Part shown: positions 1 through 64,000 of the stretch, one piece after another | How positions within the stretch are numbered: position 1 is the stretch's first letter | Layout of the letters: each line of letters starts with the position of its first letter | Assembly (NCBI RefSeq): GCF_057098645.1 | Contig: NZ_CM169472.1 | Reading direction: 5' to 3' (one strand) | Length of the DNA: 64,000 bases | Program-made: the position numbers and the translations under genes | Notes under the pieces: model-generated | Seen by the model: only the letters and a program-made list of their open reading frames with translations | The model's database searches: none | What the model was told of the DNA's origin: nothing

Positions 1-63
1 AGAGATGACAGGCGGACTTAACGACTGGCGGCAACAACAGAGTAACGGTTGCGAGGAAAGATG

Positions 64-291
64 ATGAAAACCGCAAAAGAGTACAGCGATACCGCAAAAC
101 GTGAGGTCAGCGTCGATGTCGATGCCCTGCTGGCGGCGATCAATGAAATTAGCGAAAGCGAAGTTCATCGCAGCCAGAACGATTCTGAACACGTTAGCGT
201 CGATGGACGTGAATATCATACATGGCGTGAATTGGCGGATGCCTTCGAACTGGATATTCATGACTTCAGCGTCTCTGAAGTGAATCGTTGA
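64..291 (+). CDS. yodD: Small stress-induced protein YodD
   Basis: 75-aa product MKTAKEYSDTAKREV... matches recalled YodD; position upstream of yedP as in K-12. ORF-track start at 49 is probably an upstream in-frame Met. Confidence 0.75.
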   Translation: MKTAKEYSDTAKREVSVDVDALLAAINEISESEVHRSQNDSEHVSVDGREYHTWRELADAFELDIHDFSVSEVNR

Positions 292-570
292 ATGCACAAT
301 AAAAAAATCCCGACCCTGAGGGGGTCGGGATGAAACTTGCTTAAGCAAGAAGCACTTAAAAAATTCGTTACACCAGGAAATCTGATGTGTTCATCACCTT
401 ATCCGCAATTTTTTTCGCTGACAAGAAAATATTCGCTATATGAATGATTAACGCTACTTATGAATAGAAATGTGACGCACGTCACCCCTTGGTGGCTCTG
501 GCGTCAGCGGGATCGCTCCCGAAAAAATCATCTTTGATTATTTGTGCTGTTTTGAGAATCATCCTGGTAA

Positions 571-3095
<2,525 letters not shown>

Positions 3096-3265
3096 CCTGA
3101 CGACTCCCCACCTGCTTTTTTATGATTCTGGCATAACCTGGCGATAGCGTACCGCAAAACAGCGATAATTTTATAATGGTGGCATGATAAGACGCGACTA
3201 TCATTCATTGCAGGCATTGGCACATCAGGCCGGATGTGATCCGGCCTGGTCTTAATGATACCCTT

Positions 3266-3448
3266 TCAAACTTCTTCCGCAGGACGACTCCCCTCCCCCG
3301 GAACAAGCTCGGTTTCATGAAAAGCTTCCCGCTTGACCCCGTAACCGTCATACCAACGACACTCAACCATACCGCTGGAGTATCCAGTGACAATCATCCG
3401 CGGGCCACCCTCTTTAACCGTAACTTCCTCACTAACCATAAAGCTCAT
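3266..3448 (-). CDS. yodC: Small protein YodC
   Basis: 60-aa ORF MSFMVSEEVTVKEGGPRMIVTGY... in the expected position between yedQ and yedI. Confidence 0.65.
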   Translation of the reverse strand: MSFMVSEEVTVKEGGPRMIVTGYSSGMVECRWYDGYGVKREAFHETELVPGEGSRPAEEV

Positions 3449-3526
3449 ACTCGCCTCCTTTTTTCGAGTGAAATTTGTTCACCTTAGTTGAAGATGGCGA
3501 ATTTTGCATAATAGCCTGTGCGAGTT

Positions 3527-4444
3527 TTAATGTGCCTGACCGCGCATTTTCTCTACGGCTTTCACTCCCAGCACCACGATGCCGCCGATGATAAATCCAA
3601 GAATCAGATTTAAAACAGTCGGTAATATCATCGCCACCACTGCACTTTGCTGCCCGGCGAAATGTTCAATGGCGTGATGCAGCGGCGCAATACCATGTAC
3701 CACAATCCCGCCGCCGACGAGGAACATCGCCAGCGTGCCGACAATCGATAACGCTTTCATCAGCCAGGGCGCAATGATCAATAACCCTTTACCTAATGCC
3801 TGCATCAGCGTGCTGGATTTTTCCGCCAGCCAATACCCCAGGTCATCAATCTTAACGATAACCCCTACCAGACCGTAGACGCCCACGGTCACTACCAGCG
3901 CGATGCCTGACAGTACCAGCACCTGATTAATCAACGGCGCTTCGGCCACAATCCCCAGCGTGATGGCGACGATTTCGGCAGACAATATAAAATCGGTACG
4001 AATCGCTCCTTTTATTTTGTCCTTTTCAAACTTCAGCGGATCCTGCGCCGCCAGCTTCTCCAGACGCTGCTGGCTCTGCGCCGGATCTTCCTTATGTTTA
4101 CGCGCCTCCAGCATATGCAGCACTTTCTCTACCCCTTCAAAGCAGAGAAACGCGCCACCAATCATCAACAGAGGCGTAATCGCCCACGGGATAAACGCAC
4201 TGATGATCAGCGCCAGTGGCACCAGAATCACTTTATTAATCAGCGATCCTTTCGCCACGCCCCAGACCACGGGAAGTTCCCGGTTGGCCCGCACGCCTGA
4301 AACTTGTTGCGCATTGAGCGATAAGTCATCCCCTAATACACCGGCGGTTTTCTTCGCCGCCAGTTTGCCCATCACGGAGATATCGTCCAGCAGTGTGGCG
4401 ATATCATCGAGCAACGTCAGTAAACTACTCCCGGCCAAAAGCAT
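3527..4444 (-). CDS. yedI: DUF808 inner membrane protein
   Basis: 305-aa ORF with several hydrophobic segments; conserved position. Confidence 0.8.
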
Positions 4445-4616
4445 TCCCTCTCATTTTTATTGTTGAAGGGTGTAAGTATGAAGCAAAAACGGCAGCTCTG
4501 ATACTTGCTTCACAGGTCAACATTTTTTTAACAATCAAGTGCAATTATATCTCTCGCCAGCAGAATGATTTTCACGTTTACTATGAACCACCTTTTTATT
4601 TCCACCGTGAGGGATT

Positions 4617-5537
4617 ATGCGTTTCCGCCAGTTATTACCGCTTTTTGGCGCGCTGTTTGCGTTGTATATCATTTGGGGCTCAACCTATTTTGTCATTCGG
4701 ATTGGCGTGGAAAGCTGGCCTCCATTAATGATGGCGGGCGTTCGATTCCTGGCAGCCGGTATTTTATTGCTGGCATTTTTGCTACTGCGCGGACACAAGC
4801 TCCCCCCGCTACGTCCGCTGCTCAATGCCGCGCTGATTGGCCTGTTATTGCTGGCTGTCGGTAATGGCATGGTGACGGTTGCCGAACATCAAAATGTTCC
4901 TTCCGGCATCGCCGCCGTAGTGGTTGCAACCGTGCCCCTCTTTACCCTGTGCTTCAGCCGCCTGTTTGGCATTAAAACGCGCAAACTGGAATGGGTGGGT
5001 ATCGCCATTGGGCTTGCCGGAATCATCATGCTCAATAGCGGTGGAAATTTAAGCGGCAATCCGTGGGGCGCGATTCTGATTTTAATCGGCTCGATTAGCT
5101 GGGCGTTTGGCTCAGTTTATGGCTCGCGCATTACCTTACCTGTAGGGATGATGGCGGGTGCGATTGAGATGCTGGCGGCAGGCGTGGTGTTAATGATCGC
5201 GTCGATGATTGCGGGTGAAAAACTGACGGCGCTCCCTTCCCTTTCAGGCTTCCTTGCGGTCGGCTATCTGGCGCTGTTTGGTTCGATTATCGCCATCAAC
5301 GCTTATATGTATTTAATCCGCAACGTCAGTCCGGCTCTCGCCACCAGCTACGCTTACGTTAACCCGGTGGTCGCGGTCTTGCTGGGTACGGGACTGGGCG
5401 GAGAGACGTTGTCGAAGATTGAATGGCTGGCGCTCGGCGTAATTGTCTTCGCGGTGGTACTGGTCACGTTGGGAAAATATCTCTTTCCGGCAAAACCCGT
5501 AGTTGCGCCAGTTATTCAGGACGCATCAAGCGAGTAA
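4617..5537 (+). CDS. yedA: EamA/DMT-family transporter
   Basis: 306-aa polytopic membrane protein (about 10 TM segments) in the expected position. Confidence 0.8.
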   Translation: MRFRQLLPLFGALFALYIIWGSTYFVIRIGVESWPPLMMAGVRFLAAGILLLAFLLLRGHKLPPLRPLLNAALIGLLLLAVGNGMVTVAEHQNVPSGIAAVVVATVPLFTLCFSRLFGIKTRKLEWVGIAIGLAGIIMLNSGGNLSGNPWGAILILIGSISWAFGSVYGSRITLPVGMMAGAIEMLAAGVVLMIASMIAGEKLTALPSLSGFLAVGYLALFGSIIAINAYMYLIRNVSPALATSYAYVNPVVAVLLGTGLGGETLSKIEWLALGVIVFAVVLVTLGKYLFPAKPVVAPVIQDASSE

Positions 5538-5996
5538 ATGAATCCCCTGCGTGTCGATCTGCGCGCTGGCACCTTCGCCGCAGATCCACTCTTCCAGACG
5601 CTCGCTAAGCGCTTCATCCGTCAGCTTCTCGCGCCCACGTAACGCGCACTCCCAGACAATCAATACGCGCCAGCCGAGTTCCTGCAAGCGACTGATATCG
5701 CGGCGATCGCGCTCAACATTTTTACCTATCTTCTCCAGCCAGAACTCGGTTCGAGTCGCAGGCACTTTAAACAGATAGCAGTGATGATGATGCCAGAAGC
5801 AGCCATGGGTAAATATCACGCAGCGATATTCATCAACGACAAAATCCGGGCGTCCGGGCAGACTGGCGTCCTGAACGCGAAACGCCAGGCCCTGCCCGGT
5901 TAACAGACTGGCGAGGCGCTTCTCAATCGCCGTATCACGCGTGGCAATCGCGCGCATATTTTTGCTGCGAGTGGCCTTATCGTGAACGTCGGCCAT
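5526..5996 (-). CDS. vsr: Very short patch repair endonuclease
   Basis: 156-aa product [25 protein letters not shown]...; start is internal to the 210-aa track ORF and overlaps the 3' end of dcm, the classic dcm-vsr overlap. Confidence 0.85.
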
Positions 5997-7395
5997 GTTG
6001 TGCCTCTTGCTGACGCAACGCCACCGCCTGTTTGATTTTTGGCTCAAGCAGTTTTGCCACCGCGGCAAAGACCGGCACGACCACCGAGTTACCGAACTGG
6101 CGATAGGCCTGAGTGTCCGAAACCGGAATGCGGAATTTCGCTTCTCCCGGCGCTTCAAAACCCATTAAGCGCGCGCATTCCCGAGGCGTTAACCGACGTG
6201 GACGATGTTGCTGATTCTGCGGATCGTCAAAGTCTTTCTCACCCGTGGCCATATCCCAGCCGCGATCGATTAAAATTTCCGCGCCATCTTTGTAATAACG
6301 CGCAGACAGCGTACGGGTGACGCTTTGCGGATTGTTCGGATAAACCATTCCATAACCGAAGCCGTTACCGCGCGCCTGATGTTTTTTCGCATATCGATAG
6401 AGGTACTTCCACAGCACCGGCGTCAGGATATATTTCGCCTCGACCATCGGGTCCAGCAGCTGCGCTAGCGTCACTCGCTGTCCAGGGAAACATTCGCTGA
6501 TATCACGCAGAGTAAAATCGGCTTTAAGATTCAGATCGCGACGAAAACCCACCAGCACGATGCGTTCACGGTGCTGCGGCAGAAAATGTTTACCATCGAT
6601 GATTTTCGGATCGTCCGGCCCGTTATCTTCTGCATCAGCCACGTCATAGCCCAGTTCGTCCAGCGTCTGCATGATGATGCGGAACGTTTTACCCTGGTCG
6701 TGGCTTTTCAGGTTTTTGACGTTTTCGAGCACAAACATCGCCGGACGACGCGCGTCGATAATGCGCACCACATCAAAGAACAGCGTGCCCTGAGTATCGC
6801 AGGCAAAACCGTGCGCCCGCCCGAGCGAGTTCTTTTTCGATACGCCAGCCAGCGAAAATGGCTGACAAGGGAAACCGGCCAGTAAAACATCGTGTTCAGG
6901 AATGTGTTGACGAATATGTTCCGCCGCCGCCTCATCACTCACGCCTTCTTTATGGCTGAGGGTGATGTCGCGGATATCTTCATTAAAATGATGCGTCGCC
7001 GGATCGCAATAATGGTTGGCTTTATAAGTGCGTACCGCATGTTTGTTCCATTCGCTGGTAAACACGCACTGTCCGCCAATCGATTCAAAACCGCGACGGA
7101 TGCCGCCAATTCCGGCGAATAGATCGATAAAGCGAAACGCATAATGCGGATGATGTGCCGGTGGTTTGGGTAACAACGTTTGCAGATGGGCGAACTCTTT
7201 CTCACTTAAACGGTGCCATGCCGAGTCATTCGCCAGCGCACGTTTTAAAATTGCCGCGCTCCAGTGATTCTCACCTACACCATTAAGCTGAGCCACCAGC
7301 GTTTTAACATCATAAATTTGCAGCAGTTTCTCCAGCATTGCCTGTGCGGCATTCCCGGTGCTGTATGAATCGGTTACTGATATATTTTCCTGCAT
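5977..7395 (-). CDS. dcm: DNA cytosine-5 methyltransferase
   Basis: 472-aa ORF with C5-MTase motifs ([17 protein letters not shown]). Confidence 0.9.
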
Positions 7396-7461
7396 AGATT
7401 TAACCGGCCATCTGAGATGGTCGACAGGTTAACATAATTACTGCCGTTTAGGGCCACGCGC

Positions 7462-8157
7462 TCAGCCCGCAGGTGAAAACGCATCTATCACCTTGTGATC
7501 GACACCTTCATTCTCCCCCGCCAGTTCGGCACTGAGCTTCGCCATAAACTCGACTAAAAATTGCGCGTTGTGCTGCGCCAGCTGCTTGCCTCTTACGGTT
7601 TGCATGGTTTGCGGTAGCTTCAGCAACTTAGTCTGGAAATGATCCAGCGCGTAGCGTTTATCATCAAGCGGGCGATACTGTGCGAACGGATCTTCGCCAT
7701 CAAACAGCGCCACGCCCAATGCCCCTGAAACGGCAAACACGCGCGCCAGGCCAATCGCCCCCAGGGCTTCCAGCCGATCCGCATCCTGGACGATTTTAGC
7801 TTCCGTGGTTAAGGGGGCGATTTGCGCGCTGAAACTGTGAGCGGCAATGGCATGACAAACGGCCTCGATTTTCTCCGCCGGAAATTGCTCGAACTCTTCA
7901 CGGAGCAGGCGACGCGTCTCTTCTGCCGCCAGGATTGAAGAACGCTGCCGTTGCGGATGATTTTTCGCCAAGCTCACAATATCGTGAAAATAACAGGCGG
8001 TTAAAATCACCAGCATATCGACGTCATCATCTGCCGCCAGCTTCTGTGCCGTAGCCCAGACGCGGCGAAAATGACACACGTCATGGGCCGCGTCCTGGTG
8101 CTGATGATGGTTTTTCAACCAGTTTTCGAACTCTGCCTGCCAGTGTTGTAAGTCCAT
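7462..8157 (-). CDS. yedJ: HD-domain phosphohydrolase
   Basis: 231-aa ORF with HD-domain His/Asp residues (CHFRRV... HD); conserved position. Confidence 0.8.
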
Positions 8158-8196
8158 ACGCGCTCCGTTGCCAAAGAGTCGCCACCTTAGCAGTTT

Positions 8197-8499
8197 TTAT
8201 TCATAGCGTCTGCTACGTGCGGGACGAGGTCGGGTGTACCAGGCAATGCTGCCTAACAATGCCCCGACCAGAGCCATAAATAAAAATCCGACCAGTGCCC
8301 CTAACCACTTTCCCGCGGTAGAGCCTAAATCGCTTTCAAATCCCGACACGGGGGCATCGGGGATCCGGCTCATCACCCAGATGTAACGCGCCATTGCCCA
8401 GACGAAATAGCCACACCATGTATAGAAAGCCCACAAAGCCAGTTTGCCACCAGGGCTGCGAGAGAGTCTCTCTTCCATCTTTGTCGAACCGTATTCCAT
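8197..8499 (-). CDS. yedR: Small inner membrane protein YedR
   Basis: About 100-aa product with two hydrophobic helices; start chosen at internal Met (MEYGSTKMEERL...) of the 127-aa track ORF. Confidence 0.65.
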   Translation of the reverse strand: MEYGSTKMEERLSRSPGGKLALWAFYTWCGYFVWAMARYIWVMSRIPDAPVSGFESDLGSTAGKWLGALVGFLFMALVGALLGSIAWYTRPRPARSRRYE

Positions 8500-8729
8500 T
8501 TTGAGATAACCCGGAAAATTCAGACTTAGTACTATTATGTGATAAAAATCACATTTTTCCACATTGAATGAGCCAGTCAAGACTCAATCATTTTTTGAAC
8601 AAATAGATAATTTTTGCGCAACGGCAGTGAATACAAGAAAAATCGTTTTGAGCGATTTTATTTATCTTTGATATCGGCTTTATTAATTCATTCAATCAAT
8701 ATATTAGCACTGATTACAATTATACCTTT

Positions 8730-8822
8730 TTATTATTCTGTGTCATGATGCCTCCGTTATTAGCCTTTTATCGTCTTGTTTATATTTTTTGGGCCGGCAT
8801 GATGCCGGCTTTTTTTTATGCC
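8730..8822 (+). ncRNA. Candidate small RNA with intrinsic terminator (position matches the RseX locus between yedR and yedS)
   Basis: GC hairpin gccggcATGATgccggc followed by T8 at 8793-8822 on the + strand, with no CDS upstream on that strand. 5' end not determinable by eye. Confidence 0.3.
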
Positions 8823-9127
8823 TTCATTAATGTGCGCGTGATCACACCAGCCGTTTAGCGCAACAATCATTGATGCCCCCTATCTTTCCGCTCAACTCAT
8901 AACATATTGATATACATTCATAATTTTCATGAATATTTATATTTAGAATTCATAATTCTGAATTATATTAAATGGATTGGAAACATTTTGAAATCTTTTA
9001 AATATATTTGTTACACGTAATCCTTAAAATAAAATGAACTTCATAGAATAGTATCCAAATGTGCTTTTTTTGGATAACGGCACTTATTGATATATTCATG
9101 AAGATTATAATCACAAGGGAATACATA

Positions 9128-10201
9128 ATGAAAAGAAAAGTTCTAGCAATGCTGGTCCCGGCGTTATTAGTTGCTGGCGCAGCAAATGCGGCTGAAATTT
9201 ATAATAAAGATGGCAATAAAGTTGATTTCTACGGCAAGATGGTTGGCGAACGCATCTGGTCAAATACTGATGATAATAACAGCGAAAACGAAGATACCTC
9301 CTATGCTCGTTTCGGTGTTAAAGGTGAAACCCAAATCACCAGCGAACTGACTGGTTTTGGTCAGTTTGAATACAACCTCGACGCCAGCAAGCCCGAAGGT
9401 GAAAACCAGGAAAAAACCCGTTTAACCTTCGCCGGTTTGAAATATAACGAGTTAGGATCATTTGACTATGGCCGTAACTACGGTGTTGCTTATGATGCCG
9501 CAGCTTATACCGATATGTTAGTTGAATGGGGTGGCGATTCCTGGGCTTCCGCTGACAACTTCATGAATGGTCGTACCAACGGTGTTGCAACCTACCGTAA
9601 CTATGATTTCTTTGGCCTGGTTGATGGTCTTGATTTTGCGATTCAGTACCAAGGCAAAAACAGCAACCGTAGCACTAAGAAACAAAATGGTGACGGCTAT
9701 GCGTTGTCTGTAGACTACAACATCGAAGGTTTTGGTTTTGTAGGTGCATATAGCAAATCTGATCGTACTAATGAACAAGCTAGTGACGGCTACGGTGATA
9801 ACGCTGAAGTGTGGTCATTAGCAGCCAAGTATGATGCAAATAATATCTATGCAGCAATGATGTACGGTGAAACCCGCAACATGACCGTTTTGGCTAATGA
9901 TCATTTTGCAAATAAAACCCAAAACTTTGAAGCTGTTGTACAGTATCAGTTCGACTTCGGTTTACGTCCGTCTTTAGGCTACGTATATTCCAAAGGCAAA
10001 GATCTTTATGCTCGTGATGGACATAAAGGTGTTGATGCTGACCGCGTAAATTATATCGAAGTTGGTACCTGGTACTACTTCAATAAGAACATGAACGTCT
10101 ACACAGCATACAAATTTAACCTGCTGGATAAAGACGATGCAGCGATTACCGATGCCGCAACTGATGACCAGTTTGCAGTTGGTATCGTCTACCAGTTCTA
10201 A
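9128..10201 (+). CDS. yedS: OmpC/OmpF-family general porin (yedS-like), apparently intact
   Basis: Signal peptide [21 protein letters not shown], porin-like beta-strand pattern, C-terminal ...VGIVYQF; an intrinsic terminator follows. Confidence 0.85.
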
Positions 10202-10240
10202 TCAGCCAACGCGCCGCGGCGTGTTACTGTAAAACTGAAC

Positions 10241-10282
10241 ACTAGCCTGAGTTCGTCCCTCATCGAACTCAGGCTTTTTTAT
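10241..10282 (+). terminator. Rho-independent terminator downstream of porin gene
   Basis: Inverted repeat agcctgagttcg...cgaactcaggc followed by TTTTTTATT. Confidence 0.55.
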
Positions 10283-10792
10283 TGGCATTTCATCTCCATC
10301 TGCGGCACACGCAATTGCCAAAGCTTATCGATACACCCCCTTACCCTGCCCCTCCTGGCACAATAACATCAACCAGCTACTCTTCAAGCTAACACCCAAA
10401 TGCATTTCTTTATGAATTAATCCGTAACAAACACGCTTCCCATATAGAAATTTTTGCAAAAATAGTGCATGAAATAAGCTTTTTCTCTACCAATCCGGGA
10501 TATAAATATTCATCAGCACCACAATATTCCACATCACTAAATCTCTCCCCGCCGCCCCGTACCTCTGATAATGGTCTAAAATCATTGAGGCCACTTGCGA
10601 CGACGTTGCTCAATAAGGAAAATTTGGCGTGAATAATATTCAACACCAGTGCAGCATCATCATTACATACTTACACCCGCCGACTACCGCTTTCGATATA
10701 TTGACTCAATTTTCCAGCCTGGTTAAAAATAGCGACCAGCTCAGTCGCAAATATAGTGACTACCCTAACTAAGCAACAATAAGGAATACACT

Positions 10793-11341
10793 ATGACTGT
10801 TCAAACAAGTAAAAATCCGCAGGTCGATATTGCTGAAGATAATGCATTCTTCCCTTCAGAATATTCGCTTAGCCAATATACCAGTCCTGTCTCTGATCTT
10901 GATGGCGTGGACTATCCAAAACCGTATCGCGGTAAACATAAAATTCTGGTGATCGCCGCGGACGAACGTTATTTGCCAACCGATAACGGAAAACTGTTCT
11001 CGACCGGTAACCATCCGATTGAAACGTTGCTGCCGTTGTATCATCTCCATGCTGCAGGTTTCGAATTCGAAGTGGCGACCATTTCCGGTCTGATGACCAA
11101 GTTTGAATACTGGGCTATGCCGCACAAAGATGAAAAAGTAATGCCATTCTTTGAGCAGCATAAATCGTTGTTCCGCAATCCGAAGAAACTCGCGGATGTT
11201 GTCGCCAGCCTCAACGCTGATAGCGAATATGCAGCAATCTTTGTTCCTGGTGGTCATGGCGCACTTATTGGTTTACCTGAAAGCCAGGACGTAGCTGCCG
11301 CTTTACAGTGGGCAATCAAAAATGGGTTTTTTGTTGCCTGA
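10793..11341 (+). pseudogene. hchA: hchA (Hsp31 glyoxalase) 5' fragment, interrupted by prophage integration
   Basis: First ~177 residues match HchA (MTVQTSKNPQVDIAEDNAFFPSEY... AAALQWAIKN), then the frame runs into phage DNA (GFFVA, stop). The missing C-terminus is found at 47701-48018. Confidence 0.85.
11316..11336. other. attL junction (host hchA / phage)
   Basis: hchA reading frame diverges after ...gcaatcaaaaatg; imperfect identity with the right junction (AAATGggTTTTtTGTT versus AAATGaccgTTTTGTT). Confidence 0.5.
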
Positions 11342-11390
11342 AATTTAAGCTGTTTAAAATCATGATGTTAGAAACACTATTTTTTAACGA

Positions 11391-11412
11391 TGGCGACAAA
11401 ATGGCGGCAGCG
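11391..11412. repeat. 22-bp direct repeat, putative integrase arm-type site (copy 1)
   Basis: TGGCGACAAAATGGCGGCAGCG, about 70 bp inside attL; near-identical copy at 47582-47603 inside attR. Confidence 0.4.
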
Positions 11413-11628
11413 TCAAAGAGAGAGCGCCACCTGTCCTGATTTCATTGGATGCGGCTGAACCGGATTTGACTCTTTTGGCGTTGCAATCGAACGAACAAAA
11501 GTTTCATGGGTAACAAAAGTATGGCTGCAGTTAATGTTCTGGCACTGGTTGTAACGCTCTTTGGTCAATGAAGATACCTGAAAACTGCTGCGAGTATGGG
11601 CGGCACTTCCACACAGTGGGCAAATCAT
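11413..11628 (-). CDS. ogr: Ogr-like zinc-finger late transcription activator
   Basis: MICPLCGSAAHTRSS...KERYNQCQNINCSHTF... resembles P2 Ogr (CPLC...C..C zinc finger); located between gene D and att as in P2. Confidence 0.8.
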   Translation of the reverse strand: MICPLCGSAAHTRSSFQVSSLTKERYNQCQNINCSHTFVTHETFVRSIATPKESNPVQPHPMKSGQVALSL

Positions 11629-11721
11629 CATTTTTCGAGTTCTCCCCATTTTTGCTAAATTCACAATAATGATACCGCATTATTCCATTTTGCAAACTTA
11701 AAAGTTCTCCATTGCGAAGAA

Positions 11722-12822
11722 TCATTCCATTTCGAAATCATCAATCCTCACTTCAAGCTCCAGACTGGTCGTAAAACCATTATCCGGGCTTACAGTATGC
11801 GTCAGAGTCGTAATGGTCCATTCCGCATCATCTATCGGCTGTTTAAAGCCACTGACTTTCACTGGCATTTCCGTGTAGAGATCTGCCCGCCCTTCCGCCA
11901 GTTGTAGCGAGAATGACGCAACGCCACGTTGCAGGCGTTCCCACTGCATTTTCGCTGCCCGTTCAGCGTTGCTCCGGTTGGCATAAGTGCGATTAAGTAC
12001 CAGCACGTTTTCATCCGTCCCCACCAGGTAATCGCCCTGCTTCGCTTCCGGCTCTTTCTTCTGCTTCTTAGTCCTGCGCTTACGCTTCACCGTAGTGCTT
12101 TCTTTCTTCGCGGGTTCGCGGGTATGCAACCAGCTGGCAATTACCCCCGTGTAGGCTCCGCGATCTGCCAGGGTAAAGCGGTGACTGTCGCCGTCCTTGC
12201 GTGTGATAGTGATCACCGGCAGTGGTTTACCAGTGGCGCTTTTGCCCTGTCCCTGCCGGATGAATAACAGATTGCCATTTTTCACCGACGCGATGGCACC
12301 GTACTGGCGCGCCAGCCGCATCAGAAAACTGCCGTCACTCTCATTAGTCTGGTCTATATGCTCTACGAGCTTATCCGACAGGTCTTTACCCAGTGCCATC
12401 TTCAGCTTGTGCCGCGAGGCTATTTCCTTCACCACTTCCCCGACGGTGGTCTTATGCCACGATTTTTCACGGCGGGTATTCAGCGTTTCCCGAAAATCAG
12501 CACTTCGCGCCCGGATAGTCAGGCGGTCCGGTGCGCCAGTGTGTTCAATCTCGTCCACCGTGAATGCCCCTTTCGGGAAAAGCGGCTGCCCCTTCCAACC
12601 CAGCGCCAGCGTAACGACCGCACCACGGCGCGGCAGCACGATTTTTCCGTCGGCGTCGTCCAGCTCCAGATCAAGCTGGTCTGCTTCAAAGCCCCGGTTA
12701 TCCGTCAGCGTCAGCCCCATCAGGCGGTTGTCCAGCACTGTGGTGATATCCCTGCCCTCAATACTGATGCTGAATGCGGGAGTTTTGTTGCCTTTGTTAA
12801 GCAGTTCAGAGCTGAAATTCAC
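11722..12822 (-). CDS. Tail protein gpD-like
   Basis: 366-aa ORF in the P2 gene D position, overlapping U stop; recalled similarity to P2 D. Confidence 0.75.
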   Translation of the reverse strand: MNFSSELLNKGNKTPAFSISIEGRDITTVLDNRLMGLTLTDNRGFEADQLDLELDDADGKIVLPRRGAVVTLALGWKGQPLFPKGAFTVDEIEHTGAPDRLTIRARSADFRETLNTRREKSWHKTTVGEVVKEIASRHKLKMALGKDLSDKLVEHIDQTNESDGSFLMRLARQYGAIASVKNGNLLFIRQGQGKSATGKPLPVITITRKDGDSHRFTLADRGAYTGVIASWLHTREPAKKESTTVKRKRRTKKQKKEPEAKQGDYLVGTDENVLVLNRTYANRSNAERAAKMQWERLQRGVASFSLQLAEGRADLYTEMPVKVSGFKQPIDDAEWTITTLTHTVSPDNGFTTSLELEVRIDDFEME

Positions 12823-13304
12823 GACAGCAGCCCTCCCACCGTTTTACTGATATCGCTTAAGACAGATGTTGCCGTGTCCTGAAGATTATTCAGTTGCGCA
12901 CTGAGATCACCGAACATATCGGACAGGGATTCATCCACGCGTTTGAGCGACAGGGTGAACTCAATCCGGCGCGGCATACCGTCGCGGAAAAACTCCGTTT
13001 TAGTCTGATTCAGTCCCTCAATCACATACATGCCGTAAATCGTGCCGCTGCCTTCAATCAGGGGCCATGCTTTCCCCTGTTCTGCCATCTGCTCCAGTGC
13101 CAGCAACGACAGCCTGCCGCCTGTTATCTCCGGCATAAGAACACCGGAAAGCGTCAGCATGTCGTTGTCCGGTCCCAGAAACTGCGTGGACGGACGACGA
13201 TTTACCCGGCTGTTTGCCGCATGTCGCCAGCTGCGTTGATACTGCAGTTCCTGATACGGAACGGTGCGCAGCATAAACACGTACAATCCCAGCACCATCA
13301 TCAT
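12819..13304 (-). CDS. Tail protein gpU-like
   Basis: 161-aa ORF between tape measure and D, with 4-bp overlaps typical of the P2 tail operon. Confidence 0.7.
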   Translation of the reverse strand: MMMVLGLYVFMLRTVPYQELQYQRSWRHAANSRVNRRPSTQFLGPDNDMLTLSGVLMPEITGGRLSLLALEQMAEQGKAWPLIEGSGTIYGMYVIEGLNQTKTEFFRDGMPRRIEFTLSLKRVDESLSDMFGDLSAQLNNLQDTATSVLSDISKTVGGLLS

Positions 13305-16300
13305 GCGTCGTATCCCCCCTGATCGCTGTAGTTACTCCTGGCTTTTGCCTTCAGCCTGCGTTCACGTTCATCAAGCTGGCGTGCCACCTCCCGCGCAATA
13401 TCCTGCGCACTTTGTCCTGGCTGCGTCTGAATGATGATCTGCGTCGGTGCCTCAATCCGTTGAACGGGCGGCACAGTGGCTGCGCGACTCACAATTGCTT
13501 CTCCACCTTTCGCGGGAAGTGCCAAAGGGTGCAACGGTGGAAGCTCTGCTGGCGCGGCAGCAACGCCCATCATTCCGGCAACAACGGCAGCCAGTGCAGC
13601 TGTATTTCTCCGGCTGGTCACATTTGCCGGGCCGTTAACAATTTCCGGCCCGTTTTCACCGACGATGCCAAACTGCCCGCGCGGGATATACCCGCCGCTG
13701 TCATACATCCCCGCAAAGCCATATCCCCATGACGGAAAACCACCCGATGGCATCATCACTTTACCGTCTGCATTCACCGTCGCAGGTTGCTGACGCGTCA
13801 CGCTTTCCGGCAGTTTTGCCTTTGCGGCCTCTTTACTGACAATGCCAAGTTTCTCCAGCAACCAGGAAACGCCGGATTTCAGGGAGTCCAGCGGATGCAT
13901 GACCATATTCAGCCCTTCCGCCAGTACCTCTCCGAATCGCCGCCCCATTGCCGCTGCACTCTGCAGTTCGGCAGAGGTCGACTTAACGGGCGTCAGCAGA
14001 TCAGTAAACCAGCCCCACAGCGCCTGTACTTTGTCGCCAATCCACTGGAACACGGGCTTAAGCGGTTCGAATGCTGCACTGACGGGACCTGCCGCCGCTT
14101 TGAATCCTTCCACCACGCCACCAAGAAATGCGGTGATGGGTTGCCAGTATTTCCAGACAACCAGCGCCACGCCCGCCAGTGCAGTAACCACAAGACCTAT
14201 CGGACTGAGTAGAGCACCTAACAGACCAGATACGGCATACAGGGCAACGCGCAGCATCGCCAGTGGACCAGATGCCAGTACTCGCAGCACCGTGCCTGCG
14301 GCGACCAGTCCACCGCGCAGTACCGCCAGAGGATTCATAAACATCACAGCAACAGCACGTAAACCGGATAATCCAGACCGCAAAAGTGCAACCGGCGCAC
14401 CTGCTACAGTTTTCAGGACATTTCCCGTCAGTGATGCCGTGCGGCGCAAAGACGACAACGGCGCAGTAAGTAAACCTGCGGCGTTGCCCGATGAAGCAAG
14501 CCCGCGTCGCAGCAGTGCAAGTGGTGCGCCAGCCAGCCAGGACAACGCGATGCTGGTTCGTGTTACTGCTGCCGTAACGGAAGGTAACGTTTTGATACCC
14601 AGCACAGAGAATCCCAGACGGATCACTGCCAGCGGCCCCAGCACTGCAGCCAGCGCCACCGCTAAGGTGCCGAGGCCTACGGTAACCGCAGCCACAACAG
14701 CCGCTACTTTCATCAGTGTGCCTGTCAGTTCCGGGTTAGCTTCCACCCAGCGGCGCAACGCCCCCGTGATGCTTTTCACCGTGTACAGAATATCCATCAG
14801 CGGCTGGCGCAGCGTTTCGCCCAGGCTGCTGAAGGTGTTCTGCGCTCCGGTTTTAACCAGCAACCACTGCGCAGAAAGTGAGTCCTTGTTAATGTCGGAT
14901 TCTTTCTGCATCGAACCGAGCGCATCATTGCCCGCTGTCAGTTTTAGCTGGCGCTGCAGTTCCGGCAGGTTGTTTGCCAGTTTCGCCGCATCATCGCCAA
15001 ACTCTTTACCAAACAACATGGTCATGGCAGACAGGCGCTTATCCTGCGGCAGTGCGTTCACCTTCTCCAGCACGCGCTGGATGGTTCCCATCGCATCCTT
15101 CGTCATCTGCTTTTCAATCACTTCAGGATTGAGTTTCAGCAGATTCATCCCTTCAAAAAAACTCTTGCTTTGCATGGTGGCAATGGACAATTCACGCACC
15201 ATCGCGTTTGCTGCACTGGCTGCAACCTCCGGCGCAGCGCCCAGTGTCAGGAAGGTGGAACCCAGCGCCGCCGCTTTACGATAATCCAGACGGTCAGCCA
15301 CACCGCCCAGACGTTGCATCACATCAATGATGTCTGCCCCTTTCGACATGGCGTTATCATCCAGATAATTCAGCGCATCACCGAGCTGTTCAATATTGCG
15401 GGTAGGGATTTTGTAGAGCTGGGCGATTTTCCCCAGACTTTCTGACAGTTCATCCGCTGGCAGCTCAAAGGCTGTTGCCGCCTTTGCTGCCGTACTGGCG
15501 AAGGCCAGCAGGTCACGTTTCTGATCTTCCCAGCTGTCGTCAGGGTTTGCGACGTTCATGCGCGCACCACCTTCAACCAGTGCAGCGAAGTCCACCGCAC
15601 CGTTTTCCATCGGCAACTGTTCGCTGGCAGCCTTGATGGCATCCTGCATTTCATAAAAACGTGCAGTGCGGTTGCCATTATCGTCACGCAGACCATTGAC
15701 CTGCTTTGCCACACCTTTCATGGCATCTTCCATGCTGGTATAGCTTTTTACTGCCGCCATCACTGGCGCACCCATTGCCAGCCCTGCAGCCGTGGTGGTG
15801 GCTCCGGCACCTGCAATACGATCACGCACCTCCAGCGAACGGGTATAACTGGCACGCGCTGCATTCATCCTGCGCTGAGCTTCCCCCAGTCGCTTCAGCC
15901 GCGCCTCCTGTTTCGAAAGTTCCTGGTTATAACGTGATGTTTCACGGGCTAAACGGGCAGTTGCTCCCGCATCGTCTTTCGCAGAAATTCCCGCCCGGTA
16001 CAGTTCAGCACGCACAAGCGCCGTCTGCTGCTGCAGCTTTTTCTGGCGTTCTTCCAGGCGCTGAATAGCCAGCCGTTGACGGCCCAGAGCAACAACCTGA
16101 CGTTGCGAAGGCGGCCCCATCGCTCCCAGTTCCTGACTGAGCAAATTTGCACGCTGGCGGGCATAGTTCAGCCTGTCGCCTAATTTCTGATTTTCTGCCT
16201 GCAGCTTTCGGAAGCTGTCCAGACTGCTCCCGGCCTGATCAAGCTGCTTTATTGCATCGCGGGATTTTTTGACAGCAGCAGCCAGTTCTCTTGAACTGGC

Positions 16301-16378
16301 CTGCGCAGATCGAAATGGGCGGGTGAGCTTGTCAACCGCATTAAGAATGACCTGCAGACGCAGGTTGTTATCACTCAT
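13301..16378 (-). CDS. Tail tape measure protein (gpT-like)
   Basis: 1025-aa Ala/Leu-rich coiled-coil protein with hydrophobic central segment, downstream of E/E'. Confidence 0.85.
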   Translation of the reverse strand: MSDNNLRLQVILNAVDKLTRPFRSAQASSRELAAAVKKSRDAIKQLDQAGSSLDSFRKLQAENQKLGDRLNYARQRANLLSQELGAMGPPSQRQVVALGRQRLAIQRLEERQKKLQQQTALVRAELYRAGISAKDDAGATARLARETSRYNQELSKQEARLKRLGEAQRRMNAARASYTRSLEVRDRIAGAGATTTAAGLAMGAPVMAAVKSYTSMEDAMKGVAKQVNGLRDDNGNRTARFYEMQDAIKAASEQLPMENGAVDFAALVEGGARMNVANPDDSWEDQKRDLLAFASTAAKAATAFELPADELSESLGKIAQLYKIPTRNIEQLGDALNYLDDNAMSKGADIIDVMQRLGGVADRLDYRKAAALGSTFLTLGAAPEVAASAANAMVRELSIATMQSKSFFEGMNLLKLNPEVIEKQMTKDAMGTIQRVLEKVNALPQDKRLSAMTMLFGKEFGDDAAKLANNLPELQRQLKLTAGNDALGSMQKESDINKDSLSAQWLLVKTGAQNTFSSLGETLRQPLMDILYTVKSITGALRRWVEANPELTGTLMKVAAVVAAVTVGLGTLAVALAAVLGPLAVIRLGFSVLGIKTLPSVTAAVTRTSIALSWLAGAPLALLRRGLASSGNAAGLLTAPLSSLRRTASLTGNVLKTVAGAPVALLRSGLSGLRAVAVMFMNPLAVLRGGLVAAGTVLRVLASGPLAMLRVALYAVSGLLGALLSPIGLVVTALAGVALVVWKYWQPITAFLGGVVEGFKAAAGPVSAAFEPLKPVFQWIGDKVQALWGWFTDLLTPVKSTSAELQSAAAMGRRFGEVLAEGLNMVMHPLDSLKSGVSWLLEKLGIVSKEAAKAKLPESVTRQQPATVNADGKVMMPSGGFPSWGYGFAGMYDSGGYIPRGQFGIVGENGPEIVNGPANVTSRRNTAALAAVVAGMMGVAAAPAELPPLHPLALPAKGGEAIVSRAATVPPVQRIEAPTQIIIQTQPGQSAQDIAREVARQLDERERRLKAKARSNYSDQGGYDA

Positions 16379-16504
16379 CGTTGGCCCCGCTTCTCTGAAT
16401 CGCTTTATACCGCCATTCCAGCACTTCGGTCAGCGGCATAACGTCAGTAACGGATGGCGGCCAGTGAAAGATGGTGGCGATATCTGCCACCAGATCGTCA
16501 ACCG

Positions 16505-16807
16505 TCAGGCTGTCGGTAAACCGGCAAGCACCGACTTCTTCAACAAAAAAGTGACAACCTCAACCGACATGGCAGTGAGATCTGCCGGGTCCATCTCTGC
16601 GATTTCCTGTGCAGTCAGTGCCGGACTGGAGATGCGGGGGATCACGGTCATCATCGCGTTCACATCCATATCCATAATGGCCTGCAGGCGTGTGCCGCGC
16701 AGCGCACCGGACTGCGGTTTACGCAGCACAATTTCGGTAATTTCTGTTTTACCGCGCATGATGGGAGTATCCAGTTTAATAGTCTTTTCAGTCTGCTTAT
16801 CGCTCAT
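16505..16807 (-). CDS. Tail assembly chaperone gpE-like (with E' frameshift extension)
   Basis: 100-aa ORF upstream of T; ends ...VVTFLLKKSVLAGLPTA with the T6G slippery heptamer inside. Confidence 0.75.
   Translation of the reverse strand: MSDKQTEKTIKLDTPIMRGKTEITEIVLRKPQSGALRGTRLQAIMDMDVNAMMTVIPRISSPALTAQEIAEMDPADLTAMSVEVVTFLLKKSVLAGLPTA
16541..16555 (-). other. Programmed -1 ribosomal frameshift site (TTTTTTG) for E+E' product
   Basis: Minus-strand sequence gtc act TTT TTT G ttg near the 3' end of gene E, the same slippery motif and position as P2 E/E'. Confidence 0.55.
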
Positions 16808-16861
16808 TTTGCTGTCCTGTAAATTGGGTTCTGGCGCGGCATTCCGCGCCGTTCAGATACA

Positions 16862-17377
16862 TCAGAGGCCGAGGGCGTTGCGGTGCGCTTCCATCAGGTC
16901 CACACCGTCCACAATTTCCACCATGTTGATAAGGTCCACTTCATAGAGCACCTCACCATTGATAGTCAGCTTCGCGTAGCTGTTGGTACTGGTCACTTTG
17001 GTGGTGTTGCTTTCGCCCGTCTTCCACTCGCCGGAATCCACTTCTTTGTGACGTCCACGCACCACAAGCTCCACGGCCTGCACTTCTCCGGTATCGTCAC
17101 GCTGGATAGAGCCGGTGAAGCGCAACTGGATGCCATCCACCGTGGCTTTGCCCATCTGTTTAAACAGCAGCAGTTCAGTACCACCAATGGAAAATTCTGT
17201 GTCCAGCGCACTGTCATCAAGCCCCAGATCCACATCCACTGCACCCGGCATTCCGCCGCCGCGATACTTCTCATATTTGCGGGTGAATTTCGGCAGCGTC
17301 AGCGACTCAACGATCCCCTGCCAGTTGTTCCCGTCATTAAACAGGTTCAGGTGTTTTAATTTGCGTGGTAAAGCCAT
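16862..17377 (-). CDS. Tail tube protein (gpFII-like)
   Basis: 171-aa ORF immediately downstream of the sheath gene; P2 synteny. Confidence 0.8.
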   Translation of the reverse strand: MALPRKLKHLNLFNDGNNWQGIVESLTLPKFTRKYEKYRGGGMPGAVDVDLGLDDSALDTEFSIGGTELLLFKQMGKATVDGIQLRFTGSIQRDDTGEVQAVELVVRGRHKEVDSGEWKTGESNTTKVTSTNSYAKLTINGEVLYEVDLINMVEIVDGVDLMEAHRNALGL

Positions 17378-17386
17378 GTTGTCCCC

Positions 17387-18559
17387 TTACGCGCTGACCT
17401 GGCTAGAGAAATTCACCAGGTACTGATCGGTGATGCGCTGACGCAGCATCAGGTTTTCAAGTGGCGGCACTGGCGTGTAGTCGTAGTCGATGGTGAGTTT
17501 TCCGGCTTTCAGCGTGTCTTTGTCGTTCACCGACTCATCCAGCCAGCAATCACCACCAATGAGATAGCCCTGACTGACCAGGCTGCGCATTTTGGCGCGG
17601 ATCCCCTCGATAATGTCGCGGGCCAGCGACGGGTTAAGCGGTTTATCCACCGCCCACATGTGTGCTTCTGCCATCGTGTCCATCAGCACCTGCGCCGTGC
17701 GGGTGTAGTTTTCGAAGGCAAAGAGCGGGTCATCACTCAGGCAGCGGGAACCCCAGAAGCGGAAACCGTCTTTACGCACAAGCGTGGTGACGTCGTTCTG
17801 GTTCAGCAGACCTGCATCGGTTGCCGGGTCCTGCAGATCCCAGAACACATCAGCAGAAATTCCGGTGACACCGTTCACGCCCACGTTGGACAGGCTTTTG
17901 TGCCATCCGGTCTGCTCGTCAATTTTGGCGCGCAGACCAAGCGCACGGGCGGTGGCATATGCCGTTGCTTCGGCATTCAGCACCGTGTCCCAGCCAGTAA
18001 AGTCAGGCCAGATCAGCATCCCTTCGCGCTGGCTGAAGTTTTCACGGTAAGTGATCGCCTCCTGTACCGTCTTGCAGCCATACGCTGACAGGTAAGCAAA
18101 TCCACGCAGGCTTTGCGCCACGCTCAGCAACTCAGTAGCTACCGCCTTGGTGTCGTGGCCTGGCACGCCGAGAATGCGCGGTTTAACGCCGAGCTGTGAC
18201 TGGGCAGATAACAGGGCTTTCATGCCTGTTTTTTTACCTTCAGCGGTCACTGCTCCGATGATATTGGTCGTGGTTTCTTCTTCCGTTTCACCCTGCGGCA
18301 CACGCACAACAACGGTCACGGGTTTTGCCTGGTCAGCGATGGCGTCCAGCGAACGGGCCAGCGTACCGGACTCACCCGCTTTACCGCTGGCAGTCAGCAC
18401 ATCAGTGATCAGCACGGGTTTATTAAGAGGAAACATTTTTGCATCGGCATCATCGCCCGTGCAGACCATACCCACGATGGCGGTGCTCACCGTGGTAATG
18501 GATCGGGTGCCTTCGTTGACTTCAACAACGCGCACTCCGTGGTGGTAATCCTGAGCCAT
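17387..18559 (-). CDS. Contractile tail sheath protein (gpFI-like)
   Basis: 390-aa ORF, P2 FI-like size and position. Confidence 0.85.
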
Positions 18560-18701
18560 AGTGGCGAACCTCCTGATTGGATTAGGCTTCGCCCTATGTT
18601 GAAGTGATTGTGCCTGACAAACAGCTAAGCGCAGTTGTGTCGTTATTCACACAAAATAACGGTATTTGTCCGCTTACAGGAAAAATCAAAATAATGCTGA
18701 C

Positions 18702-19268
18702 TCAGGGCGATTCATTGTTCTCATTCGCCGGAAATTTTCTATAAATGGTAGAAACGCCCACATCAAAAATCAGTGCAATACGCTGTCTTGATTCTCCGGC
18801 CTCGAGTAAACGTCCAATCTGTGCCCACTGTTCGGTAGTCAACTTAGGACGGCGTCCACCTACTCTGCCTTTAGCACGAGCTGCAGCCAGCCCTGCCCTG
18901 GTACGTTCAACTATCAGTTCGCGTTCCATTTCAGCCAGGGCACCCATGACATGAAAAAAGAAACGGCCCATTGGGGTACTGGTATCAATACTGTCAGTCA
19001 GACTTCTGAAATTCACGCCGCGCTGGCGCAACTCTTCTATCAGAGTAACAAGATGCCGCATACTGCGCCCCAACCTGTCCAGCTTCCAGACAACCAGTGT
19101 GTCACCTGCCGATAGTGTCCTGAGCAGTTTTTTAAGCCCCGGTCGGTCGGACTTCGTGCCGCTGATTTTATCCTCAAAAATCAGCTCACATCCTGCACAC
19201 TCCAGCGCGTTACGCTGCAATTCCGTATTCTGGTCATTTGTTGACACGCGGACATAGCCAATAAGCAT
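18702..19268 (-). CDS. Serine site-specific DNA invertase (Hin/Gin/Cin/Pin family)
   Basis: 188-aa ORF MLIGYVRVSTNDQNTELQ... with catalytic Ser region and C-terminal HTH (GVSTIYRKF); adjacent to the invertible tail-fibre segment. Confidence 0.85.
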   Translation of the reverse strand: MLIGYVRVSTNDQNTELQRNALECAGCELIFEDKISGTKSDRPGLKKLLRTLSAGDTLVVWKLDRLGRSMRHLVTLIEELRQRGVNFRSLTDSIDTSTPMGRFFFHVMGALAEMERELIVERTRAGLAAARAKGRVGGRRPKLTTEQWAQIGRLLEAGESRQRIALIFDVGVSTIYRKFPANENNESP

Positions 19269-19323
19269 GATGGATCCCCTGAATAAAAACCGGGGATGAT
19301 GCCAGTTAGCCGTAATCTCTGCA

Positions 19324-19349
19324 TTTTCTTAAACGTTGGTTTGGGAGAA
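19324..19349. repeat. Invertase crossover site (left), gix/hix-like
   Basis: TTTTCTTAAACGTTGGTTTGGGAGAA; about 20 of 26 positions match the inverted partner at 21269-21294. Confidence 0.5.
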
Positions 19350-19790
19350 GCGGCAAAACGAAATGTGGGCAACGGGGAAAACCAAATCCCTGATATGTCT
19401 TTCTGGACGGTTACTGGTGGCAATGGAAATTTTGTGATTCGTCAACCTGACGGACTAATCATTCAGATGGTTACTGTAAGTATAAGCGGTCCAGTGGCGA
19501 TGAATGGAATGACTGATAATGCTTATGCCATTACAGGTTCTAATAAGTCTTATATTGCCACAGCCACATTGCCCTTTGTATTTCCTAATAAGGTGCTGGG
19601 CGTTATCCCTCTGGTATCAACAACAGCTTATGGTGGTGTATCCAGTAATATTACAGGTTCATACGCGACGGCGGTTTGTTCTTTTGCCGCTGTCAGGGGG
19701 AATAATACGATTGTGTTCAAAGTCGACAAACCACTGAATGCAGCCTTTCCTTCAGATACCAGCGTCTCAGCGTTAATCATTGGACGGTAA
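19350..19790 (+). CDS. Alternative tail-fibre C-terminal segment (Hc'), expressed only after inversion
   Basis: ORF begins at the crossover site, lacks an N-terminal domain, and is followed by a tail-fibre assembly gene; mirrors the Mu G-segment S'/U' arrangement. Confidence 0.55.
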   Translation, partial: AAKRNVGNGENQIPDMSFWTVTGGNGNFVIRQPDGLIIQMVTVSISGPVAMNGMTDNAYAITGSNKSYIATATLPFVFPNKVLGVIPLVSTTAYGGVSSNITGSYATAVCSFAAVRGNNTIVFKVDKPLNAAFPSDTSVSALIIGR

Positions 19791-19792
19791 GA

Positions 19793-20236
19793 ATGAACTC
19801 AGTATTCTTTTCACCCGCAAGTAAAAGTTTTTATCTGCAAGAATTGTTTCCAGAATATGAGGATGCGGGAACGCTTCCTGATGATGTTATTGAAATTACC
19901 AGAGAAACATATGAGCAATTTCTTGGGCTGCATCCAGAAGGGAAAGAAATTGGCGCTGACAGTTCAGGACGGCCAATATGGATTAATTCCCCGCCGCCTT
20001 CAAAAGAGGATGAGATGCTGGCGGCTGAAATGAAAAAGATATCTTTGGTTTCAGAAGTCAATACCTACATCAATACCCATCAGTGGCCTGGCAAAGCTGC
20101 TATTGGTCGTCTGAAAGGTTACGAGCTGGAACAATATAATTTATGGCTGGATTATCTGGACGCACTGGAACTGGTTGATACCGCCAGTGCTCCAGATATT
20201 GAATGGCCTACGCCTCCGGTAGTTCAGGCCAGATGA
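19793..20236 (+). CDS. Alternative tail-fibre assembly chaperone (G'-like)
   Basis: 147-aa ORF with the conserved Tfa C-terminus ...LWLDYLDALELVDTASAPDIEWPTPP. Confidence 0.75.
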   Translation: MNSVFFSPASKSFYLQELFPEYEDAGTLPDDVIEITRETYEQFLGLHPEGKEIGADSSGRPIWINSPPPSKEDEMLAAEMKKISLVSEVNTYINTHQWPGKAAIGRLKGYELEQYNLWLDYLDALELVDTASAPDIEWPTPPVVQAR

Positions 20237-20813
20237 CATCCGGCGCGGTGCTGGTATCTGTTGCAGTCACCGCGTCAATGTAATCCAGCACAGCGTTAAG
20301 CCGGGTTGTTTCTGCCTGCGTCAGCTTCCGCCCGGCCTGCAATTTCAGCTGAATCAGACTAATGGAAGCCATAGCAGCATCAATCAGTGACTGGCGCCGT
20401 ACTTCTGCCGCGTCTACTGCGGCGTTATGCTGTGCCTCAGTATCGGTCACCCATTTCTCACCATCCCATTTATCGTATGACGTTAACGGGGCGATAGTGG
20501 TTGTATTTTCAGGGTAATCACCCGGAACTGTGATTTCTTTTGATTTTCCTGTTTCGGTGCTATAGACGATTTCACCGCGATGGTCTGGCACATATTCCCA
20601 TGAGTTAAAATCTGCAGAACGGCAAATTGCATAACCAGCTTTATATGAGCCAGGAGCATCTAAACAGGAACATGCCGGGATACCGACACCCACAGCAAGA
20701 TATTCAGTTGATGTGGAAATATATTCCCGTGTTTCACCATCATAATTATAAACGGTAATGTCTCCGGCCTTTGTGGCGATGAGTTCATTATTTAATACAG
20801 CTTTACTTATCAT
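20208..20813 (-). CDS. Tail-fibre assembly chaperone (gpG-like)
   Basis: 201-aa ORF with Tfa C-terminal motif ...LNAVLDYIDAVTATDTSTAPDVIWPELP; downstream of H. Confidence 0.75.
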   Translation of the reverse strand: MISKAVLNNELIATKAGDITVYNYDGETREYISTSTEYLAVGVGIPACSCLDAPGSYKAGYAICRSADFNSWEYVPDHRGEIVYSTETGKSKEITVPGDYPENTTTIAPLTSYDKWDGEKWVTDTEAQHNAAVDAAEVRRQSLIDAAMASISLIQLKLQAGRKLTQAETTRLNAVLDYIDAVTATDTSTAPDVIWPELPEA

Positions 20814-22330
20814 GCAGCCCTCACAATATAATTAAAGGCGATGTTACGGGAGCGGGTTTCAGATGCTGTGCGAACTGAGCGAGATGCGTCGAATGTCCAG
20901 TTATAAGCGCCATAACCCTCAATAATTTCGGCTTCCTTTAGACCTGTAGATAATACTTGCCCATGTTGACTAAATGGCCCTGAACTAAGTACGTCTCTAA
21001 AAAGCTGGGTACGCCCAAAAGAACCAACAATATTCTGAATTGCATCATTCTGTGCAGATAATAAGTTACGACCAGAGTCAATCCCGCGCCCATCATCCCA
21101 GCCACGAATAAATTCACCGCGTAAATCTGGTAATTTTAATGTTGGGTAAGCCTTTGCCAGATTTGGGTACTTTTCAGAAGAAAATGCTGCTCCGTTACAT
21201 TTTAGCCAGCCCGTTGGTGGTGTTTCTAAGGGCCACGGAACGGGCACACCAACAGGCAGTGCAGAGCCTTCCCCCAAACCAAGGTATGCGAGAAGACCAG
21301 CTACATCCTTTCCACTCAAATGAGTCAGCGTCTCATCCAGCGGTTGTTTACCTGCCAGCGCATTAAGCATTGTCGTGGCAAAGTTCGGGTCATTCCCCAG
21401 CGCTGCCGCCAGTTCGTTCAGTGTATCCAGTGCCGCAGGTGCAGAACCCACCATTGCCGCAATCGCCGATTTCACAAATGCCGTGGTGGCAATCTGTGTA
21501 TTGTTGACCGACTGTGCCGCAGTAGGTGCGGTTGGCGTTCCGGTGAGTGCCGGACTCGACAGCGGCGCTTTCAGTGCCAGCGCATTGTTAATGGTGGTAC
21601 TGAATTTCGGATCATTGTTAATGGCTGCGGCTATTTCTTTCAGCGTGTCCAGCGTGGCTGGCGCACCATTAATAAGAGCCGTCAGAGCCGCCTGAACAAA
21701 CGCGGTGGTCGCAATCTGCGTGGTGTTATTCCCTGCGGCTGGCGTTGGCGCTTTGGGTGTCCCGGTAAACGTCGGACTTTCTTTGGGTGCATACTGTGAA
21801 TGCGGGTCCGGTGCGGCAAGATGTTTTGCCATCTGATCATCCGCGTACACCTTCAGCTCCAGTGCCTTGTCATCCACATACTTGCGGGTTGCCAGCACTA
21901 CGGCAGGGTCGATTTTCAGGGTGATATTGTCCGTGCTGCTGGTAATCAGCACCATGCGCACGGTCTGAGTGCGCCCGCTACCTTCAGCCAGTTGCGGCTT
22001 ATAGCTTTCCGGGCAGTTGCCCACGGCAATCAATGCCCCGGACTCATCAAACAAGCCCACTTCACGTATCCACCAACCGCCCTCGTTTTCAGGGATCACC
22101 TGTTCGGCAATAATCTGGCTGCTGTTCTGCAGGTCGATATAGAGCATATTCAGCGCAGCCCGGCGTTTCTCATTTACCAGTGCAGTCTGCTTTGAGTCTG
22201 GCGTTGGCAATACTCCGCCGCCATCGCCGACCGCCATATGGGTAATTTTTAGCGGCACACCGAGCGCGGCGGCGCTGGCAAGTTTCGCCGCGCCAATATC
22301 CGTCAGCAGGGTATAAAATTTTGTGCTCAT
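20810..22330 (-). CDS. Tail fibre protein (gpH-like); C-terminal ~160 aa lie inside the invertible segment
   Basis: 506-aa ORF with repeated tail-fibre-type motifs (TTQIATTAFV... twice); a crossover site lies inside it. Confidence 0.8.
   Translation of the reverse strand: MSTKFYTLLTDIGAAKLASAAALGVPLKITHMAVGDGGGVLPTPDSKQTALVNEKRRAALNMLYIDLQNSSQIIAEQVIPENEGGWWIREVGLFDESGALIAVGNCPESYKPQLAEGSGRTQTVRMVLITSSTDNITLKIDPAVVLATRKYVDDKALELKVYADDQMAKHLAAPDPHSQYAPKESPTFTGTPKAPTPAAGNNTTQIATTAFVQAALTALINGAPATLDTLKEIAAAINNDPKFSTTINNALALKAPLSSPALTGTPTAPTAAQSVNNTQIATTAFVKSAIAAMVGSAPAALDTLNELAAALGNDPNFATTMLNALAGKQPLDETLTHLSGKDVAGLLAYLGLGEGSALPVGVPVPWPLETPPTGWLKCNGAAFSSEKYPNLAKAYPTLKLPDLRGEFIRGWDDGRGIDSGRNLLSAQNDAIQNIVGSFGRTQLFRDVLSSGPFSQHGQVLSTGLKEAEIIEGYGAYNWTFDASRSVRTASETRSRNIAFNYIVRAA
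21269..21294. repeat. Invertase crossover site (right), inside gene H
   Basis: TTCCCCCAAACCAAGGTATGCGAGAA, inverted relative to the site at 19324-19349; central AAACCAAGGT resembles hix/gix. Confidence 0.5.
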
Positions 22331-22932
22331 GGATTCACTCTCATTGTGTCAATAACATGGACCGCCCCGCCTTCATGCGCGGTGCCGCCAGAAATAATTG
22401 TTTCGTTGATATACGGATAGATCGTGATTTCTTCGCCAAGATAGCTGGCGGCCCCCACCCAATGCGGACCGCTGGTCTGCAGATTGATGGACATGCCGAT
22501 CATGTGACGGCTACATGGTTTGGCATCGCTTATCAGCCGCTCAAGTTCCAGATAGGTATCTTCAGTGATGCCCTGGTCCTGCACGCCGATATCCAGGCGA
22601 AACGTGCCCGGTGTTTCTCCGGTCTGCCACCACTCAATAATGCGGATCAGGAATCCGAACGGTTCCACCACCCGCCGCACGGCACTGGTGGTTCCTTTAT
22701 GCTGATGAATATAAAAAGCATCCTTCACTACCTGGCGTTTGACGCTTTCTGTCCAGCCCTCGTCCCAGCGATCCACAGAGAACGCCCAGGCGAGATAAGG
22801 CAGGAAGCTGACCGGACAGGTAGCCGGACTCCACAAGTCACGCAGCGGCACCTGCAGATCAGAAATCCCGCTACAGGTTTGCGCCAGTCGGCGCTCCAGT
22901 GAAGTTGAACCCGGTGGCAGCAGACTATTCAT
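22327..22932 (-). CDS. Baseplate protein gpI-like
   Basis: 201-aa ORF between J and H; P2 synteny. Confidence 0.75.
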   Translation of the reverse strand: MNSLLPPGSTSLERRLAQTCSGISDLQVPLRDLWSPATCPVSFLPYLAWAFSVDRWDEGWTESVKRQVVKDAFYIHQHKGTTSAVRRVVEPFGFLIRIIEWWQTGETPGTFRLDIGVQDQGITEDTYLELERLISDAKPCSRHMIGMSINLQTSGPHWVGAASYLGEEITIYPYINETIISGGTAHEGGAVHVIDTMRVNP

Positions 22933-23833
22933 CCGTTCCTCCGTTGGTTACGCTCCACTGCGTACATGATGCCGCCTGTGTTTTGTTCAGGACCACATCC
23001 GCCAGAGGAGAAGCCAGCTCCACACGCTGCACACCCTCAACATGCAGGGCGGCAAAGATGGCGCTACGGCGAATATCCCGACCAAGACGCGTCTGACTGG
23101 CGATGTACTTCTGCAGGCTGGCTTTTGCCGCTGCCATTACCGGCTCTGCTTCCGGTCCCGGATAGAGAAAAATGGTGGCTTCCACGCGATACGGGATGAT
23201 TTCTGCGCTGCGAACCGTCAGACGGTCAGCCACCGGGCGGACGTTCTCACTGTTCAGAGCTTTTTCCACCACGTCCAGCAGGTCTTTTTCTGCAGTTCCA
23301 TCGCCTTCGCGGCTAAGGACAGTCAGCACCACCTCTGCAGGTGCCGGGCTGGTTGCACTGGCATCCGCCACCCGACCGTCGGCGCTTCGGGCATGAAATT
23401 CATAAGCTGCAGTTGGCCCCGCAACAGAAAGCCCTTCAAAGGCTGCAGGCACACGCAGGCGTAACGCTTCATCGCTTTCCATCACAGCTGCAACGGGCGG
23501 CACAGCATCATTATCAGCAGGCGTCACCGTCAGGCGTGTCACGTTGTAGTTGGCAGCGAGCTGGTCAAGATCGCCGCCCATCGCGTAAGCCACCATCACC
23601 GCCTGCGCGGCTTCGTTAATGCGCTGGCGCAGAAGCAACTCACGGTAAGCGTTCTCCTGCAACAATTTAGTGACGGGTTCAGATTCCAGTTCCAGCGTGC
23701 GGATCATGGCTTCCTGCTCATCTTTCGGATGAAACGCCACAAATTCTGCCTTGCGTTCGGCAAGCAGCGTCTCAAAGTCCGGCACATCCACAATCTGCGG
23801 TGCAGGCAACTGCGAAAGGTCAATCACTGCCAT
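22925..23833 (-). CDS. Baseplate protein gpJ-like
   Basis: About 302-aa product; start chosen at the Met just after the W stop (track ORF extends to 23872). Confidence 0.75.
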   Translation of the reverse strand: MAVIDLSQLPAPQIVDVPDFETLLAERKAEFVAFHPKDEQEAMIRTLELESEPVTKLLQENAYRELLLRQRINEAAQAVMVAYAMGGDLDQLAANYNVTRLTVTPADNDAVPPVAAVMESDEALRLRVPAAFEGLSVAGPTAAYEFHARSADGRVADASATSPAPAEVVLTVLSREGDGTAEKDLLDVVEKALNSENVRPVADRLTVRSAEIIPYRVEATIFLYPGPEAEPVMAAAKASLQKYIASQTRLGRDIRRSAIFAALHVEGVQRVELASPLADVVLNKTQAASCTQWSVTNGGTDE

Positions 23834-24179
23834 TCTCTGCTCCTGTTGATACGGAAAGGGACACAGGCACACCGTTATTCCGCCGCCCGGTCAGCTCCAC
23901 CACCATAGAACCGTCAAAGTTGCTGTTGATGGTGATGGAATCCAGCGTCAGCCGTGGCTCCCAGCGACTCAGCGCCACATACACTGCCGACATGACCTGC
24001 AGGCGTAATGCCGGATTTTGTGGCTGATCTATCAGTGCCGACAGTAGGGAACCATATTCCCGACGGGCAATGCGGCTACCCTGCGGCGTCAGCAGAATGT
24101 CCCGCACCGACTGGCGCAGATGGTCAATATCAGTAATGACTTTGCCGCTGGTATTGTTCATCCCGCTATAAAGCGTCAT
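23820..24179 (-). CDS. Baseplate wedge protein gpW-like
   Basis: 119-aa ORF, P2 W-like size and position. Confidence 0.75.
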   Translation of the reverse strand: MTLYSGMNNTSGKVITDIDHLRQSVRDILLTPQGSRIARREYGSLLSALIDQPQNPALRLQVMSAVYVALSRWEPRLTLDSITINSNFDGSMVVELTGRRNNGVPVSLSVSTGAENGSD

Positions 24180-24754
24180 ACCGGGCCTCCGGTTGTGTCG
24201 CCGCCTTTCAGGACGCCAGTATGCTGATGTGCATCAACCACAATTCCGTTAGAACTCATTGCACCGCCGCCCTGGGTAACGCCACCATTGATCACCACTT
24301 CGCTGTTAATGCGCGTGCGGTCAGCCTCCAGTACAAACTCATTGGTTTTCATGGTGATGTTGTCAGCGGCCTCAATGACCATTGATTTGATGCCCCTGAC
24401 ATACCAGCGCCCGGTGGCGGGTTCGTATTCAAACCAGCCACCGTCAGGATGTTCTGTCACGCAGGCGTCCGCCGACGTCGACGGTGGCGCGAACTGATTC
24501 GAATAGATGGCGGGCAGCGCAAACGCGGTTTCCAGATTGCCTCCCAGACTCAGCAGCACCACCTGCTCACCTTCCGATGGTTTCCACCATGTGCAGGCAT
24601 TACCCGCGCGCAGCGTCAGCCAGTTAATCCAGTTGGTTTCAAGGTCGCCCGTTTTCACCCGACAAAGCCAGTTTTCCCGGTCCACTTCGGTGACTACACC
24701 TGTGCGGATCAGATTGGTGATAAGGCGCATGATTTCGGTTAATTGTGCGTTCAT
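24176..24754 (-). CDS. Baseplate spike/assembly protein gpV-like
   Basis: 192-aa ORF upstream of W. Confidence 0.75.
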   Translation of the reverse strand: MNAQLTEIMRLITNLIRTGVVTEVDRENWLCRVKTGDLETNWINWLTLRAGNACTWWKPSEGEQVVLLSLGGNLETAFALPAIYSNQFAPPSTSADACVTEHPDGGWFEYEPATGRWYVRGIKSMVIEAADNITMKTNEFVLEADRTRINSEVVINGGVTQGGGAMSSNGIVVDAHQHTGVLKGGDTTGGPV

Positions 24755-24822
24755 AGGGAAAGGTTGCCATCAGGGGAAGAAAGGCGGCAGTGCTGCAACT
24801 TGTATCAGTGCTGATACAAAGA

Positions 24823-25269
24823 TCACCCCGCCAGCCATTGCAGAATCATGTCGCGGGTCATTGCCTCAACATCATCATTTACACCCAGCAGGCGGCGCTC
24901 TGCGTAACGAACCTCCGGTCCTTTGCGACTGACGCGATCACGCAGGCCGTAATGGTGAACACGGGCAATACGCTGCACCTTGCCTTCAAACTGTACGCTG
25001 GCAGAGTCGGCGCTGGCGGCAGTTTTCAGGTATTTTGTGGTGCGCAGCTTTGCAAACATCTGACGTTTGATGCGCCCCTTCTTGCTGCGTGCTGTTACCC
25101 TGCGCGGTTCATAACTGCTGCCATCTGGATTGCGCTGCATCCTGATATTCTGCTGCTGTGTCCGGCGCAGTTCCTGCGCCAGCTGGCGCATCATACGGCT
25201 TCTTGCGGCTGGCTCCAGATTCGCCAGCAAGGCACTCAGCCAGTCGTCCACCTTCTGCAATTCAGCCAC
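24823..25269 (-). CDS. Tail completion protein gpS-like
   Basis: 148-aa ORF overlapping the R stop. Confidence 0.7.
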   Translation of the reverse strand: MAELQKVDDWLSALLANLEPAARSRMMRQLAQELRRTQQQNIRMQRNPDGSSYEPRRVTARSKKGRIKRQMFAKLRTTKYLKTAASADSASVQFEGKVQRIARVHHYGLRDRVSRKGPEVRYAERRLLGVNDDVEAMTRDMILQWLAG

Positions 25270-25714
25270 GTTTCACCGTCCACATTTCTTCAGGTTTATC
25301 GGGTTCCGCTACAGCTTCAACACTCGACACACTGCCGTCAGTACTGACCAGCACACGCTCCGTCAGTTGCAGGTTAAGGCTGATATCACAGACATCGTTG
25401 CGCACAATATCCACCTCAAAGGTGAATAGTTTTTCCCGTAACGCCGGGTTATTGATGGCATCGGGCTGGTTATCACGCAGCCACAGCAAAACCGGGGCCA
25501 TCAGCAGATTCTGGTCGCCGCTGAAATCCTCAATCACCACGTTGAGGGTATAATGGTACTCCCATGACATGGAGCTGGCCCCCGTGGCAACCAGCGAACC
25601 GTTATCCACAAACAGATGCAGTTTGTCCGGGTTATTGCGGACATAAGGCACTGCTTTATTGAGGGCGTGGCGCAGGGACTGTGGTTTGTTCACTGTTTCG
25701 CTCCTGACACGCAA
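25262..25714 (-). CDS. Tail completion protein gpR-like
   Basis: 150-aa ORF downstream of the lysis cassette. Confidence 0.7.
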   Translation of the reverse strand: MRVRSETVNKPQSLRHALNKAVPYVRNNPDKLHLFVDNGSLVATGASSMSWEYHYTLNVVIEDFSGDQNLLMAPVLLWLRDNQPDAINNPALREKLFTFEVDIVRNDVCDISLNLQLTERVLVSTDGSVSSVEAVAEPDKPEEMWTVKRG

Positions 25715-25946
25715 TAATCATGTCCACTTTGTCTGCACAGACCGCCCAGGCGGCCTCCGTTTCATCCAGCAACGCATTCAGATCACCGTTAGTGCGCGGT
25801 GCTGCCTGCTCCAGCCGACACGGCGTCACTCGCGGACAACCACTGACGGTAAGCTGCACCTCCGGTGAGTGCCGGACGTTCCCGCAGCCGGATAATGTCA
25901 GCAGGCAAAGGAGTATCAGCCCAGCGGCGTAAATCCTCGTTCTCAC
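25656..25946 (-). CDS. LysC / Rz1-like outer-membrane lipoprotein spanin
   Basis: 96-aa ORF with lipobox (LLCLLTLSGC), starting in an alternate frame inside lysB and extending past its stop. Confidence 0.6.
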   Translation of the reverse strand: MRTRIYAAGLILLCLLTLSGCGNVRHSPEVQLTVSGCPRVTPCRLEQAAPRTNGDLNALLDETEAAWAVCADKVDMIIACQERNSEQTTVPAPRPQ

Positions 25947-26217
25947 GTTTCAGTTCCTCGATCCGGCGTTGTCGTTGTCTCAGCTGTGCGCTGGTCTGTT
26001 CTGCTTCGGCATAGAGCCGCGCCTGCTCCCGGTTATTGGTTTCAGTCAGAATGGACAGGCTGATAAGCTGGCTGTTGCTCTTTGCCAGTGCCTGGCTTTT
26101 GCTCTGCAGCTCGTCTGCCTGCGTGCTGATGGTCTGGCTGGCATCAGCCAGCCGCCACGTCTGCCAGCCCAGCGCCGCCAGTAATAACGCCAGCACAACC
26201 AGCAGCAACCGGTTCAT
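25789..26217 (-). CDS. LysB / Rz-like inner-membrane spanin
   Basis: 142-aa ORF with N-terminal TM helix and charged coiled-coil region. Confidence 0.65.
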   Translation of the reverse strand: MNRLLLVVLALLLAALGWQTWRLADASQTISTQADELQSKSQALAKSNSQLISLSILTETNNREQARLYAEAEQTSAQLRQRQRRIEELKRENEDLRRWADTPLPADIIRLRERPALTGGAAYRQWLSASDAVSAGAGSTAH

Positions 26218-26663
26218 GCTGCTACCTGTTGCGCCATCTGATTACGGGTGATCCAGAAGGCAATAACGGTCAGTAGATAAAAGACCAGGGTAATAGCCCA
26301 CCCCGTCCAGGCGAGACTTACAACAATCAGCAATCGCATCACCCAACTGGTAAATACGTTTTCTTTTCGGGTAATTGTCTTCAGCAAAGATGCCCTTAAC
26401 TCCTGCCAGAGCGGGCCATTCTTAATTAACGCAGCCAGTGCTACCGGAATTACCGCCCATGTCAGCAAACAGGCTACCCAAACGCCGGACGCTGCCAGTA
26501 CCGGAAAAATCCCCTGCGGATACACCATTGCTGCGATTAACAGCGCCATCCATAACATCAGAAACAGTCCGCTGATTAATTTCTTTTTCATTTCAGTTTG
26601 CTCCCTGTAAACACCAGGCCATCTCCCGCGCACGGCGGTTATCCAGCCCCTGATTAAAAACAC
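26214..26663 (-). CDS. LysA-like membrane protein (lysis regulator / antiholin candidate)
   Basis: 149-aa ORF with about 4 hydrophobic helices, between endolysin and lysB as in P2. Confidence 0.55.
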   Translation of the reverse strand: MFLIRGWITAVRGRWPGVYREQTEMKKKLISGLFLMLWMALLIAAMVYPQGIFPVLAASGVWVACLLTWAVIPVALAALIKNGPLWQELRASLLKTITRKENVFTSWVMRLLIVVSLAWTGWAITLVFYLLTVIAFWITRNQMAQQVAA

Positions 26664-27105
26664 CTTTCACATAAACCCAGCGCGGCAACTGTCGGCACGC
26701 ATCTGCCCAGCGCCGCTGATTGAGTAATTTCACCAGCGTGGAACTGCAGGCATTGCCCGTTCCCACGTTGAAGGCAAACGACACCGCAGCGTCATACACC
26801 TTCTGCGGCGGCTGTTGCTTCACACACCTTTCCAGCGCCCGCTCCACACGCAGCACGTTGGAGATCAGCCCTTCTGCTGCCTGTCGCTCCGTAATGGTTT
26901 TGCCGGGAATGACGCCTGACGTATTACCAATGCCGTCGGTCCAGACACCCGCGCTGCACTGATACGGCTGCAGACGACAACCTTCGTAATCGGCAATCAG
27001 TTTCAGCCCCTCCACGGAGGTGTGAAGCTGCTGAAAACCCGGCAGCGTGGCAGCAATAGCCAGCACGGCCCCGACAAGGCAGCGTTTAACGATTGATGGA
27101 TTCAT
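26593..27105 (-). CDS. Endolysin (lysozyme-like), possibly signal-anchor-release type
   Basis: 170-aa ORF with hydrophobic N-terminus (LVGAVLAIAATLP) and lysozyme-like body; occupies the P2 K position. Confidence 0.7.
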   Translation of the reverse strand: MNPSIVKRCLVGAVLAIAATLPGFQQLHTSVEGLKLIADYEGCRLQPYQCSAGVWTDGIGNTSGVIPGKTITERQAAEGLISNVLRVERALERCVKQQPPQKVYDAAVSFAFNVGTGNACSSTLVKLLNQRRWADACRQLPRWVYVKGVFNQGLDNRRAREMAWCLQGAN

Positions 27106-27301
27106 AGTCCTCCCGCGAGATCTGCCCGTCGCGCAGAAGCTGGTAGGCTTTGTGTTTGTAGTACCAGTTGATAGCCAGCATCAGCACACCAATCATCAGG
27201 CCGCCCAGCGTTGAGGCATCCTTGATGGACAAATCGCCCAGCCAGGCCAGCACGACGGCGATGCAATACGTGATAAAGGCGCTGATTCGCTCAAGCGTCA
27301 T
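27086..27301 (-). CDS. Holin (small two-TM protein)
   Basis: 71-aa ORF with two hydrophobic helices and charged C-terminus, immediately upstream of the endolysin. Confidence 0.65.
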   Translation of the reverse strand: MTLERISAFITYCIAVVLAWLGDLSIKDASTLGGLMIGVLMLAINWYYKHKAYQLLRDGQISREDYESINR

Positions 27302-27304
27302 AAT

Positions 27305-27508
27305 TCAGTCCCATAGCTGGACGGTCTGCACGGTGGTGGTGGTCGGAATGTCCGGCAGCTCCACCTGCAGCCCGTGAGGTAAAAAGGGGCCGTATTCGGC
27401 AAGCCCCGGATTTGCCTTCAGTACCTGCTCCGTGACACCCTGCGTGCGCCCGTAATGACGCCAGCAAAGCGCGTCCACCGTGTCATACTGATGCGCACGC
27501 ACTTTCAT
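27305..27508 (-). CDS. Tail protein gpX-like
   Basis: 67-aa ORF between L and the holin, as in P2. Confidence 0.7.
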   Translation of the reverse strand: MKVRAHQYDTVDALCWRHYGRTQGVTEQVLKANPGLAEYGPFLPHGLQVELPDIPTTTTVQTVQLWD

Positions 27509-28035
27509 CAGATAAGCTCCACTGTGCAGTGCGGCGCATCCTGCACCCGGCTGATGGCCCAGCGGGCGTCACGCCACAAATCACCGCTGGCTTCTGCCAG
27601 TTCTTCGCCCCGCTTCACACCGGATGCCGTGGCGTCATAGTCCTGGTAACGTTCGTTGAGCATGGCGCGTGCCCAGCAGTAAACCGCGTTGAAATAGTGC
27701 TGAATGCGCTCGCTTTTGCCGTCCAGTTGTTCCGCCGGGACTTCTGCCAGCGAGGCATACCCCAGCATCTGCTGGCGTCTGCGAAACTCATACAGCTCTG
27801 CGTTGACCTCCGAAATTGCCGACAGCGCAACCTGCTTTAAACGCGGCTGCGTCACCGTGCCATCAGTGCGCATCACGCTGCGAAACTCCGACAGGTCCAC
27901 ATCAGGCCAGAACGGCGTATTTCTGATGATTTCCGCCTGTTCCGGTGCCTGTTCTGGCGCAACAAACTTCATGCTGCTTTCTCCTGAAATAAAGGGCGGT
28001 GGACGGGGTTTTGATGTGGCAGTGCCTTTCGCCAC
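27508..28035 (-). CDS. Head completion protein gpL-like
   Basis: Central motif ...NAELYEFRRRQ... and C-terminal WRDARWAISRVQ resemble P2 L; true start may be the internal Met (MKFVAPEQ). Confidence 0.75.
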   Translation of the reverse strand: MAKGTATSKPRPPPFISGESSMKFVAPEQAPEQAEIIRNTPFWPDVDLSEFRSVMRTDGTVTQPRLKQVALSAISEVNAELYEFRRRQQMLGYASLAEVPAEQLDGKSERIQHYFNAVYCWARAMLNERYQDYDATASGVKRGEELAEASGDLWRDARWAISRVQDAPHCTVELI

Positions 28036-28067
28036 CCCGTGCCGCCCGTGCGCGGGGGCACGTTCTG

Positions 28068-28706
28068 TCAGCGGCTGTCATTGCGCAGTCTGCGCTCCAG
28101 CTGCTGTTTGTCTTTTTTCACGCCACAGCGGGGATCGAGCTGTAACGCATGGTTGAGATGATTAAGGGCGGAAGCCGGATTGCTTTCACTCAGAACAGCG
28201 CCAATCGCTTTATGCAGACGCGCCCGTGACTGGTCCGGCATATCCAGACCGTCTGTCAGCTCCAGCGTCTGCAGCAACAGATCGGCATCAAAGCCGGTGG
28301 CGGCAAGCATTGCGCTCTGCGCTGCATCTGCCATTTCCTCTGCCAGCACGGTCTGCACATTGCGGTTACCCAGCGGCATCACCCAGCCATGACGCAGGGC
28401 ATGACGCCCGATCTCCAGCGCTCCGGCATCAATGCGCCACAGCATCACGTACATCAGCACGTCATCCTGTTGAGCGCCTCCGGCAGCCAGGACGCCCTCC
28501 GCCCAGGCGGCATATTTCGGCAGCAGCTCCACCTTTATTTCCGCTTTTTTGACCGTGGACTGAACGCCCTTGAGACGGCGGCGGTCTTCCGCCAGTTGCA
28601 GCAGCATCAGGTCATAGCCAGATGCGTGGCGAACGCTGCCGCCCTCGCGGGCGGCCTGTTCAGCCTGAACGCGCAGGCGATGCTGCCGTGCGGGACTCAG
28701 GCTCAT
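28068..28706 (-). CDS. Terminase small subunit gpM-like
   Basis: 212-aa ORF between N and L. Confidence 0.75.
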   Translation of the reverse strand: MSLSPARQHRLRVQAEQAAREGGSVRHASGYDLMLLQLAEDRRRLKGVQSTVKKAEIKVELLPKYAAWAEGVLAAGGAQQDDVLMYVMLWRIDAGALEIGRHALRHGWVMPLGNRNVQTVLAEEMADAAQSAMLAATGFDADLLLQTLELTDGLDMPDQSRARLHKAIGAVLSESNPASALNHLNHALQLDPRCGVKKDKQQLERRLRNDSR

Positions 28707-28709
28707 AGG

Positions 28710-29768
28710 TTACGCTCCGGCTTCTGCTGCAGCGGCGCTGAAATCGCCAATCTGGATGTTTTCCACCAGTGCGGCGCAGCGGTAGTCCTCAACCACATAG
28801 GCTTCGTTAACGGATTCAAAGTTTTCAATCCGGTCACGTTTCGGGTTGTCGATAACTGAACGGCGGCGGGTGTCTTCCTGCCAGTAGATGGACAGGTTAT
28901 CCAGACGGGTGATTAGCAGCGCATTCGGCGGGAAGAACGGCGCACGCACGGCCTGCAGGCCACCCATGCGTTTCTGACTGATGATCATATCGGCAGCCAG
29001 TTTTTCACTGTTTTCCTGCTCTTTGTTGACCAGCGGGAAATACTTGTCAGACAGCAGTTCACGCCCGCAAATAACCACCAGATCGTCATCGTCCTGGTAA
29101 ACCACGTCGATAAGCTCATTGACGGCATCCATCACTACGGCGTCCAGGTTGGCATATTCGCCACCTTTCCCGACTTTCACCGCACCCGGTGTAGTTTCAC
29201 CGCCCGTGGTGGTGCTGCCCATGACGTGATCCGGTGCATCCTCACGGATTTTCTGCAGCCAGCCTTTATTCACATCCTGCAGCAGCGGGTTTTCGCTACG
29301 GTTGGAGGTTTTCGCACGCTTCACGCCGTTAAAGCCGATCATGATGCGGTCCAGTGCCTGACGTTTCACGATGGCGTCACGGATACGCACCTGGAAATCC
29401 TGAAACTTCGCCCACAGGTCCAGCTTCGCGTAGGTCAGCACCGTGTCAAAGTTGGTCTGCTCGCATTTATATTCCACATCGACCATCAGCGTCGGATCGA
29501 CAGGTTCACGCTCTTTCGCGGTGGTATCAGTGGTTCCGGCAATGGTGCTGCCAACACCCAGCCCCAGCAACTGACCGGACTGCTCAGTCACTGGCGTGAC
29601 GTTAATCAGTGTCAGGAAAGCGGCGGACTGCTGGATCTGGTCTTCCAGCGTCTGCTGCACGGACGGTTCGACGGTGAACTTGCTGGACAGTTCTTCAACT
29701 GCAACACCGTTCAGACGCGCCAGCTGCTGCAGGTAAGCGTTAAAAGCAAAGCGGGTATTCTTCTTCAT
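28710..29768 (-). CDS. Major capsid protein gpN-like
   Basis: 352-aa ORF downstream of the scaffold gene. Confidence 0.85.
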   Translation of the reverse strand: MKKNTRFAFNAYLQQLARLNGVAVEELSSKFTVEPSVQQTLEDQIQQSAAFLTLINVTPVTEQSGQLLGLGVGSTIAGTTDTTAKEREPVDPTLMVDVEYKCEQTNFDTVLTYAKLDLWAKFQDFQVRIRDAIVKRQALDRIMIGFNGVKRAKTSNRSENPLLQDVNKGWLQKIREDAPDHVMGSTTTGGETTPGAVKVGKGGEYANLDAVVMDAVNELIDVVYQDDDDLVVICGRELLSDKYFPLVNKEQENSEKLAADMIISQKRMGGLQAVRAPFFPPNALLITRLDNLSIYWQEDTRRRSVIDNPKRDRIENFESVNEAYVVEDYRCAALVENIQIGDFSAAAAEAGA

Positions 29769-29784
29769 CGGGTTTTGTGCTCCA

Positions 29785-30618
29785 TCAGCAATTGGTCAGA
29801 GTGTCAGCGGGGGCGTTACCGCCTGTTGCACGCTGGCGGTAGTCCTGGCGGCTGTCTTCATGACTCAGCTTGTCCACCAGTTCGTTAAAGGCGGTCTGCT
29901 GTGCCTGCAGGGCAGTCTCCAGCTCAGACAGGCGTTCTTCCTGCTCAGACAGGGATTTTTCGGTGCGTGCGCTCAGGTTCTGCTGCTCTGTGGCGACCAG
30001 CTCCACGGCCTTATGCACATCAGAGAACCGGGCGTCATCGGACTGCTCTTTTTTGGTAAACAGCGCCGTGACGCGGGCAAACAGGGACGGTTTGTCGTCC
30101 TGGATTTCTTCCAGTTCGATCACCGTTTCCTCTGCAGCGGTAAAGAGATTGGCAGGATTCTGCTTGCGGTTTGCCAGCGGGTTATGGGCTGCACTGGCGC
30201 TGAATGTCAGCATTTCCGTACCCAGACTGGCGGGATCATCAGTGGCAGCCAGGCCGACCAGGTAGGCTTTGCCCGTATCAGCGAACTTCGGGCTGACTTC
30301 CATAGAGGTGAATAATTTCTGGCCTTTTTTCACCAGTTCCACCAGGGACTCCGTTGGCTCAACGTCGGCATACAGCGCCATCTTGCCTGCCAGCGGACCT
30401 TCCGTGATTTCTTCAGCAAACAGCGCCGTCACCTTGCCGTAGCGGTTAAAGGTGCTGTCCGGCAGATAAGACTTGATGTGCTCAAGGTTAATCAGCGCGG
30501 TATACACCGCCGGGTTGTAGCTGGCTGCCATCTGTTCCAGCCATTCACGCTGGATTTCGCGTCCGTCGGTGGTGGCACCTTCCACCCCGATGCGAAAACG
30601 CTTTGCTTTCACTGTCAT
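29785..30618 (-). CDS. Capsid scaffolding protein gpO-like
   Basis: 277-aa ORF with acidic/coiled-coil C-terminal half, divergent from P. Confidence 0.8.
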   Translation of the reverse strand: MTVKAKRFRIGVEGATTDGREIQREWLEQMAASYNPAVYTALINLEHIKSYLPDSTFNRYGKVTALFAEEITEGPLAGKMALYADVEPTESLVELVKKGQKLFTSMEVSPKFADTGKAYLVGLAATDDPASLGTEMLTFSASAAHNPLANRKQNPANLFTAAEETVIELEEIQDDKPSLFARVTALFTKKEQSDDARFSDVHKAVELVATEQQNLSARTEKSLSEQEERLSELETALQAQQTAFNELVDKLSHEDSRQDYRQRATGGNAPADTLTNC

Positions 30619-30760
30619 GAGCCGTGCTCCGTTAGAAAAAACTTACTGGAGCCTTATGGTTGCGGTGATGGGGGCAGTGAAACAATGCGCGGTATTTGTA
30701 CCGACAACCACACAAACCGCAGGCGGGGAAAGCCTTCATTCAAGGCTGTAGGTTTGTGCC

Positions 30761-32527
30761 ATGAACACCACACTGACACCCGCAGATCTCGATCCCCGTC
30801 GGCAGGCCATGCTGCTGTACTTTCAGGGATACCGCGTAGCCCGCATTGCTGAAATGCTGGGCGAGAAAGTTGCAACCGTTCACAGCTGGAAAAAACGCGA
30901 CAAGTGGGGTGACTATGGGCCGCTGGATCAGATGCAGCTCACCACCGCCGCACGCTACTGCCAGCTCATTATGAAGGAGCACAAAGAAGGGAAAGATTTC
31001 AAAGAGATTGACCTGCTGGCGCGCCAGTCTGAGCGCCACGCGCGGATCGGCAAGTTTAACAATGGCGGCAACGAAGCCGACTTAAACCCTAACGTCGCCA
31101 ACCGCAACAAAGGCCCACGCCGTCAGCCGGAAAAGAATGTTTTCACCGATGAACAGATTGAGAAGCTGGAAGAAATCTTCCATTCCTCCATGTTCAACTA
31201 CCAGCGCCACTGGTGGGAAGCCGGAAAAACCAACCGCATCCGCAACCTGCTGAAGTCACGCCAGATCGGCGCGACCTTCTATTTTGCCCGTGAAGCCCTG
31301 ATTGACGCCCTGCTGACCGGACGTAACCAGATTTTCCTTTCTGCCAGTAAGGCACAGGCCCACGTCTTCAAACAGTACATCATCGACTTTGCCAAAGAAG
31401 TAGAGGTGGAGCTGAAAGGCGATCCGATGGTGCTTCCCAACGGGGCCACACTGTATTTCCTCGGCACCAATGCCCGCACGGCCCAGAGTTATCACGGCAA
31501 CCTGTATCTGGATGAATATTTCTGGATACCAAAATTCCAGGAGCTGCGCAAAGTGGCTTCCGGTATGGCTATTCACAAAAAATGGCGACAAACCTATTTT
31601 TCCACGCCATCCAGTCTGACACACAGTGCTTATCCGTTCTGGTCCGGTGCGCTGTTCAACCGTGGGCGCAACAAAGCCGATAAGGTGGACATCGACCTGT
31701 CCCACAGCAATCTGGCCCCCGGCCTGCTGTGCGCAGACGGGCAATACCGCCAGATAGTCACCGTGGAAGATGCGGTGCGCGGCGGCTGTAACCTGTTCGA
31801 CCTCGACCAGCTACGCATGGAGTACAGCCCGGACGAATACCAGAACCTGCTGATGTGCGAGTTTGTGGACGATCTCGCGTCCGTGTTTCCGCTCAGCGAG
31901 CTGCAGGCGTGCATGGTGGACAGTTGGGAAGTCTGGACCGACTTTCATGCACTGGCGCTGCGCCCGTTTGGCTGGCGCGAAGTGTGGATCGGTTATGACC
32001 CGGCAAAAGGCACGCAAAACGGCGACAGCGCCGGATGCGTGGTGGTGGCACCGCCAGCCGTGCCGGGTGGTAAGTTCCGCATTCTTGAGCGTCACCAGTG
32101 GCGCGGGATGGACTTCCGCGCCCAGGCTGACGCCATCAAAAAACTGACCGAACAGTACAACGTGACCTATATCGGTATCGACTCAACCGGCGTTGGTCAC
32201 GGGGTTTACGAGAACGTGAAAGCGTTTTTTCCTGCCGTCCGGGAGTTTGTCTACAACCCCAACGTTAAAAACGCCCTGGTACTCAAGGCCTACGACATTA
32301 TCAGCCACCGCCGTCTGGAGTTTGACGCCGGACACACCGACATAGCGCAGTCCTTTATGGCAATACGTCGCGCCACCACCGCCAGTGGCAACCGCCCGAC
32401 CTATGAAGCCAGCCGCAGCGAAGAAGCCAGCCACGCCGATCTGGCCTGGGCAACAATGCACGCACTGTTTAACGAACCGCTGCAGGGCGAATCCGCCAAT
32501 ACCAGCAATATTGTGGAGATTTTTTGA
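30761..32527 (+). CDS. Terminase large subunit (ATPase) gpP-like
   Basis: 588-aa ORF divergent from the capsid operon, overlapping Q start. Confidence 0.85.
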   Translation: MNTTLTPADLDPRRQAMLLYFQGYRVARIAEMLGEKVATVHSWKKRDKWGDYGPLDQMQLTTAARYCQLIMKEHKEGKDFKEIDLLARQSERHARIGKFNNGGNEADLNPNVANRNKGPRRQPEKNVFTDEQIEKLEEIFHSSMFNYQRHWWEAGKTNRIRNLLKSRQIGATFYFAREALIDALLTGRNQIFLSASKAQAHVFKQYIIDFAKEVEVELKGDPMVLPNGATLYFLGTNARTAQSYHGNLYLDEYFWIPKFQELRKVASGMAIHKKWRQTYFSTPSSLTHSAYPFWSGALFNRGRNKADKVDIDLSHSNLAPGLLCADGQYRQIVTVEDAVRGGCNLFDLDQLRMEYSPDEYQNLLMCEFVDDLASVFPLSELQACMVDSWEVWTDFHALALRPFGWREVWIGYDPAKGTQNGDSAGCVVVAPPAVPGGKFRILERHQWRGMDFRAQADAIKKLTEQYNVTYIGIDSTGVGHGVYENVKAFFPAVREFVYNPNVKNALVLKAYDIISHRRLEFDAGHTDIAQSFMAIRRATTASGNRPTYEASRSEEASHADLAWATMHALFNEPLQGESANTSNIVEIF

Positions 32528-33552
32528 TGGGAAAGAGTAAGAAGAACCGCACTGCGGCGACGAAACAGATCCAGCTTAAAAGTCAAACTACAGCCGAAGC
32601 ATTCAGCTTCGGCGATCCCGTTCCTGTTCTGGACCGCCGAGAACTGCTGGATTATGTGGAATGCGTACAGATGGACCGCTGGTATGAGCCGCCCGTCAGC
32701 TTTGACGGACTGGCGCGCACCTTCCGCGCTGCCGTGCATCATAGTTCCCCGATTGCAGTAAAGTGCAACATTCTGACCAGCACCTACATCCCTCACCCGC
32801 TGCTCAGCCAGCAGGCTTTTTCGCGTTTTGTGCAGGACTATCTGGTATTTGGTAACGCCTACCTGGAGAAACGCACGAACCGCTTCGGTGAAGTTATCGC
32901 CCTTGAACCTGCCCTGGCAAAATATACCCGACGCGGGTTAGACCTGGATACCTACTGGTTTGTGCAATACGGTATGACCACGCAGCCATATCAGTTCACG
33001 AAAGGCAGCATCTTTCATCTGATGGAACCGGACATCAACCAGGAGATCTACGGCCTGCCCGGTTATCTTTCTGCCATTCCGTCAGCCCTGCTCAACGAGT
33101 CCGCCACGCTGTTCCGCCGAAAGTATTACATTAACGGCAGTCATGCTGGCTTCATCATGTACATGACCGATGCTGCGCAGAACCAGGAGGATGTGAACAA
33201 CCTCCGCAACGCAATGAAAAGCGCCAAAGGTCCAGGCAACTTCCGCAACCTGTTTATGTACTCACCTAACGGCAAAAAGGATGGTCTTCAGATTATCCCG
33301 TTGTCAGAAGTCGCGGCGAAGGATGAATTTCTGAATATCAAAAATGTCAGCCGCGACGACATGATGGCTGCGCACCGTGTACCACCACAAATGATGGGGA
33401 TAATGCCTAATAATGTTGGGGGATTTGGGGATGTGGAGAAAGCCTGCAAAGTATTTGTTAGAAATGAGTTAACAGTATTACAAAAAAAAATACTGGAACT
33501 GAACACTTGGTTAGATGATGATGTAATTAATTTTAATGAGTATATGCTTTGA
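32524..33552 (+). CDS. Portal protein gpQ-like
   Basis: 342-aa ORF following P, as in the P2 P-Q operon. Confidence 0.85.
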   Translation: MMGKSKKNRTAATKQIQLKSQTTAEAFSFGDPVPVLDRRELLDYVECVQMDRWYEPPVSFDGLARTFRAAVHHSSPIAVKCNILTSTYIPHPLLSQQAFSRFVQDYLVFGNAYLEKRTNRFGEVIALEPALAKYTRRGLDLDTYWFVQYGMTTQPYQFTKGSIFHLMEPDINQEIYGLPGYLSAIPSALLNESATLFRRKYYINGSHAGFIMYMTDAAQNQEDVNNLRNAMKSAKGPGNFRNLFMYSPNGKKDGLQIIPLSEVAAKDEFLNIKNVSRDDMMAAHRVPPQMMGIMPNNVGGFGDVEKACKVFVRNELTVLQKKILELNTWLDDDVINFNEYML

Positions 33553-33579
33553 TGAAATAGGGGGCTAACGCCCCTATTT

Positions 33580-34362
33580 TTAATCATTTTCTGGTTTGTT
33601 TGAAGTTTCATTTACAGGCTGGATCACATCCTTATTAAAATGGCGCGTTTGTTCGACTTTACCTTTTCTAGAAAGGCCTGCACCTTCTAAAATTGAATCG
33701 ATTTTATCGCCACCATTAGCTAAGAAATGCTTAAAATTTTCCGATGATAACATTTCCATTATAGGCGATGAATGGGTAGCTTCTTCAACAAATCTTAATG
33801 GCGGCTCCTCCAGTCGAGTAAGTGCATTACCAAATAACCTTTGGGTAAAGTCGCTATCAAGTTGGACAGCTTCTCTTCTATATCCCTCATAAGCTTTGGA
33901 TACTGAGGCCTTGAATTCATAATCCTCTGCCAATCTGAATCGCTGACCAATTTGTTTCGTTGCTAACCAAGCAAACCATAATGGTGCTCCAACACTTAAA
34001 ATGGAGAGTAAAAGTTGAATAGCTAACTTTATACCTGATGCGTCAGGGTTTGACAGATATGCTTCGAGAGCATGTAAACGCGTATAACCAACAGCAGCAC
34101 CTGCAACCAAAGCACCTATTAGTCCACATACCCACCAACGTATGCTCCGGTTTAATTTTTCTGCTTTATCTTGAAATGCCCCAGCCAAACCTTTTGAAGT
34201 AGTAGTTCTAAATGCCTCTTCACATTTATTAATATAACCCTGAGCTTCTTCACGGAGAGATTGTAAATAATCTTTTGCATCCTTGCTTGCATTCTGTTTC
34301 AGCGCCAAAATTTCTTGTCTGGCCTCATCTACGATTTTGGAGTTCTCTTCAGTCTCTTTAAG
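33580..34362 (-). pseudogene. 3' part of an IS1-disrupted cargo gene (two-TM protein of unknown function)
   Basis: Frame continues from the 8-bp IS1 target duplication; encodes two hydrophobic helices (WWVCGLIGALVAGAAVGY, LLLSILSVGAPLWFAWLA) and a C-terminal soluble domain. Confidence 0.6.
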
Positions 34363-34377
34363 GGTAATGACTCCAAC

Positions 34378-34881
34378 TTATTGATAGTGTTTTATGTTCA
34401 GATAATGCCCGATGACTTTGTCATGCAGCTCCACCGATTTTGAGAACGACAGCGACTTCCGTCCCAGCCGTGCCAGGTGCTGCCTCAGATTCAGGTTATG
34501 CCGCTCAATTCGCTGCGTATATCGCTTGCTGATTACGTGCAGCTTTCCCTTCAGGCGGGATTCATACAGCGGCCAGCCATCCGTCATCCATATCACCACG
34601 TCAAAGGGTGACAGCAGGCTCATAAGACGCCCCAGCGTCGCCATAGTGCGTTCACCGAATACGTGCGCAACAACCGTCTTCCGGAGCCTGTCATACGCGT
34701 AAAACAGCCAGCGCTGGCGCGATTTAGCCCCGACGTATCCCCACTGTTCGTCCATTTCCGCGCAGACGATGACGTCACTGCCCGGCTGTATGCGCGAGGT
34801 TACCGACTGCGGCCTGAGTTTTTTAAATGGCGGAAAATCGTGTTGAGGCCAACGCCCATAATGCGGGCGGTTGCCCGGCAT
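34378..34881 (-). CDS. insB: IS1 transposase InsB
   Basis: 167-aa [21 protein letters not shown]... matches IS1 InsB. Confidence 0.9.
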
Positions 34882-35075
34882 CCAACGCCATTCATGGCCA
34901 TATCAATGATTTTCTGGTGCGTACCGGGTTGAGAAGCGGTGTAAGTGAACTGCAGTTGCCATGTTTTACGGCAGTGAGAGCAGAGATAGCGCTGATGTCC
35001 GGCGGTGCTTTTGCCGTTACGCACCACCCCGTCAGTAGCTGAACAGGAGGGACAGCTGATAGAAACAGAAGCCAC
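34800..35075 (-). CDS. insA: IS1 InsA
   Basis: 91-aa ORF with zinc-finger [16 protein letters not shown]... matches IS1 InsA. Confidence 0.9.
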
Positions 35076-35130
35076 TGGAGCACCTCAAAAACACCATCAT
35101 ACACTAAATCAGTAAGTTGGCAGCATCACC

Positions 35131-35747
35131 TCTTTAAGCATGCCATTAATATTTCTGCAATGCTCAACTGCGCTATTGTAAACATTTTTAACTTCATCAT
35201 TTGTTTCACGAAGCATTTTTACTGTTGTCGGTAGATTCTCGGCTGCATCATATGCTTCATTTATAGTTTTAATTTTCTCTTCTATATTACCAGTTTCAGC
35301 TGCAATTGCAGATATACCTGAATTATATAATTCTAATCTGCGTAAAATTTGCTTTGGTAATAAATTTCTATCTTTCAGCCTCTCAAATGAAAAAAGGTCA
35401 TTAATCCTATGAGAGATATATAACATTGAAATAACATAAGATGGTATAGCGGTCTGTTGAACTGATGCGTTACCATTGTTTATATGATTAATATTTTGCT
35501 GAGCATGATCCAGAGTGTAAATGAGCGCATCAATTACTGCAATGTCATCTGAAGATGGTACAAATTCCTGCATCTGATTAATTCTATCAGATAACATTTT
35601 TGGTAGTTCTATCAGATCCTCTTTATGTAAAAAAGGAAATGTGTACGGCCCAAGGTTTATAAAATCTTCCACAGGGAATACAAGACCATTAAGTGTTGTA
35701 TGTAAATTATCTAGTTTCTCTTTTAATTCAGTTAGTTTTTCGTTCAT
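35131..35747 (-). pseudogene. 5' part of the IS1-disrupted cargo gene (N-terminal helical domain)
   Basis: About 205 native codons (MNEKLTELKEKLDNL...NINGMLKE), then the reading frame enters the IS1 inverted repeat. Confidence 0.6.
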
Positions 35748-35841
35748 TAAAAAAATCCTTTATGACGCTATAGAACTTCCAGAGTAATCCGATAAAGATA
35801 TCATAAGACAATATTTTGGTATAAACACTTATTGCGCGCGC

Positions 35842-35860
35842 TCGTATCCCCGCCACGCCT
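35842..35860. other. Candidate phage cos site (186-like cohesive end)
   Basis: Minus-strand GGCGTGGCGGGGATACGAG shares its first 13 nt with the recalled 186 cohesive end and resembles that of P2. Confidence 0.45.
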
Positions 35861-36032
35861 GCCCGCTTTATGTAGTGGTTTTCATGCACCTGCATGATCT
35901 ACGCAAAAGCCCGCCAGAACTGGCGGGCCTTAACACAAAAGATCCTCAAACGATCATGCGATCTCATGCAGCATAGACATGCGCGCTTATGCAGAATGTG
36001 CAAAATCGTAACATACTCAGTAAGCGTGAAAA

Positions 36033-36710
36033 CTAGAACGTGACAGCCTTGTCAAAGCCAGAAATAATTGTATAAGAAATAGACGAGTTATCAGCCTTGT
36101 TCACTTTGAACTTGGCACCTTTGTAAGCGATAACGTCACTTCCCTTAGAATCTACAGAAAAATCTGTTGTAAATGCTGCACGAGCCATATCGTTTGCAAA
36201 TTCACGATAGGTGAACTTCATTACACCGCCTGCATTTCCATTGTATTCGATAGTCTTAACCAATGAGTTACTAACTCGACACAGCCCATCAGGAACACGT
36301 TTGATAGAAATTTCTGATGCAGTATAAGAAGTACCATTTGGCGGTGATATCTCATTTTTTGCAGCATCGTAACTAACATAATCAACATAGTTACCGATTT
36401 GCCCATAGAGATTTTTTAACGCAACAGCTTGAGGGTTATGATAATTGCGGTAAATTCCATTCCCCTCACTGCAATATGTACCAGCAGCGATAGAAGACAA
36501 TGCACCATTAGCCGCACCAAGTTCTAGTACGTCCGTTTTAAATCCAGTAGCAGATGTGATAATGGGATCGCCCATGTAGGCGGTAGCACTTTGCCCAATA
36601 GCAGGCTTCACCACTTCAATAGCAGTGATATTTCGGTTAGAAGCATGTGGCACGCAACCAGTTAGGATTACAGCAAGAGATATTGGTAACGCTACATTAT
36701 TAATTTTCAT
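36033..36710 (-). CDS. Lipoprotein of unknown function (prophage cargo next to cos)
   Basis: Signal peptide with lipobox MKINNVALPISLAVILTGC and a Gly/Ser/Thr-rich mature domain; AT-rich. Confidence 0.7.
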   Translation of the reverse strand: MKINNVALPISLAVILTGCVPHASNRNITAIEVVKPAIGQSATAYMGDPIITSATGFKTDVLELGAANGALSSIAAGTYCSEGNGIYRNYHNPQAVALKNLYGQIGNYVDYVSYDAAKNEISPPNGTSYTASEISIKRVPDGLCRVSNSLVKTIEYNGNAGGVMKFTYREFANDMARAAFTTDFSVDSKGSDVIAYKGAKFKVNKADNSSISYTIISGFDKAVTF

Positions 36711-36823
36711 TTTTAGCCTATTATTCTTTTCTTGACAAAAAACAAGGCGATATCCGATTGACATCGCCTCTCACTCATATGTAACCCTTTTTGATTAGTA
36801 AAAACAAGCGTCTATTGACAAAA

Positions 36824-37057
36824 TCAATGCAGCCAGCTGTCGTCTTCCCACACCTTCTGCATAATTTTCATCACTTGTTTTCTTTCTTCGTCCAGTTGCA
36901 GTCCGGTCAGTTCCACACCGTTAGAGCTACCTTTACGGATACGGATTACCGTTTTGGGATACAGGGGGCGCAGATTGCGGTAAAGCTCGGATTCAAGGGC
37001 GTCCAGGGTAGACTGGCTAATCTTCTGCTCTTTATCGATCATTATTTCAATGCGCAT
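36824..37057 (-). CDS. DinI-family protein
   Basis: MRIEIMIDKEQKISQSTLDALESEL...QKVWEDDSW resembles DinI (MRIEVTIAK...ETWESADDW). Confidence 0.7.
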   Translation of the reverse strand: MRIEIMIDKEQKISQSTLDALESELYRNLRPLYPKTVIRIRKGSSNGVELTGLQLDEERKQVMKIMQKVWEDDSWLH

Positions 37058-37067
37058 AAAAGTCACC

Positions 37068-37256
37068 TCAGCTGATGACATCCATTGAGCGGTTGTATTC
37101 GTGGCTTCTGATTTTTGCCATGAGTTCATCAGTCAATTCAGAAACCCACTGCAGAGCCAGCCCCTTCTCTTCATCACTACACTCACTAGCCGCTACAAGC
37201 TTAAGAAAAAAATCAATGCGCTGGAGCTTCAAAGACTCCAAAAAATAGTCCTGCAT
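37068..37256 (-). CDS. Small SOS-controlled protein, possible Tum-like antirepressor
   Basis: 62-aa ORF directly downstream of a LexA box and upstream of the dinI-like gene, the arrangement of the 186 tum operon. Sequence similarity not confirmed. Confidence 0.35.
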   Translation of the reverse strand: MQDYFLESLKLQRIDFFLKLVAASECSDEEKGLALQWVSELTDELMAKIRSHEYNRSMDVIS

Positions 37257-37299
37257 CTTTCCTCCTATGACACCACAAGAAATACTGTATGTATAACCA

Positions 37300-37315
37300 C
37301 TGTTTATATTTACAG
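37300..37315. promoter_or_regulatory. LexA operator (SOS box)
   Basis: CTGTTTATATTTACAG matches the CTGT-N8-ACAG consensus, about 45 bp upstream of the tum-like ORF. Confidence 0.6.
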
Positions 37316-37410
37316 TATATAATAATCTTACTGATGTAAAACGTTTTTTTTACGCTTATCAGCTTGATATGCCTGGTATTATTAAGAGCACGAATTGTTA
37401 ACCAGCGTAA

Positions 37411-39416
37411 TTAATACAGGTTCCGCCACTTATCATCTTCCTGCAAACGCTGGTTCCGATAGAAGATACGCAGGCCTGCTCCTGACGGAATACTGCCGCC
37501 GCGAAGGAGTAAATCGACCTCTTTCTCGCTGCCATCAAATCCTCTGGATTTCAGTTCATAGACGAGCTGCTGTCGTTGATGGTCTGTAATTCGCTGTTTG
37601 TAGTCTCTACGCCGTTTCGGTTTCACCAGACGTAACCTTGCAGCCAGTTCCCGGCGCTCCTTTTTGTTCATACTGTGCAGGTAATCGTGCAACTCCTTGT
37701 CATCCATGCGGGTAAAGTCCGTTCTGGGGTCCCCATCAGCTGATTTATCTTTCTCCTGTTGGTTCAAATTTTCAGCAAGGGGACAGTTATTGCCACGAGT
37801 CCAAGGGGCGCAAGCGCCCTGGTCGGCTGCCGCCTCCTGAACGTCAACGGCCTTACGAACCATTTTCCACTTCACTGCATGAGTACAAATCTTGCCCTCT
37901 GCAATGGGTGACCAGATGCCATAAATACGAATACCGTGATCGCCATAGGCGGTCGGCTCTTCGTTAATTTCATAAGCTGTTCTGATAAGGTGATATTTGC
38001 GGGGAACCAGTACGCCGCCCTGCTTCATAATGTAGGTGGCAAAACAACCAGCATCAGCAGCAGCCAGAATGGCATCAAGGCGCGGGTTATCCAGTACCGG
38101 CGCACCTGCTTTTTTGTCACCCTGTTGCCTTGCCGCCTGACCAGCCAGCAATCGCAATTCACGGTACGCCTGACGCCCCGGAATACCAAAGAAGCGAAAT
38201 TGCTGAACACGATGCAGAGACGCCCAGGCATTAACGTATTCAGCGTTATCACGCAGGGATTTACCCGTTTCCTTGCTGATTTCGCCAGCCAGACCACGCC
38301 CATCAATGTTCTTACTGATGTATTTCGCGATGTAGCTTGTCGGCGTTCCTTTTCGCGGGTTAATCAGCTCAGACTTAAAGCGCGGCCCCGTGTTATTGCC
38401 CAGCTCCTCACGGTCTTCACGGATAGCAAACTTACGCAACAATGCAGTAATGGCGCGGCGGTCTTTTTTGCGCATGAAACACAACAGGTGCCAGTGAACT
38501 GTGCCGTCATGATGCGGCTCAGCCACCCGCACGCCATACCAGCGCAACCCGGCTTTGTGCATCGCCTTACGAAATGCAGCAAACATACCGACCAGATAAT
38601 CGCTGCTTTGTCTTACCGTCGCATTTGTCCATGTCGGGTTGGGTCTGCCGTTATTGAGCGTGGAATGGAAACGTGACGGACAGGTAATGGTGTAGAAAAC
38701 GGCGCAGTCACCGCGCATTTCCGCGATAAGCTCCAGACCTTTAACACAGGCCATCATCTCATTGCGACGATGCGCCGGGTTGCTGCTGCTGGCGTTTACC
38801 ACATCTTCCATATCCAGCGCGTCTCCGTCTTCGTTCACCAGTTCATGAGAACGGAAAAACTCCAGTGACTTACGGCGCTGCTCACGTTTATGCATCACGG
38901 CTTCATAGCTGACATAGGGAGATGCTTTTTTGCTGACCAGGCAGACAGCACGCAACTGCTCTTCCCGCCATTCGCAACGCATCTTCCACAATTTCCGATA
39001 CCACCAGTCGGCGCACAGCATACGCGCCAGCGAACCCGGAATGAGTTCATAGGGCACGGGTTTACGGCGGTTTCTTTTCCGACGGAGTTGCTCAAACGCA
39101 GGCGGGATGACATCCAGACGCAGGGTTTCCGCTGCCACCTTTTCCCATGTCTTGCGGATTTCTTCTGGCTTAACGTCATCGGTGGCATACAAATCACCAC
39201 AAGCTGCATCAAGGCACATACTCATATGCGCAGCTACCAAGGTGGACAGGCGTTTCACCTGATCCTGACTCATTTCAGGCAGGATCAGCAGGCCGTCCAG
39301 CCCTTCATGGCTTGCCATAAAGCGAAAAGATGCAGATAGCTGACTGTCGCGTACATGCTCCAGTCGTTCCAGACATGGCTTAATCGTCTCACGTAAATAG
39401 CGGGAATAAGCCTTTG
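37411..39416 (-). pseudogene. Replication initiation endonuclease gene A, 3' portion (split by IS21-family insertion)
   Basis: 635-aa ORF with rolling-circle initiator motif ([11 protein letters not shown]); frame stays open upstream of the annotated Met as far as the IS boundary. Confidence 0.8.
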
Positions 39417-39515
39417 TGCGTATTCCGCTCTATTCGATCACGGATTGGCATCGAAGTCCGATCAGCGATTCGCATCCATTCGATCAACCGGGAACTTAAC
39501 TTTTTCTACCGCTTT

Positions 39516-40271
39516 TTAACGCGTTTTTTCGCTGCTTTCCACTACCGGGGGATTTTTCCTCAGTGACTCTCCCTGAAGGACCACTCGGTGTGAGTTATGT
39601 ACCAGTCTGTCCAGGATGGCATCTGCTGTTGTTGGGTTCTCCATCAGACCATGCCATTTATCTACCGGGAACTGGCTTACCACTATCGTGCTGCTTTGTC
39701 CGTAACGATCCTCTATGAGCTCCAGAAGGTCATTACACTGGGCGTTACTTAACTGTTCCAGCCCCAGATCGTCCAGGATTAGAACCTGTATTTTTTGCAA
39801 CTGTTTCAGATATTTCAGCCAGCTGCCATCAACACGTCCCTGAGCCAGTTGTTCCAGTAATCGCCCGGTTCTACAGTACCGGACGCTGTGTTTCTGTCGA
39901 CATGCCTGTTCGCCCAGCGCATTGGCTATCCAGCTCTTGCCACATCCTGTCGGACCGGTTATCAGCAGGTTTTTCCTGTGGGTTATGTAGTGGCCGTTCA
40001 GCAGTTCTCTCATCTGTTCAGCCCGCAGACCTCTTGAGGCCGGATAGCGCAGCCCTTCCGGTGTTGCCTGGTATTTCAGGCCGGCATTTTTTCTCAACCG
40101 TGCCACACGGCTGTTTTCCCTGCTCAGAAGCTCGTCATCAACCAGCAGCGTCAGCCTTTCCTCGAACGACAGTTCGTCGTAGGTCTGAGGCGTTTCCCGC
40201 TGCCGTATCAGGCTCCCGGCCATCGCCGGGAGTTTCAGTTGGGTCAGTTTGTTTAACAGGTTATCACTCAT
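39516..40271 (-). CDS. istB: IS21-family helper ATPase IstB
   Basis: Walker A (GPTGCGKS) and Walker B (LILDDLG) motifs; start chosen at MSDNLLNKL. Confidence 0.8.
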   Translation of the reverse strand: MSDNLLNKLTQLKLPAMAGSLIRQRETPQTYDELSFEERLTLLVDDELLSRENSRVARLRKNAGLKYQATPEGLRYPASRGLRAEQMRELLNGHYITHRKNLLITGPTGCGKSWIANALGEQACRQKHSVRYCRTGRLLEQLAQGRVDGSWLKYLKQLQKIQVLILDDLGLEQLSNAQCNDLLELIEDRYGQSSTIVVSQFPVDKWHGLMENPTTADAILDRLVHNSHRVVLQGESLRKNPPVVESSEKTR

Positions 40272-40287
40272 ACTGTTGTTCCTTCTG

Positions 40288-41823
40288 TCAGTGGTAGTAG
40301 CCCGGACCACGCAGGTTTTCATGCTCTGAAGCATATGCCGGATGTTGTTCGCCCTGGCGGGATAATGGAAGCTCCAGGTTCTCCCGATGGTGACGCAGCA
40401 GATTGTCGATAAAGCGTCTGTCAGGGGCGTTATAGTGCAGGGCAACGTAACAGGCCTTTTCCAGCCGTTCCGGGCCGTATTTTTTCTGAAGTGCCAGCAG
40501 CCCCAGAACTGCACGATAAGCCAGTTCCGGATGGGGTTTTGCCTTCAGCATGGATTCAACCACCCGGCCTGTGGACGGGCCCGTACGTTTTCCCTGCTCG
40601 ATCAGGCGTTCCGGTGTCCATGTCCCGTGCTGCCGGTGGCGCTCTGGCATGTGAAGCGGATTGGTTGTGTGTTTATATTCATGTGTGCTGCGCGGATGTT
40701 GCGCCACACACTGCCCCTTGTGCCAGAGCTGTACCACCGACTGCCCCGCCTTCAGTGACAGACGCTGACCGACCAGTTCGTGTGGAACGGAGTACCAGTG
40801 ACGGGCATATTCAACGTGGTAGTCAGGGCCAACCTTCACAGCTTTGTATTCCGTGTATTCATAAGGTGCCAGAGGCAGCGGAGAGAGTGCTGGCGCATCC
40901 AGTATGCGGAAGCGTTCTGCACGGGTTTGATTGCCGTACCCCTTCATTGGCCGGTTATTCATGTCTGTCAGTAACTCCCTAAGGCGCGCATTCAGCGCCC
41001 TGAGCGTGTGGAAGGTTTCATTACGGATGCGGGCAAGAAGCCATCGTTCAACGATGAGGACGCCGTTTTCTGCTTTTGGTTTATCTTTAGGTTTGCGTGG
41101 TCGGGCCGGGATGATAACCGTGCCATAGTGCTCAGCCAGTGCCTGATAACTGTCGTTGATGACAGGCTCATATCGATCGGCCTTTTTCACTGCGCTTCTG
41201 AGGTTATCGGGGATGAGCAGCTTCGGTACGCCGCCCAGGAAGGTCAGGCAACGGCTGTGGGCATTTAACCATGACATCATGTCCTGACCTTCGCACGCTT
41301 CAACGTAGGTATAGTTGGACGCCCCCATTACGGCCACGAAGATTGCCACGCGGCGTATCTCACCGGTGTCCGGATTAATAACAGGAACCGTAGGACCACA
41401 GAAGTCGATAAAAAGCTTTTCGCCGGCACGATGCTCCTGGCGCATGGAGAGACGTCGCGTTTTTTTCCACTCCCGGTAGCAACGGCAGAAGTGCGAGTAT
41501 CCCATCGCTTTGTTACCCGCCTGTGCCTTGTATTCCATCCACAACAGTTGCCGCGTCACACCTGGTTTTCTCATTTCCGTATCGAAGTACAACATGTCAG
41601 GCATTACAAGCTCTGATGCAAAGGTGTCTTTGGGCGGAAAAATGAGTTTCTCCAGCGTGTCATGGGATATATCAGCAGGTAATGGCCATGACAGAGAAGA
41701 GGCTTTGAAGCGGGCAAGAACCTCAAAAACGGTTGAGGCGCTGATGTGTAACGTCAGTCCGATACAACGGTTAGTCAGCTTCTTGTCGAACTTGAGCTGA
41801 AGGATCTTAAAACAGGTTTCCAT
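40288..41823 (-). CDS. istA: IS21-family transposase IstA
   Basis: About 512-aa product with integrase-type catalytic core; start chosen at METCFKILQL. Confidence 0.8.
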   Translation of the reverse strand: METCFKILQLKFDKKLTNRCIGLTLHISASTVFEVLARFKASSLSWPLPADISHDTLEKLIFPPKDTFASELVMPDMLYFDTEMRKPGVTRQLLWMEYKAQAGNKAMGYSHFCRCYREWKKTRRLSMRQEHRAGEKLFIDFCGPTVPVINPDTGEIRRVAIFVAVMGASNYTYVEACEGQDMMSWLNAHSRCLTFLGGVPKLLIPDNLRSAVKKADRYEPVINDSYQALAEHYGTVIIPARPRKPKDKPKAENGVLIVERWLLARIRNETFHTLRALNARLRELLTDMNNRPMKGYGNQTRAERFRILDAPALSPLPLAPYEYTEYKAVKVGPDYHVEYARHWYSVPHELVGQRLSLKAGQSVVQLWHKGQCVAQHPRSTHEYKHTTNPLHMPERHRQHGTWTPERLIEQGKRTGPSTGRVVESMLKAKPHPELAYRAVLGLLALQKKYGPERLEKACYVALHYNAPDRRFIDNLLRHHRENLELPLSRQGEQHPAYASEHENLRGPGYYH

Positions 41824-42055
41824 AGTGCTCCTGGATTTTCTCTTTCTGGACATTGACGTCTCCACTGGTTTAAACACGGCAATGGAGACTGTGGTGAAAA
41901 GAGTTAATTCCCGGAGTGACTGGCAGGATGCCAATCAATGATCGGAAGCATGCCAAATCGTGATCGATTGTGATGCCAAACTGTGATCGGAGATGGATGC
42001 CAAATCATGATCGATTCGAATGCCAAACTGCGATCGATTCAGATGCCATTTTGCA

Positions 42056-42470
42056 CCTTTGGCCTGCCCAGGCTGCTGAAGTATTCAATACGTTGCATCA
42101 GCGGCTTGCTGATATGGGAAGGCTGGGCGTTGACGTCCGCCAGAATGACCATGTCTGAATTAAAACGCTGCTGCTCATGCGCCAGCTTTGCCCGGCTAAT
42201 GAGCTTATCCTGCTCCATTTCGCGCTGGACAGGATCACGTGATTCATTAAAGAAATAACGCTCCCAGACCTGATCACTCAGTGCCTCGCGGCGCAACTGT
42301 TCCTGCTCGTTATCGGCAGCGTACAGAGTGATCAGGTTTGAAAGCGTAGAAACCGGCGCAACTTCCGCCGGGTCCAGATAAGGGTTAATGGCCTTTTTCG
42401 GGCTGTTCCATGAGAACGCTGCGGCAGCCTCGTTAAAGCCGCAGCAGTTGTTCATATCGGCATGACTCAT
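42056..42470 (-). pseudogene. Replication gene A, 5' portion (upstream of IS insertion)
   Basis: ORF is in frame with 37411-39416 once the IS and one copy of the target duplication are removed; its last 8 codons in the track come from the IS end. Confidence 0.6.
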
Positions 42471-43324
42471 GCACGTACTCCGTACACGGCAGAACTATCC
42501 ACGCCACGCGAATAATCAAATCCCATCCAGCAGCGCGGCCCGGAAACAGCAATGATTTCTGTTGCTGATTTACCCTCGCCAGCTGCCACACCGATGCTGC
42601 GTTTTACCTTGATATAGTGGTGAGTAAAATTGCGATACAGCGAACGGATCAGGGATGTGTCACTGTTAGAAACAATGACCGGATGTCCTTCTGATGACCG
42701 ATGTTCAAGAACGGATGCCAGGTGATACTGGTCATCTTCAGTGAAACCATCAGTGTGATAGCCGGAAAACGTACCGTCATACGGCGGATCGCAATACACC
42801 ACATCTCCCGCCTTCAACATCGCCAGCGTTTCATCAAAGCTGGCGCAGATAAACGTTGCTCGCTGGGCCTTTTCTGCAAATGCGCGAATTTCTTTTTCAG
42901 GGAAATACGGATTTTTATAATTACCGTAGGGAATGTTGAAATGCCCGCTCTTGTTATAGCGACATAAACCACGGTAACCGTGACGATTGAGATACAGGAA
43001 ATATACCGCTTTCATGAAATCAGTAATTTCAGTTGAGTAATTAAACTCCTGCCTTATGTTGTAATAAGCCACCTCCCTGTTTGCGATCTCAAATAAAACT
43101 CTGGCGCGAGATATAAACGATTCACAATCAGCGGCAACCTTTTTATAGAGGTTGATTAAATCAGGATTAATATCCGCAACCAGATAGCTGGGATAATCCG
43201 TCTCCATCATCACAGCACAGGACCCCGCGAAAGGTTCAACCAGTCGCGGGCCAGCAGGAAGATGTTTTTTCAGTTCGGACATAATGGCGGTTTTATTTCC
43301 CGCCCATTTCAGGATGGTGCTCAT
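42467..43324 (-). CDS. Dam-family DNA N6-adenine methyltransferase (phage-encoded orphan)
   Basis: [11 protein letters not shown]... N-terminus, SAM-binding FAGS motif and catalytic DPPY motif; stop overlaps the gene A start. Confidence 0.75.
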
Positions 43325-43548
43325 ACAACACCTCCGTTGTAATGTTTGCCTTTCAGCTCTGCGATTTCCTGACAGGTAATGCAAAGCTGCACACCCGGAA
43401 TGGCGCGGCGGCGTGCTGGCGGAATTGGCGCTTCACATTCAATACAAAGCACGCGAGACACGCCCGGTGTTTTGGCACGGGCAGCACGGATATGGCGCTG
43501 GCGTTCTTCTTCAACGCGCTGCTGTACGAGATCCATTGCATCAGCCAT
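43321..43548 (-). CDS. TraR/DksA-type C4 zinc-finger protein
   Basis: 75-aa ORF with CIECEAPIPPARRRAIPGVQLCITCQ. Confidence 0.6.
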   Translation of the reverse strand: MADAMDLVQQRVEEERQRHIRAARAKTPGVSRVLCIECEAPIPPARRRAIPGVQLCITCQEIAELKGKHYNGGVV

Positions 43549-43787
43549 TAGTGGATCTCCTGCGCTTCGCTCTGGATTGCTTCAGCAGTCACACGCAGCA
43601 GTTCTGCTGCTTCGACGTGGTTTAGCTGGCGGGATGTGATATGACACGCCAGGCTATCAAGGCGAGCTGCCATTGCTTCAGCCCTTGCCCGGCGTTCTTC
43701 CAGACGAGCCTCTGTCAGTAAAATATTAAGCCCTGCGTCATCCGGTCCGGTTTTAGTCGTGAGGATTTCAATATTACGCATAATCAA
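43548..43787 (-). CDS. Hypothetical early-region protein
   Basis: 79-aa ORF in the B-A interval; no recognisable motif. Confidence 0.4.
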   Translation of the reverse strand: MIMRNIEILTTKTGPDDAGLNILLTEARLEERRARAEAMAARLDSLACHITSRQLNHVEAAELLRVTAEAIQSEAQEIH

Positions 43788-43848
43788 TTCTCCTGAATTT
43801 AGATAAAGGGATGCCCGGCGGGTTTACGCCATTAATTTCATTAGTTGG

Positions 43849-44190
43849 TTAATTCGGCATGGTTAGCCGTCTGGGAAATAAGCTCACCACTGCACGAAAA
43901 TGATTCATTGCTTTAATCAACTCCCGCTTTTCGTCAGTGGTCAGCTCATTAATGCTGGTGCTATGACGTTCAGCTGGAATTTTTGCCATAAAGAATATGG
44001 CAGCCAGTGCCCTTTTATTTTGTTCATTATTGATATCCCATGGATCACGCATATCTTTAATAAACCGCTCAAGCTCTGACTCAATATTCAGGCCAAAAAC
44101 TTTCGCCCTTAATTCCGCAATGTGATTAAGTCCATTCAGGCGTTCACCGGGGCTTAATGGAACAGTCGCCGCAGTGCCTTCAATAGCCAT
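43849..44190 (-). CDS. Hypothetical early-region protein
   Basis: 113-aa ORF in the B-A interval. Confidence 0.4.
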   Translation of the reverse strand: MAIEGTAATVPLSPGERLNGLNHIAELRAKVFGLNIESELERFIKDMRDPWDINNEQNKRALAAIFFMAKIPAERHSTSINELTTDEKRELIKAMNHFRAVVSLFPRRLTMPN

Positions 44191-44384
44191 TTGTTCCCCC
44201 GTTTTTTCGTAGATAGTTCTGCCAGCAATTCATCTTGTGAACGGCACGGATGCCAGCGTTTACCATCCTCACCCATGATCCAGCCGTGACCGTAGTGCAT
44301 TGCCGGGCTTTGTTTTACCAGCAGCGATGCAAATGATGGTTCTTTCGTCAGCATAAGCACCTCACAGCAAACCGAATGAAGCAC
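44154..44384 (-). CDS. Hypothetical small protein
   Basis: 76-aa ORF overlapping both neighbours; coding status uncertain. Confidence 0.3.
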   Translation of the reverse strand: MLHSVCCEVLMLTKEPSFASLLVKQSPAMHYGHGWIMGEDGKRWHPCRSQDELLAELSTKKRGNKWLLKALRRLFH

Positions 44385-44877
44385 CGAGGCCAGTCACGGT
44401 ATCAACTGCACTCGCCATCGCAGGATTAGCCTGTAAACGGGCCTGCAATGAAACAGCCGCCAGCGCCATCAGTCGTGTTACAGAGTTAATGCTGCTGATA
44501 GCATCACGACGACCGGCACAGGTTTTTACATCGCCAGATACCGCACCTGCAGCAACACGCCCGATCTCTGCGGTTGCACTCATGACGTAATGTGGCAGTT
44601 TCTCTTTTGCCACCTCATTAATCGGTACACATGGCAGACAATGAATCTGTGCCAGAAAACCATCTACCAGCGTTGAATCTTCAGTCAGATCGGTAAGCAG
44701 CCAGATTTCTGGTGCGGTTAATAAATGAGGTTGAGCTGGGTTCAGCTTGTTCCGCAGAATCTGCACATTCATGCCAGCACGTTCTGCCAGTTGCACCAGG
44801 TTGTGGCGCAATGCGAATGCACGACAGGCTTCATCAAAATGTGGATGTTTGGAAACTTGGTAATCAAACATGGTCAA
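44362..44877 (-). CDS. Replication protein gpB-like
   Basis: 171-aa ORF downstream of cox, upstream of A, as in P2/186. Confidence 0.55.
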
Positions 44878-44903
44878 TGCCTCTGATGTATCTCAGAATC
44901 GAA

Positions 44904-45125
44904 CTAATTAAGGTTTAGATTGCATTCTGAAAGCGCATCAACGGTCATTGCTGCTATGTTGATCATCACTTTTTCGCGTTTTTTATCTTTGCGCAGACGG
45001 TGACGGATAAGGCGTCCATCAGCCAACATGTCATTGATGGTATCGATGGATAGCCCTGTCAGCTCGCTATAGCGTTCAATAGTCACATGAGGCGTGGTAA
45101 GAGTGATTGAAATGTTAGGTCTCAT
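44904..45125 (-). CDS. Cox/Apl-like excisionase and switch regulator
   Basis: 73-aa HTH protein divergent from the repressor gene (...[22 protein letters not shown]...). Confidence 0.55.
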
Positions 45126-45244
45126 GATGCAACATTCCTCGTTTAATGATGATTAATCAGGACGAATACGGATCGTTTGTATTTTGTGAACACCATAAAC
45201 ATACGATCGCACAGTGAAATCTTCAAGATAAAAGTTCACTTGGA

Positions 45245-45820
45245 GTGACCATGAATTTGGAGAAAGGCGGACGAGGCGCTATAGAGCGCATGGTAGAAGC
45301 TTATGGATTCAAGACTCGACAGGCGTTGTGCGATCATTTAGGAATCTCTAAAAGTACACTCGCCACACGCTACATGCGTGACTCATTCCCAGCAGAATGG
45401 GTAATCCAGTGCGCCCTTGAAACAGGCACCTCGCTTAATTGGCTCACAACCGGGCATGGTTCAAAGCAAACTTCAGGTAATACAAATACTATGGAAGTTG
45501 CTAAATATGTATTATCTGATGGGGCCTTGTGTGAAGACGGTTTTTATATTTTCGATAGAGAATTTCTACCGTCGGCATTCAAGAATCTTTTTGTAATCAC
45601 AGATAATAATTCTGAATTTATTTGTGATAAGGAATTTGATGATATACGTGATGGTAAATGGGTAATAAGTATTGATGGCGAAATAACGATCCGTGACATT
45701 ACTCGTTTACCCGGTGGAAGAATCTTCGTCGAGGGTGGAAACAGAGCCTTCGAATGCAAGATAGAAGACATTGAAATAATTGGTAAAATTATAAGCTTAA
45801 CAGTCAAGTATGTTAAATAG
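45245..45820 (+). CDS. 186-type CI immunity repressor
   Basis: 191-aa ORF; N-terminus ...MVEAYGFKTRQALCDHLGISKSTLATRYMRD...CALETGTSLNWLTTGHG resembles 186 CI; followed by int on the same strand. Confidence 0.7.
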   Translation: MTMNLEKGGRGAIERMVEAYGFKTRQALCDHLGISKSTLATRYMRDSFPAEWVIQCALETGTSLNWLTTGHGSKQTSGNTNTMEVAKYVLSDGALCEDGFYIFDREFLPSAFKNLFVITDNNSEFICDKEFDDIRDGKWVISIDGEITIRDITRLPGGRIFVEGGNRAFECKIEDIEIIGKIISLTVKYVK

Positions 45821-45835
45821 TACCGGGAGGAAATT

Positions 45836-46027
45836 ATGCTTGGTAAGGTATTTTTTGTGGTTTTGTCATGTTCTTTGTTATTAAACCCACTAGCTACCTA
45901 TGCTAGAAATTATCCCTGCTCAGGGAAAAAGGGAGGTGTTTCTCACTGTACCTCTGATGGCAAATTCGTTTGCAATGATGGAACTATTAGTAAATCCAAA
46001 AAAATCTGTACTAAAAACTCACGATAA
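45836..46027 (+). CDS. Small secreted cysteine-rich peptide (lysogenic-operon cargo)
   Basis: 63-aa ORF with signal peptide ([19 protein letters not shown]) and about 40-aa mature part with 5 Cys and many Lys/Gly; RBS ggagg upstream. Confidence 0.45.
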
Positions 46028-46215
46028 CTTTTGCTTTTATATCTGCGCCTAAAATAAAAATGAGCCACAGGTTAACCGCAAAAGTTACATGCTCACATAG
46101 CAAAAAGAATAGCCTACTTCATTATGGCTTCAGTGAGATGTATGGTCGCAGGATTTCATACATTGAAACTGGTTATACATACAGTAAAAATGCTCTCTAT
46201 TGGAGGGCATTTTTT

Positions 46216-47247
46216 ATGGCTGTACGAAAACTCACCACAGGAAAATGGCTTTGCGAATGTTACCCCGCCGGACGTAGTGGGCGTCGTGTGCGTAAACAAT
46301 TCGCCACCAAAGGCGAAGCACTGGCTTTTGAGCGTCACACGATGGAAGAAACCGAAGCAAAGCCCTGGCTGGGTGAATCAGTGGATCGTCGAACACTGAA
46401 AGACGTGGTTGAGCTATGGTTCAAACTACATGGTAAATCACTGACTGCTGGGCAGCATGTCTATGACAAATTGCTGCTGATGGTTGACGCTCTGGGCAAT
46501 CCCCTTGCAACTGATCTCACATCTAAAATGTTTGCCCACTATCGAGATAAACGCCTGACAGGTGAGATCTACTTCAGCGAGAAATGGAAGAAAGGAGCAA
46601 GCCCGGTCACCATTAACCTGGAGCAAAGCTATCTAAGTAGTGTTTTTAGCGAACTATCCCGCCTGGGCGAATGGTCGTATCCGAACCCACTGGAGAACAT
46701 GCGAAAATTCACCATCGCAGAAAAAGAGATGGCATGGCTTACCCATGAGCAGATTGTTGAATTGCTGGCTGATTGCAAACGTCAGGACCCAATTCTGGCA
46801 CTGGTAGTTAAGATATGCTTAAGCACAGGCGCACGTTGGCGTGAAGCCGTAAATCTTACCCGCTCACAGGTGACCAAATACCGAATTACCTTTGTAAGAA
46901 CGAAGGGGAAGAAAAACAGAAGCATCCCTATCAGTAAAGAGCTTTACGAAGAGATCATGGCGCTTGATGGGTTCAATTTCTTTACAGACTGCTATTTTCA
47001 ATTTTTATCCGTGATGGAAAAAACGTCTATCGTGCTCCCTCGCGGTCAACTGACACACGTTCTGCGCCATACGTTTGCGGCGCACTTCATGATGTCGGGT
47101 GGAAATATCCTGGCCTTACAAAAAATTCTCGGGCATCACGATATAAAAATGACTATGCGTTACGCACATCTGGCACCGGATCACCTGGAAACTGCATTAC
47201 GGTTTAATCCGCTGGCAACACTACCAACATCAATAGCAAGTTTTTGA
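46216..47247 (+). CDS. int: Tyrosine integrase (P2/186 family)
   Basis: 343-aa product from MAVRKLTTGKW...; C-terminal catalytic region (HVLRHTFA...MRYAHL) with conserved R/H/Y residues. Confidence 0.85.
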   Translation: MAVRKLTTGKWLCECYPAGRSGRRVRKQFATKGEALAFERHTMEETEAKPWLGESVDRRTLKDVVELWFKLHGKSLTAGQHVYDKLLLMVDALGNPLATDLTSKMFAHYRDKRLTGEIYFSEKWKKGASPVTINLEQSYLSSVFSELSRLGEWSYPNPLENMRKFTIAEKEMAWLTHEQIVELLADCKRQDPILALVVKICLSTGARWREAVNLTRSQVTKYRITFVRTKGKKNRSIPISKELYEEIMALDGFNFFTDCYFQFLSVMEKTSIVLPRGQLTHVLRHTFAAHFMMSGGNILALQKILGHHDIKMTMRYAHLAPDHLETALRFNPLATLPTSIASF

Positions 47248-47305
47248 AAATGCGTATTTTGCCCTGTTGAGCTAATATTCTTTTTTTTCACATGGAGCAC
47301 TATCA

Positions 47306-47575
47306 ATGAATAAGTTTCAGCATCAGGGAGCGGAATTGCGCAACAGAGCCAAAGAATTGGCTTTATCCGTACTTAAAACTCACCCAGATGCCCAAAAAAA
47401 CGGCAACGGCGTTAAGCAAGCTGAGGTATTTCGTCTAAGCGGCCTCGATTGGGGAGAAAAACGGAAAGCAACAAGTTCGAACCAACAATATTGGGTTGTT
47501 GCACTATTGCGTGAACTAGAAGAGGAGGGGTTAGTCGAACAGATTGAAGATAGAGGCCCCTGGCGTCTAAGGTAA
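47306..47575 (+). CDS. Hypothetical protein between int and attR, possible winged-helix regulator
   Basis: 89-aa ORF; C-terminal YWVVALLRELEEEGLVEQIEDRGPWRL resembles a winged-helix recognition element. Confidence 0.35.
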   Translation: MNKFQHQGAELRNRAKELALSVLKTHPDAQKNGNGVKQAEVFRLSGLDWGEKRKATSSNQQYWVVALLRELEEEGLVEQIEDRGPWRLR

Positions 47576-47581
47576 AACAAG

Positions 47582-47603
47582 TGGCGACAAAGTGGCGGCA
47601 GCG
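47582..47603. repeat. 22-bp direct repeat, putative integrase arm-type site (copy 2)
   Basis: TGGCGACAAAGTGGCGGCAGCG, 21 of 22 identical to 11391-11412. Confidence 0.4.
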
Positions 47604-47691
47604 GTTGGCATTACCCCGTAATAACCACCACTGACCACCAACCCAACTTATTGTTTTTACTCTAACTTATTGTTTTCATTAACCCATTTAC

Positions 47692-47712
47692 ATAAATGAC
47701 CGTTTTGTTATC
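47692..47712. other. attR junction (phage / host hchA)
   Basis: hchA frame resumes exactly here (..aaatgac cgt ttt gtt atc = N D R F V I). Confidence 0.5.
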
Positions 47713-48018
47713 TCCCTTTGCCACGGCCCGGCGGCTTTTCTGGCGCTTCGCCACGGCGATAACCCACTGAATGGTTATTCCATTTGCGCATTCCCAGACG
47801 CCGCAGACAAACAAACGCCAGAGATAGGCTATATGCCGGGTCATCTCACCTGGTACTTCGGCGAAGAGCTGAAGAAAATGGGCATGAACATTATTAATGA
47901 CGACATCACCGGGCGAGTACATAAGGACCGTAAAGTTCTCACCGGCGACAGTCCTTTCGCAGCGAATGCGTTGGGTAAACTGGCGGCGCAGGAAATGCTG
48001 GCAGCTTACGCGGGTTAA
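47701..48018 (+). pseudogene. hchA: hchA 3' fragment
   Basis: Encodes RFVISLCHGPAAFLALRHGDNPLNGYSICAFPDAADKQTPEIGYMPGHLTWY...AAYAG, the HchA C-terminus including the catalytic Cys region. Confidence 0.85.
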
Positions 48019-48125
48019 TCCCTGTTACGTTTTAATGTAAGCGCATAATCAATCGCAGCCGCGTTAGTATTCACGACGTGGCTGCGTTTTTTCACGGTTA
48101 ATTTATGGCGTACTGAAGCCCTATG

Positions 48126-49484
48126 TTAATTTCTTTGCGGCAACGTAATCCGGAACACATTATGCTTATTGAGATAGTGATACGTAGCACTTCCCCCATG
48201 TAATTCGGCAATCGCTTTGACTAAAGAAAGGCCTAGTCCCTGACCTACGGAATGACGCGAATTATCTCCCCGCCAAAATCTACGGAAGAGTTTTTCAGGC
48301 TCATTAATTTTCGTTCCAGGGCTGGCGATATCAATATTAAGAGATCCGTTAGTATCAAGAAAACTGGTTATATGAATGCGCGATTTTTCTGGTGAATATC
48401 GAATGGCGTTAACAATAAGATTCGATAACATTCGTTGCAGTAAAATTTTATCCGCATAAATTTGCTGATTGCACTCGACCTTAAAGCAAATCTCTTTCTC
48501 GTCTGAAAGGTATTCAAGATAGTCCAACAAATTTTCGACTTCCTTATTGAGAGAAAGCGATTCCAGTTTCACCAAAACATTATTTTTATCTGCCCTGGCA
48601 AGAAACAGTATGTTCTCTGTTAACCGCGAAATATTTTCCAGCTCTTCAATGTTTCCGGCAATTGTTTTTTGATATTCAGCGATACTTCTGGTTTGACTGA
48701 GCGTAACCTGATTCTGACCCAGTAATGCATTAATTGGCGTTCTAAGTTCATGAGCGAGATCGTCAGCAAACTGACTTAGACGCTCAAAATCTTTGACTAA
48801 AGCATGATGCATTTTATTCAACGCCTGCCCAAGCGGTTTTAGTTCTCTCGGTAATGCGCTAACCTCAACAGGCTCTCGGCTATCGTTATAATTCAGCGCT
48901 TCCGTTACACCACTCAACTTTTTGATCTCTCGTAACCCCGTTCGGATTAACAGCGGACTTAATACTGAGCACAGTATAATGGCGACAATGCAAATTATAA
49001 TGCTATTGATTTTATACTGTTCAAGCATGTTATGTCTGGCTGAAGCCAATTTAGCCACAGTAACCGTTAATGATGGCGAAACTTCATCAATATTAATTCG
49101 TAAAGCATCTATCTCTGTATCATTAATAATGCTTCTGTAAATGCCAGCTGCACTGATTGTCTCACTAGCAGGTATGTTATTTAACATGCCATCACTGACA
49201 TTTGTCCGGTTAACAATTTTATTGATGCTATCACCATGAATGATCAAGATATCCTGACTAACATCCATCATCCGGTTAAAGTACACAGGTAACGTATCTG
49301 GATTTACCCCATCAATTAACAACTGCTTGATCTGTGCTGTCCGGTTAATGAGTGTTGTATCATCGCGCCATTTCAACTCACTTGCCAGGCCATTATAGAG
49401 AGTCCAGACAATTCCAGCGCCAGCAACAGACAGCAGCAATATAAAAAGCAAGGTTAAACGGACGGTTATAGACAATCTTTTCAT
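48126..49484 (-). CDS. hprS: Two-component sensor histidine kinase HprS (YedV)
   Basis: 452-aa ORF with N-terminal TM, HAMP, H-box (LAHELRTP) and ATPase G-boxes. Confidence 0.85.
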   Translation of the reverse strand: MKRLSITVRLTLLFILLLSVAGAGIVWTLYNGLASELKWRDDTTLINRTAQIKQLLIDGVNPDTLPVYFNRMMDVSQDILIIHGDSINKIVNRTNVSDGMLNNIPASETISAAGIYRSIINDTEIDALRINIDEVSPSLTVTVAKLASARHNMLEQYKINSIIICIVAIILCSVLSPLLIRTGLREIKKLSGVTEALNYNDSREPVEVSALPRELKPLGQALNKMHHALVKDFERLSQFADDLAHELRTPINALLGQNQVTLSQTRSIAEYQKTIAGNIEELENISRLTENILFLARADKNNVLVKLESLSLNKEVENLLDYLEYLSDEKEICFKVECNQQIYADKILLQRMLSNLIVNAIRYSPEKSRIHITSFLDTNGSLNIDIASPGTKINEPEKLFRRFWRGDNSRHSVGQGLGLSLVKAIAELHGGSATYHYLNKHNVFRITLPQRN

Positions 49485-50155
49485 TATTTTTTTACCGCTA
49501 CGAACGAATATCCCATCCCACGGATTGTGGCAATTAGCTTTTCAGGAAAAGGATCATCAACTTTTGCGCGGAGCCTGCGAATGGCGACATCCACCGTATT
49601 GGTATCACTATCAAAGTTGATTCCCCAAATTTCACTCGCAATAACCGTTCTGGGTATAATTTCGCCAGCTCTGGAGGCCAGTAGCCAAAGTAACTGAAAC
49701 TCCTTGCGCGTCAGTGTAATACTGATATTGTCCCTGCTCACACTTTGACTAACAGAGTCCATTCTTAAGCCGCTGATTTCTAATATTGAATTCAAAGCGT
49801 GATGTTGCCTTAATTGTGCCCGAACCCTTGCCAGCAACTCAGAAAATGAAAAAGGTTTTACCAGATAATCATTTGCTCCACTGTCCAGCCCTCTGACTCT
49901 GTCATCGACAGAATCCCTTGCAGTAAGGCAAATAACAGGGGTTTGCTTTGCCGTTCTTAACGTTTGTAAGATCTGCCAGCCATCCATACCCGGAAGCATA
50001 ATATCCAGAATGATCAATGCATAATCATCCTTCAGCGCAAGATAAAGCCCATCTCTGCCATCAGAAACGGCATCAATGACATAACCCGCTTCGGAAAGCC
50101 CCTGCGTTACCCACTCCTGGGTCCTTTGATTATCTTCAATAAGTAAAATCTTCAT
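49484..50155 (-). CDS. hprR: OmpR-family response regulator HprR (YedW)
   Basis: 223-aa product from MKILLIEDN...; receiver domain plus winged-helix output. Confidence 0.85.
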   Translation of the reverse strand: MKILLIEDNQRTQEWVTQGLSEAGYVIDAVSDGRDGLYLALKDDYALIILDIMLPGMDGWQILQTLRTAKQTPVICLTARDSVDDRVRGLDSGANDYLVKPFSFSELLARVRAQLRQHHALNSILEISGLRMDSVSQSVSRDNISITLTRKEFQLLWLLASRAGEIIPRTVIASEIWGINFDSDTNTVDVAIRRLRAKVDDPFPEKLIATIRGMGYSFVAVKK

Positions 50156-50287
50156 GAAAATAATATGCCATAAATCATATGTTATAGAAACAGCCTGGTT
50201 CATTACAAAATTGTAATGCTGCTGTAAGGTTACCCTGGACGCTTTTTCGCTATCCTCAAAACTCATTCACATGACAAGGATATAAAC

Positions 50288-50701
50288 ATGTTAAAGCGTT
50301 ATTTAGTACTCTCCGTAGTAACGGCTGCATTTTCATTACCTTCTTTGGTCTATGCTGCACAACAAAACATTCTTAGCGTGCACATTTTGAACCAGCAAAC
50401 AGGAAAACCCGCTGCCGACGTGACAGTCACTCTTGAAAAGAAAGCGGACAACGGCTGGTTACAACTTAATACCGCCAAAACAGATAAGGATGGACGAATT
50501 AAGGCACTGTGGCCCGAGCAAACTGCAACTACGGGCGATTACCGTGTCGTATTTAAAACCGGGGACTATTTCAAGAAACAAAATCTTGAAAGTTTCTTCC
50601 CTGAGATCCCCGTTGAATTTCATATTAATAAAGTGAACGAGCATTATCATGTGCCTTTATTACTTAGCCAATATGGGTATTCAACCTATCGTGGCAGTTA
50701 A
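50288..50701 (+). CDS. hiuH: 5-hydroxyisourate hydrolase (transthyretin-like periplasmic protein)
   Basis: 137-aa ORF with signal peptide and C-terminal YRGS motif typical of HIU hydrolases. Confidence 0.85.
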
Positions 50702-50803
50702 TGCATAAATATGTAAAAGCAGATCTCTGCTACTGTTAGGGAGGACACTCCCTGACAGATTAACAGTAAACGGCTCTTGCTGGCTAACGACAAAAAAGTG
50801 TGA

Positions 50804-51814
<1,011 letters not shown>

Positions 51815-52450
51815 ATGCGTCTGACAGCAAAACAGGTGACATGGCTGAAAGTTTGCCTGCATCTTGCCGGATTGTTGCCGTTTCTCTGGCTGGTCTGGGC
51901 GATCAATCACGGTGGACTGGGTGCCGATCCGGTGAAAGATATTCAGCATTTTACCGGTCGCACTGCACTGAAATTTTTGCTGGCGACCTTGTTAATCACA
52001 CCTCTGGCACGCTACGCAAAACAGCCGTTATTGATACGCACTCGCCGCCTGTTAGGATTATGGTGCTTTGCCTGGGCGACACTGCATTTAACAAGTTACG
52101 CATTGCTGGAGCTGGGCGTGAATAATCTGGCGTTATTAGGTAAGGAGTTAATTACCCGGCCTTATTTAACGTTAGGTATTATCAGCTGGGTAATTTTGCT
52201 TGCTTTAGCGTTCACTTCAACCCAGGCGATGCAGCGAAAACTCGGCAAGCACTGGCAACAGTTGCATAATTTCGTCTATCTTGTCGCGATCCTGGCCCCA
52301 ATACATTATCTGTGGTCAGTGAAGATTATTTCACCGCAGCCGCTCATCTACGCTGGGCTGGCTGTACTGCTTTTAGCCTTACGGTATAAGAAGTTGCGTT
52401 CCCTTTTTAACCGGTTACGCAAGCAGATTCACAACAAATTATCTGTATAA
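51815..52450 (+). CDS. msrQ: Haem-binding membrane subunit MsrQ (YedZ)
   Basis: 211-aa polytopic membrane protein, translationally coupled to msrP. Confidence 0.85.
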
Positions 52451-52649
52451 CTTCATATTGCCGACAAAGTACGCGTTATCCCTGCCGGATGTGGCGCTAG
52501 CGCCCTATCCGGCATACACAGATCGCATCAGGTTATGTTTCGTTTGTCATCAACCTCAAATCACCAAAATAATTTATTTTATTTCAATAAGATAGATAAG
52601 TAGAACTGAGAAAGCCATGCTCTCGTTTCCTAAGAGTTGTTGCATTTTG

Positions 52650-52672
52650 CTATATGTTACAATATAACATTA
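52650..52672. promoter_or_regulatory. Candidate Zur operator upstream of zinT
   Basis: TATGTTACAATATAACATTAC, a near-palindrome resembling the Zur box (GAAATGTTATAWTATAACATTTC), about 35 bp upstream of zinT. Confidence 0.45.
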
Positions 52673-52706
52673 CACATCATATACATTAACTCTGGAGGAA
52701 ACTGTT

Positions 52707-53357
52707 TTGGCGATTCGTCTTCACAAACTGGCTGTTGCTTTAGGTGTCTTTATTGTTAGCGCTCCTGCCTTTTCGCATGGTCATCACTCACACGGCAAAC
52801 CCTTAACAGAGGTCGAACAAAAAGCTGCTAATGGTGTTTTTGATGATGCCAATGTACAAAACCGAACGCTCAGTGACTGGCATGGAGTCTGGCAATCCGT
52901 TTATCCTTTACTGCAAAGTGGCAAACTTGACCCCGTCTTTCAGAAGAAAGCGGATGCAGATAAAACTAAAACATTTGCTGAAATTAAAGATTATTATCAC
53001 AAAGGTTATGCAACAGATATCGAGATGATTGGCATTGAGGACGGCATTGTTGAATTCCATAGAAATAATGAAACAACATCCTGTAAATATGATTACGATG
53101 GATACAAAATACTCACCTATAAATCAGGCAAGAAAGGCGTTCGTTACTTATTCGAATGTAAAGATCCTGAAAGCAAAGCCCCTAAATATATACAATTTAG
53201 CGATCATATAATTGCACCACGAAAATCATCTCATTTTCACATTTTTATGGGTAATGATTCACAGCAATCTTTATTAAATGAAATGGAAAACTGGCCAACG
53301 TATTATCCATATCAGTTGAGTAGCGAAGAAGTGGTCGAGGAAATGATGTCTCATTGA
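52707..53357 (+). CDS. zinT: Periplasmic zinc/cadmium-binding protein ZinT (YodA)
   Basis: 216-aa ORF with signal peptide and His-rich N-terminus (HGHHSHGK). Confidence 0.85.

Positions 53358-64000: not shown

Follow-up and report, generated by a model that had tools for sequence, protein, structure and literature searches.

Between drpB and hchA, the chromosome of Escherichia coli carries a porin slot known from K-12 as the pseudogene yedS. In a stretch of 64,000 nucleotides from NZ_CM169472.1 (GCF_057098645.1; hereafter the window), the slot is filled by a complete porin reading frame, preceded on the same strand by a terminator-like hairpin. Does the hairpin mark a small RNA gene of its own, and is the porin simply the form of yedS that K-12 has lost? 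We hold it very likely that the two elements are independent, previously described genes of the E. coli drpB-rseX-yedS-hchA locus, the one encoding the Hfq-dependent, trans-acting sRNA RseX and the other an intact, likely quiescent porin, one of four types swapped at this position by recombination.

Over positions 4500-11324 the window is 99.97% identical to the O145:H28 strain RM12581, where yedA, vsr, dcm, yedJ, drpB (yedR), an unannotated gap, a gene labeled “porin”, and hchA follow one another. The gene order of K-12 MG1655 is no different, its matching places being taken by rseX (b4603) and the pseudogene yedS (b4496). The intergenic region starts at 8580, the coordinate from which a preliminary description of the locus had set out, and the drpB-porin interval is 98% identical overall between window and K-12. 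Both genes lie on the + strand, the porin start codon being located ~310 bases 3′ of the RseX terminator. The following features are referred to below:

8715..8720, + strand: candidate sigma-70 -10 box TACAAT of rseX, read directly and identical in K-12
8727..8817, + strand: rseX gene, 91-nt Hfq-dependent small regulatory RNA, by Rfam RF01401 and identity to K-12 b4603
8740..8764, + strand: RseX 5′ hairpin, from the minimum-free-energy fold, the Rfam consensus structure, and an alignment of six E. coli loci and E. fergusonii
8765..8790, + strand: U-rich single-stranded stretch of RseX, from fold and alignment
8791..8818, + strand: intrinsic terminator of RseX (9-bp stem, 3-nt loop, U8 tail), from terminator scan and fold
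8819..9127, + strand: AT-rich regulatory region and porin 5′ UTR, from composition, a five-genus alignment, and blastn
9128..10201, + strand: intact gene for a 357-aa porin at the yedS locus, from reading frame, Pfam, alignment, and dN/dS
9200..10210, + strand: divergent allelic block encoding the mature porin, from nucleotide identity profiles
10244..10281, + strand: porin-gene intrinsic terminator with an 8-nt loop on a 12-bp stem and a T-run, from terminator scan

Downstream of this segment, hchA is interrupted at about codon 177 of 283 by a P2-like prophage of 36.4 kb (window positions 11325-47690), with ogr and gpD at its left end and an 8-bp overlap at each junction. A 20-kb query from this prophage matches the 35.6-kb “Klebsiella phage Kp4849-2” with 96% identity over 95%. 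The hchA::prophage junction was present in none of the 5426 complete E. coli genomes searched, and hchA is intact in RM12581.

To identify the hairpin, window positions 8100-10700 were scanned with covariance models against all of Rfam (cmscan). A single significant family was returned, RF01401 (rseX), at 8727-8816 of the + strand, spanning model positions 1-94 of 94 with 99 bits at a gathering score of 50 (E 7.8e-14). Aligned to K-12 b4603, the element matches in 90 of 91 bases, on the same strand and in the same drpB-rseX-yedS-hchA context. The preliminary description had reported an “orphan” intrinsic terminator at 8793-8822 of the + strand and had considered it consistent with RseX. The terminator is indeed there, being the same element that our scan places at 8791-8818, and the assignment to RseX was well founded; the structure is, however, no orphan, since it belongs to rseX. 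The alignment to K-12 yedS proposed in the same description likewise recovers a shared locus with near-identical flanks.

The RseX terminator stem (8791-8811) contains six G-C pairs, is followed by eight T, and is identical in sequence to that of K-12; terminator-like sites in the region amount to 4, compared with 1.7 ± 1.3 in shuffled sequences. Locus, strand, terminator, and -10 region are thus common to window and K-12 RseX, and the sole difference is a C in the window versus a T in K-12 at 8752 (RNA position 26). This base falls into the 4-nt apical loop of the 5′ hairpin, which reads CCUC in the window and CUUC in K-12, and the C variant is also present in strain CUVET21-147. E. coli and E. 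fergusonii do not differ in the segment GUUAUUAGCCUUUUAUC, which covers the 3′ arm of the 5′ hairpin and the start of the U-rich stretch. In the E. fergusonii terminator, two stem pairs are altered on both sides from G-C to A-U and are hence compensatory. Given its composition, RseX has an unremarkable fold energy (z -1.13), in line with what short U-rich sRNAs show. Upstream, the candidate -10 box TACAAT ends 6 nt before the +1 annotated in K-12, whereas the candidate -35 element (TTCAAT/TCAATC) is weak and stays below threshold, which is why the promoter scan did not call it. On the opposite strand, a near-consensus sigma-70 promoter is located at 8719-8746 (ATGACA-N16-TATAAT, 11/12 matches, identical in K-12), within the first 20 nt of rseX and facing drpB, whose ATG is at 8478. 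As the -10 element of this promoter overlaps the candidate -10 box of rseX, the divergent promoters could exclude each other.

A single copy of rseX is found in 4877 of 5426 complete E. coli genomes, alongside all four porin types described below, and RefSeq leaves it unannotated in carrier genomes outside K-12. The gene also precedes the porin in E. fergusonii (68.8 bits, above the gathering score), and no match to it was obtained in the syntenic loci examined from Citrobacter, Enterobacter hormaechei, and the Klebsiella oxytoca group. Published work on K-12 describes a sigma-70 promoter of rseX backed by 5′ RACE (Douchin 2006, as cited in PMC8313858), an RNA that is undetectable in the wild type but de-repressed in hns as well as hns stpA mutants, and two further targets, fimB and ihfB (PMC8313858). 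RseX was characterized as a multicopy suppressor that lowers OmpA and OmpC (PMC7648144), and its repression of fepA in K-12 requires the last 40 nt and the terminator loop and relies on Hfq as well as RNase E (PMC11979758). Judging from near-identity to the K-12 gene, window rseX would likewise yield a 91-nt trans-acting RNA that ends in its own Rho-independent terminator and binds Hfq at the U-tailed 3′ end. Its expression would be silenced by H-NS/StpA; once made, the RNA would be expected to lower ompA, ompC, fimB, and ihfB mRNA and to repress fepA via its terminator loop, as in the K-12 experiments. Duplex prediction between RseX and ompC, a crude approach, yielded z values of -1.1 to -1.4 (RNAduplex).

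The porin frame at 9128-10201 comprises 357 codons with neither internal stops nor frameshifts, in agreement with its earlier description as a full-length member of the OmpC family. With rseX aligning to its K-12 counterpart and the porin translating without interruption, both observations that could have overturned that description are absent. A Shine-Dalgarno-like AAGGGA precedes the start codon, and a 21-aa signal peptide, typical of porins, is encoded at 9128-9190. Residues 27-357 match the complete Pfam profile PF00267 (Porin_1, positions 1-337 of 337) with 407.4 bits, far above the cut-off of 23.7. Alignment with OmpF, OmpC, and OmpK35 demonstrates that all constriction residues are kept, namely OmpF K16, R42, R82, R132, D113, and E117 as well as the GGD of loop L3, and the C-terminus (...VYQF) retains its terminal Phe. 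The cut-offs of the named porin models were not reached: OmpF (NF007446) scored 448.3 versus 583, OmpC (NF007841) 430.9 versus 484, and PhoE (NF007544) 424.3 versus 599. By these scores, the window porin is none of OmpC, OmpF, or PhoE proper. RefSeq simply labels the identical RM12581 gene “porin” (WP_001400372.1).

The best match among solved structures is Klebsiella OmpK35 (PDB 9HN1, 5O77), which aligns end-to-end with an E-value of 6.8e-150. Such end-to-end alignment with the OmpK35, OmpF, and OmpC structures presumably makes the window protein a 16-stranded, trimeric beta-barrel of the general-diffusion type. In OmpK35, too, the L3 motif reads VEWGGD and the pore residues are the same, but identity between the two proteins is only 67%. 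Klebsiella encodes OmpK35 at its OmpF locus; the relative syntenic with the window gene is, in the K. oxytoca group, another protein with 74% identity. Compared with its syntenic orthologues, the window porin gene displays dN/dS values of 0.07-0.17, which on these alignments indicates purifying selection, and its G+C content is only 40-46%. The stretch 10220-10319, which includes the porin terminator with its 12-bp stem at 10244-10275, is 100% identical to K-12. We propose that the gene encodes a porin with a Sec signal peptide, a basic ladder and acidic L3 residues in the constriction zone, and its own terminator. Once produced, such a porin would let small hydrophilic solutes through, beta-lactams and carbapenems among them, in keeping with reports on YedS: a functional YedS affects carbapenem susceptibility in a clinical isolate, according to papers citing Warner 2013 (PMC11267920, PMC4048246).

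How, then, does this gene relate to K-12 yedS? Both occupy the slot between rseX and hchA, and promoter region, signal peptide, terminator, and protein family are common to them. The K-12 gene (b4496) is interrupted by an in-frame TAG (amber) and a frameshift, and the O157:H7 porin at the locus by a single frameshift different from that of K-12. In O157:H7 6535NalR, drpB, on the other side of rseX, is likewise annotated as frameshifted (locus L004, 299-579). Sliding comparison of window and K-12 yields 96-100% identity up to ~9198 and again from ~10220, versus ~40-80% in between. The same holds against all other three E. coli types, with 40-80% nucleotide identity in the block 9200-10210 and 95-100% in its flanks. 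Amino acid comparison gives the window porin 60.5% identity to reconstructed K-12 YedS, 60.5% to OmpF, 58% to OmpC, and 59% to OmpN, whereas K-12 YedS and OmpN are 71% identical. Intact alleles of the K-12 type exist; they are longer (395-404 aa), 84-95% identical to K-12 YedS and ~61% to the window protein, group with OmpN, and are annotated “porin OmpC” or “outer membrane protein yedS/S1/N”. The K-12 and O157:H7 pseudogenes would thereby belong to an OmpN-like type and the window porin to a different lineage. As the mature parts are only 60.5% identical and fall into different clades, the window gene is not simply an undamaged version of the K-12 pseudogene; by sequence, it is the positional counterpart of K-12 yedS and not its orthologue. 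The preliminary description was right in naming the K-12 gene a pseudogene, but not in calling it the orthologue.

Altogether, four porin types occupy this one slot: the window type (357 aa), a 352-aa type, a 387-aa type, and the K-12/O157 type with intact members of 395-404 aa. Counting a genome whenever a type-specific core query covered at least 80% of its own length, the window type occurs in 1527 of 5426 complete E. coli genomes (~28%), the 352-aa type in 1140, the 387-aa type in 366, and the K-12/O157 type in 1662, while the exact window allele (at least 99% identity) is found in 32. Amino acid identity of the window porin amounts to 68% with the 352-aa type and 62% with the 387-aa type. 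Close homologues occupy the syntenic position following yedA-vsr-dcm-yedJ(-drpB), with 85% identity in E. fergusonii, 80% in Citrobacter, 80% in E. hormaechei, and 74% in the K. oxytoca group; E. fergusonii GCA_002965935.1 lacks dcm between vsr and yedJ. In a tree built by neighbour-joining, the syntenic homologues form one clade with the window and 352-aa types in 100/100 bootstraps, OmpN is joined by the K-12 and 387-aa types in 70/100, and monophyly of the E. coli locus porins is recovered in 0/100. Synonymous divergence (dS) between the window type and the E. coli 352-aa type is 1.27, compared with 1.26 between the window type and E. fergusonii. These comparisons suggest that the window type represents a lineage syntenic across Escherichia, Citrobacter, Enterobacter, and Klebsiella, and probably the ancestral one. 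From flanks of 95-100% identity around a core of 40-80%, the lack of monophyly, and the dS values of 1.27 and 1.26, we infer an exchange of the types at this position through homologous recombination, which would take place in the conserved flanks.

Recombination is also indicated within the gene. UM146, ST131, and EAEC 042 harbor a 371-aa mosaic variant of the window type. UM146 is 97-100% identical to the window over 9200-9700 and 51-87% over 9700-10200; the first 200 residues of this B2/EAEC allele are those of the window porin and its C-terminal half is divergent, pointing to an intragenic recombination breakpoint near 9700. The EAEC 042 protein (locus L024, 11344-12459) is 92% identical to the window porin, with identical first 200 residues, but differs from it in its length of 371 aa, in 14 residues inserted into a loop, and in a C-terminal half that diverges. 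By gene order it would correspond to Ec042-2121; the EAEC 042 genome paper describes an “additional phylogenetically distinct porin” whose presence varies among pathogenic E. coli (PMC2808357). In strain Z503 (locus L007, 2289-3285), a window-type allele carries a frameshift and is directly followed by a transposase fragment and IS30, which adds a third independent inactivation at the locus to those of K-12 and O157:H7. E. fergusonii GCA_002965935.1 carries a second porin of 369 aa directly 3′ of the yedS-locus porin, with an NmpC/OmpD-like signal peptide (locus L018, 4663-5772). Differential loss of tandem paralogues was considered as origin of the types and dropped: this NmpC/OmpD-like porin is 54-63% identical to every E. 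coli type, which excludes it as the origin of the K-12 type. When an intact K-12-type allele served as query for homologues, the best 120 matches all came from E. coli or Shigella. Our literature search, limited in reach, found no paper on the four-type structure of the locus.

The region between RseX terminator and porin start codon contains 31-33% G+C, compared with ~55% in neighboring genes. By blastn, the porin upstream region is 88% conserved in E. fergusonii and 82.5% in Citrobacter, and the last ~150 bp before the porin are conserved across genera. Invariant in five genera are the blocks GAAACATTTTGAAAT (8980-8994), TTACA (9011-9015), and TAGTAT (9049-9054), together with the Shine-Dalgarno sequence AAGGGA. 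The first of these, GAAAYATTTTGNAAT, resembles OmpR sites. A weight matrix constructed from the F1-F3 and C1-C3 sites confirmed in K-12 identified GAAACATTTTGAAATCTTTT at 8980, invariant in five genera, as the best-scoring OmpR-like site; its 8.8 bits are similar to leave-one-out scores of F1, F2, and C1, but were also reached by 76 of 500 AT-rich shuffles. If TAGTAT is a -10 box, GAAACATTTTGAAAT would be positioned at about -80 to -60, as are the OmpR sites of ompF and ompC. Duplex predictions (RNAduplex) indicated no pairing, with z ~0 for RseX against the porin translation-initiation region and z +0.4 for MicF against the porin leader, a route suggested for YedS by Warner 2013; the method is weak, as its controls scored -3.9 for MicC-ompC but only -1.7 for MicF-ompF.

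An AT-rich region of 310 bp is of the kind bound by H-NS, which makes it most likely that the porin is quiescent and condition-dependent. Salmonella OmpS1 is such a quiescent porin, silenced by H-NS and dependent on OmpR and LeuO. By analogy, an AT-rich, silenced upstream region would be expected at the window porin, which is most likely an alternative porin of this kind, expressed only under particular conditions. The name itself has been applied to the locus, with K-12 yedS labeled “yedS (ompS1)” (PMC2731931). OmpS1-type labels, including that of one E. coli homologue termed “outer membrane protein S1”, attach however to the K-12 type and not to the window type.

The features shared with K-12 could also be read as those of an orthologous pair in which the K-12 copy differs by decay alone: the position is the same, identity amounts to 97-100% in the promoter region, the signal peptide, and the terminator that follows, and K-12 yedS carries a stop and a frameshift. 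Two lesions, however, cannot explain dS above 1, nor a mature region of ~58-80% nucleotide identity whose protein is no closer to K-12 YedS than to OmpF. Intact K-12-type alleles are as distant from the window protein, and not one of 100 bootstraps unites the E. coli locus porins. We consider this reading already refuted by the amino acid identities, the intact K-12-type alleles, and the tree, and assign it a negligible probability. A cis-acting role of the hairpin, as an orphan terminator or as leader or attenuator of the porin mRNA, would be in line with its location upstream of the porin on the same strand, with the empty RefSeq annotation, and with the failure to detect RseX in wild-type K-12 (PMC8313858). 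Yet the covariance model matches along its full length with twice the gathering score, and the near-identical K-12 RNA has a mapped 5′ end, appears as a ~91-nt transcript in hns mutants, and acts on specific targets upon overexpression. Moreover, ~310 nt including a separately conserved, promoter-proximal block lie between terminator and start codon, and the element is kept with all four porin types, rendering an orphan terminator or cis-acting leader highly improbable next to an independent sRNA gene.

The third alternative concerns the porin only: intact in sequence, it might be functionally dead, that is, unexpressed and drifting toward the pseudogene state found in K-12 and O157:H7. The independent inactivations in these two strains and in Z503, where the frameshift lies beside IS30, speak for such a course, as do the H-NS-type, AT-rich upstream DNA and the low G+C content of the gene. 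RseX is undetectable in wild-type K-12, and the porin may be just as silent. Conversely, dN/dS remains at 0.07-0.17 across genera with all pore residues kept, the frame is intact in every inspected window-type locus except Z503, and the promoter-proximal footprint is invariant in five genera. Membrane proteomics of an STEC strain furthermore revealed a putative porin, of whatever allele type, that has only 50% homology to K-12 YedS (PMC9731836), and the carbapenem phenotype ascribed to YedS by papers citing Warner 2013 likewise argues for function. We therefore regard a dead porin as unlikely and retain the reading of an intact, most likely quiescent porin.

The yedS slot itself is polymorphic. 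Whether this reflects selection is a more tentative matter: the slot could be a porin-exchange locus under diversifying or balancing selection by phages, colicins, immunity, or antibiotics, with the tandem, co-silenced RseX as its own switch, a proposal that we consider rather doubtful. At least four lineages with dS above 1 within E. coli, and breakpoints where the signal peptide ends and at the stop codon, could be accounted for by such exchange. As for the switch, once H-NS silencing is lifted, OmpC and OmpA could be removed by RseX just as the alternative porin goes in, so that rseX and the porin would form a tandem counterpart to micF-ompC and micC-ompN. In both of these pairs, whose adjacencies were verified in K-12, the sRNA gene adjoins one porin gene while its product represses another major porin, as with rseX; micF and micC are, however, divergent from the neighboring porin, whereas rseX is arranged in tandem on the same strand.

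Collectively, rseX and the porin are both ordinary, already known features that tell nothing new on how E. coli works; RseX, functional YedS in clinical isolates, and the “distinct” porin of EAEC 042 have all been published. RefSeq naming at the locus is inconsistent, in that alleles of the K-12 and 387-aa types are entered as “ompC: porin OmpC” although the true ompC is located elsewhere, and the window and 352-aa types just as “porin”. In E. coli, “yedS” is the name of a position rather than of one protein, which calls for caution in annotation and in resistance genomics. As the types differ across the whole barrel, they may also be unlike in carbapenem permeability and in what they do as receptors for phages or colicins. 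Surveys of porin loss that score only ompC and ompF, or that presume yedS to be a pseudogene as in K-12, will miss an intact alternative porin.

Follow-up and report, generated by a model that had tools for sequence, protein, structure and literature searches.

A 186-type P2-like temperate phage interrupts hchA in the stretch of DNA analysed here (the window, 64,000 nucleotides of contig NZ_CM169472.1), and was very probably inserted by its own tyrosine integrase (Int) at a secondary site. The normal primary target of this phage is rybB, with hchA serving only rarely, as a secondary site (pseudo-attB). The two parts of the host gene are as follows.

10793-11324, plus strand: 5' part of hchA, codons 1-177 plus the first base of codon 178
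47699-48018, plus strand: 3' part of hchA, the rest of codon 178 to the stop, holding the catalytic residues Cys185 and His186

Intact hchA genes match the window hchA (start at 10793) only to position 11324 in 5,393 of 5,426 complete E. coli genomes. Joining 10793-11324 to 47699-48018 gave a frame that encodes the full 283-aa HchA and is identical at 852/852 nt to the uninterrupted hchA of E. coli O145 RM9872. Because the rejoined flanks rebuild the gene in this way, the insert is a clean one of 36,374 bp (11325-47698), in which phage DNA accounts for 33.0 kb and two later IS insertions for the remainder. The two junctions have AAATG in common (11320-11324 and 47694-47698), and apart from this shared motif no host bases were lost or duplicated. 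The alignment to the uninterrupted RM9872 allele, which has the same sequence at the junction, bears out the clean insertion proposed in the first-pass annotation. The break that it placed at 11324 stands, whereas the resumption that it placed at 47701 is actually at 47699, a difference of 2 nt. The open reading frame as it stands ends at 11341, and its product is a 182-aa fusion protein, HchA(1-177)+GFFVA. The split in codon 178, upstream of Cys185/His186, agrees with the earlier claim that hchA is inactivated and would probably abolish Hsp31 function; in this genome hchA is to be annotated as a prophage-split pseudogene. A 50-bp hchA remnant ending at the same base in strain PSS-16 (H30) was attributed to an IS1-mediated deletion, and the match of its end was considered trivial.

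The insert contains the following features.

11413-11631, minus strand: ogr/B-type zinc-finger late-gene activator (PF04606; HS annotation)
11722-33552: P2-type late region with D, U, tape measure, E/E', tube and sheath, continued by a tail fibre and DNA invertase block (18686-21866), baseplate, lysis and head genes
30761-32527, plus strand: terminase P
32524-33552, plus strand: portal Q
33580-35747, minus strand: cargo gene (463 aa in E. coli HS; phrog_34659), split by IS1
34363-35130, minus strand: IS1, InsB ORF at 34378-34881, with an 8-9-bp target duplication (C)TCTTTAAG
37411-42470, minus strand: gene A of the replication initiator (Pfam Phage_GPA), with the interruption after codon ~138
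39417-42055, minus strand: ISSso4-like IS21-family element, istA at 40288-41934 and istB at 39516-40514, with a 6-bp duplication CCTTTG
42467-45125, minus strand: early lytic operon, which also holds fil, DUF5347, DUF2732, TraR/DksA zinc-finger and Dam methylase genes
44362-44871, minus strand: cII, in the early lytic operon
44904-45125, minus strand: apl/cox-like gene, in the early lytic operon
45245-45820, plus strand: 186-type CI repressor (Pfam Phage_CI_repr and Phage_CI_C)
46216-47247, plus strand: tyrosine integrase (343 aa), with an identity of 100% to Int of the E. coli HS prophage and of 55% to phage 186 Int
47306-47575, plus strand: orf89, an orphan ORF that separates int from the P arm

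The assignment of the insert to a P2/186-like prophage holds, with 99.1-99.95% identity to the annotated prophage of E. coli HS and ~96% identity to phage records classified as Peduoviridae. The P2-type structural and lysis genes are present in their usual set and order (Q-P / O-N-M-L ... sheath-tube-T-U-D-ogr), and Pfam Ogr_Delta, Phage_GPD, GpU and tape measure domains were found on a sister contig. The late region is 99.1-99.3% identical to that of the HS prophage except for 18686-21866, whose invertase belongs to phrog_125, and about 96% identical to that of Klebsiella phages KP12/4LV2017. The early lytic operon was identified by a phrog_575 match and the HS annotation, and a 186-type regulatory module is present, with CI (Phage_CI_repr) and an Apl/Cox and CII switch. 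The rolling-circle initiator gene A (Pfam Phage_GPA, E=1e-127) is present, although not intact, since the IS21 element lies inside it; this element is 100% identical over 2,639 bp to annotated ISSso4-family copies. Judged from its sequence, the prophage is defective, with IS1 in the cargo gene and IS21 splitting gene A. Disruption of gene A would cost the prophage its replication and thus effectively fix it in place. The defective state and the two IS insertions had not been mentioned in the first-pass annotation. Orf89 had no match in Pfam, PHROG, PADLOC, NCBIfam or PDB sequences, is absent from KP12 and shows no similarity to 186 Orf69, of which it was considered as a counterpart. Comparison of the cargo genes with PADLOC gave a single JetC-like match, which was below threshold and was rejected.

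The integrase is identical to that of the HS prophage at 343/343 residues. It has an N-terminal arm-binding domain (Pfam Int_N) followed by Phage_integrase, and the catalytic R...HxxR...Y residues are kept in GARW, HVLRHT and MRYAH, aligned with 186 Int, so that it is predicted to be a heterobivalent tyrosine integrase. Its putative arm-type sites are two 22-mers.

11391-11412, plus strand: P' arm 22-mer TGGCGACAAAATGGCGGCAGCG, two tandem 186-type Int arm half-sites, reverse complement TGCCGCCATTT / TGTCGCCATCG
47582-47603, plus strand: P arm 22-mer TGGCGACAAAGTGGCGGCAGCG, two tandem 186-type Int arm half-sites, reverse complement TGCCGCCACTT / TGTCGCCACTT

These are the sole matches in the window at up to 3 mismatches, against 0 expected from 100 shuffles. 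Each consists of two half repeats TGGCGRCA spaced 11 bp. The 186-type arm consensus is tgccGCCActt and the P2-type one is tgTGGaCa (PMC3448106); the four minus-strand half-sites TGCCGCCACTT, TGTCGCCACTT, TGCCGCCATTT and TGTCGCCATCG fit the former, not the latter. The phage 186 record annotates arm sites as YAYCGCCAYTY. The match to the published consensus and the conserved phage 186 layout favour the earlier suggestion that the 22-mers are integrase arm-type sites. Their direct orientation was also correct, both being on the plus strand. A pair does lie near the prophage ends; however, the distances inside the junctions are 66 bp on the P' side and 95 bp on the P side, rather than 70-90 bp. 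Further downstream in hchA, GCCAC motifs that resemble the arm sites were put down to chance.

The HS prophage, 99% identical, sits at the 3' end of rybB between rcdA and ybjL, and the neighbouring RybB was confirmed by Rfam. Its attP arms and core are the same as those of the hchA prophage, and the intact attP of phage KP12 has the order 22-mer, core, 22-mer. rybB is listed as a P2-type prophage site (PMC3032704 Table 2), and the phage P arm lies next to rcdA in about 1,123 of the 5,426 complete E. coli genomes, about a fifth. At rybB, attP and attB share a perfect 14-bp core, ATGGGTTTTTTGTT, extending to 26 bp with 3-4 mismatches. This contradicts the view that the short, imperfect core at hchA is typical of P2-family attP/attB pairs. 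Members of the rybB-targeting group are integrated at the 3' end of rybB with the shared core ATGGGTTTTTTGTT; the copy analysed here lies in hchA, with the attP and Int of the group. By its sequence relationships the hchA prophage is a member of this group by descent, at a non-canonical site.

The cores at hchA are as follows.

11320-11345, plus strand: attL core, host AAATG joined to phage-type GGTTTTTTGTTGCCTGAAATT
47681-47713, plus strand: attR core, phage AACCCATTTACATAAATG joined to host-type ACCGTTTTGTTATCT

The attL crossover lies within or adjoining ATG (11322-11324), where exact identity covers 5 bp only. The hchA core TCAAAA-ATGACCG-TTTTGT is a partial look-alike of the attP core ACATAA-ATGGGTT-TTTTGT, with an overlap match of 3/7 compared with 7/7 for rybB; the cores aligned were those of attP, rybB, hchA, HS and APEC O18. 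The phage core doubles as the 3' half of the int-operon terminator hairpin, which is disrupted in attR (-9.4 vs. -1.2 kcal/mol after loss). Other secondary sites of the same integrase (at least 98% identical) were found in yedS (two), ompF and a prophage lysC. In all five attL junctions (hchA, two yedS, ompF and prophage lysC) the break is directly after ATG. In the three events with both junctions known, attL is phage-type and attR host-type on the right-hand side of ATG; the yedS attR, once predicted, was located on the same contig. Half-site scores gave ACATAA / TTTTGT, flanking ATGGGTT, as the best inverted repeat. These comparisons suggest that the Int core is ACATAA / ATGGGTT / TTTTGT and that strand exchange begins where the overlap has its left edge. 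The core half-sites, the overlap of 7 bp and the points of cleavage are putative placements from symmetry, the predicted 186 crossover and the five natural junctions. The match of rybB to the proposed left half-site is poor (2/6), and the model holds for rybB only if the perfect overlap and right half-site compensate for it.

An overlap to the left of the junction (ATAAATG) instead of to the right (ATGGGTT), still with Int-mediated secondary integration, has a small but real chance of being correct. At the secondary sites, agreement with attP is closer on the left (5-6/7, AAAAATG / AAAGATG vs. ATAAATG) than on the right (3-4/7). However, the heavily used rybB matches ATAAATG at 4/7 and ATGGGTT at 7/7, the best inverted repeat surrounds ATGGGTT, and the predicted crossover of phage 186 is likewise the int-proximal 7 bp of its shared core. 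TTTTGTT, common to attP, rybB and hchA, was rejected as the overlap, the bases to its left being phage-type in attL and host-type in attR.

It is very unlikely that hchA is the genuine primary attB of a variant phage with changed integrase specificity, for which a short core would be normal. P2-family phages do use non-tRNA sites, sometimes within genes, and some of their inferred cores are short or imperfect (PMC3448106). In addition, about 20-36 public draft contigs (NCBI, ENA and Logan assemblies) encode precisely the HchA'-GFFVA fusion protein, and in the searches the hchA junction came up only through this protein. However, Int, the attP arms and the core are those of the rybB-resident HS prophage, and an hchA attL or attR junction occurs in 0 of 5,426 complete E. 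coli genomes, compared with 1,123 with the P arm at rybB. The proposed search for P2-like prophages at hchA elsewhere was empty for complete E. coli genomes and positive for draft contigs. The junction was not found in IMG/VR, nor was its attL side, the side searched there, in JGI metagenomes and 100k species-representative genomes. One contig, L006, was compared with the window as a representative of the contigs read, which have the same gene neighbourhood; its identity of 99.985% points to a single integration event. With an identical integrase, an overlap match of 3/7 vs. 7/7 and a usage of 0 vs. 1,123 of 5,426 genomes, hchA is a rare secondary site, and this status accounts for its poor core match. 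An assembly chimera, or illegitimate recombination at the AAATG microhomology of 5 bp without the integrase, can hardly be credited: exact sharing at the crossover is only 5 bp and the window is an assembled sequence, but the prophage ends match the rybB attP crossover to the base with the permutation of an Int-integrated genome, this ATG is also the breakpoint in four further off-target events of the same Int, the predicted yedS attR exists, the exact fusion recurs in independent NCBI, ENA and Logan assemblies, and the hchA flanks rejoin perfectly.

In the preferred reading, Int-mediated integration at a secondary site with the overlap ATGGGTT, the N-terminal domain of Int would sit on the TGGCGRCA sites arranged in tandem in each attP arm while the enzyme binds two well-matched core half-sites. 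The first strand pair would be exchanged immediately 5' of ATG, and the second exchange, 7 bp rightward, would be blocked by the mismatched overlap. The junction might then be resolved or replicated, and the proposed block would thereby fix the crossover at ATG. The sequenced junctions all agree with a crossover fixed at this position. As the attL and attR overlaps differ, excision should be inefficient. The classical trigger of secondary integration is a primary site that is occupied or absent in the same genome. The secondary sites of phage lambda and the P2 sites locH/locII/locIII are rarely used, show partial core identity and have the crossover inside the core, and their hybrid att sites have unequal overlaps, with poor excision expected. 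The integration in hchA is an ordinary kind of event at a previously unreported site, literature searches having returned nothing relevant on hchA as a P2-like prophage site. Simple counting of matches over 30 nt to attP or attB did not distinguish hchA from other AT-rich sequence; sequence match would thus account only in part for hchA as a target, and it is not claimed to be the best pseudo-site in the genome.

The yedS and hchA events are independent and only 2.1 kb apart, in different host lineages and with phages about 3% diverged. A local hop between them was rejected, flanks and prophages differing by about 3%. That this neighbourhood is a regional hotspot for off-target integration by the rybB-type integrase is improbable; if it were, chromosomal context (DNA structure, nucleoid proteins, position) would help to select pseudo-attB sites beside sequence. 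The natural junctions map the first strand-exchange point and half-sites of Int, making its targeting rules testable, and the five off-target junctions provide a concrete, testable model of the core and of ordered exchange for a widespread, unstudied 186-type integrase. They also show that the rybB-type integrase occasionally disrupts chromosomal genes, including the major porin gene ompF. The hchA prophage itself is a grounded, IS-damaged copy of a common rybB phage, without new site specificity.

The closest relative is the HS prophage, with 99.1-99.95% nucleotide identity outside the tail-fibre block and the two IS elements and with the same Int protein, attP arms, core and gene order. It differs in being at rybB, not hchA, in its tail-fibre/invertase block (18686-21866) and in lacking IS1 in the cargo gene and the ISSso4-like IS21 in gene A. 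Similar rybB-integrated P2-type prophages ('Rybb*') have been described in E. coli W, B and Crooks (PMC3032704). Klebsiella phages KP12 and 4LV2017 and Escherichia phages vB_EcoM-813R9 and 500465-1 are about 96% identical in the structural and early regions, whereas their cargo between cI and int is different and orf89 is absent. KP12, whose attP is intact and shares the core and the 22-mers, has an Int C-terminus that overlaps the P-arm 22-mer; vB_EcoM-813R9 is recorded beside rcdA, that is, at rybB. Coliphage 186 (Peduoviridae, Eganvirus), with an Int 55% identical, shares the layout B/ogr, arm sites, core, arm sites, small ORF, int and cI, the tandem 11-bp-spaced RTGGCGR arm repeats in direct orientation in both arms, and the CI/Apl/CII switch with a DinI/Tum-like gene. 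However, the target of 186 is a tRNA-Ile gene, at its 3' end, and the core there is 36 bp long, whereas the normal target of the phage at hchA is the rybB terminator, where the perfect core measures 14 bp; the arm sites number 3+2 in 186 and 2+2 here, and the small ORFs beside attP are unrelated. Compared with the secondary sites of lambda and P2, those in hchA, yedS, ompF and lysC are specific to the rybB-type integrase.

The match of the window hchA, which starts at 10793, to intact hchA ends at 11324 in 5,393 of the 5,426 complete E. coli genomes. Rejoining 10793-11324 with 47699-48018 restores a complete 283-aa protein and matches the unbroken gene of E. coli O145 RM9872 at 852/852 nt, so that the insert comprises 11325-47698 (36,374 bp). 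This alignment to an uninterrupted allele, proposed in the first-pass annotation, bears out its claim that the hchA frame is broken by an insertion, with coordinates that deviate by no more than a few bases. The host sequence is neither shortened nor lengthened, and each junction has AAATG. The cut lies in codon 178, upstream of Cys185/His186, and thus neither fragment has a complete catalytic domain; the function of hchA is probably lost. The exact 182-aa HchA'-GFFVA fusion protein recurs on about 20-36 public contigs, indicating that the junction is real. One of these contigs (GCA_032490195.1) matches the window at 99.985% identity, which points to a single event apparently carried by one clone. 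A search for P2-like prophages at hchA elsewhere, also suggested in that annotation, showed hchA attL or attR junctions in 0 of 5,426 complete E. coli genomes, and literature searches gave no description of hchA as a site for P2-like phages.

On its two sides, the prophage is bordered by sequence 99.96% and 99.86% identical to O145 RM9872, nleF and nleH included. The presence of these two genes indicates an attaching-and-effacing E. coli background. The flanks contain the following features.
305-391 and 8727-8816: sRNA genes dsrA and rseX in the left flank (Rfam), in a normal K-12-like context
55575-57034 and 57764-60009: downstream stretches with the T3SS effector genes nleF and nleH and with IS3-family elements
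57733: start of IS3-family elements, where collinearity with O145 RM9872 stops
59612-59728: ALIL frameshift pseudoknot, among the IS3-family elements

The gene content of the insert is that of a P2/186-like phage. The late region (ogr, D, U, tape measure, tube, sheath, tail fibre and invertase, baseplate, lysis, head genes, terminase and portal) is followed by cargo and the replication gene A, and then by the early and regulatory region with Dam, small early genes, cII, apl, cI, a small YdcA-family gene, int and an 89-codon ORF (orf89).
18686-21866: tail-fibre/invertase block, with a Gin/Hin-type DNA invertase at 18702-19268 and tail-fibre assembly genes in opposite orientation
33580-35747: IS1-split cargo gene (463 aa, phrog_34659, function unknown) at the P2 'old/tin' position, with a sub-threshold JetC-like match
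34363-35130: IS1 (768 bp) inside this cargo gene, target duplication of 8-9 bp
36033-36764: neighbouring lipoprotein-like gene of 225-243 aa (phrog_1353, function unknown)
39417-42055: ISSso4-like IS21 element (2,639 bp), 6-bp duplication, splitting gene A after about codon 138
45836-46027, + strand: YdcA-family secreted or lipoprotein-like small ORF (63 aa; phrog_6000, NF007463) between cI and int
47306-47575, + strand: orf89, between int and the P-arm site, co-oriented with cI-int

The nearest phage records are those of Klebsiella phages KP12 and 4LV2017 and Escherichia phages 813R9 and 500465-1, at ~96% identity. Much nearer is the E. coli HS prophage, with 99.1-99.95% identity everywhere outside three segments: the tail-fibre/invertase block, IS1 and the IS21 element. 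The phage DNA without both IS elements measures 32,968 bp. The difference of the tail-fibre block from an otherwise 99%-identical prophage suggests a host-range cassette swap. Because A is interrupted, the prophage is presumably unable to replicate, judging from what A does in P2 and 186. The spot between cI and int is taken in KP12 and 813R9 by a 'chromosome segregation ATPase' and in E. coli ST131 strain 4224 by a KAP P-loop NTPase. Orf89 is widespread in E. coli (a cluster of 106 members, >1,000 contigs) and showed no match in Pfam, PHROGs, PADLOC, NCBIfam or PDB sequences.

The same int module (DNA 99.7% identical) adjoins rcdA in E. coli HS and APEC O18, and the HS Int protein is identical to the window Int at 343/343 residues. 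The whole HS prophage sits between rcdA and ybjL, with RybB (Rfam) directly outside its ogr end. Alignment gave attP as CATAA-ATGGGTTTTTTGTT-GCCTGAAATTTA and the K-12 attB at rybB as GGTTG-ATGGGTTTTTTGTT-ATCTAAAACTTA. The two share a perfect 14-bp core, into which the end of the rybB terminator extends; the next 12 bp contain 3-4 mismatches. The intact attP of KP12 consists of a 22-mer, ~95 bp, the core, ~65 bp and a second 22-mer. The phage P arm adjoins rcdA in 1,123 of 5,426 complete genomes, which is about the total number of int region copies detected (in a search yielding 6,519 places in 5,393 records). A P2-type prophage site at rybB has already been listed for E. coli W, B and Crooks (PMC3032704 Table 2). 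Just past the right edge of the 14-bp core, the APEC O18 attR (L002) has the phage-type GCCTG and the HS attR (L001) the host-type ATCTA; either attB is polymorphic or it was converted by earlier cycles of integration and excision.

The hchA site, CAAAA-ATG-ACCG-TTTTGTT-ATCT, has ATG and TTTTGTT(ATCT) in common with the rybB/attP core, and the four intervening bases are mismatched. These bases are phage-type GGTT in attL and host-type ACCG in attR, placing the crossover in or beside ATG rather than in the common TTTTGTT. The short imperfect core had been taken as typical of P2-family att pairs, a view that the perfect core at the primary site rybB does not support; the imperfection appears instead to be explained by hchA being a secondary site.

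A search of IMG/VR with the P'-side core gave 120 matches, among them 113 attL at rybB, 4 intact attP and 1 joined to a porin gene. The attR of the porin event was predicted and then found on the same contig (L132). The split gene is a yedS-like porin, the immediate upstream neighbour of hchA in the window (9128-10201), with the insertion equivalent to ~9213, between AEIYNKD and G (yedS loci L036, L132 and L134). The yedS junction is present in two complete genomes; the prophage is of the same type and about 97% identical, and hchA is intact where read (L132). In ST131 strain 4224 (NZ_CP103592.1; L133, L135), ompF is split at the position homologous to the yedS site, with both junctions read and a prophage of the same type whose Int is 98% identical. 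This genome has three ogr/P'-arm-like places. A further scan, designed to leave out rybB and attP, showed one more event, in which the attP P' side is joined to lysC (Rz1-like o-spanin) of a lambdoid prophage (L148 8004-8388, IMGVR_UViG_2703718839_000004), a P2-like phage integrated into the lysis cassette of another prophage. The same scan of metagenomes and species-representative genomes found nothing. The yedS and hchA insertions arose independently, as their flanks and prophages differ by about 3%. The two sites are just 2.1 kb apart, for which the chance with uniformly placed sites is roughly 10^-3, a post-hoc value from very few events.

All five off-target attL junctions (hchA, two yedS, ompF and prophage lysC) lie directly after ATG, and in the three events with both sides known the bases to the right of ATG are phage-type in attL and host-type in attR. 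The attP sequence ATGGGTT, the int-proximal 7 bp of the core common to attP and rybB, lies between the arms of an imperfect inverted repeat, ACATAA ... TTTTGT (5/6 positions). The phage 186 record likewise has the predicted crossover at the int-proximal 7 bp of its core. Each site was scored for agreement with the half-site consensus ACAWAA and with ATGGGTT as overlap.

Matches of integration sites to the half-site consensus and overlap
rybB: B 2/6, overlap 7/7, B' 6/6
hchA: B 5/6, overlap 3/7, B' 6/6
ompF: B 5/6, overlap 4/7, B' 3/6
yedS: B 4-5/6, overlap 4/7, B' 4/6
lysC: B 5/6

A half-site match of >=5/6 has a chance of about 0.008 per site at uniform base composition. In the proposed mechanism, Int would swap the first strands at the boundary between B and the invariant ATG, a mismatched overlap would block the second exchange, and resolution or replication of the Holliday intermediate would then fix the crossover at ATG. 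The main alternative places the overlap leftward, as ATAAATG, which agrees with the secondary sites but only poorly with the much-used rybB site. With ATGGGTT as the favoured overlap, the overlaps of attL (ATGGGTT) and attR (ATGACCG) differ, and excision should consequently be inefficient. Together with the IS21 insertion in A, the unequal overlaps would thus leave the prophage effectively fixed in place. The hairpin AACCCATTTAcaTAAATGGGTTTTTT is both the int-operon terminator and part of the attP core, and folds with -9.4 kcal/mol in attP versus only -1.2 kcal/mol in the window attR. This weakening could allow read-through into the hchA 3' fragment.

The 22-mers lie in direct orientation at 11391-11412 (P' arm) and 47582-47603 (P arm), each composed of two half-repeats, TGGCGRCA, with 11-bp spacing. 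No further match to them occurs in the window with up to 3 mismatches, nor any in shuffled sequence, which confirms the direct repeats described inside both ends. In KP12, which has no orf89, the Int C-terminus overlaps the 22-mer. On the basis of their arm repeats, Nilsson et al. (PMC3448106) distinguished P2-like phages with the P2 type, tgTGGaCa, from those with the 186 type, tgccGCCActt. The window half-sites on the minus strand (TGCCGCCACTT, TGTCGCCACTT, TGCCGCCATTT and TGTCGCCATCG) match the latter class and are thus of 186 type. The phage 186 GenBank record gives predicted Int arm sites YAYCGCCAYTY, 3 + 2, flanking attP, and the 186 sequence, like the window, has tandem RTGGCGR repeats, spaced by 11 bp and directly oriented, on either arm. 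The Int proteins of the window and of 186 share 55% identity, and the window Int keeps the catalytic motifs. The consensus, the repeat layout and the related Int support the earlier reading of the 22-mers as integrase arm-type sites, through homology with the characterised 186 system, and binding is predicted. Between the 22-mer and the core, the P arm also has exact 13-bp direct repeats, AACTTATTGTTTT, at 47645-47657 and 47664-47676, 19 bp apart; at the corresponding position phage 186 has IHF and Apl sites. The phage type, the rybB site, the 186-type arm sites and secondary-site integration are all of already known kinds.

Follow-up and report, generated by a model that had tools for sequence, protein, structure and literature searches.

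The small gene E of the P2-like prophage described here raises the question of whether it encodes one tail protein or two, the second by a change of reading frame shortly before its stop codon. The prophage is carried by an E. coli chromosome, within a stretch of 64,000 nucleotides (contig NZ_CM169472.1, assembly GCF_057098645.1) that was analysed as a whole and is called the window below. An earlier note on this DNA had proposed that a T6G slippery heptamer near the 3' end of E directs a conserved programmed -1 frameshift upstream of the tape measure gene, exactly as in P2, giving an E+E' tail assembly chaperone analogous to lambda G/GT, and had taken this as support for an intact tail module. 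Judged on what is observed directly, namely the anatomy of the site, the homology of both halves to P2 E+E', the conservation of the slip site and the coding conservation of the -1 frame, gene E of this P2-family (Peduoviridae) prophage very probably bears a programmed -1 ribosomal frameshift giving E+E'. The feature itself is already known in the P2 family, having been shown in P2 in 2002; the E/E+E' frameshift is a textbook case of the recoding conserved in the tail-chaperone genes of tailed phages, and its scientific weight here is small. For the P2 E/E+E' frameshift and the FETUD operon (Christie et al. 2002, J Bacteriol 184:6522), as for the P2 work of Xu et al. 2004, we rely on the summary given in Lynch et al. 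2010 (PMC3091744).

The coordinates of the locus are collected in Table 1. As proposed, the heptamer T TTT TTG is present near the 3' end of E (16550..16544) and is placed in the X XXY YYZ register of frame 0, the E-frame codons being ACT TTT TTG (Thr86-Phe87-Leu88), 12 codons ahead of the E stop. The -1 frame does not run into a stop immediately after the slippery site. Read from G16544, it is open for 57 codons (VEEVGACRF...RSGANDE; full translation VEEVGACRFTDSLTVDDLVADIATIFHWPPSVTDVMPLTEVLEWRYKAIQRSGANDE), and the E+E' stop lies within ATGAGTGA, whose ATG (16378) begins gene T, so that E+E' and T overlap by 8 nt. The lower limit of 16378 previously given to the feature is therefore the first base of the tape-measure ATG and has to be corrected, the true end of E+E' being 16371. 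The location 5' of the tape measure is right, since E sits between FII (PF04985) and T (PF10145).

Table 1. Features of the E/E+E' locus and of the adjoining tail genes (positions in the window).
Feature	Position	Strand	Remarks
Gene E, tail assembly chaperone	16505..16807	minus	ATG at 16807, stop 16507-16505; 100 aa, frame-0 product
AGGA ribosome-binding site	16815..16818	minus	7 nt 5' of the E ATG, by direct reading of the sequence
Slippery heptamer T TTT TTG	16544..16550	minus	X XXY YYZ register of E frame 0
E' extension	16371..16544	minus	57 codons of the -1 frame and TGA 16373-16371; G16544 read twice
E+E' fusion, predicted	16371..16807	minus	145 aa, -1 shift at 16544
Dual-coding overlap	16505..16543	minus	Last 12 codons and stop of E / first 13 codons of E'
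39-aa ORF, 'GpE family phage tail protein' (PGAP)	16371..16490	minus	GTG start; C-terminal part of E'
GAGG, Shine-Dalgarno-like tetramer	16558..16561	minus	7 nt 5' of the heptamer; candidate 5' stimulator
GC-rich hairpin	16833..16850	minus	Between FII and E; 7-bp stem GGCGCGG/CCGCGCC, without U-tract; z=-2.3
Gene T, tail tape measure	13301..16378	minus	1025 aa; PF10145; first 8 nt shared with the end of E+E'
Gene FII, tail tube	16862..17377	minus	171 aa; PF04985, E=8.8e-60; directly 5' of E
Gene FI, tail sheath	17387..18559	minus	390 aa; PF04984, PF17482, PF22671; first of the FI-FII-E-E'-T-U-D block
Genes U (12819-13304) and D (~11722-12822)	11722..13304	minus	PF06995 for U; both 100% identical and full length; last genes of the operon, which they complete

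To both halves of the fusion a family can be assigned. The product of gene E matches Pfam PF10109 (Phage_TAC_7, E=8.9e-19, above the gathering score) and PHROG 103 ('tail protein'), and is 100% identical to WP_001281004.1, a 'phage tail assembly protein'. On the fused product PF10109 covers residues 9-88 and PF06528 (Phage_P2_GpE, E=2.9e-18) residues 107-143, the latter being detected only when the -1 frame is included, while PHROG 1756 spans the E/E' junction (residues 85-145). The NCBIfam search gave no match for E or E+E', and the search of the PDB by sequence no solved relative.

When the fusion was aligned with P2 E+E' (142 aa), the two proteins matched end to end and without a gap across the junction, with 48% identity, 71% positives and E=5e-50. 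In the P2 record (NC_001895) E has 91 aa and E+E' is a joined CDS of 142 aa described as '-1 frameshift; essential tail protein', with the shift site annotated; the heptamer of the window is the same sequence in the same register as this site. An E+E' -1 frameshift is also annotated in the records of L-413C, KS5, Smp131 and Mannheimia 1152AP. When the fusions of the window, P2, L-413C, Fels-2 and RE-2010 were all built alike, products of 145, 142, 142, 145 and 145 aa, respectively, were obtained, each with a 57-codon extension and a -1 stop overlapping the start of T. P2 and the window also share the position of E between FII and T, the 8 nt by which E+E' and T overlap (ATGAGTAA in P2) and the lack of a 3' structure directly after the slip site. 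The wording 'exactly as in P2' thus holds for the heptamer, its register and the length of the extension, but not for the distance from the slip site to the E stop, which is 12 codons in the window, as in phage Fels-2, and 6 in P2. The two phages differ further in the length of E (100 aa in the window) and of T (1025 aa against 815 aa in P2), and their DNA identity in the E region is only about 67%.

The nearest named phage group is formed by Fels-2, RE-2010 and SopEPhi (Felsduovirus, of Salmonella), with 86-87% nucleotide identity. In these phages the length of E, the offset of the slip site, the length of the extension and the overlap with T are all identical to those of the window, and the differences consist of a few amino-acid substitutions and of the host, Salmonella instead of E. 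coli. The record of Fels-2 states that functional gpE+E' is formed 'if translational slippage occurs'. In the E region the prophage shares 87% of its nucleotides with Fels-2 and about 67% with P2, and on this comparison it is Fels-2-like. There are relatives closer than Felsduovirus, among them Escherichia phage 500465-1 (97.8%).

A different reading of the same DNA is implied by the current annotation, since at an identical locus RefSeq/PGAP calls E' as a free-standing 39-aa ORF with a GTG start, under a separate CDS named 'GpE family phage tail protein', and not as a recoded E+E' CDS. Such split-out E' genes are found in many phage records and have a PHROG family of their own (PHROG 6416, 39 aa), and a GTG or ATG stands at the aligned position in many relatives, including P2 (ATG). 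If E' were made from GTG16490 without recoding, the heptamer would be incidental. However, the start codon is missing in 4 of 18 sequences, namely RSA1 (Ala), Mannheimia 1152AP (Ile), Vibrio PE003 (Tyr) and phiT5282H (Val, non-start), and GTG16490 is not preceded by a Shine-Dalgarno motif. Residues encoded in the -1 frame 5' of this codon are also conserved (an invariant Asp and a V/I-D/E-D motif), and an independent start of E' would leave unexplained both the in-register heptamer found in 18 of 18 sequences and the frozen synonymous sites described below. We therefore consider independent translation of E' extremely improbable, and under the frameshift reading the proper annotation of the locus is a single recoded product of 145 aa together with the 100-aa E.

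The conservation of the arrangement was followed at several distances. With the fused protein as a tblastn query, 427 phage records were matched, 387 of them covering at least 80% of the query, and among the matches listed the fusion was always matched in two pieces, that is, in two reading frames. Seventeen annotated Peduoviridae from 12 host genera (Escherichia, Salmonella, Yersinia, Klebsiella, Enterobacter, Burkholderia, Ralstonia, Shewanella, Stenotrophomonas, Mannheimia, Aeromonas and Vibrio) were then compared, and in all 17 a slippery heptamer stands in register near the end of E and opens into a -1 ORF of 51-71 codons. The heptamer is T TTT TTG in 12 of them, T TTT TTT in 3, and A AAT TTT and G GGA AAG in one each, and the codon that gives the first T encodes Thr, Gly, Asn, Pro, Ser or Leu depending on the phage, and is invariably T-final. 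Across Peduoviridae the sequence of the heptamer is thus variable, yet the predicted slip-site property is kept. Among 80 IMG/VR relatives, T6G was found in 77 and T6A in 2, at the same offset, and the remaining one was left unscored because its E start was not located. The conservation stated in the earlier note holds (17/17 Peduoviridae and 79/80 IMG/VR relatives).

At close range, in 66 distinct relatives with at least 86% identity, positions 1-6 of the heptamer are invariant and the synonymous sites of ACT and TTT within it never vary, whereas 75% of the other frame-0 third positions of E do, so that the slip site is under selection at the nucleotide level. In the stretch that belongs to E' only, variable sites are distributed as 11, 5 and 24 over the three codon positions of the -1 frame, a periodicity that is the signature of a translated frame; the -1 frame is under purifying selection.

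These data have to be set against the frequency of the motif itself. The window contains 35 copies of TTTTTTG where 21.8 are expected, and when its ORFs were screened for a pattern made up of an in-register XXXYYYZ within the final 25 codons and, after it, a -1 ORF of 50 codons or more, 7 of the 145 ORFs of at least 90 aa (about 5%) matched. The heptamer alone is no better than chance and the pattern is not diagnostic without homology. Since the motif is not rare, these counts were not used as support, and it is by its homology and conservation that the site stands above chance. Among the other ORFs matching the pattern, the hprR/hprS overlap, nleH and spurious ORFs within genes A and P are ordinary. 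A further match, G GGG GGA at 13314-13320, is in register 3 codons before the T stop and would lead in the -1 frame into U, giving a hypothetical T-U fusion, but it is probably due to chance because it is absent from the T/U junction of P2.

The abundance of TTTTTTG, together with the insertion sequences found in gene A and in a cargo gene of the prophage, could also be read as the sign of a chance heptamer followed by the decaying remnant of E' in a defective prophage, nothing functional being made. Against this, no shortening is seen in E, E' or any tail gene, their identity to the copies in other genomes being 99.7-100%, the tail region is present at a coverage of at least 80% in 583 complete E. 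coli genomes, and purifying selection is visible in the -1 frame; the probability left to such a remnant is close to nil.

It may be asked as well whether the change of frame would take place on the ribosome or earlier, by slippage of the RNA polymerase. The addition of one U on the T6 run would let some mRNAs encode E+E' in a single frame, with a junction ...VVTFFVEEVGACR (Phe-Phe-Val) in place of the Phe-Leu-Val expected from a ribosomal shift, the protein being otherwise almost the same. The slip site is indeed a homopolymer run, of 6 or 7 T in most relatives, and fusions of this kind are produced by transcriptional slippage in some phages and IS elements (review PMC5009743). In contrast, the two relatives without a long homopolymer (G GGA AAG and A AAT TTT) fit tandem tRNA slippage and not polymerase stuttering, and the run is always in the X XXY YYZ register, which slippage of the polymerase would not need. 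Runs of 6 are short for efficient slippage by the E. coli RNA polymerase, which also counts against this route. Transcriptional slippage appears very unlikely here.

Under the preferred ribosomal frameshift, the majority of ribosomes would translate E to its stop and give the 100-aa chaperone. A minority, on reaching T TTT TTG, would hold tRNA-Phe in the P site (on UUU) and tRNA-Leu in the A site (on UUG); the two tRNAs would slip one base 5' onto UUU UUU, and translation would resume from G16544 in the -1 frame for 57 codons, giving the 145-aa E+E' that ends just inside T. With the shift placed after Leu88, the predicted junction peptide is ...VVTFLVEEVGACR, that is, Phe-Leu-Val. By analogy with lambda G/GT, the shared E part would coat the tape measure protein, the E' part would recruit tube subunits, and a fixed ratio of E to E+E' would be needed for the assembly of the tail. 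We infer the occurrence and the efficiency of the shift, the tandem slippage of the tRNAs and the chaperone role from the published work on P2 and lambda. In P2, according to the work cited in PMC3091744, E and E+E' are both made and both needed for tail assembly, and for lambda a G:GT ratio of about 30:1 is given in the published work. The reading of E+E' as a tail assembly chaperone, advanced in the earlier note, is supported by the match to PF10109, by the heptamer and register identical to those of P2, and by the end-to-end alignment with P2 E+E', all of which point in this direction at the level of sequence.

The analogy with lambda stands for mechanism and position, a -1 shift just 5' of the tape measure gene giving nested short and long products, but not for homology. 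No sequence homology to lambda G/GT is detectable, since the Pfam scan of the fusion (E<=0.01) returned only PF10109 and PF06528; PF10109 is the TAC family named for E, 41 and 14, and E of the window matches no other TAC family. The tails differ too, that of lambda being non-contractile and those of the P2 type contractile. The lambda heptamer is G GGA AAG according to the literature, against T TTT TTG in the window. Neither G nor GT is present in the virion (PMC5009743, and Xu et al. 2004 as cited in PMC3091744).

E. coli dnaX and IS1 insAB' share with E the tandem slippage on an X XXY YYZ heptamer, which in E is the predicted mode. Their proteins and purposes are unrelated, and their stimulators are different or absent. 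An IS1 is itself present in the window, with the classic -1 site A AAA AAC in its insA (34800-35075, minus strand), so that the window holds a second, unrelated programmed frameshift.

As for stimulators of the shift in E, the RNA 3' of the slip site was folded over 60 and 100 nt, with z scores of -0.06 and -1.15, neither of them significant, and no stimulator on the 3' side is therefore apparent. This agrees with the report on P2 and on its relatives of Burkholderia (PMC3091744). The 100-nt fold of P2 does reach a z of -3.3, but owing to a hairpin that lies over 50 nt away and has no counterpart in the window, and a conserved 3' stimulator was rejected. On the 5' side, dnaX has a Shine-Dalgarno-like stimulator, and the GAGG that precedes the heptamer of E is a candidate only. 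Of the 18 sequences compared, 11 have (G/A)AGGT(G) at this position, and the GAG/AAG codon keeps its third base (a wobble G) in 66 of 66 close relatives. A dnaX-like role of this motif is a rather doubtful possibility, and its conservation is equally well explained by constraint on the encoded Glu/Lys-Val. If the role were true, GAGG would tune the ratio of E to E+E' in P2-family phages, which are otherwise described as stimulator-less.

Hairpins are found in P2 and 186 at the same place between FII and E as the GC-rich hairpin of the window, the 186 record describing its own as 'tI; partial terminator of pJ transcript'. The hairpin of the window may lower the expression of E-T-U-D relative to that of the sheath and tube genes.

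The tail module around E is intact, as had been supposed: every one of D, U, T, E, FII, FI, H, I, J, W, V, S, R and X has its full length and shows 99.7-100% identity to the corresponding gene of an annotated genome, and the tail, head and lysis genes of the prophage are all full length. Intactness does not extend to the whole prophage, in which gene A and a cargo gene are interrupted by IS elements. An IS21-family element (39417-42055; IstA 40288-41934 and IstB 39516-40514, both minus, PF01695 E=2.4e-60) splits the replication endonuclease gene A into fragments at 37414-39420 and 42057-42470, and the prophage is therefore probably replication-defective with its virion genes intact. A complete contractile-tail module is thus kept despite the hit in a replication gene, which bears on the capacity of the strain to make tails or tailocin-like particles.

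The IS1 (34363-35130), with an apparent 9-bp target duplication, splits a 463-aa hypothetical cargo gene beside the portal gene. This gene and one of 225 aa occupy 33583-36710, between portal and dinI, and intact copies of the two are found at L005 41093-43447. P2-like phages often carry defence genes in the region between portal and dinI. Neither of the two cargo genes has a Pfam match, and PADLOC gave only a weak coiled-coil-type similarity to JetC (E=5.8e-4), with no assignment.

Several other features of the virion genes were noted. A Hin/Gin-type serine invertase (18702-19268; PF00239 and HTH_7) is encoded near 27-nt inverted repeats at 19324-19350 and 21268-21294, the latter within the tail-fibre gene H. 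Between the repeats lies an invertible segment of about 1.9 kb, which exchanges the C-terminus of H and a tail-fibre assembly gene, the alternatives being 19296-20236 (plus) and 20208-21294 (minus); P2 is without the invertase and invertible tail-fibre segment found at 18702-21294 of the window. The tape measure has 935 aa in Fels-2, as compared with 1025 aa in the window and the 815 aa of P2 given above, and a longer tape measure predicts a longer tail; repeated hydrophobic segments of Leu/Ala/Gly seem to abound in the C-terminal half of the window's protein. The terminase endonuclease subunit (M homologue, 28071-28706) has a 4-aa in-frame deletion relative to the copy in strain RM14721.

The prophage extends over about 11322-47713 and is 99.9% identical to a prophage of RM14721, where it lies between ybjL and rcdA, whereas in the window it lies between a yed-region porin gene and hchA. 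No exact repeat of at least 12 nt that could be an att core was found between the prophage ends (11322; 47691-47713), where an imperfect AAATG...TTTTGTT similarity can be recognised by eye only. The left flank of the window is 100% identical to O145:H28 genomes, and hchA, hprSR, msrPQ and nle effector genes lie in the right flank. Within the latter flank, 55575-60009 includes the type III effector genes nleF (55575-56144) and an nleH-like ORF (56330-57034) together with transposase ORFs of the IS3 family, which suggests an EPEC/STEC-type background and the remnants of another prophage.

What the first reader, a model, noticed from the sequence alone, without database searches (positions are those of the whole stretch)
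18702..21294. Gin/Hin-type invertible tail-fibre segment (host-range switch)
A serine invertase gene adjoins two inverted ~26-bp sites (19324-19349; 21269-21294, inside tail fibre gene H). Between them, on opposite strands, are two alternative fibre C-termini, each with its own assembly chaperone (G/Hc on minus, Hc'/G' on plus). Inversion would swap the receptor-binding tip, as with the Mu G, P1 C and e14 P segments. P2 itself lacks this.
Basis: partly seen in the sequence, partly recalled or inferred. Interest (0 to 1): 0.5.

Follow-up and report, generated by a model that had tools for sequence, protein, structure and literature searches.

The report
Flip-switch for phage tail-fibre tips
This is an ordinary Gin/Pin-type DNA flip-switch in a P2-like prophage of E. 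coli: by inverting a 1.9-kb segment it swaps the receptor-binding tip of the tail fibre, and related prophages are found in both orientations in public genomes.

Summary

- **Invertase:** a 188-aa serine invertase gene lies at 18702-19268 on the minus strand. It is 85% identical to e14 PinE and 76% to Mu Gin, and the catalytic Ser9 is present.
- **Sites:** two 26-bp gix/pix-like sites lie in inverted orientation at 19324-19349 and 21269-21294. They are the only two in 64 kb (0.06 expected by chance). Both have a central TT.
- **Cassettes:** the right site lies in codon 350 of tail-fibre gene H. Between the sites are two tip-plus-chaperone cassettes on opposite strands. An in-silico flip gives an in-frame 500-aa fibre.
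- **Evidence of flipping:** the flipped arrangement occurs as collinear matches in 21 complete E. coli genomes, against 29 for the window's orientation. Two clonal pig isolates differ by exactly this inversion.
- **Precedent:** inversion in P2-like prophages was shown experimentally in EPEC (PMC4272514). Most of the segment is 93% identical to a P-segment allele of e14-type elements.

This is a new member of a textbook family and of low interest. The receptor of the Hc' tip is unknown. This prophage copy carries IS1 and IS21-type insertions and is probably replication-defective.

The parts
18702..19268 (-). Serine DNA invertase gene (188 aa), Pin/Gin family
   Evidence: Pfam Resolvase E=2.9e-53 and HTH_7 E=1.5e-15. 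85% identical to e14 PinE and 76% to Mu Gin. Aligns over its full length to the Gin structures 3uj3 and 4m6f with Ser9 present. dN/dS is 0.07-0.12 against relatives.
19184..19246 (.). Putative Fis-bound recombinational enhancer inside the 5' end of the invertase gene (two 15-bp Fis-like motifs at 19232-19246 and 19184-19198, centres 48 bp apart)
   Evidence: The motif pair sits at the same gene positions (nt 30 and 78) in gin and pinE. It lies 97.5 bp from the centre of the left site; the Hin enhancer lies about 100 bp from hixL (PMC3798978). Synonymous-site conservation is highest in codons 1-30. This is an inference: the motif pair alone occurs in 114 of 500 shuffles.
19324..19349 (.). Left crossover site (invertase-proximal), central TT at 19336-19337
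   Evidence: One mismatch to the consensus.
19338..21280 (.). Invertible segment (1,943 bp between the central dinucleotides)
   Evidence: The in-silico flip matches other E. coli genomes collinearly. The clonal pair L001/L002 differs by inversion of the homologous interval.
19338..19790 (+). Hc': alternative fibre tip (150 aa), silent in this orientation. The ORF called from the ATG at 19296/19299 starts outside the segment
   Evidence: Weak Pfam Gp53-like_C hit, 24.1 bits against a 24.9-bit cutoff. In frame with H after the flip. Fused to H in L003, L013 and L014. 98.5-99.8% conserved with almost only synonymous changes.
19793..20236 (+). G': tail-fibre assembly chaperone for Hc' (147 aa)
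   Evidence: Caudo_TAP E=2.8e-26. 54% identical to e14 TfaP.
20208..20813 (-). G: tail-fibre assembly chaperone for Hc (201 aa), TfaE-like. Its 3' end overlaps G' by 29 nt
   Evidence: Caudo_TAP E=3e-32. 90.5% identical to e14 TfaE.
20810..21280 (-). Hc: fibre tip currently fused to H (156 aa, collar type)
   Evidence: Pfam Collar at residues 361-408 of H. 57% identical to e14 StfE. PDB relatives are a short tail fibre (9cuy) and T4 gp37 (2xgf). 776 phage records match.
21269..21294 (.). Right crossover site inside H (codon 350), central AA at 21281-21282 on the + strand
   Evidence: Two mismatches to the consensus. The same GGGGGAA variant occurs in the EPEC IR that flips.
21281..22330 (-). 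Constant N-terminal part of tail-fibre gene H (350 codons)
   Evidence: Pfam Phage_tail_fib N-terminal domain E=1.2e-63. Gene order V-W-J-I-H-G as in P2.

Best explanation
This is a two-state, invertase-driven host-range switch of the Gin/Cin/Pin/Hin (Din) family, built into the tail-fibre operon of a P2-like prophage.

The late operon V-W-J-I-H-G is read on the minus strand. It transcribes the constant 350 codons of H and runs across the right crossover site into whichever tip-plus-chaperone cassette faces it. In this window that cassette is Hc (collar-type tip) with G (TfaE-like chaperone), which gives a 506-aa fibre.

The invertase is encoded just beyond the left site. Dimers of it bind the two 26-bp sites and synapse, most likely on a Fis-bound enhancer in the 5' end of its own gene. 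They cut at the central TT/AA, rotate 180 degrees and religate. That inverts 1,943 bp and fuses H in frame to Hc', with G' as the chaperone, giving a 500-aa fibre with a different receptor-binding tip.

Shown here: the anatomy, the in-frame fusion, homology to characterised invertases and sites, both orientations among relatives, and purifying selection on both cassettes. Inferred: Fis/enhancer dependence, actual flipping of this particular copy, and a change of receptor or host range.
For: - **Invertase identity:** Resolvase and HTH_7 domains. 85% identical to PinE and 76% to Gin. Ser9 is present and the protein aligns with Gin crystal-structure sequences over its full length.
- **Sites:** exactly two consensus sites in 64 kb against 0.06 expected. 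They are inverted, and both have a central TT like e14 pix.
- **Frame:** the flip keeps the reading frame and gives a 500-aa H.
- **Both orientations in public genomes:** 29 complete E. coli genomes carry the window's arrangement at >=80% coverage and 21 carry the flipped arrangement.
- **Clonal pair:** two isolates with the same chromosome length have no differences in about 7.8 kb of flanks and differ by an inversion whose breakpoints fall inside the sites.
- **Selection:** all modules are intact with dN/dS of 0-0.3 in six relatives, three in each orientation, apart from a few near-identical pairs with only 3-10 substitutions.
- **Experimental precedent:** the two EPEC P2-like loci shown by paired-end sequencing and PCR to flip (PMC4272514) have invertases 81% identical to this one. 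One of them, next to the sheath gene, has the same four-cassette layout. The other has three inverted repeats and one chaperone.
- **Enhancer:** the motif position is conserved with gin and pinE, it lies 97.5 bp from the left site, and synonymous conservation is elevated in codons 1-30.
Against: - No read-level data exist for this genome, so flipping of this very copy has not been observed.
- The closest relatives (99.9%; RM14721 and TL012) are both in the same orientation as the window.
- The enhancer evidence is indirect, because the Fis motif pair occurs by chance in 23% of shuffles.
- No sigma-70 promoter for the invertase was found above chance.
- This prophage copy is interrupted by IS1 and by an IS21-type element in replication gene A. 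The switch may therefore have no consequence for phage progeny from this copy.
- The receptor specificities of both tips are unknown.
Confidence: 0.9

Rival explanations
1. Frozen relic: the parts of a switch are present, but this copy no longer inverts, or inverts with no biological consequence, because it sits in a decaying prophage.
For: The prophage carries an IS1 at 34363-35129 and an IS21-type element at 39417-42055 that splits replication gene A. The right site has two mismatches to the consensus. The 99.9% relatives share the window's orientation. No promoter was assigned to the invertase.
Against: The invertase ORF is intact and under purifying selection, with dN/dS of about 0.1. The same site variants occur in loci that do flip: GGTATG in the L001/L002 pair and GGGGGAA in the EPEC IR. 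The defective e14 element of K-12 still flips at about 50:50 (PMC4272514), so prophage decay does not stop inversion.
Confidence: 0.08
2. The orientation polymorphism among genomes comes from RecA-dependent homologous recombination between the inverted repeats, or from cassette replacement by horizontal transfer, and not from site-specific inversion.
For: The cassettes are mosaic and are shared with e14-type elements at 93% identity. The L001/L002 pair also differs by 16 substitutions inside the segment, which hints at some exchange with a paralogous copy.
Against: The repeats are only 27 bp long and 78% matched, which is too short for efficient RecA recombination. The breakpoints fall inside the 26-bp sites. 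A dedicated invertase that is 85% identical to PinE sits next to them. Flipping within single colonies was shown for homologous loci (PMC4272514).
Confidence: 0.02
3. The two orientations in public records are assembly artefacts.
For: Inverted repeats can mislead assemblers. The L001/L002 difference includes odd substitutions.
Against: Dozens of independent complete assemblies show each orientation, with intact full-length fibre ORFs annotated in both. If an assembler picked one state from a mixed read set, that would itself show inversion.
Confidence: 0.01

Closest known systems
e14 P segment with PinE (E. coli K-12 cryptic prophage e14; Plasterk and van de Putte 1985)
   Same: The invertase is 85% identical. 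TfaE-like G is 90.5% identical, G' is 54% identical to TfaP, and Hc is 57% identical to StfE. The site consensus and central TT/AA are the same. The layout is the same: constant part, then site, tip, chaperone, chaperone, tip and site, then the invertase, with a 29-nt overlap of the convergent chaperone genes. Non-K-12 e14-type elements carry the very same Hc'-G'-G block at 93% nucleotide identity over 1,530 bp.
   Different: The host element is a P2-like myovirus prophage, not e14. The constant part is the 350-codon P2-type H N-terminus, not the roughly 95-residue StfP N-terminus. The K-12 StfP tip is unrelated to Hc'.
Invertible segments in the two P2-like prophages of EPEC E2348/69 (Goldberg et al. 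2014, PMC4272514; NC_011601 2977580-2979467 and 1891695-1893703)
   Same: They sit in the tail-fibre region of P2-like prophages. One lies between the fibre/chaperone genes and tail sheath FI, as here. The invertases are 81% identical and the TAP 89% identical. One IR begins with the same ACCTTGGTTTGGGGGAAGGCTCTGCACTGCC as the window's right site. Flipping was shown by paired-end sequencing and PCR.
   Different: The tips are diverged (55-58% for Hc, 37% for the gp53-like tip). One EPEC locus has three 215-bp repeats and four states, whereas this window has only two short sites and two states. The other EPEC locus is in a truncated prophage that lacks the H constant part.
Mu G segment with Gin; P1 C segment with Cin; Salmonella H segment with Hin
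   Same: The recombinase family is the same: 76% identity to Gin and about 65% to Hin (Hin sequence from memory). The 26-bp site architecture is the same. The likely enhancer is in the 5' end of the invertase gene. For Mu and P1 the logic is also the same, a constant fibre N-terminus with alternative C-termini and chaperones.
   Different: Mu gix has a central TC/GA, not TT/AA. The Mu S/S' and U/U' proteins show no BLASTP similarity to the tips and chaperones here. Hin flips a promoter, not a coding cassette. P1 was not compared here.
Phage P2 tail-fibre module H-G (Peduovirus P2)
   Same: The H N-terminal domain family (PF12571), a Caudo_TAP chaperone, and the gene order V-W-J-I-H-G followed by FI.
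   Different: P2 has a single fixed tip and carries fun(Z) where this element has the second cassette and the invertase.

Membership tests
Din-family (Gin/Cin/Pin/Hin) invertase with invertible tail-fibre segment | Small serine recombinase: N-terminal resolvase catalytic domain with the Ser9/10 nucleophile, and a C-terminal HTH | tested here: met
   Pfam Resolvase and HTH_7. Ser9 aligns with the Gin active site in 4m6f and with the position mutated to Ala in 3uj3.
Din-family (Gin/Cin/Pin/Hin) invertase with invertible tail-fibre segment | Close sequence relationship to experimentally characterised invertases | tested here: met
   85% to PinE and 76% to Gin. 81% to the EPEC P2-like prophage invertases.
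Din-family (Gin/Cin/Pin/Hin) invertase with invertible tail-fibre segment | Two 26-bp sites (12-bp imperfect dyad half-sites around a 2-bp core) in inverted orientation | tested here: met
   Sites at 19324-19349 and 21269-21294, with 1 and 2 mismatches to the consensus. They are the only two in 64 kb, against 0.06 expected.
Din-family (Gin/Cin/Pin/Hin) invertase with invertible tail-fibre segment | Identical central dinucleotide in both sites, so that the ends pair after a 180-degree rotation | tested here: met
   TT in both sites when read in the same relative orientation, the same as e14 pix.
Din-family (Gin/Cin/Pin/Hin) invertase with invertible tail-fibre segment | Fis-bound recombinational enhancer in cis (two Fis sites about 47-48 bp apart, about 100 bp from one site) | tested here: inconclusive
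   Fis-like 15-mers at gene nt 23-37 and 71-85, at positions conserved in gin and pinE. They lie 97.5 bp from the left site, and the Fis-contact residues are conserved. Synonymous conservation peaks in codons 1-30. However, the motif pair occurs in 114 of 500 shuffles, and no binding data exist.
Din-family (Gin/Cin/Pin/Hin) invertase with invertible tail-fibre segment | Crossover lies inside the fibre ORF and is in frame in both orientations, and each alternative tip has its own chaperone | tested here: met
   The crossover is in codon 350 of H. The products are 506 aa (now) and 500 aa (flipped). There are two Caudo_TAP genes. The fused H-Hc' ORF is annotated in the flipped relatives.
Din-family (Gin/Cin/Pin/Hin) invertase with invertible tail-fibre segment | The segment actually inverts | tested here: inconclusive
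   Met for close relatives: 29 against 21 genomes in the two orientations, a clonal pair differing by the inversion, and experiments on homologous EPEC loci (PMC4272514). Not testable for this copy without reads.
Din-family (Gin/Cin/Pin/Hin) invertase with invertible tail-fibre segment | Inversion changes adsorption or host range | not testable with these tools
   Neither tip has a known receptor. Hc' has no PDB relative and only distant phage relatives.
Shufflon (Rci tyrosine recombinase, multiple sfx repeats) | Tyrosine recombinase and more than two repeats giving multiple inversions | tested here: not met
   The recombinase is a serine resolvase/invertase, and there are only two sites.
P2-like (Peduoviridae) prophage | P2 gene order and hallmark proteins (ogr, D, U, T, E/E', FII, FI, H-G, I, J, W, V, capsid, terminase, portal, gene A, CI) | tested here: met
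   RefSeq annotation of the 99.9% identical RM14721 prophage, and comparison with P2.

The most novel reading that the evidence does not exclude
The silent Hc' tip is an uncharacterised receptor-binding module with only a weak gp53-like_C signature. It has no solved relative, and among sequenced phages its best match is 38% identity over 69% of its length. Yet it is 98.5-100% conserved and very widespread in Escherichia, Shigella, Salmonella and Enterobacter genomes, where it is shared between P2-like prophages and e14-type elements. It could be a recently swept cassette that targets a receptor not yet known for any characterised phage. The crossover sites could act as the portable junctions that let it move between unrelated tail types.
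Probability: 0.35. Interest if true: 0.35.

Novelty: new member of a known kind. Interest (0 to 1): 0.15.

Why it matters
It matters little for discovery. Invertible tail-fibre segments driven by Gin/Cin/Pin-type invertases have been textbook material since the 1980s. Their presence and activity in P2-like prophages of E. coli has been annotated and shown experimentally.

The practical value is for annotation. The 163-aa 'hypothetical protein' that RefSeq calls next to the invertase is the silent alternative fibre tip. Fibre proteins of this prophage group will differ between assemblies simply because of switch state. Host-range predictions for P2-like phages, or engineered tailocins built on them, should take both tips into account.

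The Hc' tip is common and highly conserved, and its receptor is unknown. That makes it a reasonable target for receptor mapping.

Tried and rejected
- **PDB search with Hc':** no hit at E<=1.
- **Hc' against phage records:** only 11 distant partial matches, so no receptor could be inferred.
- **Hc against phage records:** 776 matches, but none to a fibre whose receptor I could document.
- **Promoter and terminator scan of 18450-22450:** promoter-like sites were at chance level (6 found, 5.3 expected), so no invertase promoter was assigned. A weak terminator-like hairpin at 19307-19288(-), between the left site and the invertase start, was not interpreted further.
- **Fis motif scan:** by itself it is uninformative, because 23% of shuffles give a pair at the right spacing. 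I replaced it with positional conservation and synonymous-site conservation.
- **Third or longer repeats (shufflon-like, as in one EPEC prophage):** none were found.
- **Shufflon/Rci model:** rejected, because this is a serine recombinase with two sites.
- **Johnson's review of serine invertases:** not held in the library. PMC3798978 was used for the family features.
- **PADLOC and Pfam on ORFs in the P2 moron hotspot:** no defence hits. This did reveal the IS1 and IS21-type elements.
- **tRNA scan:** none in the window.
- **Not run:** structure prediction of the tips and a metagenome junction census. The complete-genome evidence already answered the orientation question.
Full report
**1. The observation**

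- **Repeat:** the repeat finder returns one inverted pair, with arms at 19324-19350 and 21268-21294, 27 nt long and 78% complementary.
- **Sites:** read as 26-bp sites, they are TTTTCTTAAACG-TT-GGTTTGGGAGAA (left, + strand, 19324-19349) and TTCTCGCATACC-TT-GGTTTGGGGGAA (right, - strand, 21294-21269). They agree at 20 of 26 positions.
- **Chance:** with up to three mismatches, the generic gix/hix/pix consensus TTNTCNNAAACCNNGGTTTNNGANAA hits exactly these two places in 64 kb. Shuffles give 0.06 hits on average and never two.
- **ORFs:**

| Gene | Coordinates | Strand | Evidence |
|---|---|---|---|
| invertase (188 aa) | 18702-19268 | - | Resolvase + HTH_7 |
| Hc' | 19296-19790 | + | 164-aa ORF, weak Gp53-like_C match |
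| G' | 19793-20236 | + | Caudo_TAP |
| G | 20208-20813 | - | Caudo_TAP |
| H (506 aa) | 20810-22330 | - | tail-collar fibre |

**2. Context**

- The region is 99.9% identical to prophages in E. coli RM14721 and TL012. The RM14721 annotation shows a complete P2-type gene set, from ogr through D-U-T-E-FII-FI, the switch, H-I-J-W-V, lysis, capsid, terminase and portal, to gene A and CI.
- In phage P2 itself the slot between G and FI holds fun(Z), and there is no invertase.

**3. Anatomy of the switch**

- The right site lies inside H. The central TT is the last two bases of codon 350 (CTT). In the Hc' frame the left site has GTT-GGT at the same register.
- Exchanging at the central dinucleotide and inverting 19338-21280 gives an uninterrupted 500-aa H. 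Its last 150 residues are Hc'.
- The two chaperone genes converge and overlap by 29 nt, as tfaP and tfaE do in e14.

**4. The recombinase and its sites**

- The invertase is 85% identical to e14 PinE and 76% to Mu Gin. It aligns end to end with the Gin crystal-structure sequences, and the nucleophile Ser9 is in place.
- The sites resemble Mu gix and e14 pix as read from the reference records. The central dinucleotide is TT/AA, as in e14. Mu has TC/GA.

**5. The enhancer**

Hin-type inversion needs a 65-bp enhancer with a Fis site at each end, about 100 bp from one crossover site (PMC3798978).

- Two Fis-like 15-mers lie at nt 23-37 and 71-85 of the invertase gene (window 19232-19246 and 19184-19198). 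Their centres are 48 bp apart. The same positions carry the motif in gin and pinE.
- The proximal motif is 97.5 bp from the centre of the left site. The Hin residues reported to touch Fis and enhancer DNA (K47/R48/K51 and Q151/R154/L155) are conserved as K46/K47/R50 and Q150/R153/L154.
- The motif alone is weak evidence, because 114 of 500 shuffles give such a pair.
- More telling is synonymous-codon identity among five divergent invertase genes. It is highest in codons 1-30 (0.57 against 0.41 elsewhere), and the best 22-codon windows of 158 are nearly all in that stretch.
- I treat the enhancer as likely but not shown.

**6. Does it flip?**

I built the flipped sequence and searched the complete E. 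coli genomes.

- The window's arrangement is collinear at >=80% coverage in 29 genomes. The flipped arrangement is collinear in 21, with single-piece full-length matches at 96.9% in strains SW070919 and 1916D18.
- In the flipped genomes RefSeq annotates the predicted 1,503-nt H-Hc' fusion.
- Two pig isolates from the same site, 1504D004 and 1604D011, have chromosomes of the same length (5,198,112 bp). They are identical across about 7.8 kb flanking the switch and differ by an inversion whose breakpoints lie inside the two sites.
- Across six relatives, three in each orientation, all six modules are intact. dN/dS is 0-0.3, apart from a few near-identical pairs with only 3-10 substitutions. This includes the cassette that is silent in the window.

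**7. What is already known**

- Goldberg et al. 2014 detected inversion by paired-end sequencing, confirmed by PCR, in e14, in a Mu prophage and in two P2-like prophages of EPEC E2348/69 (PMC4272514).
- I fetched both EPEC loci. One sits between the fibre/chaperone genes and tail sheath FI and has the same four-cassette layout as here. The other has three inverted repeats and a single chaperone gene. Their invertases are 81% identical to this one and a chaperone is 89% identical. One published IR starts with the same sequence as the window's right site, including the GGGGGAA variant.
- Several deposited P2-like phages (500465-1, 'P2' from O157:H43 T22, Cartapus, Klebsiella KP12) already annotate a DNA invertase with two fibre-assembly genes at this position.

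**8. Origin of the cassettes**

- The Hc' tip looked rare among sequenced phages: 11 records match, and the best is 38% identity over 69% of its length. It has no solved relative.
- In bacterial genomes it is very common. It occurs as the 163-aa silent ORF and, at 99-100% identity, as the C-terminus of a 247-aa protein.
- That protein has the N-terminus of e14 StfP. It sits in e14-type elements with a Mu-like baseplate, followed by the same G', G, collar tip and resolvase remnant.
- The window's 19331-20860 is 93% identical over 1,530 bp to that P-segment allele, and the homology starts inside the left crossover site.
- The invertible cassette is therefore a module shared between unrelated tail types. 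This fits the long-standing view of horizontal exchange of fibre genes (my own knowledge: Haggard-Ljungquist 1992; Sandmeier 1994; not checked here).

**9. Caveats for this copy**

- Relative to RM14721, this prophage has a 0.77-kb IS1 at 34363-35129, in a moron ORF. It also has a 2.6-kb IS21-type element (IstA and IstB) at 39417-42055 that splits replication gene A.
- It also sits at a different chromosomal site, next to a flank that is 100% identical to O145:H28 strains.
- It is probably replication-defective. Flipping may still go on, as it does in defective e14, but without phage progeny from this copy.

**10. Verdict**

This is a new member of a well-known kind and of low interest. The open points are the receptors of the two tips, direct proof of Fis/enhancer dependence, and read-level proof for this strain.

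Noticed in passing
window 39417-42055 (IstB 39516-40514, IstA 40288-41934); gene A fragments 37411-39318 and 42039-42470: An IS21-type element (IstB with a Mu-transposase-like IstA) is inserted in replication gene A of the P2-like prophage. It is absent from the otherwise 99.9-100% identical RM14721 prophage. This copy is probably replication-defective.
   Followed up: partly
window 34363-35129: An IS1 copy (transposase ORF 34378-34881) is inserted, with a 9-bp overlap of the flanking alignments, in a hypothetical 463-aa moron gene downstream of the portal gene (the P2 old/tin hotspot). The neighbouring hotspot ORFs have no Pfam or PADLOC hit.
   Followed up: partly
L001 3823-4708 versus L002 (NZ_CP149565 / NZ_CP149553): The two clonal pig isolates that differ by the inversion also differ by 16 substitutions. 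All of them lie in the G'-Hc' half of the segment, and there are none in the other ~8.9 kb compared. One isolate matches the window allele at 16 of 16 positions. The other matches the e14-type allele at 9 of 16. This could be conversion with a paralogous cassette or a polishing artefact.
   Followed up: partly
window 1-11324: The left host flank (porin, yedJ, hchA, dcm, drpB) is 100% identical to E. coli O145:H28 strains. The near-identical prophage in RM14721 lies next to ybjL instead, so the same phage occupies different chromosomal sites in different strains.
   Followed up: partly
L015-L017 (6001-8413): e14-type elements in many E. coli carry StfP-constant fused to the same Hc' tip. In L016 the adjacent resolvase is reduced to a 42-aa remnant next to a GmrSD-type gene, which suggests a switch locked by loss of the invertase.
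   Followed up: no
L001/L002 9220-9789: The related P2-like prophage in the pig isolates carries a TIR-domain protein gene next to baseplate gene V. It is absent from the window's prophage, where V is followed directly by S.
   Followed up: no
window 19288-19307 (- strand): A weak terminator-like hairpin followed by a T-run lies between the left crossover site and the invertase start codon. It might limit read-through from the late operon into the invertase gene. It was not evaluated further.
   Followed up: no

What the first reader, a model, noticed from the sequence alone, without database searches (positions are those of the whole stretch)
26214..27301. Lysis cassette with a probable signal-anchor-release endolysin
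The endolysin has a hydrophobic N-terminal segment (LVGAVLAIAATLP) ahead of the catalytic domain, and the holin is a short two-TM protein. That pairing is characteristic of pinholin/SAR-endolysin lysis.
Basis: inference. Interest (0 to 1): 0.25.

Follow-up and report, generated by a model that had tools for sequence, protein, structure and literature searches.

The report
P2-like prophage SAR-endolysin lysis cassette
This is an ordinary, already described set of cell-bursting genes in a P2-like prophage of E. coli, whose wall-cutting enzyme most likely carries a releasable membrane anchor like that of phage P1.

Summary
On the minus strand, 26214-27301 holds three tightly coupled genes, not two. 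They are a 71-aa two-TMD holin, a 170-aa GH24 lysozyme with a hydrophobic N-terminus, and a 125-aa multi-pass LysA homologue. The LysB/LysC spanin follows, down to 25656. All lie in the late operon of a P2/186-like prophage (window ~11.3-47.7 kb) in an E. coli chromosome.

The endolysin is a P1 Lyz-type SAR endolysin by every test available here:
- Lyz is its best solved relative.
- It has two basic residues, then an uncharged Gly/Ala/Thr-rich segment with the same composition as the Lyz SAR domain.
- The Lyz regulatory Cys triad is conserved (C9/C43/C50).
- The AF2 model matches active full-length Lyz (TM 0.85).

The holin belongs to the HP1 holin family. HP1 Hol was experimentally called a pinholin. 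This family is a probable distant homologue of the phage 21 pinholin (hhalign 85%). Its TMD1 is not SAR-like and it has no dual start, so hole size stays open. A SAR endolysin works with either holin type.

The cassette occurs in 1040 of 5426 complete E. coli genomes. A 97.8%-identical copy (Klebsiella phage KP12) is already published as SAR-type. Verdict: correct, ordinary, already known. This prophage copy also has its replication gene split by an IS21-family element.

The parts
27086..27301 (-). Holin, 71 aa, class II (two TMDs, predicted N-in/C-in), HP1 holin family. ATG start 3 nt after the stop of tail gene X. No dual-start motif.
   Evidence: ORF. Pfam PF16080 E=4.3e-9, 36.7 bits against cut-off 28.8; PF04971 (P21 holin S) 23.2 bits, below cut-off 26. 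phrog_20 holin E=1.9e-26. RefSeq name 'HP1 family phage holin'. hhalign against the S21 family: probability 84.6%, E=6.9e-6.
27236..27286 (-). Holin TMD1 (ISAFITYCIAVVLAWLG, residues 6-22). It is short (17 uncharged residues between R5 and D23) but strongly hydrophobic.
   Evidence: Core KD 2.28 with 31% G/A/S/T, against S21 TMD1 at KD 0.64 and 63%, and HP1 Hol TMD1 at KD 1.44 and 47%.
27158..27217 (-). Holin TMD2 (ASTLGGLMIGVLMLAINWYY, residues 29-48). Its small-xxx-small-xxx-small pattern S30/G34/G38 aligns with G40/S44/G48 of S21.
26593..27105 (-). Endolysin, 170 aa, GH24 (T4-lysozyme fold) muramidase of the P1 Lyz type. Its start overlaps the holin gene by 20 nt and is preceded by GGGAGGA.
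   Evidence: Pfam PF00959 E=4.6e-40. Best solved relative 1XJT P1 Lyz, E=2e-26. AF2 pLDDT 92.8; Foldseek top hit is active Lyz 1XJT with TM 0.85 over 173 columns. Start context.
27034..27081 (-). Putative SAR (signal-anchor-release) domain CLVGAVLAIAATLPGF, residues 9-24, preceded by MNPSIVKR (two basic residues). C9 corresponds to Lyz C13.
   Evidence: KD 2.11 with 44% G/A/S/T, against the P1 Lyz SAR at 2.26 and 44%, and the HP1 Lys SAR at 2.26 and 56%.
26938..26985 (-). Catalytic and regulatory motif EGCRLQPYQCSAGVWT. E41, C50 and T56 correspond to the Lyz triad E42/C51/T57. C43 corresponds to Lyz C44, the partner in the caging disulfide.
   Evidence: E41, C43, C50 and T56 are invariant in alignment A1. 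HMMER alignment to 1XJT. Coordinates.
26214..26591 (-). LysA homologue, 125 aa, multi-pass inner-membrane protein and putative antiholin. Its start lies 1 nt after the endolysin stop. Its stop overlaps the lysB start (ATGA).
   Evidence: NCBIfam NF038378 E=1.2e-35; P2 LysA hits the same model at E=3.5e-35. phrog_162. Hydropathy. Junctions. The AF2 model has low confidence (pLDDT 64) and is not relied on.
25789..26217 (-). LysB, the i-spanin (Rz-like): N-terminal TMD plus a periplasmic coiled-coil domain.
   Evidence: TIGR03495 phage_LysB 174 bits against cut-off 92.75. phrog_89. 35% identical to P2 LysB over 75 aligned residues and 33% in a global alignment.
25656..25946 (-). LysC, the o-spanin (Rz1-like lipoprotein), in the +1 frame overlapping lysB and the following tail gene. 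GTG start with a GAGGAA Shine-Dalgarno sequence. Signal sequence MRTRIYAAGLILLCLLTLSG|C.
   Evidence: NF038368 P2_Rz1 124.7 bits against cut-off 27. Pfam LysC E=1.4e-15. 41% identical to P2 LysC over residues 1-92. Start context.

Best explanation
The interval is the inner-membrane and cell-wall part of the lysis cassette of a P2/186-like (Peduoviridae) prophage in an E. coli chromosome. It is read on the minus strand inside the late operon, in the order X (tail), holin, endolysin, LysA, LysB/LysC.

Shown here: gene content, order and coupling; family memberships; conservation of the Lyz-type residues; and the fold.

Inferred mechanism:
1. The 170-aa GH24 lysozyme is exported by the Sec system through its N-terminus (two basic residues, then a 16-residue uncharged Gly/Ala/Thr-rich helix).
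2. That helix is not cleaved. It holds the enzyme on the periplasmic face of the energised inner membrane in an inactive form.
3. As in phage P1 Lyz, the active-site Cys50 is caged in a C43-C50 disulfide while the enzyme is tethered.
4. When the membrane is depolarised, the N-terminal helix leaves the bilayer and its Cys9 thiol attacks the cage, giving C9-C43 and a free C50. The helix then folds into the enzyme body.
5. The trigger is the 71-aa two-TMD holin of the HP1 family, which accumulates in the membrane and collapses the proton-motive force at a programmed time. I lean towards small holes (pinholin, about 0.55), but a SAR endolysin needs only depolarisation, so hole size is not critical.
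6. LysA, homologous to the P2 antiholin, delays triggering.
7. The LysB/LysC spanin then disrupts the outer membrane.

In this particular prophage copy the replication gene A is split by an IS21-family element, so the cassette may rarely or never fire naturally.
For: - Context. The region is 100% identical to the annotated E. coli HS and RM14721 prophage cassette ('HP1 family phage holin', 'lysozyme', 'DNZ54_00345 family protein', LysB, LysC). It shows P2 gene order.
- Endolysin family and structure. PF00959 E=4.6e-40. The best solved relative is P1 Lyz 1XJT at E=2e-26, with the alignment starting inside the hydrophobic segment. The next full-length structural matches are the SAR endolysins R21 and DLP12 RrrD.
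- Conserved residues. Alignment A1 of 19 sequences, including P1 Lyz and HP1 Lys, has E41, C43, C50 and T56 invariant and C9 at least 90% conserved, in register with Lyz E42/C44/C51/T57 and C13. Of 17 distinct diverged N-termini, 15 carry a Cys at the cytoplasmic edge of the hydrophobic stretch.
- N-terminal composition. KD 2.11 with 44% G/A/S/T equals the P1 Lyz SAR domain. True TMDs in the same cassette (LysA, LysB) have 25% G/A/S/T.
- Fold. In the AF2 model (pLDDT 92.8) the N-terminus forms short helices packed on the body rather than one long TM helix. The top Foldseek hit is the active form of Lyz (TM 0.85 over 173 columns), against 0.57 for the truncated inactive form.
- Holin. PF16080 scores above its cut-off. 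HP1 Hol and Lys behaved experimentally as a pinholin plus a Sec-dependent SAR endolysin (PMC7312051). hhalign against the S21 family gives 84.6% probability across both TMDs, with the TMD2 small-residue zipper aligned.
- Pairing. In every Peduoviridae lineage sampled, this holin family sits next to a KRC-type SAR lysozyme.
- Published precedent. The 97.8%-identical cassette of Klebsiella phage KP12 was already interpreted as a SAR endolysin similar to Lyz (PMC9902359).
- LysA. It hits the same NCBIfam model as P2 LysA, which is described as a four-TMD antiholin (PMC3091744 and PMC11413866).
- Spanins..
Against: - There is no experiment on this protein, and no dedicated signal-peptide or topology predictor was available here.
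- The N-terminus contains A16-I17-A18, a formal -3/-1 signal-peptidase motif. Signal-peptide predictors call such domains signal peptides (reported for HP1 Lys in PMC7312051). T4 RI, long thought to have a SAR domain, turned out to have a cleavable signal peptide (PMC8385771, title and abstract).
- The E-x-C...C motif also occurs in soluble relatives without any N-terminal TMD. The Cys pair alone therefore does not prove caging.
- Against the pinholin lean: holin TMD1 is strongly hydrophobic (KD 2.28, 31% G/A/S/T), unlike the S21 SAR-like TMD1. There is no dual start. The PF04971 score is below its cut-off. The KP12 authors' heptamer model of the identical holin had low confidence (pLDDT about 51; PMC9902359).
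- The prophage copy here has gene A split by an IS element, so function in situ is doubtful.
Confidence: 0.8

Rival explanations
1. Same cassette and same SAR endolysin, but the holin is a canonical large-hole class II holin rather than a pinholin, as with P1 LydA working with Lyz.
For: TMD1 is as hydrophobic as an ordinary TMD (KD 2.28, 56% L/I/V/F/M/W). There is no dual-start antiholin form. PF04971 scores below its cut-off. SAR endolysins are known to work with canonical holins (PMC9025707; PMC6116005).
Against: The holin is a member of the HP1 holin family, whose type member did not release beta-galactosidase (PMC7312051). It is a probable homologue of S21 across both TMDs, with the zipper positions aligned. 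In all sampled lineages it is paired only with SAR-type lysozymes, as expected if it cannot release a soluble enzyme.
Confidence: 0.4
2. The N-terminal segment is an ordinary Sec signal peptide cleaved by signal peptidase I (for example after A16-I17-A18). The lysozyme is then secreted as a soluble periplasmic protein and held inactive by some other means.
For: The segment has n-region/h-region architecture and an AXA motif (sequence). Predictors give signal-peptide calls for the homologous HP1 Lys (PMC7312051). T4 RI is a precedent for a mis-assigned SAR domain (PMC8385771).
Against: Cleavage would discard C9, which is conserved in 15 of 17 diverged N-termini and aligns with the Lyz C13 needed for activation. 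P1 Lyz carries the same C-A-I-A string (visible in the 1XJT alignment) yet is the prototype SAR endolysin (PMC9025707, PMC6116005). The hydrophobic stretch continues 6 residues past the AXA, and the following LP-x-F is conserved. AF2 packs residues 6-28 into the fold with pLDDT above 90, and the model matches full-length active Lyz.
Confidence: 0.08
3. LysA here is not an antiholin of this holin. It is a general regulator, for example of SAR release, the spanin or membrane energetics. It is kept because it belongs to the X-LysB-LysC backbone.
For: Between P2 and Erwinia phage EtG, X (73%), LysA (39%) and LysB (59%) are conserved. The holin and endolysin are unrelated (17-21%) and are instead homologous to the window pair (30% and 61%). 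LysA therefore tracks the backbone, not the holin. lysA is translationally coupled to lysB by ATGA. Some 186-like phages with the same holin family lack LysA.
Against: P2 LysA is described in the literature as an antiholin (PMC3091744, PMC11413866). From my memory of To et al. 2013, which I could not read here, it acts on Y. The window LysA is very diverged from P2 LysA (27% identity), which leaves room for co-adaptation to a new holin.
Confidence: 0.2
4. The cassette is a non-functional relic of a defective prophage.
For: Replication gene A is split by an IS21-family element and a cargo gene is split by IS1 in this copy.
Against: All five lysis ORFs are intact and 100% identical over the 2-kb query to those in other E. 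coli genomes that lack these insertions. The IS insertions look recent. Relic status would not change what the genes are.
Confidence: 0.1

Closest known systems
Phage P1 endolysin Lyz (PDB 1XJT active, 1XJU inactive), the prototype SAR endolysin activated by disulfide isomerisation
   Same: GH24 fold. N-terminal basic residues followed by a weakly hydrophobic uncharged helix of the same composition. The residue set E/C/C/T plus the SAR cysteine is in register (C9/E41/C43/C50/T56 against C13/E42/C44/C51/T57). The full-length model superposes on active Lyz with TM 0.85.
   Different: Only 35-37% identical. It lacks the 11-residue insertion of Lyz and HP1 Lys after the NVG motif. Genomic context differs: here a compact P2-type cassette directly downstream of its holin, whereas P1 lyz is in an operon unlinked to its main holin lydA (PMC9025707). 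There is no experimental data for this protein.
Haemophilus phage HP1 hol/lys (pinholin plus SAR endolysin; PMC7312051)
   Same: Both are Peduoviridae. The holin belongs to the same Pfam family (PF16080). The holin gene overlaps the start of a Lyz-type lysozyme gene that has a Cys-containing N-terminal TMD.
   Different: The holins are only recognisable as related at profile level (BLASTP 21% identity, E=2.6). HP1 Hol TMD1 is much less hydrophobic (KD 1.44 against 2.28). No gene lies between lys and the LysB-like orf25 in the HP1 annotation, and HP1 is reported to have no antiholin (PMC7312051). The endolysins are 34% identical.
Phage 21 S21 pinholin / R21 SAR endolysin
   Same: Both holins are 71-aa class II holins. 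hhalign gives 84.6% probability over both TMDs. They share the N-terminal (D/E)(K/R)IS...AY motif and the TMD2 small-xxx-small zipper positions. The R21 fold is among the top structural matches for the endolysin.
   Different: S21 TMD1 is SAR-like (63% G/A/S/T) and 6 residues longer, and S21 has a dual start (MKSM). The window holin has neither feature. PF04971 scores below its cut-off. In the solved-structure search the endolysin scores far better against P1 Lyz (E=2e-26) than against R21 (E=1e-17). From memory: R21 is activated by SAR-driven refolding rather than by the Lyz Cys switch.
Phage P2 lysis cassette (Y, K, lysA, lysB, lysC)
   Same: Same position after tail gene X and the same order. 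LysA, LysB and LysC are homologous.
   Different: P2 Y is a 93-aa holin described as having three TMDs (PMC3091744). P2 K has no hydrophobic N-terminal segment (sequence). Both are unrelated to the window holin and endolysin. The holin plus endolysin pair has been swapped as a two-gene module.
Klebsiella phage KP12 peg.316-320 (PMC9902359) and Escherichia phage 500465-1 (Wadgaonvirus)
   Same: 97.8-98% DNA identity over the whole cassette and a 100% identical holin. The KP12 endolysin was already interpreted as a Lyz-like SAR endolysin from an AlphaFold model.
   Different: Essentially none at sequence level. The published work did not test secretion or release, and its spot-test result is described inconsistently within the paper.

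Membership tests
SAR endolysin (P1 Lyz type) | Muralytic catalytic domain of the T4-lysozyme/GH24 type with the E-8aa-(D/C)-5aa-T triad | tested here: met
   PF00959 E=4.6e-40. E41, C50 and T56 are invariant in A1.
SAR endolysin (P1 Lyz type) | Short N-terminal cytoplasmic tail with 2-3 basic residues, followed by an uncharged TMD rich in weakly hydrophobic residues (definition as stated in PMC9239132) | tested here: met
   K7 and R8, then C9-F24. KD 2.11 with 44% G/A/S/T, equal to the P1 Lyz SAR. LysA and LysB TMDs in the same cassette have 25%.
SAR endolysin (P1 Lyz type) | Regulatory cysteines: one in the SAR domain plus the caging pair flanking the active site (Lyz C13, C44, C51) | tested here: met
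   C9, C43 and C50 are in register with Lyz. A SAR-domain Cys is present in 15 of 17 diverged N-termini.
SAR endolysin (P1 Lyz type) | The N-terminal domain is retained in the mature enzyme and refolds into the body | tested here: inconclusive
   AF2 packs residues 6-28 with pLDDT above 90, and the model matches full-length active Lyz (TM 0.85) better than the truncated form (0.57). A model cannot show that signal-peptidase cleavage is absent.
SAR endolysin (P1 Lyz type) | Sec-dependent export, membrane tethering, and release on loss of proton-motive force | not testable with these tools
   Requires expression, fractionation, and SecA and uncoupler experiments. Shown for the homologues P1 Lyz and HP1 Lys in the literature (PMC7312051, PMC9025707).
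HP1 holin family (Pfam PF16080) | Profile match above the curated threshold | tested here: met
   36.7 bits against cut-off 28.8, E=4.3e-9. The RefSeq name agrees.
Class II holin | Small protein with two TMDs, N-in/C-in, and a charged C-terminal tail | tested here: met
   Two uncharged stretches, 6-22 and 29-48. The loop GDLSIKDAS has net charge -1. The C-terminus begins KHK, and R56 follows after AYQLL (sequence). Topology is inferred from the positive-inside rule.
Pinholin (S21 type) | Homology to S21 | tested here: inconclusive
   hhalign probability 84.6%, E=6.9e-6 over 51 columns. PF04971 scores 23.2 bits, below its cut-off of 26.
Pinholin (S21 type) | TMD1 is itself a SAR domain (weakly hydrophobic) able to leave the membrane | tested here: not met
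   KD 2.28 with 31% G/A/S/T, against 0.64 and 63% for S21. It is, however, short at 17 residues.
Pinholin (S21 type) | Dual-start motif producing an antiholin isoform | tested here: not met
   There is a single ATG and no in-frame start upstream. 186-like relatives do have MGL(K/S/T)M.
Pinholin (S21 type) | Small-residue (glycine) zipper in TMD2 | tested here: met
   S30/G34/G38 align with G40/S44/G48 of S21.
Pinholin (S21 type) | Holes too small to pass a soluble endolysin | not testable with these tools
   Needs a complementation test with lambda R or a leakage assay. The indirect comparative hint is that the family is always paired with SAR lysozymes.
P2 LysA family (NCBIfam NF038378) | Profile match above threshold, shared with P2 LysA, and a multi-pass membrane protein encoded between the endolysin gene and lysB | tested here: met
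   122.4 bits against cut-off 40; P2 LysA scores 120.9 bits on the same model. Position shown. Antiholin activity itself was not tested.
Two-component spanin LysB/LysC (overlapped architecture) | An i-spanin with an N-terminal TMD, plus an o-spanin lipoprotein encoded in the +1 frame overlapping it | tested here: met
   TIGR03495 174 bits and NF038368 124.7 bits. Lipobox LSG|C with Gly at position +2.

The most novel reading that the evidence does not exclude
The LysA-family multi-pass membrane protein may not be an antiholin tied to one holin. In Peduoviridae it is inherited with the X-LysB-LysC backbone, while the holin plus endolysin pair is exchanged as a two-gene module (P2 Y/K against HP1-type holin plus SAR lysozyme). 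It may therefore set lysis timing through something common to both systems, such as membrane energetics, the spanin, or release of membrane-tethered enzyme, rather than by binding a specific holin. A second, related possibility is that this holin is a pinholin that works without expelling its strongly hydrophobic TMD1. That would be a variant of the S21 mechanism.
Probability: 0.2. Interest if true: 0.4.

Novelty: already known. Interest (0 to 1): 0.1.

Why it matters
It matters little as a discovery. The cassette is present in about one in five complete E. coli genomes, is annotated in RefSeq, and a near-identical copy has been discussed in print as a SAR endolysin.

Its practical value is in annotation and engineering:
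- The enzyme is a secreted, membrane-tethered lysozyme. Full-length expression is expected to be toxic, and its activity should depend on a Cys switch.
- The neighbouring LysA homologue is widely mislabelled 'endolysin' in PHROG-based phage annotations.
- The RefSeq LysC start appears to cut off its lipoprotein signal.

The comparative point that the holin and endolysin swap as a module while LysA stays with the backbone gives a cheap, testable question about what LysA really acts on.

Tried and rejected
- Other signal types. A lipoprotein reading of the endolysin N-terminus is rejected because C9 precedes the hydrophobic stretch rather than following a lipobox. A Tat signal is rejected because there is no twin-arginine motif. 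Both follow from the sequence.
- Internal start for a soluble isoform. The only candidate start codons in the first 40 codons are GTG at V14 and V31. By my reading of the sequence, the GTG at V31, the one lying downstream of the hydrophobic segment, has no Shine-Dalgarno match before it. I did not pursue this further.
- Wider sampling of holin neighbourhoods. With alignment A2 the search failed because the alignment was too diverse. With A4 it returned only 80 loci with a 100%-identical holin. The pairing test therefore rests on six lineages taken from the phage collection.
- AF2 of LysA. A 3-sequence alignment gave pLDDT 64 and pTM 0.33. This is too weak to count TMDs, so I did not use it.
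- Papers I could not read: To et al. 2013 (P2 Y/LysA), Kuty et al. 2010 and Sun et al. 2009 are not held. Statements about them are from memory or from secondary citations.
- The promoter and terminator scan of 24000-30500 found nothing above shuffled expectation on the coding strand. This is consistent with a position internal to the late operon.
- The 296-aa endolysin-LysA 'fusion' proteins in the databases were considered as a programmed frameshift. I rejected this because the frame switches at different codons in different entries. They are most likely assembly indels or pseudogenes.
- PADLOC and Pfam gave no hits on the split cargo gene halves or the 243-aa ORF near the portal gene.
Full report
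**What is there**

On the minus strand, window 26214-27301 contains three tightly packed ORFs:
- 27086-27301: 71 aa.
- 26593-27105: 170 aa. Its start overlaps the previous gene by 20 nt and is preceded by GGGAGGA.
- 26214-26591: 125 aa. Its start lies 1 nt after the previous stop, and its stop overlaps the next start as ATGA.

Tail gene X lies immediately upstream (27305-27508, Pfam Phage_tail_X). Downstream are LysB (25789-26217) and the +1-frame overlapping LysC (25656-25946). This is the phage P2 order X-Y-K-lysA-lysB-lysC.

**Context**

The 2-kb region is 100% identical to annotated prophage genes in E. coli HS and RM14721. RefSeq names them 'HP1 family phage holin', 'lysozyme', 'DNZ54_00345 family protein', LysB and LysC. 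It is 98% identical to Escherichia phage 500465-1 (Peduoviridae, Wadgaonvirus) and to Klebsiella phage KP12. It matches 1040 of 5426 complete E. coli genomes.

The prophage occupies about 11.3-47.7 kb of the window. Its flanks are E. coli core genes, with hchA on one side and hprS/hprR on the other.

**The endolysin**

- Pfam Phage_lysozyme covers residues 39-161 (E=4.6e-40).
- The best solved relative is P1 Lyz (1XJT, E=2e-26), and the alignment starts inside the hydrophobic segment. R21 and DLP12 RrrD, also SAR endolysins, are matched too.
- In a 19-sequence alignment including P1 Lyz and HP1 Lys, E41, C43, C50 and T56 are invariant and C9 is at least 90% conserved. These are in register with Lyz E42, C44, C51, T57 and C13.
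- Among 50%-clustered relatives with an N-terminal hydrophobic extension, 15 of 17 distinct diverged N-termini carry a Cys at the cytoplasmic edge of the stretch, just after the basic residues. A conserved (L/M/I)P-x-(F/Y) recurs at the end of the stretch in many of them.
- The segment C9-F24 has KD 2.11 and 44% Gly/Ala/Ser/Thr. This is the same as the Lyz SAR domain (2.26, 44%) and close to HP1 Lys (2.26, 56%). The real TMDs of LysA and LysB have 25%.
- An AF2 model built on the alignment has pLDDT 92.8. The N-terminus is modelled as short helices packed on the body, not as one long helix.
- The top Foldseek hit in the PDB is the active full-length form of Lyz (TM 0.85 over 173 columns), followed by RrrD and full-length R21. 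The truncated inactive Lyz gives 0.57.

These results meet every sequence and structure criterion for a Lyz-type SAR endolysin. They cannot show export, tethering, release or absence of cleavage.

**Cleavable signal peptide?**

The string A16-I17-A18 is a formal signal-peptidase motif. Predictors call the HP1 Lys N-terminus a signal peptide (PMC7312051). T4 RI is a cautionary precedent (PMC8385771).

Against cleavage:
- It would remove the conserved C9.
- P1 Lyz has the same C-A-I-A string and is the prototype SAR endolysin.
- The hydrophobic stretch and the conserved LP-x-F continue past the motif.
- The model integrates the segment into the fold.

I put this rival at about 0.08. One caveat applies to the caging argument. 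The E-x-C...C motif also occurs in soluble relatives with no TMD, so the Cys pair alone is not proof of caging.

**The holin**

- It matches Pfam PF16080 (HP1 holin family) above threshold. It matches PF04971 (P21 holin S) below threshold.
- It has two uncharged stretches, 6-22 and 29-48, separated by an acidic loop, with a basic stretch after TMD2. This gives the class II N-in/C-in arrangement.
- HP1 Hol, the family's type member, killed cells without lysis and did not release beta-galactosidase. HP1 Lys lysed E. coli on its own, and phage release was azide-sensitive (PMC7312051).
- A profile-profile comparison of this holin family (A4) with the S21 family (A3) gives 84.6% probability (E=6.9e-6) across both TMDs. 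S30/G34/G38 align with the S21 zipper G40/S44/G48, and S21 carries a 6-residue insertion in TMD1. I confirmed my recalled S21 sequence at 100% identity in the phage 21 record.
- In every Peduoviridae lineage I sampled, the holin is adjacent to a KRC-type SAR lysozyme. The lineages are the window type, the Fels-2/SopEPhi type, Yersinia YenM_06.16-2, Erwinia EtG, the 186-like Yersinia and Klebsiella phages, and HP1.

Against an S21-like mechanism:
- TMD1 here is strongly hydrophobic (KD 2.28, 31% G/A/S/T, against 0.64 and 63% for S21).
- There is no dual start, although the 186-like relatives start MGL(K/S/T)M.
- The KP12 authors' heptamer model of the identical protein had low confidence.

SAR endolysins work with canonical holins as well as pinholins, as shown for P1 LydA and LydD (PMC9025707; PMC6116005). 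The pairing therefore does not decide hole size. I lean towards pinholin at about 0.55.

**LysA and the spanins**

The 125-aa protein and P2 LysA both hit NCBIfam NF038378 at E of about 1e-35. P2 LysA is described as a four-TMD antiholin (PMC3091744; PMC11413866). LysB and LysC pass their NCBIfam equivalog thresholds. LysC from the GTG at 25946 has a proper lipoprotein signal ending LSG|C.

**Module swap**

I compared P2, Erwinia phage EtG and the window.

| Protein | P2 vs EtG | Window vs EtG |
|---|---|---|
| X | 73% | 61% |
| LysA | 39% | 29% |
| LysB | 59% | 24% |
| Holin | 17% (unrelated) | 30% |
| Endolysin | 21% (unrelated) | 61% |

The holin plus endolysin pair is thus exchanged as a two-gene unit inside a conserved frame, and LysA tracks the frame rather than the holin. 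This is the basis of the novel case.

**Verdict**

The element is a common, annotated cassette that has already been discussed in print (KP12, PMC9902359; HP1, PMC7312051). Novelty is 'already known' and interest is low.

In this window the prophage has an IS21-family element in replication gene A and an IS1 in a cargo gene. The intact cassette may therefore be stranded in a defective prophage.

Noticed in passing
window 39417-42055 (IS); flanking gene halves 37411-39318 and 42039-42470, minus strand: An IS21-family element of about 2.64 kb is inserted in the prophage replication gene A. It carries an istA-like ORF (40288-41934; rve and Mu-transposase C domains) and an istB-like ORF (39516-40514; IstB_IS21). 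The insertion is absent from the otherwise 99.9%-identical prophage of E. coli RM14721. This prophage copy is probably replication-defective.
   Followed up: yes
window 34363-35129; flanking ORFs 33580-34308 and 35109-35747, minus strand: An IS1 copy (InsB ORF 34378-34881) splits a 463-aa hypothetical cargo gene next to the portal gene. A 9-bp overlap in the alignment looks like a target duplication. The gene halves have no Pfam or PADLOC hit. Its position in a P2-type variable region suggests an uncharacterised accessory gene, possibly for defence.
   Followed up: partly
window 26214-26591 (-) and homologues in phage records (e.g. NC_049342 gp22, NC_047818, P2 lysA in NC_001895): The LysA-family multi-pass membrane protein is labelled 'endolysin' in PHROG-based annotations (phrog_162) and in several RefSeq phage records. 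It has no Pfam-A match at all, hence no recognisable catalytic domain. This looks like a propagated annotation error.
   Followed up: partly
window 25656-25946 (-): RefSeq annotates LysC as 249 nt (start at window 25904). That leaves only 6 residues before the lipobox Cys. The GTG at 25946 has a GAGGAA Shine-Dalgarno sequence and gives MRTRIYAAGLILLCLLTLSGC, collinear with the 96-aa P2 LysC. It is the more plausible start.
   Followed up: partly
protein database entries P0006, P0012, P0015, P0018 (296 or 277 aa), P0003 (235 aa), P0028 (197 aa): Many singleton database proteins fuse the endolysin to LysA, or the holin to the endolysin. The frame changes at different codons in different entries. 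This points to assembly indels or independent pseudogenes rather than programmed frameshifting.
   Followed up: partly
L006, L007, L008, L009 positions 1495-1716 (186-like / Eganvirus and Duonihilunusvirus phages): Holins of the same family in 186-like phages begin MGL(K/S/T)MEKI. This is a two-Met arrangement reminiscent of the S21 dual start MKSMDKI. The window holin starts at the position of the second Met. Several of these phages have no gene between the endolysin gene and the i-spanin gene, so they lack LysA.
   Followed up: no
window ~11322 and ~47691-47713 (prophage ends); L005: The same prophage (99.9% identity, including the integrase gene) sits between ybjL and rcdA in E. coli RM14721 and HS. 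In this window it sits at the hchA / hprS locus. That site is empty in O145:H28 genomes, where the two flank matches overlap by 8 bp. This suggests use of more than one attachment site, as is known for P2. No tRNA gene was found in the window.
   Followed up: partly
window ~18702-20810 (from L005 13103-15211 plus offset 5599): A small serine-type 'recombinase family protein' gene lies next to oppositely oriented tail-fibre-assembly genes and the tail-fibre gene. This looks like an invertible host-range segment of the Mu Gin / P1 Cin kind.
   Followed up: no

Follow-up and report, generated by a model that had tools for sequence, protein, structure and literature searches.

The interval between the portal gene Q and cos of a P2/186-like prophage, in the window analysed here (the whole 64,000-nucleotide stretch of contig NZ_CM169472.1), holds a cargo gene that is dead in this strain, where IS1 parts its N-terminal 203 codons from the part encoding the membrane region. 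The intact product is most likely an inner-membrane protein that works alone, is passed around as exchangeable cargo of temperate phages and other mobile elements, and acts as an AbiZ-type anti-phage abortive-infection or exclusion effector, a reading to which about an even chance is given.

The IS1 element is 768 bp long (34363-35130, minus strand), has the ends GGTAATGACTCC... and ...GGCAGCATCACC with inverted repeats GGTAATGA.../GGTGATGC..., and carries insA (34800-35075) and insB' (34378-34881), both on the minus strand. The InsA and InsB ORFs match the IS1 transposase model NF033558 (E 1.8e-25 and 6.4e-42, respectively). The direct repeat TCTTTAAG stands on both sides of the element (34355-34362 and 35131-35138), and is the 8-bp target duplication recognised in a preliminary description of this DNA, within the 8-9 bp of IS1 duplications. 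In itself, the insertion is an ordinary one. Removal of IS1 and one copy of the duplication joins 35747-35139 to 34362-33580 on the minus strand into a single ORF of 463 codons and a stop codon, in agreement with the earlier proposal that one gene of ~462 codons had been split in frame. The restored gene is also AT-rich and ~1.4 kb long as first described, having 1,392 nt and a G+C content of 36%, compared to 50% for the window. Its 5' part (35139-35747, minus strand, codons 1-203) specifies the helical bundle at the N-terminus and the beginning of a coiled coil; as found, this ORF runs on into IS1 and encodes a 212-aa soluble fragment. The 3' part (33580-34362, minus strand, codons 204-463 and stop) contains both transmembrane (TM) helices and the most conserved core, and is 99.9% identical to ECHS_RS04510 of Escherichia coli HS.

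The joined frame is not a product of chance, since the uninterrupted restored gene is present in 12 of 5,426 complete E. coli genomes (100.0% identity in five, at least 99.8% in the rest). All 12 copies lie between the portal gene and cos, so the search for IS-free homologues in other prophages, recommended at the outset, found them in the very same slot. In E. coli HS, where the protein is annotated as WP_001003256.1, the DNA matches both flanks in the window at 99.9% identity, with a 9-base overlap at the target duplication. The gene is rare in the species (13 of 5,426 complete genomes), and each of the 13 further copies detected in E. coli is unbroken. The insertion had been said, as a hypothesis, to fit a gene that is costly to its host. 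This was not upheld, because a second IS, of the IS21 family, sits inside the essential replication gene A of the same prophage, a sign of IS activity in general or of decay of the prophage, and because every other E. coli copy is uninterrupted.

Gene Q (32524-33552, plus strand; TIGR01540 portal, 1.8e-107) and the cargo gene are convergent. Between them lies a G+C-rich hairpin (33554-33580) with terminator-like sites on both strands, which resembles a bidirectional terminator. Homology of Q to the Q genes of Fels-2, KP12 and a Klebsiella phage stops at 33470, 33444 and 33534, respectively, and the last ~100 nt of Q are AT-rich and divergent from sibling phages, which places the left cassette boundary at ~33445-33535. 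On the other side, the region upstream of the cargo gene (35748-35831, minus strand) has an AAGGA ribosome-binding site and is presumed to hold the promoter; no strong sigma-70 consensus was found in it. This region is absent from sibling phages with other cargo, and homology to Fels-2 and the Klebsiella phages begins only at 35832-35834, with the conserved phage cos region (35832-36031; 98.5% identity to Fels-2 as well as to 44 records of Klebsiella P2-like phages). A cos-like 19-mer at 35841-35859 (minus strand GGCGTGGCGGGGATACGAG) has 14 of 19 bases in common with P2 cosL, including 12 of the first 13. The cassette thus delimited spans ~33535-35831. In P2, a terminator alone separates cosL (1-19) from Q (187-1221), in line with the preliminary description, in which P2 has nothing between Q and cos.

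The cargo slot proposed between Q and cos is real, its content being swapped between conserved flanks in sibling phages. For example, Fels-2, whose cos flank is 98.5% identical, has an AbiU homologue (PADLOC, 2.7e-112) in the same slot, flanks and orientation, and Klebsiella phage ST11-VIM1phi8.4 has an AIPR/AbiU-like gene (1.8e-34), likewise with the same flanks and orientation. The slot of KP12 holds a three-gene cassette, and a 65%-identical allele of the cargo gene fills it in many 186-like prophages. The Q-cos slot falls inside the published P2 gpA-gpQ hotspot, a reservoir of anti-phage systems (Rousset et al., 2022), and the cargo gene has the marks of hotspot cargo, as a variable gene between A and Q, beside cos, with conserved flanks and other content in relatives. 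It shares its position and the swapping of cassettes between conserved flanks with old and tin of P2, the systems of Rousset et al. (2022) and AbiU of Fels-2, whereas the proteins are unrelated, so that the likeness is one of position and not of mechanism. Fels-2/186-like phages therefore have a swap site of its own on the Q side of cos, where recognisable Abi genes, AbiU of Fels-2 among them, are still annotated as hypothetical.

Adjoining cos and the packaging genes, the cargo gene could also serve the phage's own cycle, whether as a regulator of lysis timing or of antiholin type, or as an accessory factor in packaging; an interaction with holins has been suggested for AbiZ-like proteins, and a Providencia homologue is located upstream of genes among which a lysis module may be present. 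Such a function is distinctly improbable, however, for a gene that is missing from P2 and most P2-like phages, is replaced by unrelated genes in siblings, runs convergently with the late operon from an upstream region of its own, and belongs to a family also present outside phages. A lysis or structural role was rejected on the first two of these grounds.

The restored protein has the anatomy first ascribed to it, namely a helical N-terminal part, two TM helices and a C-terminal part that is soluble; a catalytic motif was not found, again as described. The hydrophobic helices are TM1, at residues ~277-299 (34075-34143), and TM2, at ~314-337 (33961-34032). A highly conserved segment comes after TM2, and conservation is greatest in the core formed by residues 330-410 (33742-33984). 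The AF2 model has a pLDDT of 84.8. Two alleles of the slot are 42-58% identical in the N-terminal part and coiled coil, and 90% in the hairpin core. Positive charges flank the TM hairpin on both cytoplasmic sides, and the positive-inside rule predicts a topology with both ends in the cytoplasm, in which ~13 residues alone would face the periplasm and both large domains would be cytoplasmic.

A prophage-encoded protein predicted in the inner membrane, specified by a single gene without partner in a hotspot that also houses the exclusion genes old and tin of P2, might block the genome entry of incoming phages without killing the cell, as Sie, Imm or HK97 gp15 do. Superinfection exclusion of this type is quite unlikely here, given the ~13 periplasmic residues and the two large domains predicted in the cytoplasm. 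The long variable cytoplasmic part, sensor-like, together with a conserved core suits intracellular sensing better; moreover, the family spans phyla with very different phages and envelopes, and the closest relatives that could be detected have a link to AbiZ, which is a system of abortive infection.

AbiZ is said to have two predicted TM helices, and its activity to show as early lysis and a smaller burst of infected cells, with holin-dependent permeability enhanced. The cargo protein has the AbiZ-type layout, being the non-enzymatic product of one mobile gene with its two TM helices in the C-terminal half (the length sought for this type being ~300-450 aa). In both proteins the hairpin comes in the C-terminal half after a long helical region; both are single-gene systems on mobile elements and without a catalytic domain, with no resemblance to a solved structure. 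AbiZ from Lactococcus lactis pTR2030 makes infected cells lyse faster, probably in concert with the holin of the phage (Durmaz and Klaenhammer, 2007, as summarised in PMC13064643). The cargo family differs from AbiZ in going undetected by the Pfam DUF6161 and PADLOC models, and its post-TM2 motif WFAWLATKQIGQRFRLAEDYAFKASVAKAYEGYRRE marks a separate, much larger and Gram-negative-centred branch. Neither the query nor the family consensus matched Pfam DUF6161, even at E up to 10, and the only match was in one of 115 family members (2e-6).

The link to AbiZ goes through the family of WP_135638427.1, a protein predicted to be defensive in the DefensePredictor supplement (PMC13092281), where its log-odds for defence is 13.4 and HHpred relates it to AbiZ/DUF6161 with a probability of 98.8%. 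Comparison of the cargo family (alignment A1) with this family by hhalign gave 93.4% probability (E 2.6e-7), over an alignment that takes in the helix preceding the hairpin, both TM helices and the EDYAFKASVA motif. The two families share length (453 aa in the WP_135638427.1 family) and layout, and their motifs correspond (ERNFQEEYAFKSAVALTLNSYA vs QRFRLAEDYEFKASVSKAYEGY), but similarity is confined to ~100 core residues and the N-terminal domains are unrelated in sequence. Members of the WP_135638427.1 family were found on IMG/VR viral contigs. The bridging family itself (alignment A3) has no Pfam DUF6161 match, and reached 45.6% in hhalign against a Vibrio 'DUF6161' family; A1 gave no significant hhalign match to the Vibrio 'DUF6161 (2TM)' family (Rousset Table S7) or to the DS-34 protein. 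DS-34 is a validated E. coli system of a CI-like repressor and a 323-aa 2TM protein, WP_000377448.1, described in the same supplement as AbiZ-like by HHpred (95.8%; PMC13092281). It is like the cargo protein in its occurrence in E. coli, its prophage association and its coiled coil with a 2TM hairpin, and unlike it in being a two-gene unit with a shorter protein. The cargo family is probably a distant relative of AbiZ/DUF6161, a single bridging family and an HHpred value from the literature being the steps that connect them.

The preliminary description could match the protein to no named family. This stands as far as Pfam, NCBIfam and PADLOC are concerned, and has to be qualified by membership of PHROG 34659, to which no function is assigned in PHROG, and by the probable distant AbiZ/DUF6161-like relationship. 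The family comprises over 1,400 clusters (50% identity) in many phyla, from Enterobacterales to Bacteroidota and Leptospira. Pfam searches with the query, 115 aligned members, the family consensus and the bridging family returned coiled-coil noise, bar the DUF6161 match of one member. NCBIfam and PADLOC, the latter recommended at the outset for the restored protein, gave nothing meaningful for the query. In PADLOC, the query, eight relatives and the DS-34 protein had only SMC-like coiled-coil noise (JetC, LmuB, PbeC); none of the members tested matched an AbiZ model, which PADLOC v2 may not contain. A profile search of PDB sequences found coiled coils only, and Foldseek gave none but uncharacterised homologues in AFDB50 and nothing below E 1e-3 in BFVD. 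The Pfam profiles SLATT_1-6, for 2TM effector domains that go with a partner generating a nucleotide signal, had no match and no conserved partner gene was seen, the sole trace of this type being a weak match to TIGR04402 (E 0.27). The protein accession and sequence fragments did not occur in the available parts of the literature, of Rousset 2022, of the 2026 P2/P4 preprint and of the DefensePredictor supplements. An alpha-pore-forming toxin of the ClyA/XaxA type, aimed at other cells, is hardly credible for the cargo protein, which has no sequence or fold match to the ClyA family, toxins usually accompanied by a partner subunit.

Homologues in 78 species loci have no conserved partner gene, and tyrosine integrases and serine recombinases occur in 10 and 6 of these loci, respectively. 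In 5 of 25 random loci, taken without a matched control sample, the closest neighbour on one side, among genes of 150 aa or more, gave a strong match in PADLOC, these neighbours being AbiEii, NsnA/PD-T4-2, a PD-T4-6-like kinase, a type III methylase and a type IIG/ISP restriction-modification enzyme. Weak matches were obtained in 3 more of the 25. One further homologue adjoins a type III restriction-modification system, another adjoins Dam, a methylase and an integrase, another comes after the lysis genes of a Delftia prophage, and one is found in a Providencia phage that encodes a cI repressor and is temperate, in the stretch from the early genes to the terminase. Homologues were also found outside phages. 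Several are in settings that look like core genome. In three unrelated lineages (Xanthomonas, a Pseudomonas and a Flavobacterium) a homologue is directly downstream of nrdAB on the same strand, and in Aeromonas one is between fdhD and an fdh operon. Such settings, and the lack of a PADLOC match for 42 of the 50 sampled neighbours, would suit a membrane protein outside defence, engaged in envelope remodelling, stress response or nucleotide metabolism and sometimes carried as a phage moron. This alternative is unlikely in view of the absence of a conserved operon partner in the 78 loci, the frequent integrases and recombinases nearby, the patchy and low-frequency distribution, the fast evolution of the N-terminal half, and the Abi genes that fill the same slot in sibling phages.

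The anti-phage role suggested in the preliminary description is strengthened by the AbiU and AIPR/AbiU-like genes in the slot, the gpA-gpQ hotspot, the defence-gene neighbours and the AbiZ-linked membrane core, and is kept as a hypothesis. In the AbiZ-type mechanism that we infer, the protein would be anchored in the inner membrane by the helical hairpin, with both ends cytoplasmic, and the fast-evolving N-terminal four-helix bundle and coiled coil may sense a phage cue or keep the protein inactive. Upon infection, the conserved hairpin and post-TM2 helix would change state or oligomerise, a step in which W332, W335, E349-D350-Y351, K354, G363, R386 and R393 after TM2 might be implicated. Membrane permeability would then rise, so that the membrane would depolarise or the cell lyse too early, perhaps with participation of the phage's holin, as has been suggested for AbiZ, and the infected cell would die before phage progeny mature.

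The MLKL four-helix bundle, the CC domains of plant NLRs (Rx, Sw-5b) and fungal HeLo (HET-S) are membrane-permeabilising cell-death executioners. It is conceivable, although improbable, that the cargo family is an unrecognised, widespread single-protein immune effector whose N-terminal bundle is a true counterpart of MLKL/HeLo/CC-NLR, coupled to a hairpin already resident in the membrane, a bacterial and self-contained 'necroptosis-like' executioner traded via the cos-proximal slot; its repeated siting after nrdAB could then mean that it senses when phages attack the supply of dNTPs.

Should the intact gene protect against phages, a very large and phylogenetically broad single-gene family, missed by current detectors (PADLOC, Pfam, NCBIfam), would be added to the defence repertoire, and AbiZ-type membrane effectors, if truly such, would extend from lactococci to Gram-negative bacteria and temperate phages. 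An experimental handle is provided by the intact copy in the well-studied E. coli HS, the same-slot alleles with divergent N-terminal halves and the natural knockout in the window.

The cargo gene, which encodes a two-TM protein and is split by IS1, resides in a P2/186-like prophage, in the slot between portal gene Q and cos. This observation is confirmed, and its interpretation in the preliminary description, as a costly abortive-infection or exclusion gene, is partly supported. The locus is best described as a dead copy of a widespread candidate defence gene, a distant AbiZ-type variant, and the gene is a good and cheap experimental candidate.

IS1 occupies 34363-35130 (exactly 768 bp), has the ends GGTAATGACTCC... 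and ...GGCAGCATCACC, and carries two ORFs that both match the IS1 transposase model NF033558. The proposed 8-bp target duplication is present as the direct repeat TCTTTAAG at 34355-34362 and 35131-35138. When IS1 and one repeat copy are taken out, the minus-strand join of 35747..35139 and 34362..33580 gives a single 463-aa ORF, as had been predicted. The restored frame is not due to chance, because 12 of 5,426 complete E. coli genomes carry the gene (1,392 nt) without interruption, five of them at 100.0% identity and the others at 99.8% or more; the copy in E. coli HS is annotated as hypothetical protein WP_001003256.1. Both flanks of IS1 align with HS DNA at 99.9%, with the overlap confined to the duplication. 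The insertion is recent, since neither split half has yet diverged from the intact alleles. Its site is at residues 203-205, the beginning of a 23-residue stretch absent from most relatives. The present locus could at most yield a predicted soluble N-terminal fragment of 212 aa, and an N-terminally truncated membrane fragment (ORF 34308-33580, TTG start) could be made if transcription runs out of IS1.

The argument that the insertion marks a costly gene is not supported. An IS21-family element (istA 40288-41934, istB 39516-40514) splits replication gene A (37411-42470) of the same prophage into an N-terminal fragment at 42039-42470 and a C-terminal fragment at 37411-39318, the intact gene of E. 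coli HS encoding 804 aa; the prophage is therefore replication-defective and has been struck twice. In E. coli, the 13 other copies of the cargo gene and of a 65%-identical allele are all intact. General IS activity in a decaying prophage explains the IS1 insertion equally well.

Before the slot lie the terminase ATPase gene (30761-32527) and Q (32524-33552, TIGR01540), followed by a hairpin resembling a bidirectional terminator (33554-33580) and the cargo gene, which is convergent with Q. Then come 84 nt of cassette-specific upstream sequence and a conserved 200-nt block, which Fels-2 and 44 records of Klebsiella P2-like phages share at 98.5% identity and which includes a cos-like 19-mer (35841-35859). 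Past cos are a 243-aa phrog_1353 gene, a DinI-like gene and replication gene A. In P2 the tQ terminator is the sole element between cosL and Q, so the premise that P2 keeps Q beside cos was right. Comparison with sibling phages places the cassette boundaries at about 33445-33535 and at 35831. The final ~100 nt of Q (33445-33552) are AT-rich and resemblance to the Fels-2 and KP12 Q genes ends there, hence the swap junction apparently falls within the 3' end of Q rather than in the intergenic region.

The slot is truly exchangeable. In Fels-2 (NC_010463.1) it holds STM2723.1 (1737-3434, minus strand; 565 aa, annotated hypothetical), a full-length AbiU homologue (PADLOC 2.7e-112), in Klebsiella phage ST11-VIM1phi8.4 an AIPR/AbiU-like gene (1.8e-34), and in phage KP12 three genes without known function. 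On hundreds of contigs, 186-like prophages have the 65%-identical allele in this slot, and the gene across cos varies independently of it. The entire gpA-gpQ interval, including cos, has been defined as a hotspot of anti-phage systems (Rousset et al., 2022). Specialists already expect unrecognised defence genes there, and the cargo gene will not surprise them.

The cargo protein matches PHROG 34659 (6e-87, unknown function) and, more weakly, phrog_30912; nothing above coiled-coil noise was found in Pfam, NCBIfam or PADLOC. At E<1e-3 its family counts 1,466 representatives of 50%-identity clusters, and at E<1e-30 it counts 425; almost every one is 420-470 aa long and aligns end to end. All members are annotated as hypothetical. 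Named members come from Enterobacterales, Pseudomonas, Xanthomonas, Stenotrophomonas, Delftia, Aeromonas, Thiothrix and Flavobacterium, and a one-genome-per-species scan added Leptospira, Bacteroidota, alpha- and betaproteobacteria, Nitrospinota, Verrucomicrobia and others.

The N-terminal helical domain and two close TM helices read from the sequence are borne out by an AlphaFold2 model (pLDDT 84.8) and by hydrophobicity, which locates the latter at roughly 277-299 and 314-337. The model opens with an N-terminal helical bundle (1-120), predicted with confidence, and a linker predicted with less. A continuous helix (172-306) then leads from a coiled coil into TM1, and a second one (313-368) comprises TM2 together with the best-conserved segment; the chain ends in short helices and a disordered tail. 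Lys/Arg clusters lie ahead of TM1 and behind TM2, and the loop between the TMs has ~13 residues, which suggests that both large parts are cytoplasmic. Conservation is very uneven: L262, F266, L288, W332, W335, E349, D350, Y351, K354, G363, L379, R386, P391, R393 and P403 are invariant, and identity to the 65%-identical allele is 58% over residues 1-125, 42% over 126-245, 90% over 246-410 and 32% in the tail. A variable, probably cytoplasmic front half and a conserved membrane core form the pattern expected for a sensor joined to an effector.

AbiZ, which belongs to the DUF6161 family (DefensePredictor supplement, PMC13092281), causes premature lysis, probably with the phage holin by raising membrane permeability, and is without a recognisable domain or structural match (2026 review, PMC13064643). 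For the cargo protein, a Foldseek structure search of AFDB50 returned uncharacterised homologues only, BFVD gave no significant match, and a PDB sequence profile search gave coiled coils only. A lead to AbiZ is the Pfam DUF6161 match (2e-6) of one among the 115 aligned family members. The link itself passes through WP_135638427.1 (453 aa), which has a very high defence score and an HHpred match of 98.8% to AbiZ (DefensePredictor supplement, PMC13092281), and whose motif ERNFQEEYAFKSAVALTLNSYA is close to QRFRLAEDYEFKASVSKAYEGY of the cargo protein. Three full-length relatives of it were recovered from IMG/VR contigs; they too have 453 aa, and two of the three are encoded at the end of a contig, a position consistent with cargo at a prophage edge. 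In hhalign, the cargo family aligns with the WP_135638427 family (93.4% probability, E 2.6e-7) over the pre-TM1 helix, the two TM segments and the motif, and the latter family aligns collinearly but weakly (45.6%) with Vibrio proteins labelled 'DUF6161 (2TM)' by Rousset et al. The cargo protein is thus a probable distant relative of AbiZ with the same architecture. It is not filed as an AbiZ/DUF6161 member, since the direct tests failed: Pfam DUF6161 is matched by neither the query nor the family consensus, PADLOC gives no AbiZ match, and hhalign against the Vibrio family and against DS-34, a validated E. coli system containing an AbiZ-like 2TM protein (DefensePredictor supplement, PMC13092281), is not significant.

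The anti-phage proposal gains the slot common with Abi genes, the defence-rich neighbourhoods and the probable AbiZ link, and loses the argument from cost. The most probable role, with about an even chance, is that of a single-gene, inner-membrane abortive-infection effector; an anti-phage function of some kind is held with somewhat higher confidence. The variable N-terminal bundle and coiled coil would sense a phage cue or hold the protein inactive, and the conserved hairpin and juxtamembrane helix would then compromise the membrane. Superinfection exclusion, also an anti-phage role for a membrane protein in this slot, is unlikely beside the probable link to AbiZ, an abortive-infection system. 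A role as a secreted pore-forming toxin is extremely improbable.

Homologues occur in a temperate, cI-repressor-encoding Providencia phage, PSTCR8lys, between early genes and terminase; in a Delftia prophage after the lysis genes; in a prophage beside Dam, a methylase and an integrase; next to a type III restriction-modification system; and, in Pectobacterium, within an AlpA-type island. The placements among phage genes might point to a role in the phage's own cycle, which is quite improbable for a gene that is also found in such an island. Across 78 species-level loci, no neighbour family recurs besides recombinases (tyrosine integrases 10, serine recombinases 6) and UmuC (4) and UmuD (3), so the gene acts alone and moves with mobile DNA. 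The UmuC/UmuD recurrence may reflect shared carriage on integrative elements; one aligned family member has a Pfam IMS match (3e-5).

In 25 random loci of the 78, the closest gene of 150 aa or more on each flank was scanned against PADLOC. Strong, near full-length matches adjoin the homologue in five loci (AbiEii, 1e-105; NsnA/PD-T4-2_A, 6e-67; a PD-T4-6-like kinase, 4e-30; a type III methylase, 2e-167; a type IIG/ISP restriction-modification enzyme, E = 0) and weak or partial ones in three more, counts which, without a matched control sample, are support and not a statistic. In published figures, known defence genes make up ~0.4-0.65% of all genes, and 2% of E. coli genes lie at most 10 genes from one. 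Against a mobile-defence context stand core-looking placements. In three unrelated lineages (Xanthomonas campestris, Pseudomonas sp. R-28-1W-6 and Flavobacterium segetis; gene at 8001 or 7001 of the locus) the homologue directly follows nrdA and nrdB, which encode class I ribonucleotide reductase, and shares their strand; this arrangement reflects either a common insertion point or a functional link, and in Aeromonas it sits between fdhD and the fdh operon. A non-defence membrane role, which such placements would suit, is rather unlikely.

The 243-aa phrog_1353 gene across cos (36033-36764, minus strand; 4e-105, unknown function) has an apparently hydrophobic, lipoprotein-like N-terminus, is common to the window, E. 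coli HS and Fels-2 (STM2726), and has no match in a PADLOC scan. Related prophages carry a DUF8087 gene, a 141-aa gene or nothing at its position, so variation here is separate from that of the slot beside Q and marks a second variable site. Elsewhere in the window, the ORF at 10793-11341 matches the glyoxalase III HchA model (4.5e-95) over no more than its first 183 positions out of 287 and stops near the start of the phage tail genes, so that the prophage boundary may have cut hchA short; just upstream of the ORF is a gene for an OmpC/OmpF-like porin (9059-10201).
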